DNA from: Somniosus microcephalus
Lineage: Eukaryota
DNA: 64,000 nt
Assembly (NCBI GenBank): GCA_052327205.1
Contig: CM126227.1
Location: 3,844,001-3,908,000 of the forward strand
Direction of reading: 5' to 3'
The position numbers were made by a program, and so were the translations under genes. This document shows, one piece after another, positions 1 through 64,000 of this stretch. The notes beneath the pieces are model-generated. The model had not been told where the DNA came from. It did not search any database and saw nothing but the letters and a program-made list of their open reading frames with translations. Position 1 is the first letter of the stretch, and the number at the start of each line of letters is the position of its first letter.

Positions 1-1000
1 GTACTGCCCCTCCGGCAGTGCGGCGCTCCCTCAGTACTGCCCCTCCGACAGTGCGGCGCTCCCTCAGTACTGCCCCTCCGACAGTGCAGCACTCCCTCAG
101 CACTGCCCCTCCGACAGTGCGGCGCTCCCTCAGTACTGCCCCTCCGACAGTGCGGCGCTCCCTCAGTACTGCCCCTCCGACAGTGCAGCGCTCCCTCAGT
201 ACTGCCCCTCCGGCAGTGCGGCGCTCCCTCAGTACTGCCCTCCGACAGTGTGGCGCTCCCTCAGTACTGCCCCTCCGGCAGTGCGGCGCTCCCTCAGTAC
301 TGCCCCTACGACAGTGCGGCGCTCCCTCAGTACTGCCCCTCCGACAGTGCGGCGCTCCCTCAGTACTGCCCCTCCGACAGTGCGGCGCTCCCCCAGTACC
401 GCCCCTCCGACAGTGCGGTGCTCCCTCAGTACCGCCCCTCCGACAGTGCGGCGCTCCCTCAGTACCGCCCCTCCGACAGTGCGGCGCTCCCTCAGTACCG
501 CCCCTCCGACAGTGCGGCGCTCCCTCAGTACTGCCCCTCCGACAGTGCGGCGCTCCCTCAGTACCGCCCCTCCGACAGTGCGGCGCTCCCTCAGTACCGC
601 CCCTCCGACAGTGCGGCGCTCCCTCAGTACTGCCCCTCCGACAGTGCGGCGCTCCCTCAGTACCGCCCCTCCGACAGTGCGGCGCTCCCTCAGTACCGCC
701 CCTCCGACAGTGCGGCGCTCCCTCAGTACCGCCCCTCCGACAGTGCGGCGCTCCCTCAGTACAGCCCCTCCGACAGTGCGGCGCTCCCTCCGTACCGCCC
801 CTCCGACAGTGCGGCGCTCCCTCAGTACTGCCCCTCCGACAGTGCGGCGCTCCCTCAGTACCGCCCCTCCGACAGTGCGGCGCTCCCTCGGTACCGCCCC
901 TCCGACAGTGCGGCGCTCCCTCAGTACAGCCCCTCCGACAGTGCGGCGCTCCCTCCGTACCGCCCCTCCGACAGTGCGGCGCTCTCCCAGTACTGCCCTG
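1..1000. repeat. 33-bp minisatellite (CAGTACTGCCCCTCCGACAGTGCGGCGCTCCCT)n, SINE-derived
   Basis: About 30 tandem units with a 33-bp period, seen as 11-aa repeats in the ORF track. Same unit as the arrays inside the SINEs at 18.3 kb and 44.0 kb. Confidence 0.97.
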
Positions 1001-1084
1001 GTGATACTATATCCAGGCACATGGACCTGCTGCAATGCAGCCTGACACTCAAGTCCCCGTCACTACACAATCTCCCAACAATTA

Positions 1085-1572
1085 TCAACAACAACTTGCA
1101 TTTATATAGCACCTTTAACGCAGTAAAATGTCCCAAGGCGCTTCACAGGCGCGATTATCAAACAAAAGCTGACAACGAGCCACAAAGGGAGATATTAGGG
1201 CAGGTGACTGAAAGCTTGGTCAAAGAGGTAGGTTTTAAGGAGCGTCTTAAAAGAGGAGGGAGAGGTGGAGAGGCGGAGAAGTTTAGGGAGGGAATTCCAG
1301 AGCTTAAGGCCCAGGCAACAGAAGGCACGGCTGCCAATGGTGGAGCGATTAAAATCGGGGGATGCTCAAGAGGCCAGATTAGAGGAGCGCAGAGATCTCG
1401 GGGTGTTGTGGGGGCTCGAGGAGATTACAGAGATAGGGAGGGGCGAGCCCATGGAGGGATTTGAAAACAAGGCTTTGCTGAACCGGGAGCCAGTGTAGGT
1501 CAGCGAGCACAGAGGTGATGGGTGAACGGGACTTGGTGTGAGCGAGGACACGAGCAGCAGAATTTTGGATGT
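1085..1572 (-). mobile_element. L2-like LINE 3' fragment
   Basis: CAACAACTTGCATTTATATAGC tail. Homologous to copies at 19.9, 26.4, 39.0, 39.8 and 58.4-59.2 kb, whose minus strand reads like an L2 C-terminus (SPVLADLHWLPV...GGRAFS...LWNSLP). Confidence 0.75.
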
Positions 1573-1581
1573 CAGTGACTT

Positions 1582-1858
1582 TTTTTTATTCGTTCATGGG
1601 GAGTCGCTGCCAAGGCTGGCATTTATTGCCCATCCCTAGTTGCCCTTGAGAAGGTGGTGGTGAACCGCCTCTTGAACCGCTGTGGTCCATGTGGTGAGGG
1701 TACTCCCACGCTGTTAGGGAGGGATTTCCAGGATCATGACCCAGCGACGATAAAGGATCGGCGATATACTTCCAAGTCAGGATGGTGTATAACTTGGAGG
1801 GGAACTGGAGGTAGTAGTGTTCCCATGCGCCCCCTGCCTTTGTCCTTCTAGGTGGTAG
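1582..1858 (-). mobile_element. LINE 3' end sharing its tail with the SINE at 46.3-47.5 kb, interrupted by a CR1 fragment
   Basis: TTTATTGCCCATCCCTAGTTGCCCTTGAGAAGGTGGTGGTG closely matches the reverse complement of about 47165-47205. The sequence appears to resume near 2416. Confidence 0.6.
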
Positions 1859-1859
1859 A

Positions 1860-2415
1860 AGTTATGCTGCAGCTATACAAAACCCTGGTTAGACCATAGC
1901 TGGAGTAGTGTGAGCAGTTCTGGGCATCACACCGTAGGAAGGATATATTGCCCTTGGAGGGAGTGCAGCCTAGGTTTACCAGAATGATACCTGGACTCCA
2001 GGGGTTAAGTTACGAGGAGAGATTACACAAACTAGGGTTGTATTCCCTGGAATTTAGAAGGTTAAGGGGTGATTTGATCAAAGTTTTCAAGATATTAAGG
2101 GGGACAGATAGAGTAGAGAGAGAGAGAAACTATTTCCGCTGGTTGGGGAGTCTAGGACTCGGAGGTATAGTCTAAAAATTAGGACACACTTCTACACACA
2201 AAGGGTGGTTGAAATTTGGAACACTCTTCCACAAACAGCAATTGATGCTTGGTCAATTGTTAATTTTAAATCGGAGATTGATAGCTTTGTGTTAACCAAT
2301 GGTATTAAGGGATATGGGCCAAAGGTGGGTATATGGAGTTAAGTTGCAGATCAGCCATGATCTCATTGACTGGCGGAACAGGCTCAAGGGGCGGAATGGC
2401 CTCCTCCTGTTCCTG
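1860..2415 (+). mobile_element. CR1 LINE 3' fragment
   Basis: LEGVQPRFTRMIPG...LGLYSLEFRRLRGDLI motif, followed by the 3'UTR GATCAGCCATGATCTCATTGA. Confidence 0.9.
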
Positions 2416-2828
2416 TGTTGGAGGTCGTGGGTTTGGGAAGTGCTGTCGAAACTGGCTCGAGTGAAAACACCGGTGAATCGTAGAGCCAAGGGGAGAGAGA
2501 AGGAGAGATAAAAATGTGAAAGGAAAAGAAGCGAAAATAAAGAGGGTACAAGAGAGGAGAGAAGATTACGTACAAGTCACTCAGCAGTCCCCAGACACAC
2601 CTTGGGGCTCACGTTATGTTTTGGCTGTGAATCAACACCTCAGGTTTGTGACTGAAAGTCTCACACACGGGACTTGTTCAGCACTGGCCTGACACAAACC
2701 TCAACCTTTCTAACTTAGCACAGACTAACAAGGCTGTGAGTGTCGGACTCAGCCAGTTAAATGGTCCTGTTTTGATGGCAGGGCCTGTCCTTTGGGAGTA
2801 AGTGTGTGTGAAGCCAGGCGAGGCAGTT

Positions 2829-2838
2829 CTATTTATAG
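2829..2838. promoter_or_regulatory. MEF2-consensus / TATA-like site CTATTTATAG in non-repetitive DNA
   Basis: Exact match to CTA(A/T)4TAG inside the apparently unique stretch 2580-3260. Motif match only. Confidence 0.2.
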
Positions 2839-3284
2839 AGGAGGTGCCTTGTGTGGAGTCCTGCCGCCTCAGTGATTGTCAGAGCCTGAGTGTTGAGGGG
2901 GAAAGCTCGCTGAGTCTCTGCCGCTCGATTACTCACACTCAGCCACTGCCGCCCTTTACATTGATCCTCCAGCAAGCAGAGGAACGACCCACAAACTGCC
3001 GCCTCTGGTTATTTCTTTCGGGTCTTTAATGAGACCTTGAGACCGCCGCAGAATTACTGCTCGTCCCAGCGGATCAATTCAATTTTAAGACAGAACTTGC
3101 AGATTCTCAGTCCTGCCAGCCTCACATTCATACACTGAGCACTACAAATAAAATCCGGCTTAATCCTCAAGCTGCTCAGTTTATATCTTGCTTCTTTTCT
3201 TTTTGAGAAAGGGAAGAAATGTTTGTTTCCTACTGTGATCTCTGACCAACAATCGAGACGTGTGACCGGATACGACTGGATCGG

Positions 3285-3655
3285 CTGGGGTTGTTTTCTT
3301 TGGAACAGAGGAGGCTGAGGGGAGATTTAATTGAGGTGGATAAAATTGTGAGGGGCCTAGATAGAGTGGATAGAAAGGACCTATTGTGAGAGGTCAATAA
3401 CCAGGGGGCATAGATTTAAAGTCATTGGTAGAAGGATTAGAGGGGAGTTGAGGAGAACTTTTTTCACCCAGAGGGCGGTGGGGGTCTGGAACTCCCTGCC
3501 TGAAAGGATGGTAGAGGCAGAGACCCTCATCACATTTAAAAAGTACTTGGATATGCCCTGGAAGTGCCGTAGCCTACAGGGCTACAGACCAAGAGCTGGG
3601 AAGTGGGATTAGGCTGGATGGCTCTTTTTCAGCTGGCACAGACAAGATGGGCCAT
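3285..3655 (+). mobile_element. CR1 LINE 3' fragment
   Basis: GGGTTGTTTTCTTTGGAACAGAGGAGGCTGAGGGGAGATTTAA encodes the CR1 C-terminal motif GLFSLEQRRLRGDL. Confidence 0.85.
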
Positions 3656-3755
3656 AGAAACATAGAAGATAGGCACAGGAGTAGGTAATTCGACCCCACG
3701 AGCCTGCTCCGCCATTCATTGCGATCATGGCTGATCATCCAAATTCAGTACTCAC

Positions 3756-3982
3756 TGACGTAATAAAACTCACTACACACTTGGTTTGAGCATAAAGCAA
3801 GGCTTTAATCAACTTGTTTCAGAACATGGAAGTCTAGTTGTACTTCACTAGCTCCGTGTCTTACAAAATGTCCCTGGAAAGCTGGGGCCCACGCCCGAGT
3901 ATTTAAACTCCTTGGACGGCGCCACCAGCTGGCCGTCCAGCGTTATTTCATAAGTAGTTTCTTGATGATGAGATTTATAACA
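3756..3982 (-). mobile_element. Solo LTR (~227 bp), same family as 17866-18093
   Basis: TG...CA termini and reverse-complement homology to 17866-18093. It interrupts the CR1 3' end; the TSD is degraded. Confidence 0.75.
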
Positions 3983-4005
3983 CCCTGTCCCTGCTTTCTC
4001 CCCTT

Positions 4006-4703
4006 GGCCTAGAAATTCAGTCGCGTTTGCGCCCACTTATGGGCTATAGAGTGGTTTGCGCCGGAAGTTTTTTCGCGCCCGAAATTCAGTTGGTCCGTAA
4101 CATCGACGTTAGCCGGTAGCGCTGCGCCGGCACCGATGACGTCATCGGTGTGCGCAGCGCCCCGGTTCCAATGCAATTCCGGTCCGACCGCCAAATTCAG
4201 TTGCGGCCGCCTCTCCCGTGGCGGCCGCAAACAGCGTTTGCAAAACGGTGCCTTGCAGCTCCGAGAGGCCGGCGCATAAAGGTGGAGGGGCGGCCGGCCG
4301 CTTTCCCGGCGGCCGCCTGGCTGCACCTCCCTCCCCGGACTCCTGCACCACCCCCCCGCGGCATTGGTGTGTCACTCCCGCGAGCCCGGCACTTCTCCGT
4401 GGTGCCGGGCTCATTTGCCGGGGGAATCCAGCGGCGATCTCACGGCTGCAGGCAGCTCCTCCTTAAGAGAAGGAGGAGGCCTGCAGTACCCCAGCCTGCC
4501 GCACCGCATCGGGTGCCGCAGCGGCAGCTGGACGCCTGAAACTGGCATTCTTCGCCCCAAACGAGGCGGCCAAACCCTCCAATAGCGCCCGCCTCCGTGT
4601 TGGGGCGGCGCAACTGAATTTCAGGCGGGCGCTACGGGAATCCGGCCGAGCGCTAAATTTCGGGCGCTAAAGACCTGGCGGGGCTATACCTAATTTCTAG
4701 GCC
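4006..4703 (+). mobile_element. GC-rich MITE copy E1 (PIF/Harbinger-like)
   Basis: Perfect 12-bp TIR GGCCTAGAAATT...AATTTCTAGGCC. The 3-bp TSD (CTT/CAT, one mismatch) restores the CR1 sequence CTTTCTCCC-CAT-ATCCC. Confidence 0.85.
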
Positions 4704-5937
4704 CATATCCCTTGATCCCTTTAGCCTTAAGAAATATATCTAACTCCTTCTTGAATATATTTAATGAATTGGCCTCAACTGCCTTCTGTGGTAGAGAATT
4801 CCACAGGTTTACCTCTCTCTGGGTGAAGAAGTTCCTCCTCATCTCAGTCCTAAATGGCTTACCCCTTATCCTTAGACTGTGACCCCTGGTTCTGGACTCC
4901 CCTGCCATCGGGAACATCCTTCCTGCATCTAGTCTGCCTAGTCCAGTTCGAATTTTATAAGTTTCAATGAGGTCCCCTCTCATTCTTCTAAACTCTAGCG
5001 AATATAAGCCTAATCGACCCAATCTCTCTTTTTACGTCATTCCTGCCATCCCAGGTATCAGTCTGGTGAATCTTCGCTGCACTCCCTCCATGGCAAGAAC
5101 ATCCTTCCTCAGATAAGGCGACCAAAACTGCACACAATACTCAAGGTGTGGCCTCACCAAGGCCCTGTACAACTGCAGCAAGACATCCTTGCTCCTGTAC
5201 TCGAATCCTCTCGCTATGAACGCCAGCATACCATTTGCCTTCTTAACCGCATGCTACACCTGCATGCTTACCTTCAGCGACTGGTGCACAGGGACACCCA
5301 GGTCTCGTTGCACTTCCCCTTTTCTCAATCTATTGCCGTTCAGATAAAAATCTGCCTTCCTGATTTTTCCACCAAAGTGGATAACCTCGCATTTATCCAC
5401 ATTATACTGCATCTGCCATGCATCTGCCCAATCGTCCAACCTGTCCAAATTGTACTGGAGTTTCTCTGCATCCTCCTCACAGCACACATGCCCACCCAGC
5501 TTTGTGTCGTCTGCAAACTTGGAGATATTTCATCTAGTTCCCTCGTCTAGATCATTAATATATATCGTGAATAACTGGGGTCCTAGCACCGATCCCTGCG
5601 GTACCCCACTAGTCACTCCCTGCCACTTGGAAAAAGACCCGTTTATTCCAACTCTTTGCTTCCTGTCTGCCAACCAGTTCTCTATCCAAGACAGTACCTT
5701 GTCCCCAATCCCGTGTGCTTTAACTTTGCACGCTAGTCTCTTATGCGGGACCTTATCGAAATGGCCTCCTACTGTGCCGTAAATTTCGATGATTCTGTGA
5801 CCGATATTTCAATGGTGACAAAAGTAAAAACAGCAGCCAGACGTATCACAGCTCTGAGTCTGATCCTTTAACCTCTCTCACCCAGTTAACAAGCCACTCC
5901 ATCAGCTTAAAACGTTGACAGTCTACAATACTTGTGC

Positions 5938-6455
5938 AAAATGTTTTTACGCAGAGTTGTTGTGATCTGGAATGCGCTGCCTGAAAGGGCGGTGGAGGCA
6001 GATTCAATAATAACTTTCAAAGGGAATTGGATAAATACTTGATAAAGTAACAGTTGCAGAGCTCTGGGGAAAGAGCAGGAGACTTGGACTGATCAGATAG
6101 AATCTTTCAAAGAGCCAGCACAAGCACGATGGGCCAAATGGCCTCCTTCTGTGCTGTGTGATTCTAAAATAGTTTCATGGCTATTCCAAAAAGCCTGCCT
6201 TAGTGACCAGTACTGCAAAACTCCATGCTGGAGAAGTAGGAGCTGATTATTGTGGAGAGACTGGAGAAGCTGGGATTGTTCTCCTTAGAGCAGAGAAGGT
6301 TAAGGGGAGATTTAATAGAGGTGTTCAAAATCATGAGAGGATTTGATAGAGTAGATAGAGAGAAACTGTTGCCATTGGCAAGACGGTCAGTAACCAGAGG
6401 ATACAGATTTAAGGTAATTGGCAAAAAAAACAGAGGGGCGATGAGGAAAAATATT
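5938..6455 (+). mobile_element. Two short CR1 3' fragments
   Basis: 5938-6165 is a terminal part with 3'UTR. 6250-6455 reads ERLEKLGLFSLEQRRLRGDL. Confidence 0.8.
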
Positions 6456-7543
6456 TCCCTCTACACTGTCCCATCAAGCACTCCCAGGGCAGGTACAGCA
6501 CGGGTTAGATACAGAGTAAAGCTCCCTCTACACCGTCCCACCAAACACTCCCAGGGCAGGTACAGCACGGGTTAGATACAGAGTAAAGCTCCCTCTACAC
6601 TGTCCCATCAAACACTCCCAGGGCAGGTACAGCACGGGTTAGATACAGAGTAAAGCTCCCTCTACACTGTCCCATCAAACACTCCCAGGGCAGGTATGGC
6701 ACGGGTTAGATACAGAGTAAAGCTCCCTCTACACTGACCCATCAAACTCCCAGGGCAGGTACAGCACGGGGTAGATACAGAGTAAAGCTCCCTCTACACT
6801 GTCCCATCAAACACTCCCAGGGCAGGTACAGCACGGGTTAGATACAGAGTAAAGCTCCCTCTACACTGTCCCATCAAACACTCCCAGGGCAGGTACAGCA
6901 CGGGGTTAGATACAGAGTAAAGCTCCCTCTACACTGTCCCATCAAACACTCCCAGGGCAGGTACAGCATGGTTAGATACAGAGTAAAGCTCCCTCTACAC
7001 TGTCCCATCAAACACTCCCAGGGCAGGTACAGCACGGGTTAGATACAGAGTAAAGCTCCCTCTGCACTGTCCCATCAAACACTCCCAGGGCAGGTACAGC
7101 ACGGGTTAGATACAGAGTAAAGCTCCCTCTACACTGTCCCATCAAACACTCCCAGGGCAGGTACAGCACGGGGTAGATACAGAGTAAAACTCCCTCTACA
7201 CTGTCCCATCAAACACTCCCGGGGCAGGTACAGCATGGGTTAGATACAGAGTTAAGCTCCCTCTACACTGTCCCATCAAACACTCCCAGGGCAGGTACAG
7301 CACGGGTTAGATACAGAGTAAAGCTCCCTCTACACTGTCCCATCAAACACTCCCAGGGCAGGTACAGCACGGGGTAGATACAGAGTAAAGCTCCCTCTAC
7401 ACTGTCCCATCAAACACTCCCAGGGCAGGTACAGCACGGGGTAGATACAGAGTTAAGCTCCCTCTACAATGTCCCATCAAACACTCCCAGGGCAGGTACA
7501 GCACGGGGTAGATACAGAATAAAGCTCCCTCTACACTGTCCCA
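6456..7543. repeat. 67-bp tandem repeat (AGAGTAAAGCTCCCTCTACACTGTCCCATCAAACACTCCCAGGGCAGGTACAGCACGGGTTAGATAC)n
   Basis: About 16 units, period 67 bp (6511 to 6578). The same unit recurs at 56.8 kb and 62.7 kb. Confidence 0.97.
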
Positions 7544-7968
7544 ACCTCAAGAAAACATCTTGGTAAATCAATGTGACATTTTCCATCCTCTGGCCCCTCT
7601 CAGTGAGATGAGTAATTTGCTCTCCATGTTCTTTCACCCTATGCTGCTGAAGCTCTGGCCCTTGCTAGGCTGTGGGCTCCACAGGAGTTGGATACCCAAC
7701 AGTACCTTACACAGTGGCCATTCTTCCTGTCGGGGAGACAGGTGAGTCTGATCGTTTTCTCACCTAACATCAGCACACTTTCCAGCAGTTGTCACTGGAT
7801 GGTGATCAGGAATGGGAAACAGACTCATTTCCCCCATCGTGGCCCAGGGGCACTGGGATAGTCCATGTTGGGAATGGGGATCAGTATCTAGGAGTGGGAC
7901 AGACTGTGACAGGTCAGTAATTGTGTGTCCAGTGTCTGTCTCTCTCTCTCTCTGCCTCTCCATTTCCC

Positions 7969-8060
7969 GTGTCAGCTGTGGCTCAGTGGGTAGCAGTCTC
8001 GCCACTGAGTCATAACGTTGTGGGTTCAAGCCCCACTCCAGCGACTTGAGCACATAAAAT
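7969..8060 (+). mobile_element. DeuSINE 5' tRNA-like head fragment
   Basis: A box TGGCTCAGTGG and B box GGTTCAAGCCC; matches the head at 18175. Confidence 0.75.
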
Positions 8061-8814
8061 CTCTGTCTCTCTCTCTCCTTGTCTCTCTCTCCCTATCTCT
8101 CGCTCTCTCTGTCTCCGTTTCTGTCTCCCTGTCTCTCTCTCTCTGTCCCTATCTCTGTCTCCCTATTTCTCTCGCTCTCTCTATTTCTGTCTCTCTCCCT
8201 CTCTCTATCTCTGTGAATATTTGCAGTCGGAGCTCGGTACTGAGTCAGTTTGCTCCCTGTTGGCATTTGGTCTTTTTCATTTCCATCCAGTATTCATTTC
8301 TTTTGCTTCTTTTCCACTTGTGGGAATGTTAGAACAATAAATAGTGAGACCTTGTGACAGAATTGAGTGGAATAAAATTACTGAGAGAGGCTGGAGCCTG
8401 TGCATAATAGGATTGAGATGCAAACACAGGCATAATTGAACAAAATCTTTTTATAAATGAAGTTGTTTTCTTGCGAATGCCATCGCGCCGTCCTATTCAT
8501 CTCAATTTACAAACAATCTGTCCTCACAACTCTCTGCAGGCCGGGCTTGGTGGCTGCAAACAGCTGCTGAAGAGACCATTCTTTTCTCTGCTGTTTATTT
8601 AACATATCATTTAGGCCTAAATTTTCACTGATCCTTTTAAATCAGGTTCATAGATCTAATGAAGAAGTATCTCTCGAGGCTCGAGGCACATAACTCTGTG
8701 AATTTTATTCATATTGCATTGTGCTACTAGCAACTCTCTCACACACAGACGTGCGTACAGACACGCACACACGCACGTACACAGATACACAGACACACAC
8801 GTACACAGACACGC

Positions 8815-9262
8815 ACATAGGAACATGAGGAGGCCATTCAGCCCCTCGAACCTGTTCCTCCATTCAATGAGATCATGGCTGATCTGCGACCTAACTCCAT
8901 AGACCCGCCTTTGTCCCATATCCCTTAATACCATTGGTTAACGAAAAGCTATCAATCTCCGATTTAAAATTAACAATTGATCTAGCACCAATTGCTGTTT
9001 GCGGAAAAGAGTTCCAAATTTCTACCACCCTTTGTGTGTAGAAGTGTTTCCTAATTTCACTCCTGAAAGGTCTGGCTCTAATTTTTAGGCTTTGTCCCCT
9101 AGTCCGAGAATCCCCAACCAGCAGAAATAGTTTCTCTCTATCTACTCTATCAGTTCCCCTTAGTATCTTGAAAGTTTCAATCAGATCACCGTTTAACCTT
9201 CTAAATTCTAGGGAATACAGCCCTAATTTGTGTAATCTCTCCTCATACCTGAACCCATGCAC
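8815..9262 (-). mobile_element. CR1 LINE 3' fragment inserted in CA-rich sequence
   Basis: YEERLHKLGLYSLEFRRLNGDL...GIKGYG motif plus 3'UTR. Confidence 0.9.
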
Positions 9263-12200
9263 ACNNNNNNNNNNNNNNNNNNNNNNNNNNNNNNNNNNNN
9301 NNNNNNNNNNNNNNNNNNNNNNNNNNNNNNNNNNNNNNNNNNNNNNNNNNNNNNNNNNNNNNNNNNNNNNNNNNNNNNNNNNNNNNNNNNNNNNNNNNNN
9401 NNNNNNNNNNNNNNNNNNNNNNNNNNNNNNNNNNNNNNNNNNNNNNNNNNNNNNNNNNNNNNNNAGAGCCACGCACACACAGAGCCACGCACACACAGAG
9501 CCACGCACACACAGAGCCACGCACACACAGAGCCACGCACACACAGAGCCACGCACACACAGAGCCACACACACACAGAGCCACGCACACACAGAGCCAC
9601 ACACACACAGAGCCACGCACACACAGAGCCACCCACACACAGAGCCACGCACACACAGAGCCACGCACACACAGAGCCACCCACACACAGAGCCACGCAC
9701 ACACAGAGCCACGCACACACAGAGCCACGCACACACAGAGCCACGCACACACAGAGCCACGCACACACAGAGCCACCCACACACAGAGCCACGCACACAC
9801 AGAGCCACGCACACACAGAGCCACGCACACACAGAGCCACGCACACACAGAGCCACGCACACACAGAGCCACGCACACACAGAGCCACACACACACAGAG
9901 CCACACACACACAGAGCCACGCACACACAGAGCCACGCACACACAGAGCCACACACACACAGAGCCACACACACACAGAGCCACACACACAGAGCCACAC
10001 ACACACAGAGCCACACACACACAGAGCCACGCACNNNNNNNNNNNNNNNNNNNNNNNNNNNNNNNNNNNNNNNNNNNNNNNNNNNNNNNNNNNNNNNNNN
10101 NNNNNNNNNNNNNNNNNNNNNNNNNNNNNNNNNNNNNNNNNNNNNNNNNNNNNNNNNNNNNNNNAGAGCCACACACACAGAGCCACACACACACAGAGCC
10201 ACACACACACAGAGCCACACACAGAGCCACGCACACACAGAGCCACGCACNNNNNNNNNNNNNNNNNNNNNNNNNNNNNNNNNNNNNNNNNNNNNNNNNN
10301 NNNNNNNNNNNNNNNNNNNNNNNNNNNNNNNNNNNNNNNNNNNNNNNNNNNNNNNNNNNNNNNNNNNNNNNNNNNNNNNNNNNNNNNNNNNNNNNNNNNN
10401 NNNNNNNNNNNNNNAGAGCCACGCACACACAGAGCCACGCACACACAGAGCCACGCACNNNNNNNNNNNNNNNNNNNNNNNNNNNNNNNNNNNNNNNNNN
10501 NNNNNNNNNNNNNNNNNNNNNNNNNNNNNNNNNNNNNNNNNNNNNNNNNNNNNNNNNNNNNNNNNNNNNNNNNNNNNNNNNNNNNNNNNNNNNNNNNNNN
10601 NNNNNNNNNNNNNNNNNNNNNNNNNNNNNNNNNNNNNNNNNNNNNNNNNNNNNNNNNNNNNNNNNNNNNNNNNNNNNNNNNNNNNNNNNNNNNNNNNNNN
10701 NNNNNNNNNNNNNNNNNNNNNNNNNNNNNNNNNNNNAGAGCCACGCACACACAGAGCCACGCACACACAGAGCCACGCACACACAGAGCCACGCACACAC
10801 AGAGCCACACACACACACAGAGCCACACACACACAGAGCCACACACACACAGAGCCACACACACACAGAGCCACGCACACACAGAGCCACACACACACAC
10901 AGAGCCACACACACACGGAGCCACACACACACAGAGCCACACACACACAGAGCCACGCACACACAGAGCCACGCACACACAGAGCCACGCACACACAGAG
11001 CCACGCACACACAGAGCCACACACACACAGAGCCACACGCACNNNNNNNNNNNNNNNNNNNNNNNNNNNNNNNNNNNNNNNNNNNNNNNNNNNNNNNNNN
11101 NNNNNNNNNNNNNNNNNNNNNNNNNNNNNNNNNNNNNNNNNNNNNNNNNNNNNNNNNNNNNNNNNNNNNNNNNNNNNNNNNNNNNNNNNNNNNNNNNNNN
11201 NNNNNNNNNNNNNNNNNNNNNNNNNNNNNNNNNNNNNNNNNNAGAGCCACGCACACACAGAGCCACGCACACACAGAGCCACGCACACACAGAGCCACGC
11301 ACACACAGAGCCACGCACACACAGAGCCACGCACACACAGAGCCACACACACACAGAGCCACGCACACACAGAGCCACACACACACAGAGCCACGCACAC
11401 ACAGAGCCACCCACACACAGAGCCACGCACACACAGAGCCACGCACACACAGAGCCACCCACACACAGAGCCACGCACACACAGAGCCACGCACACACAG
11501 AGCCACGCACACACAGAGCCACGCACACACAGAGCCACCCACACACAGAGCCACGCACACACAGAGCCACGCACACACAGAGCCACGCACACACAGAGCC
11601 ACGCACACACAGAGCCACGCACACACAGAGCCACGCACACACAGAGCCACACACACACAGAGCCACACACACACAGAGCCACGCACACACAGAGCCACGC
11701 ACACACAGAGCCACACACACACAGAGCCACACACACACAGAGCCACACACACAGAGCCACACACACACAGAGCCACACACACACAGAGCCACGCACNNNN
11801 NNNNNNNNNNNNNNNNNNNNNNNNNNNNNNNNNNNNNNNNNNNNNNNNNNNNNNNNNNNNNNNNNNNNNNNNNNNNNNNNNNNNNNNNNNNNNNNNNNNN
11901 NNNNNNNNNNNNNNNNNNNNNNNNNNAGAGCCACACACACAGAGCCACACACACACAGAGCCACACACACACAGAGCCACACACAGAGCCACGCACACAC
12001 AGAGCCACGCACNNNNNNNNNNNNNNNNNNNNNNNNNNNNNNNNNNNNNNNNNNNNNNNNNNNNNNNNNNNNNNNNNNNNNNNNNNNNNNNNNNNNNNNN
12101 NNNNNNNNNNNNNNNNNNNNNNNNNNNNNNNNNNNNNNNNNNNNNNNNNNNNNNNNNNNNNNNNNNNNNNNNNNNNAGAGCCACGCACACACAGAGCCAC

Positions 12201-12857
12201 GCACACACAGAGCCACGCACNNNNNNNNNNNNNNNNNNNNNNNNNNNNNNNNNNNNNNNNNNNNNNNNNNNNNNNNNNNNNNNNNNNNNNNNNNNNNNNN
12301 NNNNNNNNNNNNNNNNNNNNNNNNNNNNNNNNNNNNNNNNNNNNNNNNNNNNNNNNNNNNNNNNNNNNNNNNNNNNNNNNNNNNNNNNNNNNNNNNNNNN
12401 NNNNNNNNNNNNNNNNNNNNNNNNNNNNNNNNNNNNNNNNNNNNNNNNNNNNNNNNNNNNNNNNNNNNNNNNNNNNNNNNNNNNNNNNNNNNNNNNNNAG
12501 AGCCACGCACACACAGAGCCACGCACACACAGAGCCACGCACACACAGAGCCACGCACACACAGAGCCACACACACACACAGAGCCACACACACACAGAG
12601 CCACACACACACAGAGCCACACACACACAGAGCCACGCACACACAGAGCCACACACACACACAGAGCCACACACACACGGAGCCACACACACACAGAGCC
12701 ACACACACACAGAGCCACGCACACACAGAGCCACGCACACACAGAGCCACGCACACACAGAGCCACGCACACACAGAGCCACACACACACAGAGCCACAC
12801 GCACACACAGAGCCACGCACACACAGAGCCACACACACACAGAGCCACGCACACACA
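9258..12857. repeat. 16-bp minisatellite (AGAGCCACGCACACAC)n with N-runs
   Basis: Direct tandem repeats interrupted by eight N-runs. Confidence 0.95.
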
Positions 12858-12999
12858 GTGCTTGCAATGCTCATCAGTCTGTCCTGGTTAAGGGGCTACG
12901 AGTCTCCCAGGAGAAGCTGGGAGGCTCCTCATTTCTACCTGTCAAACTTGTTTTACTCTCTGTTTCTTTACAACATCAAGGAGAAGCCAGAGGCTATCT

Positions 13000-15900
13000 T
13001 CTCTTAGGCAGTCTCTCGGAACCGAGGATGATTTGCTTCCACATTAAAAATGAGTTCTCAGGTGACTGATGAGTCCAATGCGGGACCTACAGTCTCTGTC
13101 ACAGGTGGGGCAGACGGTGGTTGAAGGGGTGGGTGGGGTGCTTGGGTTGACGTGCGCTCCTTGCACTGCCTGCGCTTGGCTTCCGCTTGCTCCTGGCGAA
13201 GAGACTCGAGGTGTTCAGCGCCTTCCCGGATGCTTCTCCTCCACTTTGTGCGGTCTTGGGCCAGGGATTCCCAGGTGTCGGTGGGGATGTTACACTTTTT
13301 CAAGGAAGCTTTGAGGGTGTCCTTGAAGCATTTCCTCTGCCCACCTGGGGCTCTCTTGTCATGTCGGAGCTCCGAGTAGAGCGCTTGTTTTGGGAGTCTC
13401 GTATCGGGCATGCGGACAATGTGACCCGTCCATCGGAGCTGAGCGAGCGTGGTCAAAGCTTTGATGCTGGGGATGTTGGCCTGAGCAAGAACACTGACAT
13501 TGGTGCGCCTATCCTGCCAATGGATTTGCAGGATCTTGCAGAGGCAGTGTTGGTGGTACCTCTCCAGTGCTTTGAGGTGCCTGCTATACATGGTCCATGT
13601 CTCTGAGGCATACAGCAGGGCGGGTATCACTGCTGCTCTGTAGACCATGAGCTTAGTGCCGGGTTTGAGATCCTGGTCTTCAAACACTCGGGTTTGAGAT
13701 CCTGGTCTTCAAACACTCTCTTCCTCAGGCGACCGAAGGCTGCACTGGCACACTGAAGGTGGTGTTGGACTTCGTCGTCAACGTCTGCCCTTGTTGACAG
13801 TAGGCTCCCGAGATATGGACAGTGGCCCACGTTGTCCAAGGCTTTGTCGTGGATTTTGATAATCGGGAGGCAGTACTGTGTGGCGGGGGCAGGTTGGTAG
13901 AGGACCTTTGTCTTACGGATGTTTAGTGTAAGGCCCATGCTCTCGTATGCTTTGGTGAAGGTGTTGACGATGGTTTGGAGTTCGATCTCCGAGTGAGCGC
14001 AGACGCAAGCATCGTCTGCATACTGTAATTCGATGACAGAGGATGGGACGACCTTAGATCTGGACTGGAGGCGATGGAGGTTGAACAGTTTCCCGTTTGT
14101 TCTGTAAATTAGCTCCACTCCAGCGGGGAGCTTACTGAGGGTGAGATGGAGCATTGCATCAAGGAAGATCGAGAAGAGCGTTGGTGCGATGACACAGCCT
14201 TGTTTGACCCCGGTTCATACGTGAATTGGGTCTGTGGTGGAACTATTGGTCAGGATCACGGCTTGCATGTCGTCGTGAAGCAGGTGGAGGATGGTGACAA
14301 ACTTTTGAGGGCAGCCGAATTTGAGGACACTCCATAATCCCTCACGGTTGACAGTGTCGAAGGCCTTTGTGAGATCAAATAAGGCCATGTACAGCGGTTG
14401 GTGCTGTTCCCTGCATTTCTCTTGTAATTGACTTGCGGTGAAGATCATGTCCATTGTGCCCCTTAGTGGGCGGAATCTGCATTGCGACTCTGGGAGGAGC
14501 TCTTTGGCCACTGGGAGAAGGTGATTGAGGAGGATTCTTGCGATGACTTTCCCTGTGGCAGACAGCAGGGAAACTCCTCTGTAATTACTGCAATTGGACT
14601 TGTCACTTTTCTTGAAGATGGTCACAATTACGGCGTCTCTGAGATCCCCTGGCATGCTCTCCTCCTTCCAAATAAGAGAAATTAGTTCATGTATTTGCAC
14701 CAGTAGTGCTTCTCCACCATGTTTTAGCGCCTCGACGGGGATTCCATCTGCTCCTGAGGCCTTGTTGTTCTTCAGTTGTCGGATGGCCCTTTCAACCTCA
14801 TGCCGGGCTGGGGTTGTGCTGAGGTGGTGACGGGTAGCATGCTGTGGGATGGAGTTGAGGACACTCGCGTCGAAGACAGAGTCGCGGTTAAGGAGCTCTT
14901 CGAAGTGCTCCTTCCAGCGGGCACTGACTGCCTCTCTGTCCTTGATGAGTACCTCTCCGTTCTTGGCCCGCAGTGGGAAAGGGCCTTGGGTGCTTGGGCC
15001 GTAGATGGTCTTGACTGCGCTAAAGAATCCACGCATGTCGTGGTTGTTGGCTAGCTGCTGGATCTCCTGCGCTTTCTCCACCCACCATCTGTTCTTTAGG
15101 TCGTGGGGTTTTTGTTGGACCTCGGCCTTCAGGCTTCTGTAGAGCTGCTTTCTTGCTCTCGAGTGCTGTTGCTGTTTCCAGATCAGGAATGCCTTGCGCT
15201 TGCGGCTTATTAGCTCCTGGATCTCCTGGTCGTTCTCGTCGAACCAGTCTTGGTGTTTCCTGGTCGAGTGACCGAGCGTCTCTTCACAGGTGCTGATTAT
15301 GGAGGCCTTGAGTGCAGACCAGGCGCTGTGGGCACTCTGTGTCTCTGCATCACTGAGAGTCATCAGGTTGTTTGTGAGGCGCAGGCTGAATAGGGCTTTC
15401 TTAGCGGGGTCTTTGAGTGCTCCAGTGTTAATTTTCCTGCGGCATTTTTTCTGTTGCCGCCGCTGTTTTGGGGCTACATTGATGGAGATGACAGAGCGGA
15501 TTAGGCGGTGGTCTGCCCAGCAGTCATCAGCTCCTGTCATGGCGCGGGTGATGCGGACGCCCTTGCGGTCCCTTGCTCGGACGATGACGTAGTCCAGCAG
15601 ATGCCAGTGCTTGGAGCGAGGGTGCTGCCATGAAGCCTTGTACTTGTCTCTCTGACGGAACAAGGTGTTGGTTATGACAAGGCCATGTTCTAAGCATTTT
15701 GTCAGGAGGAGGGTACCGTTGGAGTTGGCTTTCCCTACCCTCTCTCTGCCGATCACACCTCCCCAGAGGTCTGTGTCCTTTCCAACTCTGGCGTTAAAGT
15801 CGCCAAGGAGGATCAGCTTGTCGCCCGTTGGGACTCGGGACAGTGATTGTTCGAGGCTGGAGTAGAATTCCTCTTTGGTCTCGTCTGTGGTTTCCAGTGT

Positions 15901-16700
15901 TGGGGCGTACGCACTGATGACCGTAGCGCACTGGTTCTGGGCTAGGGTGAGCCGAAGAGTCATGAGGCGCTTGTTTATATCGCTAGGGGAGTCTCTGAGA
16001 CGCCCAACTAGTTCATTTTTTATGGCGAAGCCTACCCCATGGAGGCGGCATTCTTCTTCAGGTTTGCCTTTCCAGAAGAAGGTGTAGCCACCACTTTGCT
16101 CCTTGAGCTGGCCTTCCCCTGCCTGCCGGGTCTCACTTAGGGCAGCGGTGTCAATGTCGAAACGTCTGAGCTCCCGGGCAACTATAGCAGTACAGCGTTC
16201 CGGTCTGTCACTGTTGGGGTTGTCCATGAGGGTCCTGATGTTCCAGGTCCCGAACTTCATTTTAAAGGGTGGAAGATGCCTGTGCGTGAATTCTTCTAAC
16301 GTGGGGTGGCCGTTGCACACCAACTACCACACGGGCTTGACAGAGCAAGGTCTTGGTCCAATGGCAAGGGGATCCAAGACGATTGGAGACCAGGCTCTGC
16401 TACAACGGCCTAGCACACACACACAAACATACTGCGACTGTCCTCCTCCCTCCTTCCCACAGGTCCTCTCTGCCTGGGTTTCGTAGGATGCATTGTGGTC
16501 CTCCCGACCTCGCTGTTGGTCCGTGCCGCACCTTCCCTGGGCCCCGACCCCGCTGCTGGTCCATGCTGCGCCACTCCTGGGCCTTGACCTCGCTGCTGGG
16601 CTCGTCCTCGCTCCTGGGTCCCAGCCTCGGACATGAATGATGTTGTCTCTCACAGGATCAAATTAGCACTGATATTCTCGCGATCCCTGGCCGCGAGCTC
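13000..16700 (-). mobile_element. RTE-clade LINE, near full length, frameshifted
   Basis: APE endonuclease (KFGTWNIRTL, LLGDFNARVG, DHRL), RT (FDLTKAFDTV, QYADD) and RTE C-terminus (LRWTGHIVRM, WESLAQDRTKWR). The 5' boundary is approximate. Confidence 0.93.
13058..16323 (-). pseudogene. RTE endonuclease/reverse transcriptase split into three ORFs
   Basis: ORFs 14215-16323, 13627-14154 and 13058-13687. One break is caused by a tandem duplication of about 29 bp at 13660-13717. Confidence 0.9.
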
Positions 16701-17663
16701 CACTCGCGATCCACTAGTCACTAGATCACTATACTTCCAAACTCATTTACATAAGTCTTTTCTGCCTCAGGCTCTGCGGTCCAGCTCTCGGTGGCTGGTG
16801 CTATATACACACAGGTACAGGTAACCGCTCAGCCGGTACACCAGGTGGTGCTGTTCTAGGAATCTGCGTCATCTGTAAAGTACTTCAATTGCGACATCCT
16901 TTCTCGTTTTTAATCAACTATTGTCCATCAGGCGTTCAGCCTGACCAGATCAAAACTCTTTGCCTAGCACGAGCTATCGATCGTTACTGAAACACCTCAT
17001 ACACTCCCAGCTCAAAACAATTCAACAAATAAACAATAAGGAATGAAGTCATAGAAAATTTCTCTTAACAGTCCTTCTAGATCTTGTCACAACTCCATGT
17101 GATCTGATTTACCATTGGTTCCGGGACAGAAGTCCCAATTTTACCTGTACGGATATTTCACCCTCTCTTTGCCACAATGTAATTGAATGGCGGAACAGGC
17201 TTGAGGGGCTGAATGGCCGCCTCCTGTTCCTATGTTCCTTTGCTGTGTCTACACTTGGCTTGAGGTAGGCTGTCTAAGCATGACTTCATTGTACCCGTGA
17301 GGTAAACTCTAGCCAGTTCTCTTGTGTCTGCCTTGGATGCCAATAATTGCTCATCGGCACCTGTCCTCCTTCTGTGAGAAGCCATGGGATCTGATGGTTA
17401 CTTGCCTTTCGAAATCTGCTTTCTTCCAGCTACCCTCGTAACCCATCAGCAACCCACATCACATCTCCCTCCATTAAAGCTTTAAGATCTCTGGCTCCGC
17501 TCTTACAGTAACGAGCCCGTCTACATTCTCAGTAAGTTGCCTGTCGTAAGCAGTTCTTTGTGTTCTTGTTCACCACCCTGTGCACAGGCATCTGTCCCAT
17601 TCCCAGTCAAACACAGCCTAACAGAACAGGGTCCCTTCACTTTCTCATTTCAGGTTTGGATGA

Positions 17664-17815
17664 TCTGTTTTAGTGATGTTGGTTGAGGGATAAATATTGG
17701 CCCCTTGACACTGGTGAGAACTCCCCTGCACCTATTTTGTGCCCAAGTCTCTGGAATGGGACTTGAACCCACAACCTTCTGACTCAGTGGCGAGAGAGTG
17801 CCACCCACTGAACCA
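17664..17815 (-). mobile_element. Internally deleted DeuSINE fragment
   Basis: GAGGGATAAATATTGGCC is joined directly to the head sequence GGGACTTGAACCC...CCCACTGA. Confidence 0.65.
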
Positions 17816-17865
17816 TGGAGAATTTATTTACAATCAGAAGACTCACAGAAAAAAAAGATACAGAC

Positions 17866-18093
17866 TGACATAAATCGTGCCATTCATGTAGAAATTACTT
17901 ATGAAATATACTGGGCGGCCGGCTGGTGGCGCTGTCCAGGGAGAGTATAAATACTCGGGCACGGGCCCAGCTTGCTCAGGGACATTTTGTAAACAAGAAC
18001 TAGTGAAGGATAACTAGACTTTCATGTTGTGAAACAGTCGATTAAAGCCTTGTTTAATACTCTGACCAAGTGCCTAGTAGTTTTCTTACGTCA
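17866..18093 (+). mobile_element. Solo LTR, 228 bp, with perfect 5-bp TSD CAGAC
   Basis: CAGAC|TGAC...GTCA|CAGAC, with internal TATAAA and ATTAAA signals. Confidence 0.88.
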
Positions 18094-18174
18094 CAGACCA
18101 ATGCTATTCAGAAGTATATTTGTTAAAAGATCTGTAACAGTCCACAAGGGGCTGATTGATGATTTATTATTAGA

Positions 18175-19341
18175 TGTCAGCTGTGGCTCAGTAGGTAGCT
18201 TGGAGTCAGAAAGTTGTGGGTTCAAGTCCCACTCCAGAGATTTGAGCACAAAATCCAGGCTGACACTCCCAGTGCAGTACTGAGGGAGTGCTGCACTGTC
18301 GGAGGGGCAGTACTGAGGGAGCGCCGCACTGTTGGAGGGGCAGTACTGAGGGAGTGCTGCACTGTCGGAGGGGCAGTACTGAGGGAGTGTCGCACTGTCG
18401 GAGGGGCAGTACTGAGGGAGCGCTGCACTGTCAGAGGGGCAGTACTGAGGGAGCGCCGCACTGTCGGAGGGGCAATACTGAGGGAACGCCGCACTGTCGG
18501 AGGGTCAGTACTGAGGGAGCGCCGCACTGTCGGAGGGGCAGCACTGAGGGAGCGCCGCACTGTCGGAGGGGCAGTACTGAGGGAGCGCTGCACTGTCGGA
18601 GGGGCAGTACTGAGGGAGTGTCGCACTGTCGGAGGGGCAGTACTGAGGGGGCGCCGCACTGTTGGAGGGGCAGTACTGAGGGAGTGCCGCACTGTTGGAG
18701 GGGCAGTACTGAGGGAGCGCCGCACTGTCGGAGGGACAATACTGAGGGAGTGCCACACTGTCGGAGGGGCAGTACTGAGGGAGCACCGCACTGTCGGAGG
18801 GGCAGTACTGAGGGAGTGCCGCACTGTCGGAGGGGCAGTACTGAGGGAGTGCCGCACTGTCGGAGGGGCAGTACTGAGGGAGTGCCGCACTGTAGGAGGG
18901 GCAGTACTGAGGGAGCGCCGTACTGTCGAAGGGGCAGTACTGAGGGAGCGCGGCACTGTCGGAGGGGCAGTACTGAGGGGGCGCCGCACTGTCGGAGGGG
19001 CAGTACTGAGGGAGCGCTGCACTGTTGGAGGGGCAGTACTGAGGGAGCGCCGCACTGTCAGAGGGGCAGTACTGAGGGAGCGCCGCACTGTCGGAGGGAC
19101 AGTACTGAGGGAGCGCCGCACCGTCAGAGGGGCAGTACTGAGGGAGCGCCGCACTGTCGGAGGGACAGTACTGAGGGAGTGCAGCACTGTCGGAGGTGCC
19201 GTCTTTCGGATGAGACGTTAAACCGGGGGCCCGTCTGCCCTCTTAGGTGGACGTAAAAGATCTCACGGCATTATTTTGAAGAAAAGCAGGGAGTCCCAGT
19301 GTCCTGGCCAATATTTATCCCTCAATCAACATCACTAAAAC
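18175..19341 (+). mobile_element. tRNA-derived DeuSINE (SacSINE1-like) with internal 33-bp array at about 18275-19195
   Basis: Order is head with B box GGTTCAAGTCC, then about 28 units, then Deu-like core GTCTTTCGGATGAGACGTTAAACCG...GGTGGACGTAAAAGATC. Confidence 0.85.
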
Positions 19342-19865
19342 TGCTGTATATGTGAGTGTGATTGTGCCAGAGGATTGTAACCACACTGCTCACTTCCTGC
19401 TGGCCCGAGTTGCCTGATGTGTCTCTACATTAGTGGATGAGCTTTCCCAGCGTGAAACCAGTCATTTGCTTTGTCATTAATTACAGCAAAAGCCCCTCGG
19501 AGACCGAGTCCCAGTGAGTGGCCGGTGATTACTCACACGCTCCGCCACAGGTGGTCCGAATCCTTCACCTCCCAGCTCACTGTTGTAAATCCGGGGCTCA
19601 GAAGCACAGGGCTGAAAAATTCCCTCAATAGGGGAACCAGACAAACAGCTCAGAGTCCAACCAACCAGAGCCTGGGACACCTGGTGTGTGAGAGACGTGA
19701 AATCTCTGCGCACGGCACCAATTTTGAAGAGCGCTGCAAGAATATAAAAGCCTCGGTCCGTCTAATATCCACATTTAAAAAGTGAAATGCTGTTTCTTAT
19801 ACTTTACTGCCTTATCCGCTCCTCAAGGCACTGATCGCATGTCAGCCTGCTCCAACACCTTTCTC

Positions 19866-20205
19866 AATAACAACAACTTACATTTATATAGCATGTAACG
19901 TAGTAAAACGTCCCGAGGCGCTTCACGGGAGCATTATCAAACAAAATTTGACAACAAGTGAAATATTAGGGCAGGTGACCAAAAGCTTGGTCAAAGAGGT
20001 AGGATTTAAGGAGCATCTTAAAGGAGGAGAGAGAGGCGGAGAGGTTTAGGGAGGGAATTCCAGAGCTCGGGGTCCAGGCAGCTGAAGGCACGGCCACCAA
20101 TGGTGGAGCGATTAAAATCAGGGATGCACAAGGGGCCAGAATTGGAGGAGTGTAGAGATTTTGAAAGATTGTAGGGCTGGAGGAGGTTACAGAGATAGGG
20201 AAGGG
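19866..20205 (-). mobile_element. L2-like 3' fragment
   Basis: Homologous to 1085-1572. Confidence 0.75.
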
Positions 20206-20721
20206 TGCGCTGGCGTGATATTCAAACAGGGAGGGCCCACAATGTGTCCACACTCTCTCCCTAGCATGGGTTGCCTGTAGTGTACAGGAGTAGCGACCCT
20301 GGACAATCTTACGTCTCCCTTTCCCCGAGATCAACTAACTCTGGGACTACCCTGTGCCTCACGGTCTGTGTGGGGTTTTAGTGTGACATCCCCCGCTGGT
20401 CACTGAGTTAGCACGAACTTTAAATATATAAAAGATCAGAGAGTAATAATGTAAGGAATGGTTTGTTCTGTCTCAGGTCCGTCAGCAATGTGTCAGTGCT
20501 GGGGCGCTCAATAGCTGCCCTGTTAGTGCTGAAATGTAGTTCCATTGTCAGGTTCACCATCTGTATGACAGGAGGAACTGTGAGTGCCGTGTTTTTAACC
20601 TGCACAATGAGGGCGGACAATCCATCAGACCCATGCACTCCCTGACTGACACTTCAGCACTGCCTCTGACAGGCTGGAATCCACCTGCTCCTGTCACACA
20701 GGCACCAGCAGAGATCCTCCT

Positions 20722-23700
20722 ACATAAGAACATAAGAAATAGGAGCAGGAGTAGGCCAATCGGCCCCTCGAGCCTGCTCCGCCATTCAATAAGATCATGG
20801 CTGATCTGATCCTAACCACCAATCCACTATCACAGAACCAGCTCCTGAATCTAACAGAATTAGACACACGAAATAGGAGCAGGATCAGGCTACACGGCCC
20901 CTGGGCCCGCTCCGCTACCCACAGGGCCATGACCGATCCGAACCTAGACTCATGTCCAAATTCCTGCCCGCTCCCCGTAACCCTTAATTCCCTTTACTTC
21001 TAGGAAACTGTCTATTTCTGTTTTAAATTTATGTAATGATGTAGCTTCTACAGCTTTTTGGGGCAGCATATTCCATGGACCTACCACCCTCTGAGTGAAG
21101 TAGTTCCTCCTCATCTCAGTTTTGAAAGAGCAGCCCCTTATTCTAAGACTATGCCCCCTAGTTCTAGTTTCACCCATCATCGGGAACATCTTCCCCGCAT
21201 CCACCCGATCCAGCCCCTTCACAATCTTATATGTTTCAATAAGATCGCCTCTCATTCTTCTGAACTCCAATGAGTAGAGTCCCAATCTACTCAACCTCTC
21301 CTCATATGTCCATCCCCTCATCCCCGGGATTAACCGAGTGAACCTTCTTTGTACTGACTCGAGAGCAAGTATGTCCTTTCTTAAGTATGGACACCAAAAC
21401 TGTACGCAGTATTCCAGGTGCGGTCTCACCAATACCTTGTACAACTGAAGCAATACCTCCCTATTTTTATATTCTATCCCCCTAGCAATTAAAGCCAACA
21501 TTCCATTGGCCTTCTTAATCACTTGCTGCACCTGCATACTAACCTTTTGAGTTTCGTGCACCAGGACCCCCAGATCCCTTTGTACTTCAGTACTTTCCAG
21601 TTTCTTGCCATTAAGATAATAACTTGCTCTACGATTTTTCCTGCCAAAGTGCATAACCTCACACTTTCCAGTATTGTATTCCATCTGCCAAATCTCTGCC
21701 CACTTACTTAGCCTGTCTATGTCCCCTTGAAGGTTTTTTATGTCCTCCTCACTCACTACTTTCCCCCCATCTTAGTATCGTCTGCAAACTTTGATATGTT
21801 ACACTCGGTCCCCTCCTCCAAATCGTTAATATAGATTGTAAAGAGTTGGGGACCCAGCACTGACCCCTGCGGAACACCACTAGTTACTGATTGCCAGTCT
21901 GAGAATGAACCATTTATCCCAACTCTCTGCCTTCTGTTAGATAGCCAATCCTCTATCCATGCCAGAATATTACCCCCAATCCCATGATTTTTTATCTTAA
22001 GCAATAATCTTTTGTGTGGCACCTTGTCAAATGCCTTTTGGAAGTCTAAATACACTACGTCCACTGGTTCCCCTTTATCCACCCTATATGTTACTTCCTC
22101 AAAGAACTCCAGCAAATTTGTCAAACATGACTTCCCCTTCATAAAACCATGCTGACTTTGTCCTATTAAATTATGATTATCCAAATGTCCTGTTACTGTC
22201 TCCTTAATAATGGACTCCAAAATTTTACCTACCACAGATGTTAGGCTAACTGGTCTATAGTTTCCAGCCTTCTGTCTACTGCCCTTTTTAAATAAGGGTG
22301 TTACATTAGCAGTTTTCCAGTCTGCCGGGACCTTTGCCGAGTCCAGGGAGTTTTGGAAAATTATTACCAATGCATCCACAATCCCTACCGCCACTTCCCT
22401 CAAGACCCTAGGATGTAAGCCATCAGGTCCAGGTGATTTATCCGCCTTGAATCCCATTATTTTACCGAGTACCACTTCCTTAGTGATTTTGATCGTGTTT
22501 AGCTCCTCCCCCCCTTTAGCCCCCTGTTTGTCCAGTGTTGGGATATTCTTAGTGTCTTCTACTGTAAAGACTGATATTAAATATTCATTCAGTGTTTTTG
22601 CCATCTCCATATTTCCCACCATTAATTTCCCGGTCTCATCCTCTAAGGGACCAACATTTACTTTAGCCACCCTTTTTCTTTTTATATAAGTATAAAAACT
22701 CTTACTATCTGTTTTTATATTTTTTGCTAATTTACTTTCATAATCTATCTTCCCTTTCTTAATCAATATTTTTGTTATTTTTTGCTGTCTTTTAAAGTTT
22801 TCCCAATCCTCTATCCTCCCACTAGATTTGGCTACCTTATATGCCCTTGTTTTTAGTCGAATACTATCCTTAATTTCTTTACTTAGCCACGGATGGCTGT
22901 CTTTTCTTTTACACCCTTTTCTTCTCAGTGGAATATATATTTTTTGGAAGTTGTAAAATAACTCCTTAAATGTACACCACTGATCATGTATCGTCTTACC
23001 CTTTAATCTATTTCCCCAATCCACTCTACTCAATTCCGCTCTCATACCTTCATAGTCTCCTTTATTCAAGCTTAGCACGCTTGTTTGAGATCCAACCTTC
23101 TCACCCTCTAATTGAATATGGAATTCAACCATGTTATGGTCACTCATTCCAAGGGGATCCTTTACTAGGACATTTTTAATTAATCCTGTCTCGTTACACA
23201 GGACCAGATCTAAGGTTGCTTGCCCCCTGGTCGGTTCAGTTACATACTGCTCAAGAAACCCATCCCTAATACACTCAATGAACTCATCCTCAAGGCAGCC
23301 CTGCCCAATTTGATTTGTCCAATTAATATGATAGTTAAAATCCCCCATAATTATAGATGTTCCCTTATTACAAGCCTCAACTATTTCCTGATTGATACTC
23401 CGTCCAACAGAGTTGCCACTGTTCGGAGGCCTATAGACTACGTCCACTAGTGTTTTTTTCCCCTTATTATTCCTTACCTCCACCCAAACTGTTTCATTAT
23501 CCTGATCTTTTGACCCAATATCATTTCTCTGTATTACAGTGATTCCTTCCTTTATTAACATAGCCACCCCACCTCCCCTTCCTTCCTGCCTGTCCTTCCT
23601 GATCGTTAAATAACCTGGTATGTTTAATTCCCAGGCATTGTCACCCTGCAGCCATGTTTCTGTAATGGCCACAAGATCATACCCATATGTAGTTATTTGT

Positions 23701-23925
23701 GCCATTAACTCATCTATTTTGTTACGAATGCTACGTGCATTCAGATAGAGAACTTTCAAAGATGTTTTGTGACACTTAGTTCCTGCTTTTGCCCTTTTTA
23801 TTACTTTACCTTTTACTCCATACCTTCTGCCCCTTCCTGACACGCTCTGGTTTTTAATTTCCCCACTGCTACCTAAGTCTATGACCTTCTCTGTTGTCAT
23901 TTTTATTATTTGCTCTCTAGGTTCT
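20722..23925 (-). mobile_element. CR1 LINE with complete ORF2 region; ORF1 absent
   Basis: APE (YLNARSI, AITETWL, VYRPP, MGDFN, SDH), RT ([31 protein letters not shown]), C-terminus and 3'UTR. Confidence 0.96.
20950..23899 (-). pseudogene. CR1 ORF2 (endonuclease-RT) with a single frameshift near 21756
   Basis: ORF 21756-23899 continues as ORF 20950-21756 in another frame. No other stops. Confidence 0.9.
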
Positions 23926-25461
23926 AGAGACACACGCAACACACAGAGACACACGGAACACACAGAGACACATACAACACACAGAGACACACGGAACACA
24001 CAGAGACACACGCAACACAGAGAGACACACGCAACACACAGAGACGCATACAACACACAGAGACACACAGAGACACATACAACACACAGAGACACACGGA
24101 ACACACAGAGACACATACAACACACAGAGACACACGGAACACACAGAGACACATACAACACACAGAGACACACGCAACACACAGAGACACACAGAGACAC
24201 ACGCAACACAGAGAGACACACGCAACACACAGGGACACGCGCAACACAGAGACACACGCAACACAGAGACACACGCAACACACAGAGACACACGCAACGC
24301 ACAGGGACACACACAACACACACAACCCACAGGGACACACAGAGACACATGCAACACACAGAGACACACGCAACACACAGAGACACACGCAACACACAGA
24401 GACACATGCAACACACAGAGACATGGAGACACATGCAACACACACACAGAGACACACGCAACACAGAGACACACGCAACACACAGGGACACGCGCAACAC
24501 AGAGACACACGCAACACAGAGACACACGCAACACACAGAGACACACGCAACGCACAGGGACACACACAACACACACAACCCACAGGGACACACAGAGACA
24601 CATGCAACACACAGAGACACACGCAACACACAGACACACGCAACACACAGAGACACATGCAACACACAGAGACACACGCAACACACAGAGACACACGCAA
24701 CACACAGAGACACACAACACACAGACACACAACACACAGGGACACACACAACACACAGGGACACATGCAACACACAGAGACACACACAACACACAGAGAC
24801 ACACACAACACACAGACACACGCAGCACACAGAGACACACGCAGCACACAGACACACACAGCACACAGAGACACACGCAACACAGAGACACACGCAACAC
24901 AGAGACACACGCAACACAGAGACACATGCAACACACAGAGACACACACGCAACACACAGAGACACACAATGACACATGCAACACACAGGGACACACACAA
25001 CACACAGGGACACATGCAACACAGAGACACACGAAACACAGAGACACACGCAACACAGACACACGTAACACAGACACACGCAACACACACACACGCAACA
25101 CACAGAGACACATACAACACACAGGGACACACACAACACGCGGACACACGCAACAGAGAGACACACGCAAACGCACAGGGACACACGCAACACACAGAGG
25201 CACATGCATCAGAGACACACGCAACAATCAGAGACACACGCAACAGACACACGCAACACAGAGACACACGCAACACACAGAGACACACGCAACAGACACA
25301 CGCAACACAGAGACACACGCAACACACAGAGACACACGCAACACAGAGGCACACACAACAATCAGACACACGCAACACACAGAGACACAGGCAACACACA
25401 GAGACACAGGCAACACACAGGGACACATACACGCAACACACAGAGGCACACGCATACACAC
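23926..25461. repeat. Complex CA-rich minisatellite (~18-20 bp, GAGACACACGCAACACACA-like)
   Basis: Degenerate tandem units abutting the CR1 5' end. Confidence 0.93.
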
Positions 25462-26038
25462 TTTGTTAATTAACTTTGAAAGTACTGAAGGGTTGTGAGT
25501 GTTTAGCTGTGTCCCTATTCGGGATGGGGTGGGGGGGGGTGTGTGGGCGGGGGGATAGAGCATGGTGGTCTTCACCACACAGCCTCCTGAAACCCTCGGG
25601 ATGCCTGGCCTTCACATCACGGCTGGTAATGAGAAGGGAGCTGATACACAGAGCTCGCAGCAGCACCTTCACCTGATCTGTTCACACATGAGCTGCTCTC
25701 CATCTCTCAAGCTCATAACACCATCGTTCAACATTCCCACAATCCTTCCCGCCAGCTGAAAGGAACAGCAAGAGATTGAACAGCAGATTGGCAACAGCTG
25801 GGCAAAGCCAGAGCCGACTGTGCACAGGATCAGTCTCGCAAATCACTCCACGCAACAAAGACAACTGGCGCACAGAGCTGAGACGTGGGCCACTTTTATT
25901 CCAGGGCCGGCAATACCATTTCCAACATGCTTTTATATTAACCTCCCAAGACCCAGAGCGGGGCCTCTGCACACTATTAACACTCCAGAGCTGCAGTAGC
26001 CATTTTTCACAGTTACTCTGCAGGGAACTCCACTCGTA

Positions 26039-26281
26039 GGGTTTTGCAATTTCGGGACCTAGAGGAGAATTGATGCGGCGCTTCAGTTAACCCGCGAGGA
26101 CCCAAACCACAGATGCTGCACGGCTTCACTTTTCATCAGCATATTTCACAGCTCGACAACAAGAGGCCAGTTTGATCTCTGATGGGCTAAAGGTTAGCAG
26201 GTCGGGTGAGAGGTCGGGGTCATTCCAAATGCTGCATTACCGCCGAGACCCTTCCCGCCAGGCGGTGTGAAATTCCAGCCC
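26039..26281. mobile_element. Possible degenerate short MITE
   Basis: Imperfect TIR GGGTTTTGCAATTTC...GAAATTCCAGCCC resembling the GG-n-GAAATT ends of E1-E4. No clean TSD. Confidence 0.3.
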
Positions 26282-26352
26282 TGAATGTAAACAGTGCGTC
26301 ACAGTTGTAGGATTACGATACAAAGTCCAGCAATGAGCTCTCTAAATGGCTC

Positions 26353-26763
26353 AACAACAGCTTGCATTTATATAGCGCCTTTAACGTAGTAAAAAGTCCC
26401 AAGGTGCTTCACAGGAGCGATTATCAAACGGGATTTGACACCAAGCCGCATAAGGAGATCTTAGGGCAGGTGACCAAAAGTTTGGTCAAACAGGTCGGTT
26501 TTAAGGAGCATCTTAAAGGAGGAGAGAGGCGGAGAGGTTTAGGGAGGGAATTCCAGTGCTTGGGGCCCAGGCAGCTGAAGGCACGGCCGCCAATGGTGGA
26601 GCGATGGAAATCGGGGATACGCAAGAGGCCAGAATTGGGGGAGCGCAGAGATCTCGGAGGGTTGTGGGGCTGGAGGAGGCTACAGAGAGAGGGAGGGGCG
26701 AGGCCATGGAGGGATTTGAAAACAAGGATGAGAGTATTAAATTCGAAGTGTTGCCGGACCGGG
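26353..26763 (-). mobile_element. L2-like 3' fragment
   Basis: Minus strand reads RSTIGGRAFSCLGPKHWNSLP. Confidence 0.78.
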
Positions 26764-27434
26764 AGGGAGCAGGGTGAGGGGGAGAGTGGGAGTGAGGGGG
26801 GGGGGGGAGGGAGAGTGGGAGGTGATGGGAGCGGAGGGGGAGGGTGAGATGGTGAGGGAGAGACGAGTTTCTAATCCCTCGTGACAACACTCCAGCCTAA
26901 TCAGTCTGAAAGAACACATGACCCATGTAGAGAGTTGGTCTTGTTACTGTTCACTGTTGAAGTGTGTGCCTGGGGAATTGGTGTGTGCAATGAAACCCCA
27001 ACACAATGGAATGCCAGGGGGCTGTTACTCTTCACACTGACAGCAGCGCAGCGAGACAGCTGCCCACAGTTAATGACCTGTGCTCACTTTAGCCACAGCA
27101 GAGTGCTGCTGTGCTCCCTCAGTCTGTAACCCAATCTAGAGGACCAGGGCTGAGTCAGACTGTTGTTGTGTCTGCTCTTTCCAAGTGGGAATAGATTCGG
27201 AGTTGATTGGAGCTGCTTCTGCAGATGTGTGGAAGAGTATGGGAGAGTGTGTGAGGTCCTCGCGCACTGACAGCACGGCCTACAGCTGCACTGTATGGTT
27301 TAAAATCAGAATCAGAGTTAAGGAGCCAGTCACCGTGCAGCGAGGAGGGTCTGGTGTGAGCAGGAATCCACAGGGACTCACGTTCAGTGTCACTACTGCC
27401 TTCAGCAAGTGCTGTACACAACATCCCTGGACAA

Positions 27435-27953
27435 AAGAACACAAGAAATAGGAGCAGGAGTCGGCCATTCGGCCCCTCGAGCCTGCTCCGCCATTCAACA
27501 AGATCATGGCTGATCTTCGACCTCAACTCCATTTTCCCGCCCGATCCCCATATCCCTTGATTCTCCTCGTGTCCAAAAATCTATCGATCTCAGTCCACAG
27601 CCCTCTGGGGCAGAGAATCCCAAAGATTCACAACCTCTTTGAATGAAGAAATTCCTCCTCATCTCAGTCCTAAATAGCCGACCCCTTATCCTGAGACTGT
27701 GACCACTTAGTTCTAGACTCTCCAGCCAGGGGAAACAACCTCTCAGCATCTACCCTGTCAATCCCTCTAAGAATGTTATATGTTTCAATGATATCACCTC
27801 ATTCTTCTAAACTCTAGGGAACGTAGGCCTGTCCTACTCAGTCTCTCCTCATAGGACAATCTCCTCATAGCAGGAATCAATCTAGTGAACCTTTGTTGCG
27901 CCACCTCTAAGGCAAGTATATCCTTCCTTAGGTAAGACCAGAACTGTACACAG
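27435..27953 (-). mobile_element. CR1 3' fragment (degenerate)
   Basis: GHSLRIRGRLFRTEMRRNFF plus 3'UTR. Confidence 0.85.
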
Positions 27954-28074
27954 TCCATGCACACAGTGGCCACTGGTCTTTAACAGACAGCAGGCGCTGC
28001 TTCAATCTGTTACCAAACCACTGTAACTCTAACACACCTGGAAACACCAGATGTACGGCTTCAGGTGCCATCAC

Positions 28075-30814
28075 TGTATTGATTTCTTTGTGGGTTCAAT
28101 GACGAGACATTTATGAAAGAGAATGACTTTTAATCTAAAGCTTGTTCAACTCTTTATACAGCATTTACAGGAGACATCATGCTAGTGATGCATCTAGAAC
28201 GAAACTGAAACTAAACTGAACTGCCTTGCTTGTCTCTGTCACATGCCCTCTGCTGGTCAGGCACAAGCAATCAATACATGCAAACGTGCTGTTAAGGCAT
28301 CATAATCGAACAGGCAAATACCATCTCTATTTGCTGATATCATTACATCTCCTTTTCTTAAAACAAAAGTATTTTACTTTTAACTAACAACATGTTTTCT
28401 TTGTATTAATCTGCATTTTAACTGTAACACTTAATGAACTTACATTATCATTATCATGATCAAGGTTTGTTAACCTTGCTTTGTGTGTTCACATGAAATA
28501 TGTCAATACACTAGAACTTGAAGAAAGAATAAGATAACATTACTTCCTTCTATAACAATAGTCCTTAAATTTGCTCAATGAGTCTCTCAGGAGGCTTCAC
28601 GTGTCTTGAGGATTTTCTGATTGATTGTCCTTGAATCTGAGTTGTTGCCTCAGATGATGGTTTCTCAGCTGTGTGATCAGGTTGTTCAACAGTATCAGTC
28701 TCTTGACCTGCTGTGGCTGGTCCCATGAGAAGATCTCGACGATTTCTTCTCAGAACAGCACCCTCATCTGTCTGAATGGTGTATGATCTTGGTTGAACTT
28801 CACTCAGGACAGTTCCCTTCTGAGTCCATATGTTTGTTTTGTCTTTGAACCTTACTTGGTCACCAGTGTGGAGTTCAGGTAGGTTTTGTGTTCCTCTGTC
28901 ATAGTAGTACTTTTGCTTTTCTTTCTGTTGCTCCTTGAACTTCCTCACTTTCTCCCCCTCTTTTGTTTTCAGGAGGTTCTCCGGGATGGGTAGGTTTGAC
29001 CTTAGCATACGTCCCATAAGGAGTTGGGCTGGTGACATACCACACTCGAGCGGCGTTGTGCGGTATACAAGCATGCTCTGGTAGAAGTCAGTTCCACTGT
29101 CTTTTGCCTTGTACATCAGTCTTTTCACTGTGTTTGCGGGCTCTCCTGGGTCAACAGCTCTGGACAGCGTGTCTGCTGTATACATCAGCTTACCCGGTGT
29201 GTACGCAACATTCAGTTCATCATAGACTGTCTCTCCTTCGCTTTCCACAACGAGGACTCTCTTTACCAGGTTCAGTCTCTCACAGGCTTTTAAACCTGGT
29301 ATAGCCTGCACATCCTTTGGCACCACGATTAATGCTAGCGTGTGCTCTCTGTCCTTGTGTGTTACTTTGACAAAGCATCTTCCTTTCACTGGTATTTCAG
29401 TACCTGAGTATCCTGTCACTTTCACTTTTATTCCATGTATCTTTGGTCTGGGTCTAATTTTCTTAAAATCAGTCTCTGATATCACATTAACTTGTGCTCC
29501 AGTATCCAATTTAAATGGAATGTGTATGTCATTTACTTTTAGTGTCAACATCCAGTCTCTTTCTTCTTTTTTGTTTTCAGACACAACATCTACATTGAAC
29601 TCCTCTATCTCGCTTTCATCTACTGCATGGACCTTGCTTTGTTGCATTTGGTTCTTACAGCAACGGGCATAATGGTTGTTCTTGTTGCAACTATTGCATG
29701 TTTTACCATATGCTGGACACTTTCTTGGTGGATGCTGTGTACCGCATCGACTACATGACTTTCGATTGTCCCTTTCATTTTCGTTCGCTGGCCACGCCTC
29801 TTTTTTCACATTGACGCTCTTTTTGTTAAACGGTTTGTGTCCGTTCTTACTCACTGCATCCACGTTGTAGCTACTGTCACTGAACAGCTCCTTTGCCTGC
29901 AACTTCACAGTCTCTGTAGCCCTACACAGTGCTATGGCTTTTCCCAGGTCTAGATCTTGCTCTCTTAGCAGTCTTTCCCTTAGACCATTATCTGGAATAC
30001 CACACACCAGTCTGTCTTTTATCAGCGAGTCTGTCAGTCCCCCAAATTCACACGATTTGCTTCTGTTTCTCAGTTCAGTCACATACTGATCAATAGCCTC
30101 ACCCGTTTTCTGTACACGTGAAAAATCTGTGCCTCTCAAACATCACGTTACGTTTAGGTATGCAGTAGGCCTCAAACTGTTCCATTATTTTATCTAGTTT
30201 CATTTTGTCTCCATTAGCAGCAAATGTGAAGTTATTATACACCTCCAGCGCTTCATCACCCACGACATGTAAGAACAGTGACGATTTCTTTTTATTACTT
30301 TTCTCATCAGCTCCGATTGCCGCTAAATACAACCCCACACGTTGTTTGAATCTCCTCCAATTTTCAGCCACATTACCTGTCAACTGAAGCGTCGCCGGTG
30401 GGTGTAAACCTTCCATTTTTTACTTCGTTAGCTATTCTCTAATGGTAAGTAACGATGTTCTCTTTTGGCTTGCTAATATGTGGAGAGCTGATTTAACTTC
30501 AGATTTTTCCTCTTCATCTCTTTCAATCACTTCTGACACCATGTATTGATTTCTTTGTGGGTTCAATGACGAGACATTTATGAAAGAGAATGACTTTTAA
30601 TCTAAAGCTTGTTCAACTCTTTATACAGCATTTACAGGAGACATCATGCTAGTGATGCATCTAGAACGAAACTGAAACTAAACTGAACTGCCTTGCTTGT
30701 CTCTGTCACATGCCCTCTGCTGGTCAGGCACAAGCAATCAATACATGCAAACATGCTGTTAAGGCATCATAATCGAACAGGCAAATACCATCTCAATTTG
30801 CTGATATCATTACA
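28075..30814 (-). mobile_element. Gypsy-type LTR retrotransposon, internally deleted, young
   Basis: 273-bp LTRs at 28075-28347 and 30542-30814 (TG...CA, two differences seen). 5-bp TSD ATCAC. PBS TGGTGTCAGAAGTG, complementary to the tRNA-Leu 3' end. PPT AAGAAAAGGAGA. Confidence 0.96.
28565..30416 (-). pseudogene. gag-protease fused to remnants of RNase H and the integrase C-terminus; one frameshift near 30115
   Basis: gag (NWRRFKQR, IKDRLVCG, CPAYGKTCNSCNKNNHYARCC), protease (FKLDTGA), RNase H tail (YTPGK..ADTLSR), IN tail (YRTTP..SPAQLLMGR..RSY..LRRNR). No RT YxDD motif. Confidence 0.9.
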
Positions 30815-31139
30815 ATCACCAGGTGTGAAGGTGAGTGGGAATGTGAGGGTGTGATGGGATGAGATGGGATTGCTGGGGAGTGAGGATGTGAGGGAGTCTG
30901 TGATTCACTGAGAGTAGATAAGCATCAATACAGTAAATGGCATGCTTGGCATCCGGCATGGTGCAGGGTTTACATCGCTAGTTATCTGGGAATTAAGGTG
31001 CTTCAAACGCCATCCGATCCCCTATTTGTAGCCACATGAAAAAGGCACATCTTGAAATATCCACTGCCTTCTCGCCCTTGATGCTCACCGGCACTGTGCT
31101 GTGTGGAGGCCTCCCGTCACCAAGGCTCTGTCTTCCCAT

Positions 31140-31402
31140 CTCAGGACTCAGCGGTCTGTCTCGCTCCTTCCGTTTCTCTCTGGCTCCGTCCCCCTGGTCT
31201 CAGGGAGTCTGGCTCACTCACTCACTCTCTGTCCCCCTGGTCTCAGGGAGTCTGGATCACTCACTCACTCTGTCTCTGTCCTCCTGGTCTCAGGGAGTCT
31301 GGCTCACTCACTCTGTCTATGTCCCCCTGGTCTCAGGGAGTCTGGCCCACTCACTCACTCTGTCTCTGTCCTCCTGGTCTCAGGGAGTCTGGCTCACTTA
31401 CT
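31140..31402. repeat. Short tandem repeat of ~42-46 bp (CTGGTCTCAGGGAGTCTGGCTCACTCAC...)
   Basis: Five clear units. Confidence 0.85.
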
Positions 31403-31519
31403 CTGTTATAGTCTCCCACCACCTCAGGGGTTCCCCCTCCCTCAGGGGGGTTACACTCCGTTCTATTTCAGTGCTGCTGGTTCTATGTGACTAACTTTCA
31501 CACACAGCGGAGACTCGAG

Positions 31520-34500
31520 CTGCTGTTGTTCAATGTGAGTCCGCGGGCTGGTGTTCAGTGTGTGTCCGCAGGCTGTGTTCAGTGTGTGTCCGTGGGCTGT
31601 GTTCAGTGTGTGTCCGCGGGCTGTGGTCAGTGTGTGTCCGCGGGCTGTGGTCAGTGTGTGTCCGCGGGCTGTGGTCAGTGTGTGCCCTCGGGCTGTGTTC
31701 AGTGTGTGTCCGCGGGCTGTGTTCAGTGTGTGTCCGCGGGCTGGTGTTCAGTGTGTGTCTGCGGGCTGTGGTCAGTGTGTGTCCGCAGGCTGGTGTTCAG
31801 TGTGTGTCCGCGGGCTGGTGTTCAATGTGTGTCCGCGGGCTGTGCTCAGTGTGGTCCACGGGCTGTGCTCAGTGTGTGTCCGCGGGCTGGTGTTCAGTGT
31901 GTGTCCGCGGGCTGTGTTCAGTGTGTGTCCGCGGGCTGTGTTCAGTGTGTGTCTGCAGGCTGTGGTCAGTGTGTGTCCGCGGGCTGTGGTCAGTGTGTGT
32001 CCGCGGGCTGTGGTCAGTGTGTGTCCTCGGGCTGTGTTCAGTGTGTGTCCGCGGGCTGTGTTCAGTGTGTGTCCGCGGGCTGATGTTCAGTGTGTGTCTG
32101 CGGGCTGTGGTCAGTGTGTGTCCGCGGGCTGGTGTTCGGTGTGTGTCCGCGGGCTGGTGTTCAATGTGTGTCCGCGGGCTGTGCTCAGTGTGGTCCGCGG
32201 GCTGTGCTCAGTGTGTGTCCGCGGGCTGTGTTCAGTGTGGTCCGCGGGCTGTGCTCAGTGTGTGTCCGCGGGCTGTGCTCAGTGTGTGTCCGCGGGCTGG
32301 TGTTCAGTGTGTGTCCGCGGGCTGTGTTCAGTGTGTGTCCGCGGGCTGGTGTTCAGTGTGTGTCCGCGGGCTGGTGTTCAGTGTGTGTCCGCGGGCTGGT
32401 GTTCAGTGTGTGTCTGCGGGCTGGTGTTCAGTGTGTGTCTGCGGGCTGTGTTCAGTGTGTGTCCGCGGGCTGTGGTCAGTGTGTGTCCGCGGGCTGGTGT
32501 TCAGTGTGTGTCCGCGGGCTGTGTTCAGTGTGTGTCCGCGGGCTGTGTTCAGTGTGTGTCCGCGGGCTGTGTTCACGGTGTGTCCGCGGGCTGTGTTCAG
32601 TGTGTGTCCGCGGGCTGTGTTCACTGTGTGTCCGCGGGCTGTGTTCACTGTGTGTCCGCGGGTTGTGGTCAGTGTGTGTCTGCGGGCTGTGCTCAGTGTG
32701 TGTCCGCGGGCTGTGCTCAGTGTGTGTCCGCGGGCTGTGTTCAGTGTGTGTCCGCGGGCTGTGTTCACTGTGTGTCCGCGGGCTGGTGTTCAGTGTGCGT
32801 CCGCGGGCTGTTGTCAGTGTGTGTCCCCGGGCTGTGTTCAGTGTGTGTCCGCGGGCTGTGGTCAGTGTGTGTCCGCGGACTGTGCTCAGTGTGTGTCTGC
32901 GGGCTGTGCTCAGTGTGTGTCTGCGGGCTGTGGTTCAGTGTGTGTCCGCGGGCTGTGTTCAGTGTGTGTCCGCGGGCTGTGTTCACTGTGTGTCCGCGGG
33001 CTGGTGTTCAGTGTGCGTCCGCGGGCTGTGCTCAGTGTGTGTCCGCGGGCTGTTGTCAGTGTGTGTCCCCGGGCTGTGTTCAGTGTGTGTCCGCGGGCTG
33101 TGCTCAGTGTGTGTCCGCGGGCTGTGCTCAGTGTGTGTCCACGGGCTGTGGTCAGTGTGTGTCCGCGGGCTGTGCTCAATGTGTGTCCGCGGGCTGTGGT
33201 CAGTGTGTGTCCGCGGGCTGTGCTCAGTGTGTGTCTGCGGGCTGTGCTCAGTGTGTGTCTGCGGGCTGTGGTTCAGTGTGTGTCCGCGGGCTGTGCTCAG
33301 TGTGTGTCCGCGGGCTGTGGTCAGTGTGTGTCCGCGGGCTGTGTTCAGTGTGTGTCCGCGGGCTGTGGTCAGTGTGTGTCCGCGGGCTGTGGTCAGTGTG
33401 TGTCCGCGGGCTGTGTTCAGTGTGTGTCCGCGGGCTGTGGTCAGTGTGTGTCCGCGGGCTGTGTTCAGTGTGTGTCCGCGGGCTGTGTTCAGTGTGTGTC
33501 CGCGGGCTGTGTTCACTGTGTGTCCGCGGGCTGGTGTTCAGTGTGCGTCCGCGGGCTGTGCTCAGTGTGTGTCCGCGGGCTGTTGTCAGTGTGTGTCCCC
33601 GGGCTGTGTTCAGTGTGTGTCCGCGGGCTGTGCTCAGTGTGTGTCCGCGGGCTGTGCTCAGTGTGTGTCCACGGGCTGTGGTCAGTGTGTGTCCGCGGGC
33701 TGTGCTCAATGTGTGTCCGCGGGCTGTGGTCAGTGTGTGTCCGCGGGCTGTGCTCAGTGTGTGTCTGCGGGCTGTGCTCAGTGTGTGTCTGCGGGCTGTG
33801 GTTCAGTGTGTGTCCGCGGGCTGTGCTCAGTGTGTGTCCGCGGGCTGTGGTCAGTGTGTGTCCGCGGGCTGTGTTCAGTGTGTGTCCGCGGGCTGTGGTC
33901 AGTGTGTGTCCGCGGGCTGTGGTCAGTGTGTGTCCGCGGGCTGTGTTCAGTGTGTGTCCGCGGGCTGTGGTCAGTGTGTGTCCGCGGGCTGTGTTCAGTG
34001 TGTGTCCGCGGGCTGTGGTCAGTGTGTGCCCGCGGGCTGTGGTCAGTGTGTGTCCGCGGGCTGTGTTCAGTGTGTGTCCGCGGGCTGTGGTCAGTGTGTG
34101 TCCACGGGCTGTGGTCAGTGTGTGTCCGCGGGCTGTGGTCAGTGTGCGTCCGCGGGCTGTGTTCAGTGTGTGTCCGCGGGCTGTGGTCAGTGTGTGTCCA
34201 CGGGCTGTGGTCAGTGTGTGTCCGCGGGCTGTGGTCAGTGTGTGTCCGCGGGCTGTGGTCAGTGTGCGTCCGCGGGCTGTGGTCAGTGTGCGTCCGCGGG
34301 CTGTGTTCAGTGTGTGTCCGCGGGCTGGTGTTCAGTGTGTGTCCGCGGGCTGTGGTCAGAGTGTGTCCGCGGGCTGGTGTTCAGTGTGTGTCTGCGGGCT
34401 GGTGTTCAGTGTGTGTCTGCGGGCTGTGTTCAGTGTGTGTCCGCGGGCTGTGGTCAGTGTGTGTCCGCGGGCTGGTGTTCAGTGTGTGTCCGCGGGCTGT

Positions 34501-37500
34501 GTTCAGTGTGTGTCCGCGGGCTGTGTTCAGTGTGTGTCCGCGGGCTGTGTTCACGGTGTGTCCGCGGGCTGTGTTCAGTGTGTGTCCGCGGGCTGTGTTC
34601 ACTGTGTGTCCGCGGGCTGTGTTCACTGTGTGTCCGCGGGTTGTGGTCAGTGTGTGTCTGCGGGCTGTGCTCAGTGTGTGTCCGCGGGCTGTGCTCAGTG
34701 TGTGTCCGCGGGCTGTGTTCAGTGTGTGTCCGCGGGCTGTGTTCACTGTGTGTCCGCGGGCTGGTGTTCAGTGTGCGTCCGCGGGCTGTGCTCAGTGTGT
34801 GTCCGCGGGCTGTTGTCAGTGTGTGTCCCCGGGCTGTGTTCAGTGTGTGTCCGCGGGCTGTGGTCAGTGTGTGTCCGCGGACTGTGCTCAGTGTGTGTCT
34901 GCGGGCTGTGCTCAGTGTGTGTCTGCGGGCTGTGGTTCAGTGTGTGTCCGCGGGCTGTGTTCAGTGTGTGTCCGCGGGCTGTGTTCACTGTGTGTCCGCG
35001 GGCTGGTGTTCAGTGTGCGTCCGCGGGCTGTGCTCAGTGTGTGTCCGCGGGCTGTTGTCAGTGTGTGTCCCCGGGCTGTGTTCAGTGTGTGTCCGCGGGC
35101 TGTGCTCAGTGTGTGTCCGCGGGCTGTGCTCAGTGTGTGTCCACGGGCTGTGGTCAGTGTGTGTCCGCGGGCTGTGCTCAATGTGTGTCCGCGGGCTGTG
35201 GTCAGTGTGTGTCCGCGGGCTGTGCTCAGTGTGTGTCTGCGGGCTGTGCTCAGTGTGTGTCTGCGGGCTGTGGTTCAGTGTGTGTCCGCGGGCTGTGCTT
35301 AGTGTGTGTCCGCGGGCTGTGGTCAGTGTGTGTCCGCGGGCTGTGTTCAGTGTGTGTCCGCGGGCTGTGGTCAGTGTGTGTCCGCGGGCTGTGGTCAGTG
35401 TGTGTCCGCGGGCTGTGTTCAGTGTGTGTCCGCGGGCTGTGGTCAGTGTGTGTCCGCGGGCTGTGTTCAGTGTGTGTCCGCGGGCTGTGGTCAGTGTGTG
35501 CCCGCGGGCTGTGGTCAGTGTGTGTCCGCGGGCTGTGTTCAGTGTGTGTCCGCGGGCTGTGGTCAGTGTGTGTCCACGGGCTGTGGTCAGTGTGTGTCCG
35601 CGGGCTGTGGTCAGTGTGCGTCCGCGGGCTGTGTTCAGTGTGTGTCCGCGGGCTGTGGTCAGTGTGTGTCCACGGGCTGTGGTCAGTGTGTGTCCGCGGG
35701 CTGTGGTCAGTGTGTGTCCGCGGGCTGTGGTCAGTGTGCGTCCGCGGGCTGTGGTCAGTGTGCGTCCGCGGGCTGTGTTCAGTGTGTGTCCGCGGGCTGG
35801 TGTTCAGTGTGTGTCCGCGGGCTGTGGTCAGAGTGTGTCCGCGGGCTGTGGTCAGTGTGTGTCCGCGGGCTGTGCTCAGTGTGTGTCCGCGGGCTGTGGT
35901 CAGTGTGTGTCCGCGGGCTGTGGTCAGTGTGTGTCCGCGGGCTGTGTTCAGTGTGTGTCCGCGGGCTGTGCTCAGTGTGTGTCCGCGGGCTGTGGTCAGT
36001 GTGTGTCCGCGGGCTGTGGTCAGTGTGTGTCCGCGGGCTGTGTTCAGTGTGTGTCCGCGGGCTGTGGTCAGTGTGTGTCCGCGGGCTGTGTTCAGTGTGT
36101 GTCCGCGGGCTGGTGTTCAGTGTGTGTCCGCGGGCTGTGGTCAGTGTGTGTCCGCGGGCTGTGCTCAGTGTGTGTCCGCGGGCTGTGTTCAGTGTGTGTC
36201 CGCGGGCTGCGTTCAGTGTGTGTCCGCGGGCTGTGGTCAGTGTGTGTCCGCGGGCTGTGTTCAGTGTGTGTCCGCGGGCTGTGGTCAGTGTCCGCGGGCT
36301 GTGGTCAGTGTGTGTCCGCGGGCTGTGGTCAGTGTGTGTCCGCGGGCTGTGTTCAGTGTGTGTCCGCGGGCTGTGGTCAGTGTGTGTCCGCGGGCTGTGG
36401 TCAGTGTGTGTCCGCGGGCTGTGTTCAGTGTGTGTCCGCGGGCTGTGGTCAGTGTGTGTCCGCGGGCTGTGTTCAGTGTGTGTCCGCGGGCTGTGGTCAG
36501 TGTGTGCCCACGGGCTGTGGTCAGTGTGTGTCCGCGGGCTGTGTTCAGTGTGTGTCCGCGGGCTGTGGTCAGTGTGTGTCCACGGGCTGTGGTCAGTGTG
36601 TGTCCGCGGGCTGTGGTCAGTGTGCGTCCGCGGGCTGTGTTCAGTGTGTGTCCACGGGCTGTGGTCAGTGTGTGTCCGCGGGCTGTGGTCAGTGTGAGTC
36701 CGCGGGCTGTGGTCAGTGTGCGTCCGCGGGCTGTGGTCAGTGTGCGTCCGCGGGCTGTGTTCAGTGTGTGTCCGCGGGCTGGTGTTCAGTGTGTGTCCGC
36801 GGGCTGTGGTCAGAGTGTGTCCGCGGGCTGGTGTTCAGTGTGTGTCTGCGGGCTGGTGTTCAGTGTGTGTCTGCGGGCTGTGTTCAGTGTGTGTCCGCGG
36901 GCTGTGGTCAGTGTGTGTCCGCGGGCTGGTGTTCAGTGTGTGTCCGCGGGCTGTGTTCAGTGTGTGTCCGCGGGCTGTGTTCAGTGTGTGTCCGCGGGCT
37001 GTGTTCACGGTGTGTCCGCGGGCTGTGTTCAGTGTGTGTCCGCGGGCTGTGTTCACTGTGTGTCCGCGGGCTGTGTTCACTGTGTGTCCGCGGGTTGTGG
37101 TCAGTGTGTGTCTGCGGGCTGTGCTCAGTGTGTGTCCGCGGGCTGTGCTCAGTGTGTGTCCGCGGGCTGTGTTCAGTGTGTGTCCGCGGGCTGTGTTCAC
37201 TGTGTGTCCGCGGGCTGGTGTTCAGTGTGCGTCCGCGGGCTGTGCTCAGTGTGTGTCCGCGGGCTGTTGTCAGTGTGTGTCCCCGGGCTGTGTTCAGTGT
37301 GTGTTCGCGGGCTGTGGTCAGTGTGTGTCCGCGGACTGTGCTCAGTGTGTGTCTGCGGGCTGTGCTCAGTGTGTGTCTGCGGGCTGTGGTTCAGTGTGTG
37401 TCCGCGGGCTGTGTTCAGTGTGTGTCCGCGGGCTGTGGTCAGTGTGCGTCCGCGGGCTGTGGTCAGTGTGCGTCCGCGGGCTGTGTTCAGTGTGTGTCCG

Positions 37501-38490
37501 CGGGCTGGTGTTCAGTGTGTGTCCGCGGGCTGTGGTCAGAGTGTGTCCGCGGGCTGTGGTCAGTGTGTGTCCGCGGGCTGTGCTCAGTGTGTGTCCGCGG
37601 GCTGTGGTCAGTGTGTGTCCGCGGGCTGTGGTCAGTGTGTGTCCGCGGGCTGTGTTCAGTGTGTGTCCGCGGGCTGTGCTCAGTGTGTGTCCGCGGGCTG
37701 TGGTCAGTGTGTGTCCGCGGGCTGTGGTCAGTGTGTGTCCGCGGGCTGTGTTCAGTGTGTGTCCGCGGGCTGTGGTCAGTGTGTGTCCGCGGGCTGTGTT
37801 CAGTGTGTGTCCGCGGGCTGGTGTTCAGTGTGTGTCCGCGGGCTGTGGTCAGTGTGTGTCCGCGGGCTGTGCTCAGTGTGTGTCCGCGGGCTGTGTTCAG
37901 TGTGTGTCCGCGGGCTGCGTTCAGTGTGTGTCCGCGGGCTGTGGTCAGTGTGTGTCCGCGGGCTGTGGTCAGTGTCCGCGGGCTGTGGTCAGTGTGTGTC
38001 CGCGGGCTGTGGTCAGTGTGTGTCCGCGGGCTGTGTTCAGTGTGTGTCCGCGGGCTGTGCTCAGTGTGTGTCCGCGGGCTGTGGTCAGTGTGTGTCCGCG
38101 GGCTGTGGTCAGTGTGTGTCCGCGGGCTGTGTTCAGTTGTGTCCGCGGGCTGTGGTCAGTGTGTGTCCGCGGGCTGTGGTCAGTGTGTGTCCGCGGGCTG
38201 TGGTCAGTGTGTGTCCGCGGGCTGTGTTCAATGTGTGTCCGCGGGCTGTGGTCAGTGTGTGTCCACGGGCTGTGGTCAGTGTGTGTCCGCGGGCTGTGTT
38301 CAGTGTGTGTCCACGGGCTGTGTTCAATGTGTGTCCGCGGGCTGTGGTCAGTGTGTGTCCACGGGCTGTGTTCAATGTGTGTCCGCGGGCTGTGCTCAGT
38401 GTGTGTCCACGGGCTGTGTTCAATGTGTGTCCGCGGGCTGTGCTCAGTGTGTGTCCGCGGGCTGTGCTCAGTGTGTGTCCGCGGGGTGCT
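31520..38490. repeat. 7-kb satellite of 24/25-bp units (GTCCGCGGGCTGTGKTCAGTGTGT)n with higher-order blocks
   Basis: About 285 units. Variant blocks recur at offsets of about 530, 1978 and 2454 bp. Confidence 0.98.
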
Positions 38491-38976
38491 ATTTGACGTT
38501 AATATCATGTTAATCTCTGGAATTACCTCCCTAAACCTCTTCGCCTCTCTTTCCTCCTTTAAGATCCTCCTTATTCTTCCCACCACAATGTGTTACGTTA
38601 TCTATAATAATAATAATAATAATTCAACTTTATTGTCATTGCACAAGTACATGAACAACGAAATGTGATCTTGCAAGCTCCCATGAGTCCAGTACAAATA
38701 ACATTAACATTAAACGTAAATAGCACCGTCCTGGGAGAAGCAAAGCCGCTGCGTCTGTGCGCGCCGCCATTCCATTTCCACCATTCCTCCTGTCCGACAA
38801 TCTTCAGCCCAACGCCCGGGCCTGCTCACCAGCCACCCCTCTCGGGGCTCCTTCCGTGACCTTCCTGTATTTTGTTGCAGTCCTCCTCTGTTTTAACGAC
38901 ATCCTCCAATTTGGTGTTGTCAGCAAATTTTGAAATTGTATTTTCGATTCCCGAGTCCAAATCGTTTATGTAAATA

Positions 38977-39150
38977 CTTCTCTTTCCTCCCTTCAGGCGC
39001 TCCTTAAAACCGACCTCTTTGACCAAGCTTTTGGTCACGTGTCCTAATATCTTCCTCTGTGGCTCGGTGTCAAACGTTGTTTGACAATCGCTCCTGTGAA
39101 GCGCCTCGGGACGTTTTACTACGCTAAAGGTGCTGTAATATTGTTGCTGT
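38977..39150 (+). mobile_element. L2-like 3' fragment
   Basis: CCTCTTTGACCAAGCTTTTGGTCAC...GGACGTTTTACTACG. Confidence 0.7.
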
Positions 39151-39767
39151 GATGTTATAGAAGATTCCCACAGAACGTTATGAAGCAGCTGAAGTTCAGG
39201 ACAGTGAAGTTAACACTTTGAAATATTTCAGTGTCACACGGTCAGGTGTCAATGTAAGTGTGAAACACCTACATCTTTCTCACTGGTGCTGCTCACCCAC
39301 GCAACACTTGTGGCTGTGGCCCATCAGTCATGAAGTGAATTCCAAGTGATTTTCGCACCCCGCCTCTGCCCAGTCTGTCCCTGAACCGTGCTGCAATCTG
39401 GCGCTTGATCCGTAATTAAAACATTTCTTTATCCAGGGACACATCTACCGAGCCCGTTAGAGAAGGCAAAGGAATTTTACAATATAATTGCAAATATAGG
39501 TTCTGCTCCCAAGCAGCTGTTTAGAAATCAATTGTCCGAATCTGACAGGACTAGGAGCAGCAGGCGGTGTGTGTATTACTGTCTGTGTCCCAAACACCAC
39601 GTCACAACAACCATCTATTGTCATTTAACTAACTGCAGCACCTAAACCCGCACTCATACCCACTGCCTGCGCCATTACACCCCGTGAACTCCGCTCTCCC
39701 CATCACCGGGTTAATCTAACAGGTTAGCACCTTTATATGTTAATATGATATTGCACAGGTCACTTTA

Positions 39768-40262
39768 CAACAGCAACAACCTGCATTTATATAGCACCTT
39801 TAATGTAGTAAAAGGCCCCAAGGTACTTCACAGGAACGATTATCAAACAAAAATTGACACCAAGTTAAAGGAGATATTAGGACAAGTGAGCAAAAGCTTG
39901 GTCAAAGAGGTAGGCTTTCAGGAGCGTCTTAAAGGAGGAGCATCCCCGATTAATCGCTCCACCATTGTTGGCCGTGCCGTCAGCTGCTGAGGCCCTAAGC
40001 TCTGGAATTCCCTCCCTGAACCTCTCCACCTCGCTTTCCTCCTTTAAAACGCTCCTTAAAACCTGCCTCTTTGACCAAGCTTTTGGTCACCTGCCCTAAT
40101 TTCTTCTTATGTGGCTCGGTGTCAAATTTTTCATCTTATAACTCCGGTGAAGCACCTTGGGACGTTTGACTATGTTAAAGGTGTTATATAAATACAAGTT
40201 GTTGTAGTTGTTGTTGTTGAGCGAGCGGTAGAGAGGCGGAGAGGTTTAGGGGGGAAATTCCA
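39768..40262. mobile_element. Two L2-like 3' fragments nested in opposite orientation
   Basis: The minus copy 39768-39940 resumes near 40230. A plus copy occupies 39941-40218 and ends in (GTT)n. Confidence 0.75.
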
Positions 40263-40304
40263 GTTACCACGTTTAAGAATGAAATTGTGGGATTGTAAAA
40301 GTGC

Positions 40305-41968
40305 ATGCATTACTGTACACAATGCATTACATCACACAATGTTACTGTACACAGTGCATTACTGTACAGTGTTACTGTACACAATGAATTACTGTGCACG
40401 GTGTTACTGTACACAATGAATTACTGTGCACGGTGTTACTGTACACAGTGCATTACTGTACAATGTTACTGTACACAATGAATTACTGTACAGTGTTACT
40501 GTACACAGTGCATTACTGTACAGTGTTACTGTACACAGTGCATTACTGTACAATGTTACTGTACACAGTGCATTACTGTACAGTGTTACTGTACACAATG
40601 CATTACTGTACAATGTTACTGTACACAGTGCATTACTGTACAGTGTTACTGTACACAGTGCATTACTGTACAATGTTACTGTACACAGTGCATTACTGTA
40701 CAGTGTTACTGTACACAGTGCATTACTGTACAGTGTTACTGTACACAATGCATTACTGTACAGTGTTACTGTACACAGTGCATTACTGTACAGTGTTACT
40801 GTACACAGTGCATTACTGTACAATGTTACTGTACACAGTGCATTACTGTACAGTGTTACTGTACACAGTGCATTACTGTACAATGTTACTGTACACAGTG
40901 CATTACTGTACAGTGTTACTGTACACAGTGCATTACTGTACAATGTTACTGTACACAGTGCATTACTGTACAATGTTACTGTACACAGTGCATTACTGTA
41001 CAGTGTTACTGTACACAATGCATTACTGTACAATGTTACTGTACACAGTGCATTACTGTACAATGTTACTGTACACAATGAATTACTGTACAGTGTTACT
41101 GTACACAGTGCATTACTGTACAGTGTTACTGTACACAGTGCATTACTGTACAATGTTACTGTACACAGTGCATTACTGTACAGTGTTACTGTACACAATG
41201 CATTACTGTACAATGTTACTGTACACAGTGCATTACTGTACAGTGTTACTGTACACAGTGCATTACTGTACAGTGTTACTGTACACAGTGCATTACTGTA
41301 CAATGTTACTGTACACAGTGCATTACTGTACAGTGTTACTGTACACAATGCATTACTGTACAATGTTACTGTACACAGTGCATTACTGTACAGTGTTACT
41401 GTACACAGTGCATTACTGTACAGTGTTACTGTACAGTGCATTACTGTACAGTGTTACTGTACACAGTGCATTACTGTACAATGTTACTGTACAATGTTAC
41501 TGTACACAGTGCATTACTGTACAATATTACTGTACACAGTGCATTACTGTACAGTGTTACTGTACAGTGCATTACTGTACAGTGTTACTGTACACAGTGC
41601 ATTACTGTACAATGTTACTGTACACAATGCATTACTGTACAGTGTTACTGTACACAGTGCATTACTGTACAATGTTACTGTACACAATGCATTACTGTGC
41701 ACGGTGTTACTGTACACAATGCATTACTGTACAGTGTTACTGTACACAATGAATTACTGTGCACGGTGTTACTGTACACAGTGCATTACTGTACAGTGTT
41801 ACTGTACACAATGAATTACTGTGCACGGTGTTACTGTACACAATGCATTACTGTACAGTGTTACTGTACACTGTTACTGTACACGGTGTTACTGTACACA
41901 GTGCATTACTGTACACTGTTACTGTACACTGTGTTACTGTACACAATGCATTCCTGTACACACAGTAC
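40305..41968. repeat. 30-bp minisatellite (GTACACAGTGCATTACTGTACAGTGTTACT)n
   Basis: About 55 units, built from two related TTACTGTAC subunits. Confidence 0.97.
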
Positions 41969-42647
41969 AGCCTGTTTTCTACCAGCCTTCGGTGACGTAC
42001 TCCCTATTCTGGGGCTAACCAGGATGTTGAAATTAGGCTTGTGCACGTTTGCAGTGAGCAGCACTCGATGCAATCCCAGGGCTCAGTCAGTGAAAGGCCT
42101 CCCTTTGGGATTTTATTGCCCCCTCCCCCACCCCGTGTCGGGAACGCACTTGCACGATTGGTGCATCCGATGGCGGAATCTGCCCAGCTGATATCTGGTG
42201 CTCCAGAGCCGGATGTTCAGCACTCAGAGAGTGGCGGCTCTGGGCGTTTCAGAAATCACACGGCGCAGGATCTGACTGCGCAATTCTCTGATTGGAAGCC
42301 TGGAGGAGCGCGGTGCAGCTTCTGAATCCAGAGCCTTTTAATCTAACGTGTTGCCAGGCCTGACTGACAGCAAATCGATCTGAATATTCCTTAATCTCCT
42401 GTTGCAAACTGAGCCCTTTACAATTCTCAACATTTGTTCAGTATTCACATCAATCATATTCTTGTTTGTATAAATTAGCATATTAAATACTTGAAAACAA
42501 TACTTCAGGCTCCCCTGACAGCTCACCATGGCCTGTGAGTTGCTGAGCCACACACAGTGGATGGAGCTCAGGATCCATCGCCGCTCTGAACTGATTTACC
42601 TGATCTCACCTGGGCTGCTGCATCGGCACTGAGCAACCCCGGGTTAG

Positions 42648-43143
42648 GGGAACAGGAGAAGGCCATTGAGCCCCTCGAGCCTGTTCAATGAGATCATGGC
42701 TGATGTGTATCTCAACTCCATATACCCGCCTTTGCCTCATATCCCTTAATACCTGTGGTTAACAAAAATCTATCAATCTCAGATTTAAAATTAACAATTG
42801 ACCTAGCATCAATTGCTGTTTGCGGAAGAGTGTTCCAAACTACTACCACCCTTTGTGTGTAGAAGTGTTTCCTAATTTCACTCCTGAAAGGTCTGGCTCT
42901 AATTTTCAGACGATGCCCCCTAGTCCGAGAATCCCCAACCAGCAGAAATAGTTTCTCTCTATCCACCCTATCAGTTCCCCTTAATATCCTGAAAACTTCG
43001 ATCAAATCATCCGTTAACCTTCTAACTTCCAGGGAATACAGTCCTAGTTTGTGTAACCCCTCCTCGTAATTTAACCCCTGGAGTCCGGGTATCAATATAT
43101 CCCTCCGAAGGTATGGTGCCCAGAACTGCTCGCAGTACTCCAG
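42648..43143 (-). mobile_element. CR1 3' fragment
   Basis: ORF 42712-43095 is a CR1 C-terminus. Confidence 0.9.
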
Positions 43144-43144
43144 G

Positions 43145-43365
43145 AAGGGAAATATTAACCCTGAACCAACACCTAAAAGCAGATTTTCTGACCATTATCT
43201 CATTGCTGTTTGTGGGATCTTGCTGTGCACAAATAGGCTGCTGCGTTTCCTACATTACAACAGCGACTACACTTCAAAAAACAAGTACTTCATTGGCTGT
43301 AAGGCACTTTGGAATGCCCTGGGGTCGTGAAAGGTGCTATATAAATGCAAGTCTTTCTTTCTTTC
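43145..43365 (+). mobile_element. DeuSINE 3' fragment
   Basis: CATTATCTCATTGCTGTTTGTGGG...GCTATATAAATGCAAGTCTTTCTTTC. Confidence 0.75.
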
Positions 43366-43684
43366 AAAGAAATTGAGAACAGAAGGGGAGATTTTAAATT
43401 GTATTAGAATTGTGAGATAATGCATATCAATGCTAAACCGTATAGCTTTATTCAGCACACCCAAAGCAGCAGTGAGAGCCCCAGCGTGTCCCCATCGGAG
43501 GGTATACGGAAGCTTAGTGGGGTGAATACCCCGATGTTCCCGTTGGAGGGTATATGGGATGAACACGACACAGTAGACCATTAGGGCGAGGTATTGAGCG
43601 CAGCCAGTGACTGCGGAAGAACTTTCATGAGAGGAGAGAGCACAAAGGTGGACGGAACAGAATGGTATTTGGGAGGAATATATG

Positions 43685-44830
43685 GAAAAGAAAGATTTGC
43701 ATTTCTATAGCGCCTTTCACAACCTCAGGACGTCTCAAAGCACTTTACCGCCAATGAAGTGCTTTTTGAAGTGCAGTCACTGTTGTAATGTAGGAAACGC
43801 AGCAGCAATTTGCACCCACAAACAGCAATGTGATAATGACCAGATAATCTGTTTTTTTTTGGTAATGTTGAGTGAGGAAAAGTTATTGGCCAGCACACCG
43901 GGGATAACTCCCCTGCTCTTTGTCGAAATAGTGCCACGGAATCTTTTACGTCCACCTGAGAGAGTAGACAAGGCCTCGGTTTAATGTCTCTCTGAAAGAT
44001 GGCACCTCTGACAGTGCGGCGCTCCCTCAGTGCTGCCCCTCCGACAGTGCGGCGCTCCCTCATTACTGCCCCTCCGACAGTGCGGCGCTCCCTCAGTACT
44101 GCCCCTCCGACAGTGCAGCGCTCCCTCAGTACTGCTCCTCCGACAGTGCAGCGCTCCGACAGTGCGGCGCTCCCTCAGTACTGCCCCTCCGACAGTGCGG
44201 CGCTCCCTCAGTACCGCCCCTCCGACAGTGCGGCGCTCCCTCAGTACTGCCCCACCGACAGTGCAGCGCTCCCTCAGTACTGCCCCTCCGACAGTTCCGC
44301 GCTCCCTCCGTACTGCCCCTCCGACAGTGCTGCGCTCCCTCAGTACTGCCCCTCTGACAATGTGGCACTCCCTCAGTACTGCCCCGCCGATAGTGCGGCG
44401 CTCCCTCAGTACCGCCCCTCCGACAGTACGGCGCTCCCTCAGTACTGCCCCTCCGACAGTTCCGCGCTCCCTCAGTACTGCCCCTCCGACAGTGCGGCAC
44501 TCCCTCAGTACTGCCCCTCCGACAGTGCGGCGCTCCCTCAGTACTGCCCCTCCGACAGTGCAGCGCTCCCTCAGTACTGCCCCTCCGACAGTGCGGTGCT
44601 CCCTCAGTACTGCCCCTCCGACAGTGCGGTGCTCTCTCAGTACTGCCCCTCGACAGTGCGGCGCTCCCTCAGTACTGCCCCTCCGACAGTGCGGCGCTCC
44701 CTCAGTACTGCCCCTCCGACAGTGCGGCGCTCCCTCAGTACTGCCCCTCGACAGTGCGGCGCTCCCTCAGTACTGCACTAGGAGTGTCAGCCTAGATTTT
44801 TTTTTGTGTCCAAGTCTCTGGAGTGGGAGG
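43685..44830 (-). mobile_element. DeuSINE with internal 33-bp array at about 44003-44778
   Basis: Tail, core, about 23 units, then GCACTAGGAGTGTCAGCC and a partial head. Confidence 0.87.
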
Positions 44831-44861
44831 ACTGAACAGAGTGGTATTTGGGGAGAATGGG

Positions 44862-45610
44862 GATAATTGGGAGAAGGGGAAGTGCAAAGAGACCTGGGTG
44901 TTATTGTGCACCAGTCGCTGAACGTAAGCATGCAGGTGCAGCAGGCGGTTAAGAAGGCAAATGGTATGTTGGCCTTCGTAGCAAGAGGGTTCGAGTACAA
45001 GAACAAGGATGTCTTGCTGCAGTTGTACAGGGCCTTGGTGAGACCGCACCTTGAGTATTGTGTACAGTTTTGGTCACCTTACCTGAGGAAGGACGTTCTT
45101 GCCATGGAGGGAGTGCAGCGAAGATTCACCAGGCTGATACCTGGGATGGCAGGAATGACGTACGAGGAGAGATTGTGTCGATTGGGCTTATACTCACTGG
45201 AGTTTAGAAGATTGAGAGGGGATCTCATCGAAACCTATAAAATTCTGTCAGGTCTGGACAGACTAGATGCAGAAAGGATGTTTCTGATGGCCGGGGAGTC
45301 CAGAACCAGGGGTCATCGTCTAAGGATAAGGGGTAAGCCATTTAGGACTGAAATGAGGAGGAATTTCTTCACCCAGAGAGTGGTGAACCTGTGGAATTCT
45401 CTGCCACCGAGGGCGGTGGAGGCCAGTTCATTAAATATATTCAAGAAAGAGTTGGATATATTTCTTGAGGCTAAAGGGATCAAGGGATATGGGGAGAAGG
45501 CAGGGACCGGGTACTGAATTTGGATGATCAGCCATGATCTCATTGAATGGCGGAGCAGGCTCGAAGGGCCGAATGGCCTACTCCTGCTCCTATCTTCTAT
45601 GTTTCTATGT
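44862..45610 (+). mobile_element. CR1 3' fragment with uninterrupted 216-aa ORF
   Basis: ORF 44867-45517, very similar to the CR1 at 3655-5760. Confidence 0.93.
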
Positions 45611-46289
45611 AAGGTATTCCATACAAGCAACTGTCGTGCACATTTAGGAATGACTCAATGAGTTAAGATGTGCGCTGCAGCGAGTGGGTTAAACAGTTAA
45701 ACAGTTGTTGACACGCTCTCCCCTCTGTGTTTCTGACTCTCACTGATGCAGGATAAAGGTTTCCAATTTCTGCAGTGTGGGCTCAGCAAAAAATCTTCAC
45801 CAAGGTTTAGTCGTGTAACTCGGCCTTGGAACAAGAACAATCAGTTTAAATTGTAAACTGCAGATAAACTGTTTAATTTCCATCCCTCAGTCCCAGTAGA
45901 GCTGAGACCCGTGTTATCGCCGAAATTAAGAAACATAGTAAATTATTTTCTAATTTAATGAATTCCTTGTTCATTCTGTTGGAGAACCTGAATGATACAA
46001 GTGACCTTCAGAAATTAAAAACCCAGATTTAATCTTAAAACTCCCGACTGTGGAAGATAGTTGCCGGTAAACTTCAGTCATTAAACCGGCGGACTCTGTG
46101 TGATGGTCGCACTGCAGCTTCCTGATGCTCAGGAGCAGGGAAATGAAAAGCAGCCAATTCTTCTGTTGTCCCAGTGTCTCCTATTATTCTGTTGCAGACA
46201 GAGTGTTCGTCCCATATAACAAGGACACTGAAAGGTATTCGTCCCATATAACAAGGATACGGTAGCATAGCGGTTATGTTACTGGACTA

Positions 46290-46780
46290 ACAAGAACATA
46301 AGAAATTGGAGCAGGAGTCGGCCATTCGGCCCCTCAAGCCTGCTCCATCATTCAACAAGATCATGGCTGATCTTCTACCTCAACTCCACTTTCCCGCACT
46401 ATCCCCATATCCCTTGATTCCCTTAATATCCAAAAATCTATCGATCTCTGTCTTGAATATACTCAACGACTGAGCCTCCACAGCCCTCTGTGGTAGAGAA
46501 TTCCAAAGATTCACCGCCCTCAGTGAAGAAGTTTCTCCTCAGCTCAGTCCTAAATGGCCGACCCCTTATTCTGAGACTGTGACCCCTGGTTCTAGACTCC
46601 CCAGCCAGGGGGAAACACCCTCCCTGCATCTACCCTGTCAAGCTGTGTAAGAATTTTGTATGTTTCAATGAGATCACCTCTCATTCTTCCAAACTCTAGA
46701 GAATATAGGCCTAGTCTACTCAATCTCTCCTCATAGGACAATCCCCCCATCCCAGGAACCAGTCGTGGCAAGTATATCCT
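46290..46780 (-). mobile_element. CR1 3' fragment
   Basis: LSYEERLSRLGLYSLEF motif plus 3'UTR. Confidence 0.88.
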
Positions 46781-47203
46781 ATAATGATCCAGAGACGTGA
46801 GTTCAAATCCCACCACGGCAGCTGTGGAATTTAAATTCAGTTAATTAATAAATCTGGAATAAAAAGCTAGTGTCAGTAATGGTGACCATGAAACTATCGG
46901 ATTGTCGTAAAAACCCATCTGGTTCACTAATGTCCTTTAGGGAAGGAAATCTGCCGTCCTTACCCGGTCTGGCCTATATGTGACTCCAGACCCACAGCAA
47001 TGTGGTTGACTCTTAACTGCCCTCTGAAACGGCCCAGCGAGACACTCAGTTGTACCAAACCGCTACAAAGAAGTATACCAAGAATAAAACCGGACCACCC
47101 AGCATCGACCTAGGCACCGGACACAACCTTCACCACACGGACTGCAGCGGTTCAAGAAGGCGGCTCACCACCACCTTCTCAATGGCAACTAGGGATGGGC
47201 AAT

Positions 47204-47528
47204 AGGAAACTCTCGTTTAAACGGCACCTAAATATCCGGAATTCTCTATTAACCGGCAAAATTCTCACTCCGAAAACACCTCAATAACCGGAAATGTTGC
47301 CGAGTCCGAGTCTCCCGCGGTGGCCGAGTTAGTCAGTGGGGGTAGTTCTCCAAACTGCCACTACTCGGCTTCTTGGCGCTGTCGGAAGTCCGAACACCTC
47401 AATAACAGAAGTCTGACTCGTTGTTTGTTAAAAATGACCTCGGTAGATAACCCTCTCCGTCATCCGGAATTTTTGATCAACCGGCACCATCCCGGTCCCG
47501 TCGGTGCCGGATACCAGAGAGTTTCCTG
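47204..47528. mobile_element. Tc1/mariner-pogo-like MITE
   Basis: AGGAAACTCTC...GAGAGTTTCCTG ends. Shares GGTCCCGTCGGTGCCGGATA with 57720-58052. Confidence 0.65.
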
Positions 47529-47806
47529 CCCACATCCCGTAAACGAATAATAAAAAAAATAACAGGGACACTGTGAGGTGTTGATCCCATATACCCTCCA
47601 ATGGGGACAGTCTGGGGCTCTCACTGCTGCTTTGGGCTGTGCTGGATGAAGTTATATGGTTTAGTACATCACAATTCTCAGTAAGAGCCTGTTCCCATTC
47701 CCCTTCCCCATTACTGAGTATCTATTGGTCTCTTTGAAAGATATGCATTTCCTTAGATCGTCCCAACTTCCCCTGTAGCCTATGCACCATCTATGACCTT
47801 AGACTT

Positions 47807-47932
47807 TGACAAAGAGTTTGACTCGAAACATTGACTATTTTCTTTCCACGGATGTTGCCTGGCCTGCTGAGTTTTTCCAGCATTTTCTGTTGTTATTTCG
47901 GATTTCCAGCATCCGCAGTATTTTGCTATCGT
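47807..47932 (+). mobile_element. Penelope-like terminal fragment with degenerate hammerhead core and 15-bp TSD
   Basis: TGACAA-AGAGT-TTG-ACTC-GAAAC...GATGTTGCCTGGCCTGCTGAG...TTTCCAGCATCCGCAG, flanked by TATGACCTTAGACTT / TATAACCTTAGACTT. Confidence 0.7.
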
Positions 47933-48539
47933 TATAACCTTAGACTTCCTGCTTACCCAACAAGAAGAAAAGCATTCGCGCCTTTAACGTAGAAAAAGCA
48001 TCCTAAGGTTCCTCACAGGCGTGTAATCAAAAAAATAAAGTCATTGGTTAGCATGAACTGTGAAGGTCCGAGCACCATTGGTGGAGGATTGGTCTCTGAC
48101 CACACATTTGCTCTTTCACCTTTAGTAACCGTTCTCGGTTTAATTATTTAGTCATTCAAAGGTCTGACATGTGGATTTCAAGAGCTTTCACCTTAATCAG
48201 GAGTCTCCTGTGAGGGACCTTATCAAATATTTTCTGAAAGTTTAAGATAAATGATATCAACCAACCGCATTGCCTCCTTCCACTGGCTCTGCGAAACTTG
48301 CCAACAATTCCAATAGGTTTTGCCCGACATGACCGGCATTTCAAAAGCCTCTTTGAAACCGGTGCTTTAACTCTTGTTAAGTGGTTTTGAATGGTTTCCC
48401 GTGTAACAGACTTCCCATGTTTACCCCACTATAGTTGTCAAGCTAACTGGCTGTGAATTCTATAATTATGTCCGTGACCTGTTTTTTTTTCATCGTACAA
48501 TGCGGCAAGAACGAGCCGTGTGGAGCGAGCAGTGCGTGG

Positions 48540-49157
48540 TGTTTCTCCAGCACCTTTCACAACCTCAAGCTGCCCCAAAGCGCTTTACAGCCAATGAAGT
48601 ACTTTTTGAAGTGTAGTCACTGCTGTAATGTGGGAAACGCAGCAGCCAAATTGCACACAGCAAGCTCCCACAAAACAGCAGTGTCTGATAATGACCAGAT
48701 AATCTGTTTTTAGTGACGTTGACTGAGGGATAAATATTGGCCCAGGACACCGGGGAGAACTCCCCTGCTCTTCTTCAAAATAGTAACTGTGGGATCTTTT
48801 ACATCCACCCGAGAGAGCAGACGAGGCCTCGGTTTTAATGTCTCATCTGAAAGACGGTACCTCCAACAGTGCGGCACCGGGCGAGTCATAGAATCCTATA
48901 ACTTTATGGCACAGAAGAAGAAGAAGAAGAAGAAACCCATCGTGTCTGTGCCGGCCGAAGAAGAGCTATCCGGCGGGGTAATCCCACTTTCCAGCTCTCG
49001 GTCCGTAGCCCTGTAGGTTACGGCACTTCAAGTGCATATCCAAGTACTTTTTAAATGTCAGCCTGGATTATGTGCTCGAGTCTCTGGAGTGGGACGTGAA
49101 TCCATGACCTTCTGACTCAGAAGCGAGAGTGCTGCCCACTGAGCCACAGCTGACACT
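48540..49157 (-). mobile_element. DeuSINE interrupted by a CR1 3' tail (about 48885-49055)
   Basis: Collinear with 59636-60094 apart from the insertion, which sits where the 33-bp unit lies. Confidence 0.8.
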
Positions 49158-49779
49158 GTTTGGGTCAGTCGTAAATAAAAGATGCTCATGATAGACTTAG
49201 ATACTTAATTTTATATTTTATAATGGTTCTCAACATAAAAGTAGAGAAAGTCATCTTTAAACCAATAGTTTTTTCTATGTCTCTAATAATATGTTAAGTC
49301 TTGCGTATATGGGCACATCCTGTAAATTTCACACTTACTTTCTGTAACCCTTTCAATATCCTGATTTCCTGTCACTCTATTTCCATCGTGCTATGTGTCC
49401 TGATTGAATGTTCCTGTTTAGCTTGAAATGTCCTATTTATTGCGCTGCGCTAAATGGGGATCTGCGAGTATTTGCACAGTCTGTTACTGTAGGGTGCTTA
49501 TTTCTGAAGTGAGGCGGGTGACTGTTAGTGTGTCACCACGTTCACCGTCGGTTATAGTCAGTCAGTGGTAGTACATTGGTGCATGTTGGTTTGTCTGTAC
49601 AGCCCTTTGTAGCCATGGTTACACAATGTGAATCCAAGACACTATTCCACAAAAATAAAAGTTGGACAATTAATCTGTTAATGTTTGTCGCGATGTGACA
49701 CAGCCTGTGAGTTTAGTCATCTCCTGATTTAAGAAGTGATGTGACATTGATAAGGAATATACAAATGAGGAATTTTAAA

Positions 49780-50590
49780 CCAGGTCAGGCCTCGACCTCT
49801 AGGTCAGGCATTGACCTCTAGGACAGGTACCGACCTCTAGGACAGGTACCGACCTCTAGGACAGGCACTGACCTCTAGGACAGGCACTGACCTCTAGGAC
49901 AGGCATCGACCTCTAGGACAGGCATCGACCTCTAGGACAGGTACCGACCTCTAGGACAGGTATTGACCTCTAGGTCAGGCATCAACCTCTAGGACAGGTA
50001 CCGACCTCTAGGACAGGTACCGACCTCTAGGACAGGCACTGACCTCTAGGACAGGTACTGACCTCTAGGACAGGCATCGACCTCTAGGACAGGCATCGAC
50101 CTCTAGGACAGGCATCAACCTCTAGGACAGGTACTGACCTCTAGGACAGGCATTGACCTCTAGGACAGGTACTGACCTCTAGGACAGGCATTGACCTCTA
50201 GGACAGGTACCGACCTCTAGGACAGGCATCAACCTCTAGGACAGGTATTGACCTCTAGGTCAGGCATCGACCTCTAGGACAGGTACTGACCTCTAGGACA
50301 GGCATTGACCTCTAGGACAGGCATCAACCTCTAGGACAGGCATCAACCTCTAGGACAGGTATTGACCTCTAGGTCAGGCATCGACCTCTAGGACAGGTAC
50401 TGACCTCTAGGACAGGCATTGACCTCTAGGACAGGTACTGACCTCTAGGACAGGCATCAACCTCTAGGACAGGCATCGACCTCTAGGACAGGCATTGACC
50501 TCTAGGTCAGGCATCGACCTCTAGGACAGGCACTGACCTCTAGGTCAGGCATCGACCTCTAGGTCAGGCATCGACCTCTAGGACAGGTAT
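49780..50590. repeat. 19-bp minisatellite (GACCTCTAGGACAGGYAYY)n
   Basis: About 42 units, period 19. Confidence 0.96.
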
Positions 50591-50604
50591 TTTTCCTTTC
50601 GGGC

Positions 50605-52256
50605 TTATGTATCCAAGTTTGCTGATGATACAAAGCTAGGTGGGACAGTAAGCTGTGGGGAGAACACAAAGGCCTAGAAATTGGGTTGGGGCGCCAAAGT
50701 GGCGCAAAAGTCGGCGGAGCGCAGGATTTAGCGCAGCGATCGGAGTGATACCGATCGCCAGAAATTCAGTTTCAGTGCCCCTCGAGGGAGACGGGGCGAG
50801 GCTCGAGGCGCTCCGCGTCCCTCTTAGGGCGCTGAAACTGATTATCGCAGCGCAACGTGCCGCAGCGCCACATGCTGCGGCACGGCACGCTGCGGTACTG
50901 CAGGCCTTCCTCCCACTGTTAAGGGGGAGGTGCCTGCAACAGCGCGATCCCCGCTTGCGAGTGCCGGCAAATGAGCCCGGCACCAAGGAGAAGTGCCGGG
51001 CTCTCGGGAAACAGCTGGCAATGCCGCGGGGGGGGGGGGGTTAGGAGGCCGGGGACGGAGGTGCTGGCAGGCGGCCGCCGAAAAAGCGGCCGCCCCGCAC
51101 CTCCACCTTAACTTGTGCCGCTGCCGGCACAGTAAGGCCCCGTTAACCGGGCGCGGGTAGCGAGCGGCGCAACTGCGGCGTTCGCTACCAAATATCGCGA
51201 ACGGGGCACGAATGGGGCGCTGCGCACACCGATGACGTCATCGGTGGCGGCGCAGCGCAAATGCCTAACGCCACCATTAGCGCCCCTACTGAATATCGCC
51301 GGAGACGCAGCCAGTGGCGCTACAGCCACTGACTGCCTCTTTAGGCACTAACAGGTGGCGCTACTCACCCAATTTCTCCCCCAAAGAGTCTGCGAAGGGA
51401 TATAGATAGACTGAGTGAGTGGGCAGTAAGGTGGCAGGTGGAGTATAATGTGGGGAAATGTGAGGTTATTCACTTTGGTAGGAAGAATAGAAAAACAGAA
51501 TATTTTTTAAATGGTGAGAAACTTTCAAATGTTGGCGTTCAGAGAGATTTGGGTGTCCTTGTGCAAGAAACACAGAAAGCTAGCCTGCAGGTACAGCAAG
51601 CAATAAGGAAGGCAAATGGCATGTTGGCCTTTATTGCAAGGGGGTTGGAGTATAAGAGTAAGGAAGTCTTGCTCCAATTGTACAGGGCCTTGGTGAGACC
51701 ACACCTGGAGTACTGTGCACAGTTCTGGTCTCCTTATCTGAGGAAGGATATACTTGCCTTGGAGGCGGTGCAACGAAGGTTCACTAGATTAATTCCTGGG
51801 ATGAGAGGGCTGTCCTATGATGAGAGATTGTGTAGAATGGGCCTAATCTGGAGTTTAGGAGAATGAGAGGTGATCTCATCGAAACATACAAGATTCTGAA
51901 GGGGATTGACAGGGTAGATGCTGAGAGGTTGTTTCCCCTGGTTGGAGTGTCTAGAACTAGGGGGCCTAGTCTCAGGATAAGGGGTCGGCCATTTAAGACT
52001 GAGATGAGGAGGAATTTTTTCACTCAGAGGGTTGTGAATCTTTGGAATTCTCTGCCTCAGCGGGCTGTGGATGCTGAGTCTTTGAGTATATTCAAGGCTG
52101 AGATCGTTAGATTTTTGGACTCTAGGGGAATCAAGGGATACGGAGATTGGGTGGGAAAGTGGAGTTGAGGTCGATGATCAGCCATGATCTTACTGAATGG
52201 TGGAGCAGGCTCGGGAGGCCGTATGGCTGACTCCTGCTCCTAATTCTTATGTTCTT
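50605..52256 (+). mobile_element. CR1 fragment (from FADD to 3'UTR) interrupted by MITE E2
   Basis: AAGTTTGCTGATGATACAAAG (KFADDTK), then ORFs 51438-51866 and 51863-52168. Confidence 0.92.
50671..51382 (-). mobile_element. GC-rich MITE copy E2
   Basis: AAA|GGCCTAGAAATTGGG...CCCAATTTCTCCCCC|AAA. Interior is reverse-complement homologous to E1 and E3. Confidence 0.85.
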
Positions 52257-52294
52257 AAATACAGCTCCCCTTTAGCACCAGAATAATACATTGT

Positions 52295-52497
52295 GGAGGA
52301 GAAGTTCCGCGGTGTTCTTCCGCCGTAACTAAGGTGTAACTAAGGTGTAAATGTGGTGTAACTAAGGCGTAACTATGCCTGGAGATTGGCGGAAACCTGG
52401 AGAAATAAATAACTGCGGTTTTTAGCCATTTACGGCGTTTCACCAAGGGTCCGGCCAATTTTCTGCAGATCAGGAAAACCCCATGGAACTCCAGGCA
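52295..52497. mobile_element. Possible short MITE with 3-bp TSD TGT
   Basis: TGT|GGAGGAGAAGTTCCGCGG...CCATGGAACTCCAGGCA|TGT, with internal tandem GTAACTAAGG motifs. Confidence 0.4.
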
Positions 52498-52895
52498 TGT
52501 ACGTTACATGACAAAACGCTCCCGTTCTTATCAAACGGAGCACCGTCCGATTTACTGTGTGTAACGGCAGAGGACAGGTGCTAGATATCGTACTCATAAA
52601 TGTTTTGAGCTTGTCACAGTTCAGAGGTCACTCTCCGAAGTGTCATCAATATTTTAAAGAAAAGAGAAAGACGGCTGATCATTTCACGTTGATTCTCTTC
52701 TGACCTGGAGCTAGAAAATTACAAACACCTGCCAATACGCTGATACGCAACAATTAACCTCTAACTGACCTTGGCATCATCTGTTTGCAGCAATTAGGCT
52801 TTCTGCCTTAAAGGTACCGGCCCAGATAAAAAGCGCTGCCATGGTGCAGCAAGTCATGCACTCTACGCCATTCCCAACAGTATAAAACACTGCAT

Positions 52896-54700
52896 CAATA
52901 CAATACAATACAATACAAATCGCTTTATTGGCATGATAAGGTACATCTTATGTTGCCAAAGCATCAAAATACATTTATGGTTGAACACATAAACGCGGTT
53001 CCATTCATACAGTGTATAAACAGGTATATCCCTGAGTTTATAAATATACATTCGCCTTGTTTATATATACTCTTGTCTTAGTTTACTGGTTGTCCCTCTG
53101 TTCATGGCAAGCTGTAACATAGTGTGCCGCCAGTGTTACACAGCTTCTCTCCTCCCCCAGTAGGAATGGGAGTTTTTGGTTGTCAGTCAGATTTCTGAAT
53201 TCAGGGCATATTTGTGAGAATTTTTGGTAGAAATTCTCTCTGATGCCCTGATATTTTCCACAGGCTGTGAGGAAGTGCATCTCTGTCTCAACTACTCCCT
53301 GACTGCAGTGAGAGCATATCCTGTCTTCTCTTGGCAGCCTGGTCTGCCTGTGTCTGCCTTTTTCGATCGCTAGGCTATGTTCGCTAAGTCTGTACCTTGT
53401 CAAGGTTCTTCTCAGTTTGTTATCCTTTACCATGGTCAGGTAATCAGCTGTGTTGTATTGTCTGTTTAGGGCCAAGTAGCAATTGAGTTTGCTTTGGGTT
53501 TTTGTTGTTTCTGCCCAATATGACAGATATTTTTCCTTTTGCTTAGCGACGATTGTGTTGGGTCGAATTCTTTGTGTTACCCTGTCACTGTCCTGGGACT
53601 GGTTATTGTTAGTATTGTTATTAGTTACTTTATTGAGTCCCAGGACTAGTTGACTGAGGGTATTCTTCTTTATGGTCAGCTCTTGGCATTTCAGGGCGTC
53701 GTAGTGATAGCATTGGGGGTTGCTCATTTGTAGGTGATTCCAAAATTTGGTGGCTCTTTTTTGGATAGTGATTATTAATGGGTATTGGCCTAGTTCCGCC
53801 CTGCATGCGTTGTTTACTGTTTTCCTTTGAGTCCGGAGGATACTTTTACAGAATTCCGCATGTAGGATCTCAATTGGGTGTTTGTCCCATTTTGCAAAAT
53901 CTTGTTGTGTTAGTGGTCCCCAGACCTCACTGCCATAGAGTGCAATTGGTTCAATTACTGATTTGAAAATTTTGAGCCAAATGCTAATTGGGATTTCTAT
54001 TTGGATTGATTTTTTGATGGCATAGAAAGCCCTTCTTGCTTTCTCTTTCAGTTCATTCACAGCCAGTTTGAAGTTTCCCGTAGAACTGATTTTTAAGCCC
54101 AAGTATGTGTAGTGAGTGGTTTGTTCAATTTTGGTTGTTCCTACTGTGAAATTTATTGTGGGTCCATGTTGTTTGGATCTTTGCTGGAACACAAGGACTT
54201 TGGTTTTTTGGGGATTTATTGTCAGGGCCCAAGTCTGGCAGTACGACTCCAGCAGGTCCAGGTTCTGCTGTAGACCCTCCTTAGTTGGTGACAGCAGAAC
54301 CAGGTCGTCGGCATAGAGGAGGAATTTAACCTTGGATTCATATAGGGTGAGGCCGGGTGCTGTAGATTGTTCAAGTAGTTTTGCCAATCCATTAATGTAA
54401 ATATTAAAGAGTGTCGGTGAGATTGGCGAGCCCTGCGTCACCACCCGCCCCTGTGGGAAGTATTTTGTTTGTTTGTCTCCAATTTTAACTGCACATTTAT
54501 TGTTTGTATACATTGATTTAATTACATCATATGTTTTCCCTCCTACCCCGCTTTCGATAAGTTTCAGGAATAAACCGTCATGCCAGATGGAGTCGAAAGC
54601 CTTCTGGAAATCTACAAAGCATGCGTAGATTTTGCTTTTGTTATGGTGAACGTGTTTGTCAATTAGGGTCTGTAGGGTGAAGATATGATCGGATGTTCTG
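52896..54700 (-). mobile_element. RTE-X-like non-LTR retrotransposon, 5'-truncated
   Basis: (TATTG)n tail preceded by AATAAA, with an RT ORF upstream. Confidence 0.85.
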
Positions 54701-54744
54701 ACGTCCTCTGACATCATCTGACGTCCTGTGAGCAAATCTGGCAC
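53083..54744 (-). CDS. Reverse transcriptase plus C-terminal CCHC zinc finger (retrotransposon ORF2, N-terminally truncated)
   Basis: CFVDFQKAFDS, QGSPISPTLFN, LLYADD, YLG and RICSHC...HFLTAC in an uninterrupted 553-aa ORF. The first ~15 codons are probably flank. Confidence 0.85.
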   Translation of the reverse strand: MPDLLTGRQMMSEDVRTSDHIFTLQTLIDKHVHHNKSKIYACFVDFQKAFDSIWHDGLFLKLIESGVGGKTYDVIKSMYTNNKCAVKIGDKQTKYFPQGRVVTQGSPISPTLFNIYINGLAKLLEQSTAPGLTLYESKVKFLLYADDLVLLSPTKEGLQQNLDLLESYCQTWALTINPQKTKVLVFQQRSKQHGPTINFTVGTTKIEQTTHYTYLGLKISSTGNFKLAVNELKEKARRAFYAIKKSIQIEIPISIWLKIFKSVIEPIALYGSEVWGPLTQQDFAKWDKHPIEILHAEFCKSILRTQRKTVNNACRAELGQYPLIITIQKRATKFWNHLQMSNPQCYHYDALKCQELTIKKNTLSQLVLGLNKVTNNNTNNNQSQDSDRVTQRIRPNTIVAKQKEKYLSYWAETTKTQSKLNCYLALNRQYNTADYLTMVKDNKLRRTLTRYRLSEHSLAIEKGRHRQTRLPREDRICSHCSQGVVETEMHFLTACGKYQGIRENFYQKFSQICPEFRNLTDNQKLPFLLGEERSCVTLAAHYVTACHEQRDNQ

Positions 54745-55100
54745 ACTTCCCTGATTGTCTTAAATATCCCAGGAACCAAGATAAAAAAACACAAACAAAT
54801 CACAGTCTCTGAGCACATCTTGCCCAGAACTCTTCCCAAGCTCTACTACAACCGAGGAGTGGAATGCTTCAGTGTGCGAAAGGTGATTGGAGCTGGTTTC
54901 CTAAGCTGGGGATTGAGGTCACAGAGATCCACTAATGCAATGCATTCGCTGTAAGCTGTGCATTCAAACTTAGCGCTAGATTAGCAACAAAATCTGAATG
55001 ACACTAGAATCTTAGCAAAGCCGGATTTTGTCGATTTAAAACCCTCTGAGGGATTGGAGGGATGAAGCTGGGTTATCAGGGCTGTGTTTAGCCTCCGCAG

Positions 55101-56273
55101 CAGGGTTGCCAACTCTGGCTGGACGTATTCCTGGAGGCTTCATCACATGACCTGCTGCCCCGCCCCTACGCTCCCGCCATTGGTCACCCGACATGGCCAT
55201 CCTTGCAGGGCCCCGCCTTCCCACGGCCAATCGGAAAGTGAACTGACTCTTTGATATGACAGTGATTCCACTTCGAAAGTTCTTCATTGGCTGTAAAGCG
55301 CTTTGGGACGCCCTGAGATCGTGAAAGGCGCTATAGAAATGCAAGTCCTTCTTTTTCATTATCCGACTGGATGATTTTGACAGCCATTTTATCCCATCTT
55401 AGATGTTTGTAAAACTAATGAACAAAAGTGATCAAAGAATTATTTTTTTTAAAACACTTTGGCCTAGAAATTCATTAAGGCGCCCAGTTAACGCCTAAAG
55501 AGTGATTTTGCGCCAAAAATGAGTTTGCGCAGATATTCAGCAGAGCGGTATTGGCGGCGGTAGCCGTTAGCACTGCGCCGGCACCGATGACGTCATCGGT
55601 GTGCGCAGTGCCCCGGTACCGCCCAGAAACCAGCCCGATCCCCATATTTAGTTGCGGCCGCCTCCTCTGAAGCGGCCGCAAACAGCGACCAGAAAACGGG
55701 GCCGTGCTGAATCCTTAGTGGGGCGCTTTAAAGGGGAAGGTGCGGCCGGCCGCTTTTTCGGCGGCCGCCTGCCCGCACCTTCTTCCCCAGCCTCCTCCAC
55801 CCGCCCCCCCGCGGCATTGCCGGCTGGTTTGCGGGAGCCCGGCACTTCTCCGTTGTGCCGGGCTCTTTTGCCGGCACTCGCGATCGGGGCTCCGGCTGTT
55901 GCAGGCACCTCCCCCTTAAGAGGAGGAGGCCTGCAGTACCACAGCCTGCCGCTCCGCAGCGGCTGGCGCAGCGGCGCCAAGAGCGCTGATATTCAGTGTC
56001 AGCGCCCCAAGCGGAGACGGGCACACCCTGGTATAGCGCCCGGTTCCGAATTGGGGCGCTAACAATGAATATCTGACGATCGCTATAGGCTTCCCGCCCA
56101 GCGCTAACTTCTGGGCGCTAGCCAGCTGGCGGGGCCATAGTGAATTTCTAGGCCTTTTTTTTTAATGCCCTCTCTATGATTTTTCTCCCCGGGTGTTGCT
56201 CCCAGCAGTGTCCTGGAGATTAATCTTTCATTCCTGGAGACTCCAGGCCAATCCTGGAGAGTTGGCGACCCTA
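55101..56273. mobile_element. hAT-like non-autonomous element hosting a SINE tail and MITE E3
   Basis: TIR CAGGGTTGCCAACTCT...AGAGTTGGCGACCCTA with subterminal TCCTGGAG/CTCCAGG repeats. No 8-bp TSD preserved. Confidence 0.65.
55461..56154 (+). mobile_element. GC-rich MITE copy E3
   Basis: TTT|GGCCTAGAAATTCA...TGAATTTCTAGGCC|TTT, a perfect 14-bp TIR. Confidence 0.9.
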
Positions 56274-56775
56274 CGGTGTGACAGAAAAATGTCCCAGCCA
56301 AAGCTGAGTGATGTGGAGAGAGAGAGAGCATCACGAGCCCCTCCAATCTTTGCTTACTCCATTTATAGAGGTATGATAAACAGCTCTGGATAGCAGAGCA
56401 GTGCAGGAATCCAGTGAGCTGGTGTGGAGGTAAAGTGAGGGTTTACCTGTACCAGTCACCAATCTTGACGCCGAAAGCTGCTCTTGTTTTATTGAGTAGC
56501 GAGGGGCTGCTAATGTTAGTGTTTCCTCACCAGATAAAACAGCAGAGCTTAGAATCGCAGAACTGGATCAAATACCAAATCATCAGCATTCAACCAAATA
56601 AATCTGGGTCAGTTAATCCCTTTTTAATTTGTACTACAGGGATTTATTTCATATTGAATCTTTTATTTTTGATGACATTTAATCTTCACATTGATGGATG
56701 TTAATGTTGGGAAATGGCACACATATAGGGCTCCCAGTGTCAGCTTAAAGCACTGATGTACAGTATGATTTAATG

Positions 56776-57494
56776 CAGAGTAAAGCTCCCTCTACACTGT
56801 CCCATCAAACACTCCCAGGGCAGGTACAGCACGGGTTAGATACAGAGTAAAGCTCCCTCTACACTGTCCCATCAAACACTCCCAGGGCAGGTACGGCACG
56901 GGTTAGATACAGAGTAAAGCTCCCTCTACACTGTCCCATCAAACACTCCCAGGGCAGGTACAGCACGGGTTAGATACAGAGTAAAGCTCCCTCTACACTG
57001 TCCCATCAAACACTCCCAGGGCAGGTACAGCACGGGTTAGATACAGAGTAAAGCTCCCTCTACACTGTCCCATCAAACACTCCCAGGGCAGGTACAGCAC
57101 GGGTTAGATACAGAGTAAAGCTCCCTCTACACTGTCCCATCAAACACTCCCAGGGCAGGTACAGCACGGGTTAGATACAGAGTAAAGCTCCCTCTACACT
57201 GTCCCATCAAACACTCCCAGGGCAGGTACAGCACGGGTTAGATACAGAGTAAAGCTCCCTCTACACTGTCCCATCAAACACTCCCAGGGCAGGTACAGCA
57301 CGGGTTAGATACAGAGTAAAGCTCCCTCTACACTGTCCCATCAAACGCTCCCAGGGCAGGTACAGCACGGGGTTAGATACAGAGTAAAGCTCCCTCTACA
57401 CTGTCCCCATCAAACACTCCCAGGGCAGGTACAGCACGGGTTAGATACAGAGTAAAGCTTCCTCTACACTGTCCCATCAAACACTCCCAGGGCA
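56776..57494. repeat. 67-bp tandem repeat, second array
   Basis: About 11 nearly identical units. Confidence 0.97.
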
Positions 57495-57719
57495 AGTGTG
57501 TCAACTTTTTTCCATTATAAATTCCTATGTCCACATTTATAATGGAAATTACCTGTAAACATGTCACGCTGGAATTACACCATCCCCCCAGTGGTAGCGC
57601 TATGGTGCCTCAGTTTTACATTTCTCATCCCCTTAGCTGGTACCACAGAGCAATTCCTTTCCTCAAACCAACTCTTCTTCTGATTGCTGTAAGCCTTGCT
57701 ATTTTAAATAAATAATATA

Positions 57720-58052
57720 CAGGAAACTTTGGTTTATCCGGAGGTTATATGTCCAGAATACTCGCTCTAACGGCAAAAATCAGGAGCCGTTTTCTATAAG
57801 TTTTTTTTAGTTCTCGTTGCTTTTTTTTCCCAGTCAGGCACTGCAAGGTCTGTAGGTATAGCAACAGCTTCAGCTAGAGACGCTTGCAGCTGCAGCCGAC
57901 TGTTTAGAAGCTGTTGCTAAGCAACAGTGTTTGTTGTCAGATACGGAGATGAAAACCTCCGTATGCTTCAACATTAACTTTGTATGTCCGGCAGTTTTGA
58001 GAGATCGGCAACAGCTCGGTCCCGTCGGTGCCGGATATCACAAAGTTTCCTG
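57720..58052. mobile_element. Tc1/mariner-pogo-like MITE with TA TSD
   Basis: TA|CAGGAAACTTTGGTTTATCCGG...CCGGATATCACAAAGTTTCCTG|TA. Confidence 0.85.
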
Positions 58053-58431
58053 TATAAACAAAGTATTATATAAAAATAAGGACAGAATGGACGACTCTAG
58101 GATGGAGACTGGATTGTGCTCTGGTCCAATTACCCAGCTCTTTAACCGCCTTCACCCGACTAGTACTTTATAACCACAGGACTAACGATGAAGGAGGGCG
58201 ACGCAAACAGGAGCTGTTGGGCTGACAGCACTTGCTGAAGCCTCCGGCATGCTGTCATATCAAGTGCTGTTTACTCACAGGCTCTTGTCCGTGACATGGA
58301 TCGATTGTACACACCATGAGCACAAAGGCTTAGAGAGAGTCTTATCGTCTTTTACAATCAGCAATTAGAAATATCCCTGAGTGCTACCATTCTCGCTTCT
58401 TTTAACAGTTGCCCCATTCCCCTGTGACCCC

Positions 58432-59165
58432 TGACCTACACTGGCTCCTGGTCCGGCAACGCCTCGATTTTAAAATGATCATTCCTGTTTTCTAATCCCT
58501 CCATGGCCTCCTCCCTCTCATTCTCTGTAACCTCCTCCAGCCCTACAACCCTCTTGAGATCTCTGCGCTCCTCCAATTCTGGCCTCTTGCGCATCCCCAA
58601 TTTTAATCGCTCCAACATTGTGCCTTCTGTTGCCTGGGCCCTAAGCTCTGGAATTCCCTCCCTAAACCTCTCCGCCTCTCTACCTCTCTCTCCTCCTTTA
58701 AGACACTCCTTAAAATCTACCTCTTTGACCAAGTTTTTGTTCACCTGTCCTAATATCTCCTTATGTGGCTTGGTGTCAAATATTTTTTGATAACGCTGCT
58801 GTGAAGAACCTTAGGATGTTTTACTACGTAAGTCACTATATAGGTTTTAAGGAGCAACTCAAAGGAGGAGAGAGAGATTGAGAGGCTTAGGGAGGGAATT
58901 CCAGAGCTTAGGGCCGAGGCAGCTGAAGGCACGGCCACCAATGGTGGAGTGCAAGTGGCAAGAATTGGAGGGGTTCAGAGATCTTGGGGGTTGTGGGGGC
59001 TGGAGGAGGTTGCAGAGATAGGGAGGGGCGAGGCCATGGAGGGATTTGAAAAGAAGGCTGAGATTTTTAAAATCGAGGCATTGCCGGACTGGGAGCCAAT
59101 GTAGGTCAGCGAGCACAGGGGAGATGGGCGAACGGGACTTGGTGCAAGTTAGGATATAGGCAACA
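58432..59165. mobile_element. Two L2-like fragments in inverted, tail-to-tail arrangement
   Basis: 58432-58830 on +, 58840-59165 on - (SPVLADLHWLPVRQ...LWNSLP). Confidence 0.8.
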
Positions 59166-59635
59166 GAACTCACGATAACGTGCAGTACATGGACTGCGCT
59201 TGCAGGAGCTGACAGTGACACACTAACTCACCCTGCAGCCACACCAGTAAACAATAATGAGAGCCTGTGCTCCAATCTGACAGGGTTATAACATGAATCA
59301 CATATAAATAGCCTCATTGTTATGGTAACTGTTCTGACATTTTGCTTCCTTGCTGCAGTGTGGTGTGCCTCTTGTACTTATTGAGGCGATTGTGTTGAGA
59401 TAACAGGCAAGGACTTAAACACTGAGTGCGTCACTTTCATTTAAAACGCTGCTGCCTGTGCGGTTTCAGTGTGTGAAAACTTGGGATGTTTTGCTACGAT
59501 AAAGGCGCTATATAAATGCAACTTGCCGTTTGTGATCGTGCATCGGAGACTATCCCCCAGCAGAACAACGCCCTTCCTCTCCTTAAACACTACCTGAAAC
59601 GTTTCTCAGAGTAAGGCAAAGGAAAGAAAGAATAA

Positions 59636-60094
59636 AGGAAGACTTGCATTTCTATAGCGCCTTTCACGGTCACCGGACGTCCCAAAGCGCTTTACAGCCA
59701 ATGAAGTACTTTTTGAAGTGTAGTCGCTGTTGTAATGTAGGAAACACGGTAGACAATTTGCACACAGCAAGCTCCCACAAACAGCAATGTGATAATGACC
59801 AGATAATCGGTATTGGTGATGTTGATTGAGGGATAAATATTGGCCAGGACACCGGGGATAATTCGCTTGCTGCTCTTCGAAATAGTGCCTTGGGATCTTT
59901 TACATCCACCTGAGAGGGCAGACAGGGCCTTGGTTTAATATCTCATCCGAAAGACGGCACCTCCGACAGTGTGGCACTCCCTCAGCACTGCACTGGGAGT
60001 GTCAGCCTGGATTTTTGTGCTCAAATCTCTGGAGCAGGACTTGAACCTTCTGACTCAGAGGCGAGTGTGCTGCCCACTGAGCCACGGCTGACAC
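59636..60094 (-). mobile_element. Essentially full-length DeuSINE without the array
   Basis: Head, a single copy of the 33-bp precursor (59957-59995), core and tail. Confidence 0.88.
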
Positions 60095-60282
60095 TGTAAG
60101 CTGACATGAAGAGACAATTCGCTGCGGTTTTCCACAAATTTCAATCCGCACAAACCCTGGGCACCGGATTCGACACAGGCAAGAGCTTTGGAATGTTGAA
60201 AGCTGCAATGATCTCTCTGCTTTCCCTTTGCTGGGTCAGTCACTGGTTCACAGCTCTCACCCAGTTCATTCCCTGTTAGGAA

Positions 60283-61430
60283 CACAGGAATAGGAGTAGG
60301 CCATTAAATACTAATAACTTGAAGGAGAAAAAAATCGCAGGAATATGGGGAAAGAGCCGGGGAGTGGGACTGACTGGATTGCTTATCAAAAGAGCCAGTG
60401 CAGAATCGATGGGCCGAATGGCCTCCTTCTGTGCTGTACTACTCTATGATTCTATGATTCAGACCCTCGAGCCTGTTCACAGAATCATGAAATGATGCAC
60501 AGAATGTGCCGGCTCTTTGAAAGAGCTCTCCAATTCGTCCCACTCCCCCCGGTTCTTTCCCCGTAGACCTGTAACTTCTCCCCTTCAAGTATTTCTCCAA
60601 TTCCCTTTGAAAGTTACTGTTGAATCTGCTTCCATCGCCCTTTCAGACAGCGCGTTCCAGATCACAACAACTCGCTGAATAAAAAACTGTTTCCGCATGT
60701 CACCTCTGGTTCTTTTGCCAATCACTTTAAATACATGTCCTCTGGTTACCGACCCTCCTGCCACTGAAAACAGTTTCTCCTTATTTACTCTATCAAAACC
60801 CTTCATGATTTTAAACACCTCTATCAAATCTCTTCTGAACCTTTCTCTGCTCTAAGGAGAACAACCCCAGCTTCTCCAGTCTCTCCACATAACTGAAGTT
60901 CCTCATCCCTGGAACCATTCTAGTCAATCTCCTCTGCACCCTCTCCAAGGCCTTGACATCCTTCCTAAAGTGTGGTGCCCAGAATTGACTTTTTAACAAC
61001 CTTCTCAACTTGTCCTGCCACCTTCAGTGATTTGTGTACATACACCCCCAGGTCTCTCTGTTCCTGCACCCCCTTTAAAATTGTACCATTTAGTTTGTAT
61101 TGCCTCTCCTCATTCTTCCTACCAAAAAGCATCACTTCACACTTCGCTGTGTTAAATTTCATCTGCCACGTGTCTGCCCATTTCACCAGTCTGTCTGTGT
61201 CCTCCTGAAGCCTGTTACTAGCCTCCTCATTGTTTATTACATTTCTGAGTTTCGTATCATCGGCAAGCTTTGAAATGATGCCCTGTATACCCAAGTCCAG
61301 GTCATTAATATACATCAAAAAGAGCAGTGGTCCTAATACTGACCCCTGGGGGACACCACTGTATACTTCCCTCCAGTCTGAAAAACAACCGTTCACCTCT
61401 ACTCTCTGCTCTCTGTCCTTTGACCAATTC
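60283..61430 (-). mobile_element. CR1 fragments (RT to 3'UTR), with short nested CR1 tails
   Basis: [13 protein letters not shown]...LADDTK in ORF 60965-61441, plus downstream ORFs. Confidence 0.88.
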
Positions 61431-62495
61431 TGTTCCGCCATTCAATCAGATCATGCACGATCTGTATCTTAACTCCATCTACCCGCCTTGGTTCCGTAAC
61501 CCTTAATACCCTTGCCGACAAAAAATCTATCAATCTCAGTTTTGAAATTTTCAATTGACCTACTGTCAACAGCTTTTTGGGGGAGAGAGTTCCAGATTTC
61601 CGCTCCCCTTTGTGTGAAGAAGTGCTTCCTGACATCACCCCTGAACAACCTGGCTCTAATTTTAAGGTTATCCCCCACTGTTCTGGACCCCCCATTAGAG
61701 GAAATAGTTTGGGGTAAAAATTGTGGGGCGCTACCTTCGCTGGGGCGCTAATTTTAACGCCCTGAAAAAGTTAGCGCCCCCGCGGCCGATTTTCCCAGGT
61801 AGCGCCCCGAGAGGGAGAACGGGTGCTACTGGAAGCGGCCCGCGTCCCTCTTGGGGTGCTGCGAGCCAATATCACGACATGCCGCAGCGCATCACGTCGC
61901 GCTGTGGTACTGCAGGCCTTCCTCCCCTTATTAAAGGGGAGGGGCCTGGCGCAGCGCGTCCCGGCACCCAGCTGGGCCACCAGGGATCGGGAGTGCTGGC
62001 AAACAAGCCCGACATTCAAGAGGAGGGCCGGGCTCACAGAAAGCAGCCGGTACCCCGTGGGGGGGCTTCACGGGGGCCAGGGACAGCAACGGGGGCAGGT
62101 GCTGGCAGGCGGCCAACAACAAAAATGACCGCCCGCCATCTCCCCTTTAACTAGCGCCGCCCCGGCCGCAGTTAGGCCCCCCCTGACCCCGGCGGACATA
62201 GCGTCCGGTGGTAAGTCGGGGGGCGCCACCCAATATTACAGCTGGGGCGCGAGCGGGGCGCTGCGCATGGCGATGCCAACGGTTAGCGCCGCCACTAACC
62301 TCCCGCTGAATTTCGCGGGAGGCGTTAGCGGCACCGCGCCCAGGCGCTAGTTGATTTGCACCCCATTAGCGCCCTCTCAGGGCGCTAACGGGAGGTGCAA
62401 ATCAACCAAATTAAGCCCCCTTTCTCTCCATCTACCCTATCAACTCCTTTAATCATCTTAAACACCTCAATTAGATCAGCCCTTAATCTTCTATA
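61430..62495 (-). mobile_element. CR1 3' fragment interrupted by MITE E4
   Basis: ORF 61469-61678. The CR1 sequence GAAATAG-TTT-CTCTC is split by the insertion. Confidence 0.85.
61711..62420 (-). mobile_element. GC-rich MITE copy E4 (divergent)
   Basis: TTT|GGGGTAAAAATTG...CAAATTAAGCCCCC|TTT. Shares GGTACTGCAGGCCTTCCTCCC and other blocks with E2. Confidence 0.78.
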
Positions 62496-62714
62496 CATAG
62501 CGTCTGACTATCTCAAGAAACCATAGAACCACTTATAGTGCTGGGATATACAGTGGTCCCTACAGCCAGCCCAACTCTGACACCACGCGGAACCTGTCCA
62601 AACATGCTCAGCATTTCAAACCGCTTCAATAGCACCTGCTTCAGTGACTATGCGTTCAGTGGGTACTTGGCATAGATAATCTACCGTGCTTCTCCAGTGG
62701 GTTAATGGCTGGTT

Positions 62715-63087
62715 AGTAAAGCTCCCTCTACACTGTCCCATCCAACGCTCCCAGGGCAGGTACAGCACAGGTTAGATACAGAGTAAAGCTCCCTCTACAC
62801 TGTCCCATCAAATACTCCCAGGGCAGGTACAGCACGGGTTAGACACAGAGTACAGCTCCCTCTACACTGTCCCATCAAACACTCCCAGGGCAGGTACAGC
62901 ACGGGTTAGATACAGAGTAAAGCTCCCTCTACACTGTCCCATCAAACACTCCCAGGGCAGGTACAGCACAGGTTAGATACAGAGTAAAGCTCCCTCTACA
63001 CTGTCCCATCAAATACTCCCAGGGCAGGTACAGCACGGGTTAGACACAGAGTAAAGCTCCCTCTACACTGTCCCATCAAACACTCCC
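62715..63087. repeat. 67-bp tandem repeat, third array
   Basis: About 5.5 units. Confidence 0.95.
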
Positions 63088-64000
63088 GTGACTGGGCTGG
63101 ATTAACTGTGATTGGGCTGGATTAACCATGACTGGGCTGGATTAACCGTGACTGGGCTGGTTTAACCGTGATTGGGCTGGATTAACCGTGACTGGGTTGG
63201 GTTAACCGTGACTGGGCTGGATTAACCGTGACTGGATTGGATTAACCATGACTGGGCTGGTTTAACCGTGATTGGGCTGGATTAACCGTGACTGAACTGG
63301 ATTAACCGTGATTGGGCTGGTTTAACCGTGATTGGGCTGGATTAACTGTGACTGGGCTGGATTAACCGTGATTGGGCTGGTTTAACCGTGATTGGGCTGG
63401 ATTAACTGTGACTGGGCTGGATTAACTGTGATTAGGCTGGATTAACCGTGATTGGGCTGGATTAACTGTGACTGGGCTGGATTAACCGTGACTGGGCTGG
63501 TTTAACCGTGATTGGGCTGGATTAACTGTGAATGGGCTGGATTAACTGTGATTAGGCTGGATTAACTGTGATTAGGCTGGATTAACCGTGATTAGGCTGG
63601 ATTAACCGTGACTGGGCTGGTTTAACCGTGATTGGGCTGGATTAACTGTGACTGGGCTGGATTAACTGTGATTAGGCTGGATTAACTGTGATTAGGCTGG
63701 ATTAACCGTGATTAGGCTGGATTAACCGTGACTGGGCTGGATTAACCGTGATTAGGCTGGATTAACCGTGACTGGGCTGGATTAACCGTGACTGGGCTGG
63801 ATTAACCGTGATTAGGCTGGATTAACCGTGACTGGGCTGGATTAACCGTGACTGGGCTGGATTAACCGTGACTGGGCTGGATTAACCGTGACTGGGCTGG
63901 ATTAACCGTGACTGGGCTGGATTAACCGTGATTGGGCTGGATTAACTGTGACTGGGCTGGATTAACTGTGACTGGGCTGGATTAACCGTGACTGGGCTGG
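63088..64000. repeat. 20-bp minisatellite (GTGACTGGGCTGGATTAACC)n, running off the window
   Basis: About 45 units, period 20. Confidence 0.97.

Follow-up and report, generated by a model that had tools for sequence, protein, structure and literature searches.

The four GC-rich repeats E1 to E4 in the 64-kb window, the whole stretch of DNA analyzed here, are members of four high-copy non-autonomous PIF/Harbinger subfamilies; the family is very abundant, young, and non-coding, and represents an already known, expected kind of repeat. The unexpected part is that the two 3-bp copies of their target site duplication (TSD) frequently differ. Our main reading, to which we assign a probability of roughly 55%, is that these non-autonomous Harbingers are moved by a partner encoding a DDE transposase and a Myb protein, and that TSD mismatches beyond what copy age predicts come from retained 3-nt overhangs of the donor TSD. 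The mismatch outweighs the family itself in importance, since it makes the cut-and-join chemistry of Harbingers testable from sequence.

The elements and their partner

The coordinates and lengths that the sequence-only reading had given for the four elements are correct (Table 1), as is its description of them as rich in GC and CpG (GC content of 0.63 to 0.65, CpG observed/expected ratio of 0.86 to 1.03). No open reading frame of at least 150 amino acids lies inside any copy, and a reading as structured RNA was dropped after an Rfam search without a match. With their 3-bp TSDs, short G-initiated terminal inverted repeats (TIRs), and lack of coding capacity, the elements fit a non-autonomous PIF/Harbinger family. 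BLAST of the window detected no copy beyond these four, which differ strongly from one another (62 to 75% pairwise identity). Genome-wide, the supposed high copy number is borne out by 1,435 exact matches to the 34-nt left end of E1, and the idea of many young sub-lineages by nearest copies that are 99% (E1), 97 to 98% (E2), 94 to 97% (E3), and 82 to 86% (E4) identical; all of the best 40 genome matches of E1 lie at 99 to 100%. E3 has an internal deletion of about 17 bp relative to its 710-bp subfamily.

Table 1. Positions of the four elements and associated features in the window
Feature	Position	Strand	Description
E1	4006..4703	+	698-bp Harbinger MITE; TIR GGCCTAGAAATT at both ends; youngest subfamily
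Left TSD copy of E1	4003..4005	+	CTT; altered copy, pre-insertion triplet CAT
Right TSD copy of E1	4704..4706	+	CAT; equals target
Perfect 20-bp palindrome	4131..4150	.	In E1, core TGACGTCA; present in E2 and E3 too
E2	50671..51382	-	712-bp MITE; TSD AAA/AAA; within CR1-type RT frame
TIRs of E2			Unequal: left GGGGGAGAAATT, right GGCCTAGAAATT
E3	55461..56154	+	694-bp MITE; TSD TTT/TTT
Host repeat of E3	55101..56273	.	TIR-bounded; SINE-like tail inside
E4	61711..62420	-	710-bp MITE; TSD TTT/TTT; oldest subfamily

Some structural details needed revision. The TIRs had been given the consensus GG-n-GAAATT; they are about 12 bp long, the E4 pair GGGGGCTTAATT/GGGGTAAAAATT does not fit this pattern, and the two ends of E2 differ. 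A subterminal motif described as repeated, GAAATTCAG, occurs in exact form only 3, 1, 0, and 1 times in E1, E2, E3, and E4, respectively. Of the elements that had been said to split a CR1, E2 interrupts a CR1-type RT frame, E1 lies 3' of such a frame, and E4 sits upstream of one at a distance of about 280 bp. The repeat that hosts E3 is a putative hAT-like element; around its TIR pair (55101, 56273) an 8-bp TSD was looked for, and no matching pair was found.

An autonomous partner with identical TIRs is present in the genome in the form of a two-gene element encoding a DDE transposase and a Myb/SANT protein. One copy (L171) carries convergent genes with matches to DDE_Tnp_4 (E 1e-40) and Myb_DNA-bind_5 (E 7e-8), while another (L328) spans 4,163 bp, has GGCCTAGAAATT as both TIRs and AGT/AGT as TSD, and retains an open 380-aa transposase frame; three further autonomous copies (L323, L325, and L329) carry the unequal TIR pair of E2. 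E4 shares homology over its left 280 bp with autonomous family B, at the transposase-promoter end of the latter. Alignments of MITE ends to this family scored 151 for the left end of E4, 103 for the left end of E2, and 72 for the right end of E1, where shuffled sequences reached maxima of 32 to 41. The palindrome core TGACGTCA also lies within the left end of family B. Family A, comprising the top PF13359 matches, was rejected as a source of parents, its ends being at background with no homology beyond the TIR. Because the ends of L328 exceed shuffles for only five of the eight MITE ends, exact parents were not found. Mobilization in trans is nevertheless suggested by the TIRs, target, and hot spots that both kinds of element have in common, and the approximately 4.2-kb two-gene element is, as judged from sequence, likely the partner that mobilizes E1 to E4.

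A loose target core within a palindrome

An exact junction duplication was observed in 80 of 107 copies at a length of 3 bp and in none of the 107 at 4 to 8 bp. Empty paralogous sites carry AAA for E2 (11 of 23) and TTT for E4 (6 of 12), in agreement with their TSDs; the same comparison yielded no such site for E3. For E1, flanked by CTT and CAT, CR1-type empty sites carry CAT in 22 of 25 and 25 of 33 cases in two counts, and contigs of three runs contain joints that skip 702 nt at this site. Thus, what had been taken for an ordinary TSD is instead one case of a family-wide mismatch signature, with CAT as the target.

As proposed, the target is not TWA, which makes up 4% of 288 TSD readings (144 perfect pairs); in this respect, the elements fall outside the PIF/Harbinger group as delimited in the relevant passages of PMC4482050. 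CWG, the mark of NuwaI, accounts for 5% and ANT, that of Pangu, for 16% of TSDs, and the core is better described as a loose NWN (78%). The flanks of the target match 7.3 of the 12 letters that flank the zebrafish Harbinger3_DR site (AAACAC/GTCTTT), compared to 2.9 in controls. The target is therefore a loose 3-bp core inside a palindrome resembling that of Harbinger3_DR.

Judging from the passages of PMC3016246 and PMC2836001 that concern them, Harbinger3_DR and Harbinger3N_DR likewise combine two proteins, a 3-bp TSD, and a long palindromic target, although the core here is loose (CWG in 5%). The same passages, the primary description aside, report no TSD mismatch, against approximately 20% here. 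NuwaI, a member of the PHIS superfamily in animals, also shares DDE and Myb/SANT frames, TIRs from 12 bp, and a length of about 4.4 kb, yet it is defined, in the part of PMC4482050 that treats it, by CWG TSDs and usually has GGG-initiated TIRs, whereas most TIRs here start with GGCC. According to a passage of PMC9179366, Harbingers were not detected in the elephant shark, and other cartilaginous fish are flagged there as untested.

Unequal TSDs and their possible origin

Unequal TSD pairs were found in 36 of 177 copies, while 9.1 would be expected from copy divergence. Two of the 36 (L065 and L087) reflect end damage, and excluding them leaves 34 of 175. These counts omit duplicates (L053, L225, L249, and, within L284, the inner duplicate end), a three-member cluster with perfect TSDs, and six copies whose right end was not found (L079, L223, L236, L285, L291, and L317). 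The excess is largest in the E1 subfamily, where 12 of 40 pairs are mismatched against 0.83 expected at a divergence of 0.35%. Because top-hit sets of this kind are picked by similarity, fewer mismatches are expected in them, and a pattern-sampled set gave a smaller excess (16 of 92 versus about 5). Three clusters showed none (0/12, 2/15, and 1/10).

At two insertion hot spots, the target triplet is known. At H1, once four probable duplicates and three loci that had been chosen as variants are set aside, 23 of 88 pairs are mismatched, compared to approximately 1% at invariant flank sites (P 3e-8). At H3, without two false internal pairings (L520 and L525), pairing by hand gave 10 of 52, and a script applied to fetched loci gave 3 of 25. 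Two kinds of case were rejected as mismatches and treated as target polymorphisms, namely CAT/CAT at H1 and the majority of TTG at H3. The altered copy lies to the left of the target in 18 and to the right in 5 cases at H1 (P 0.01), and in 5 cases each at H3; a first hint of asymmetry by element end was not upheld (14 versus 9 at H1, P 0.40).

The changes are mostly transversions, transitions making up 9 of 31 compared to 95 of 184 among neutral changes (P 0.02). Multi-base changes account for 5 of 22 and 7 of 34, against 4% under independent errors, and H3 holds two triple changes (TTT to AAA and AAA to CTG). A/T swaps dominate at H3 (10 of 15), like the W-rich donor pool, and T>C is absent.

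It is tempting to explain this pattern as follows. Myb would bind the element ends, the transposase would make staggered cuts inside both TSDs, and the ends would be joined to a target picked by its palindromic flanks and not by its central triplet, so that the carried 3-nt overhang could come to lie opposite a different triplet. Usually, the overhang would be trimmed and the gap filled, yielding a perfect TSD; in about one of five insertions, it may instead be ligated in part or whole and fixed on one side. Donor bases would thus enter about one-fifth of new sites because the flanks are read and the central triplet is ignored. Replacement of the whole triplet alone does not suffice, since it predicts 70% multi-base differences and only 21 to 23% were observed; partial retention or selective ligation must therefore be assumed. 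The TSDs of the nearest relatives do not account for the variant triplets in a small sample of star-like subfamilies.

Precedents exist for parts of this scheme. The piggyBac mechanism was reportedly described by Li et al. in 2013. Per the portions of PMC7351741 used here, piggyBac carries the donor TTAA as an overhang on its excised ends, repairs the donor seamlessly, and leaves mutations at non-canonical sites. It differs in belonging to another superfamily, using one protein, and requiring a strict 4-bp TTAA, which would keep its mismatches rare, whereas a loose core would make them routine. The rice Tourist MITE system mPing/Pong, of the same superfamily, has a GGCC-initiated TIR and a 3-bp TSD, for which the pertinent text of PMC4561436 proposes staggered cleavage with 5' overhangs; its target, unlike that described here, is TTA/TAA, and the tests covered in that text concern donor repair and target choice rather than donor letters at the new junction. 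The wider notion that vertebrate Harbinger transposases move DNA in the manner of piggyBac, with a flank-reading lineage that writes donor bases in about 1 of 5 insertions, is offered tentatively, at slightly less than even odds.

Alternatively, the host may fill the 3-nt integration gaps with an error-prone translesion or gap-repair polymerase, with no part for donor bases. Pol eta has a habit of WA>WG errors and makes errors in clusters. Single-base events indeed dominate at H1 (17 of 22), the commonest being AAT to AGT (5 of 22), and in the general set several ambiguous transition pairs agree with A>G where A or T precedes. Moreover, in 7 of 22 H1 events the second position becomes G, a letter that only 11% of donors have there, which fits A>G misinsertion better than carry-over. 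However, gap filling needs an error rate of about 4% per base and must accommodate triple substitutions; the AAA strand of H3 lacks AGA among the 100 junctions listed, its variants being ATA (twice), AAT (twice), ATG, TCA, and CTG, and no T>C occurs among 14 variants on the TTT side. We consider this origin rather unlikely. Donor carry-over is likely the best reading, and gap filling is its rival.

It is improbable that mismatches arose after insertion or in assembly, through ordinary mutation, transposase that repeatedly nicks resident TSDs in abortive reactions, or junction consensus errors. Transposase is abundant (96,621 DDE candidates in the genome in a first-look count) and resident ends are still substrates, two cases (L065 and L087) are end damage, and the mismatched junctions are known here from assembled sequence; yet the excess is greatest in the youngest subfamily, the spectrum is unlike the neutral one, and none of the 52 H3 pairs has a change in the adjoining letters of flank or TIR, albeit by construction.

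If donor carry-over is true, the junctions would record, in vivo and across the genome, how the superfamily cleaves DNA, its end chemistry having so far been inferred mostly from plant excision assays, and daughter copies could be linked to their donors. Excision of copies with unequal TSDs would be predicted to leave base changes or footprints. Pipelines that require identical 3-bp flanks, as in the methods passage of PMC13668399, would lose about one-fifth of real insertions and miss the effect.

CpG content of the copies

E1 to E4 satisfy the sequence criteria of CpG islands (GC >0.5, CpG observed/expected >0.6, at least 200 bp), and it had been suggested that they are mobile CpG islands escaping germ-line methylation, which we consider very improbable: observed/expected ratios near 1 over lineages 25 to 38% apart, retained promoter-like motifs, and the co-option of Xenopus Harbinger MITEs as enhancers reported in a passage of PMC12676858 speak for it, but C>T/G>A changes at CpG run at 3.0 to 11.1 times the non-CpG rate in 9 of 9 clusters, and RNA depth, on both strands, is 2 to 86 over E1 and exceeds 1,000 along the CR1 tail. 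The idea thus fails for the bulk of copies, with a minority acting as islands as a residual possibility. In the older E4 set, the CpG rate is 0.161 versus 0.030 (about 5-fold), with a mean of 56 CpG per aligned copy against 84 in the majority sequence, and in the autonomous element the CpG excess is 8.8-fold (end) and 10.2-fold (coding region). The copies thus appear to decay as methylated DNA does, and they are CpG rich because they are young and transposon ends are CpG rich. Satellites in the window have a CpG density equal to that of E1 to E4.

Copies and subfamilies

E1 to E4, the four non-autonomous MITEs of the window, lie where the sequence-only reading had placed them (see the table), and no fifth copy was found in the window. 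They constitute a genuine family of Harbinger MITEs that belongs to the PHIS superfamily, although its TSDs depart from the TWA, CWG and ANT triplets by which groups are defined there. The four can be aligned over their full length at 62 to 75% pairwise identity, have a GC content of 0.63 to 0.65 and a CpG o/e of 0.86 to 1.03, and gave no match in Rfam. The termini had been described as GG-n-GAAATT; E4 does not fit this pattern, the left and right ends of E2 are unlike, and TIR length is about 12 bp. As for the three copies said to split a CR1, E2 does interrupt a CR1-type RT frame; E1 sits on the 3′ side of such a frame, and E4 is upstream of another. The host of E3 has a TIR pair, and an 8-bp TSD around it was not found. 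Contigs from three public runs contain joints bypassing E1, most simply derived from empty paralogues. The second insert in the same CR1 tail is visible as bypassing joints in contigs of three runs and in RNA reads.

Features of the window and of two other loci
Feature	Coordinates	Length	TSD flanks	Empty site in paralogues	Best genome matches	First-look candidates (not copy numbers)
E1	4006-4703	698 bp	CTT/CAT	CAT	99-100%	3,162
E2	50671-51382	712 bp	AAA/AAA	AAA	97-98%	3,837
E3	55461-56154	694 bp	TTT/TTT		94-97%	5,966
E4	61711-62420	710 bp	TTT/TTT	TTT	82-86%	13,587
Second insert, same CR1 tail as E1	3749-3982	~233 bp				
Perfect palindrome, CRE-like TGACGTCA core (equivalent sites in E2, E3)	4131-4150	20 bp				
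Satellite (24 bp x289) and 33-bp arrays, CpG-dense as MITEs	31522-38485; 1-998; 18274-19196; 44005-44776					
LTR-type aspartyl-protease ORF; two sets of ORFs with RT	28565-30142; 13058-16323; 53083-54759					
MITE adjoining an autonomous Harbinger end	locus L171, 8367-9051					
Nine H1 junctions	chromosome C4, 135.9-145.1 Mb					

In the 6.45-Gb genome surveyed, which its repeats suggest to be shark-like, each copy heads a separate subfamily. The 34-nt left end of E1 has 1,435 exact occurrences, and a chromosome C1 sample of 92 copies with paired ends fell into several clusters with at least five different right ends; within this sample (L223-L320), a single exact 34-nt left end was joined to at least five of them. 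Together with the unequal TIR pair of E2, which recurs on autonomous copies (L323, L325 and L329), this suggests end swapping between subfamilies. The E1 region was covered in 30/30 bins by contigs of runs that carry the labels of three organisms, so the MITE family is present in relatives too. The 20-bp palindrome is conserved between subfamilies 25 to 29% apart, and its core is found in autonomous ends too.

Autonomous relatives

A PF13359 profile search of the genome returned 96,621 candidates. The top family (family A) was rejected as parent, having only TIR style in common with the MITEs; E-type MITEs landed independently 3′ of its transposase at L131, L134 and L158. Another autonomous family (family B), located adjoining an E4-type copy (L120/L171), combines a DDE_Tnp_4 frame with a convergent Myb_DNA-bind_5 exon. 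The leftmost 280 bp of family B can be aligned with E4 (score 151, shuffle maximum 32) and E2 (103, shuffle maximum 41), and the right end of a relative aligns with E1 (72 versus 36), with 21/22 terminal bases identical. Among twelve relatives that were extended, L328 is complete (4,163 bp, TSD AGT/AGT, open 380-aa frame) and carries at both ends TIRs identical to those of E1/E3. The anticipated autonomous element with the same TIRs does exist, as a likely partner. The MITEs retain the transposase-side end as far as a TATA-like TTAAAGGGG. Since these ends are only ~66 to 74% identical, in gapped alignments, family B members are cousins of the direct parents; we infer that family B proteins mobilise the MITEs in trans. 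MITEs also adjoin autonomous Harbinger ends at L171, L325 and L326; at L171 an E4-type MITE and family B lie just one base apart, with outer flanks ATA/ATA.

Target sites and mismatched TSDs

The TSD is 3 bp long and the target non-TWA, as had been proposed: among 144 perfect TSD pairs, the core triplet is NWN in 78%, TWA in 4% and CWG in 5%, and the plurality target is the palindrome TTTAAAACAC-NNN-GTGTTTTAAA. The working mode resembles that of Harbinger3_DR, whose target site is given as AAACACCWGGTCTTT (PMC3016246); flanks here match its letters at 7.3/12 positions versus 2.9 in shifted controls. This palindromic preference leads to hot spots in other repeats, such as H1 (target AAT; 462 junctions on one target side, 229 on the other) and H3 (target TTT; 334 and 273). 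H1 insertions are biased in orientation (62 plus versus 26 minus), with variants mostly on one target side. The nine H1 junctions on C4, with near-identical subterminal letters and ~0.3 Mb spacing, probably belong to one large segmental array and did not arise by separate insertion events.

TSDs are mismatched in excess, with a distinctive spectrum and with one side keeping the target triplet, and this frequent insertion-linked mismatch is the part of the findings that merits pursuit. In clusters with at least four copies, 36/177 TSDs were unequal versus 9.1 expected from non-CpG divergence (34/175 once two end-damaged copies are left out). The E1 cluster had 12/40 versus 0.83 expected, and three clusters showed no excess over expectation. 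Copies sampled by pattern, not similarity, gave 16/92 versus ~5 expected. At H1, 23 of the 88 unselected pairs were mismatched, the target triplet being retained on one side; invariant flank sites varied by ~1%. For H3, the count was 10/52 when pairs were joined by hand from coordinates among the matches listed (first 100 of 334 and first 100 of 273 junctions), and 3/25 by script on fetched loci. The changes are rich in transversions (transitions 9/31 versus 95/184 in neutral singletons, P 0.02) and clustered (multi-base 5/22 and 7/34 versus 4% expected), with two triple changes. In literature that was mostly open access, Repbase aside, we found neither donor-derived or frequent Harbinger TSD mismatch nor the present family.

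Excision of mPing is proposed to proceed via staggered TSD cuts, so that the donor site is left with 5′ overhangs (PMC4561436), and piggyBac carries donor-derived overhangs (PMC7351741). An excised element might likewise take along complementary overhangs which, given a loose core, would mispair with the new target and sometimes be fixed. Such carry-over is the reading we favour, with a probability of roughly 0.55. Several points count against it: single-base events are the majority, H1 variants have an excess of G at position 2, the two target sides contribute unequally at H1 whereas H3 is balanced, and the donor copy was not identified. Error-prone gap filling accounts for the AGT class but leaves the H3 spectrum and the triple changes unaccounted for, and is the less likely reading, although it could operate side by side with carry-over. 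Post-insertion change or artefact is improbable.

CpG decay

The suggestion of mobile CpG islands escaping methylation is rejected. Scored against the majority sequence of each cluster, C>T/G>A changes reached 1.7 to 4.0% at CpG versus 0.2 to 1.0% at C/G positions outside CpG, and CpG sites thereby exceeded the others 3.0- to 11.1-fold in 9/9 clusters; the E4 set had 16.1% CpG versus 3.0% non-CpG transitions, and the family B ratio was 8.8 in the end and 10.2 in the coding region. The copies thus behave as methylated DNA, and look island-like because they are young and derived from CpG-rich ends (CpG o/e in L328: 0.98 and 0.89 at the ends, 0.4 to 0.7 in the interior). A minority may act as CpG islands. 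RNA reads cover E1 at low depth and come from both strands. The satellite and 33-bp arrays of the window equal the MITEs in CpG density.
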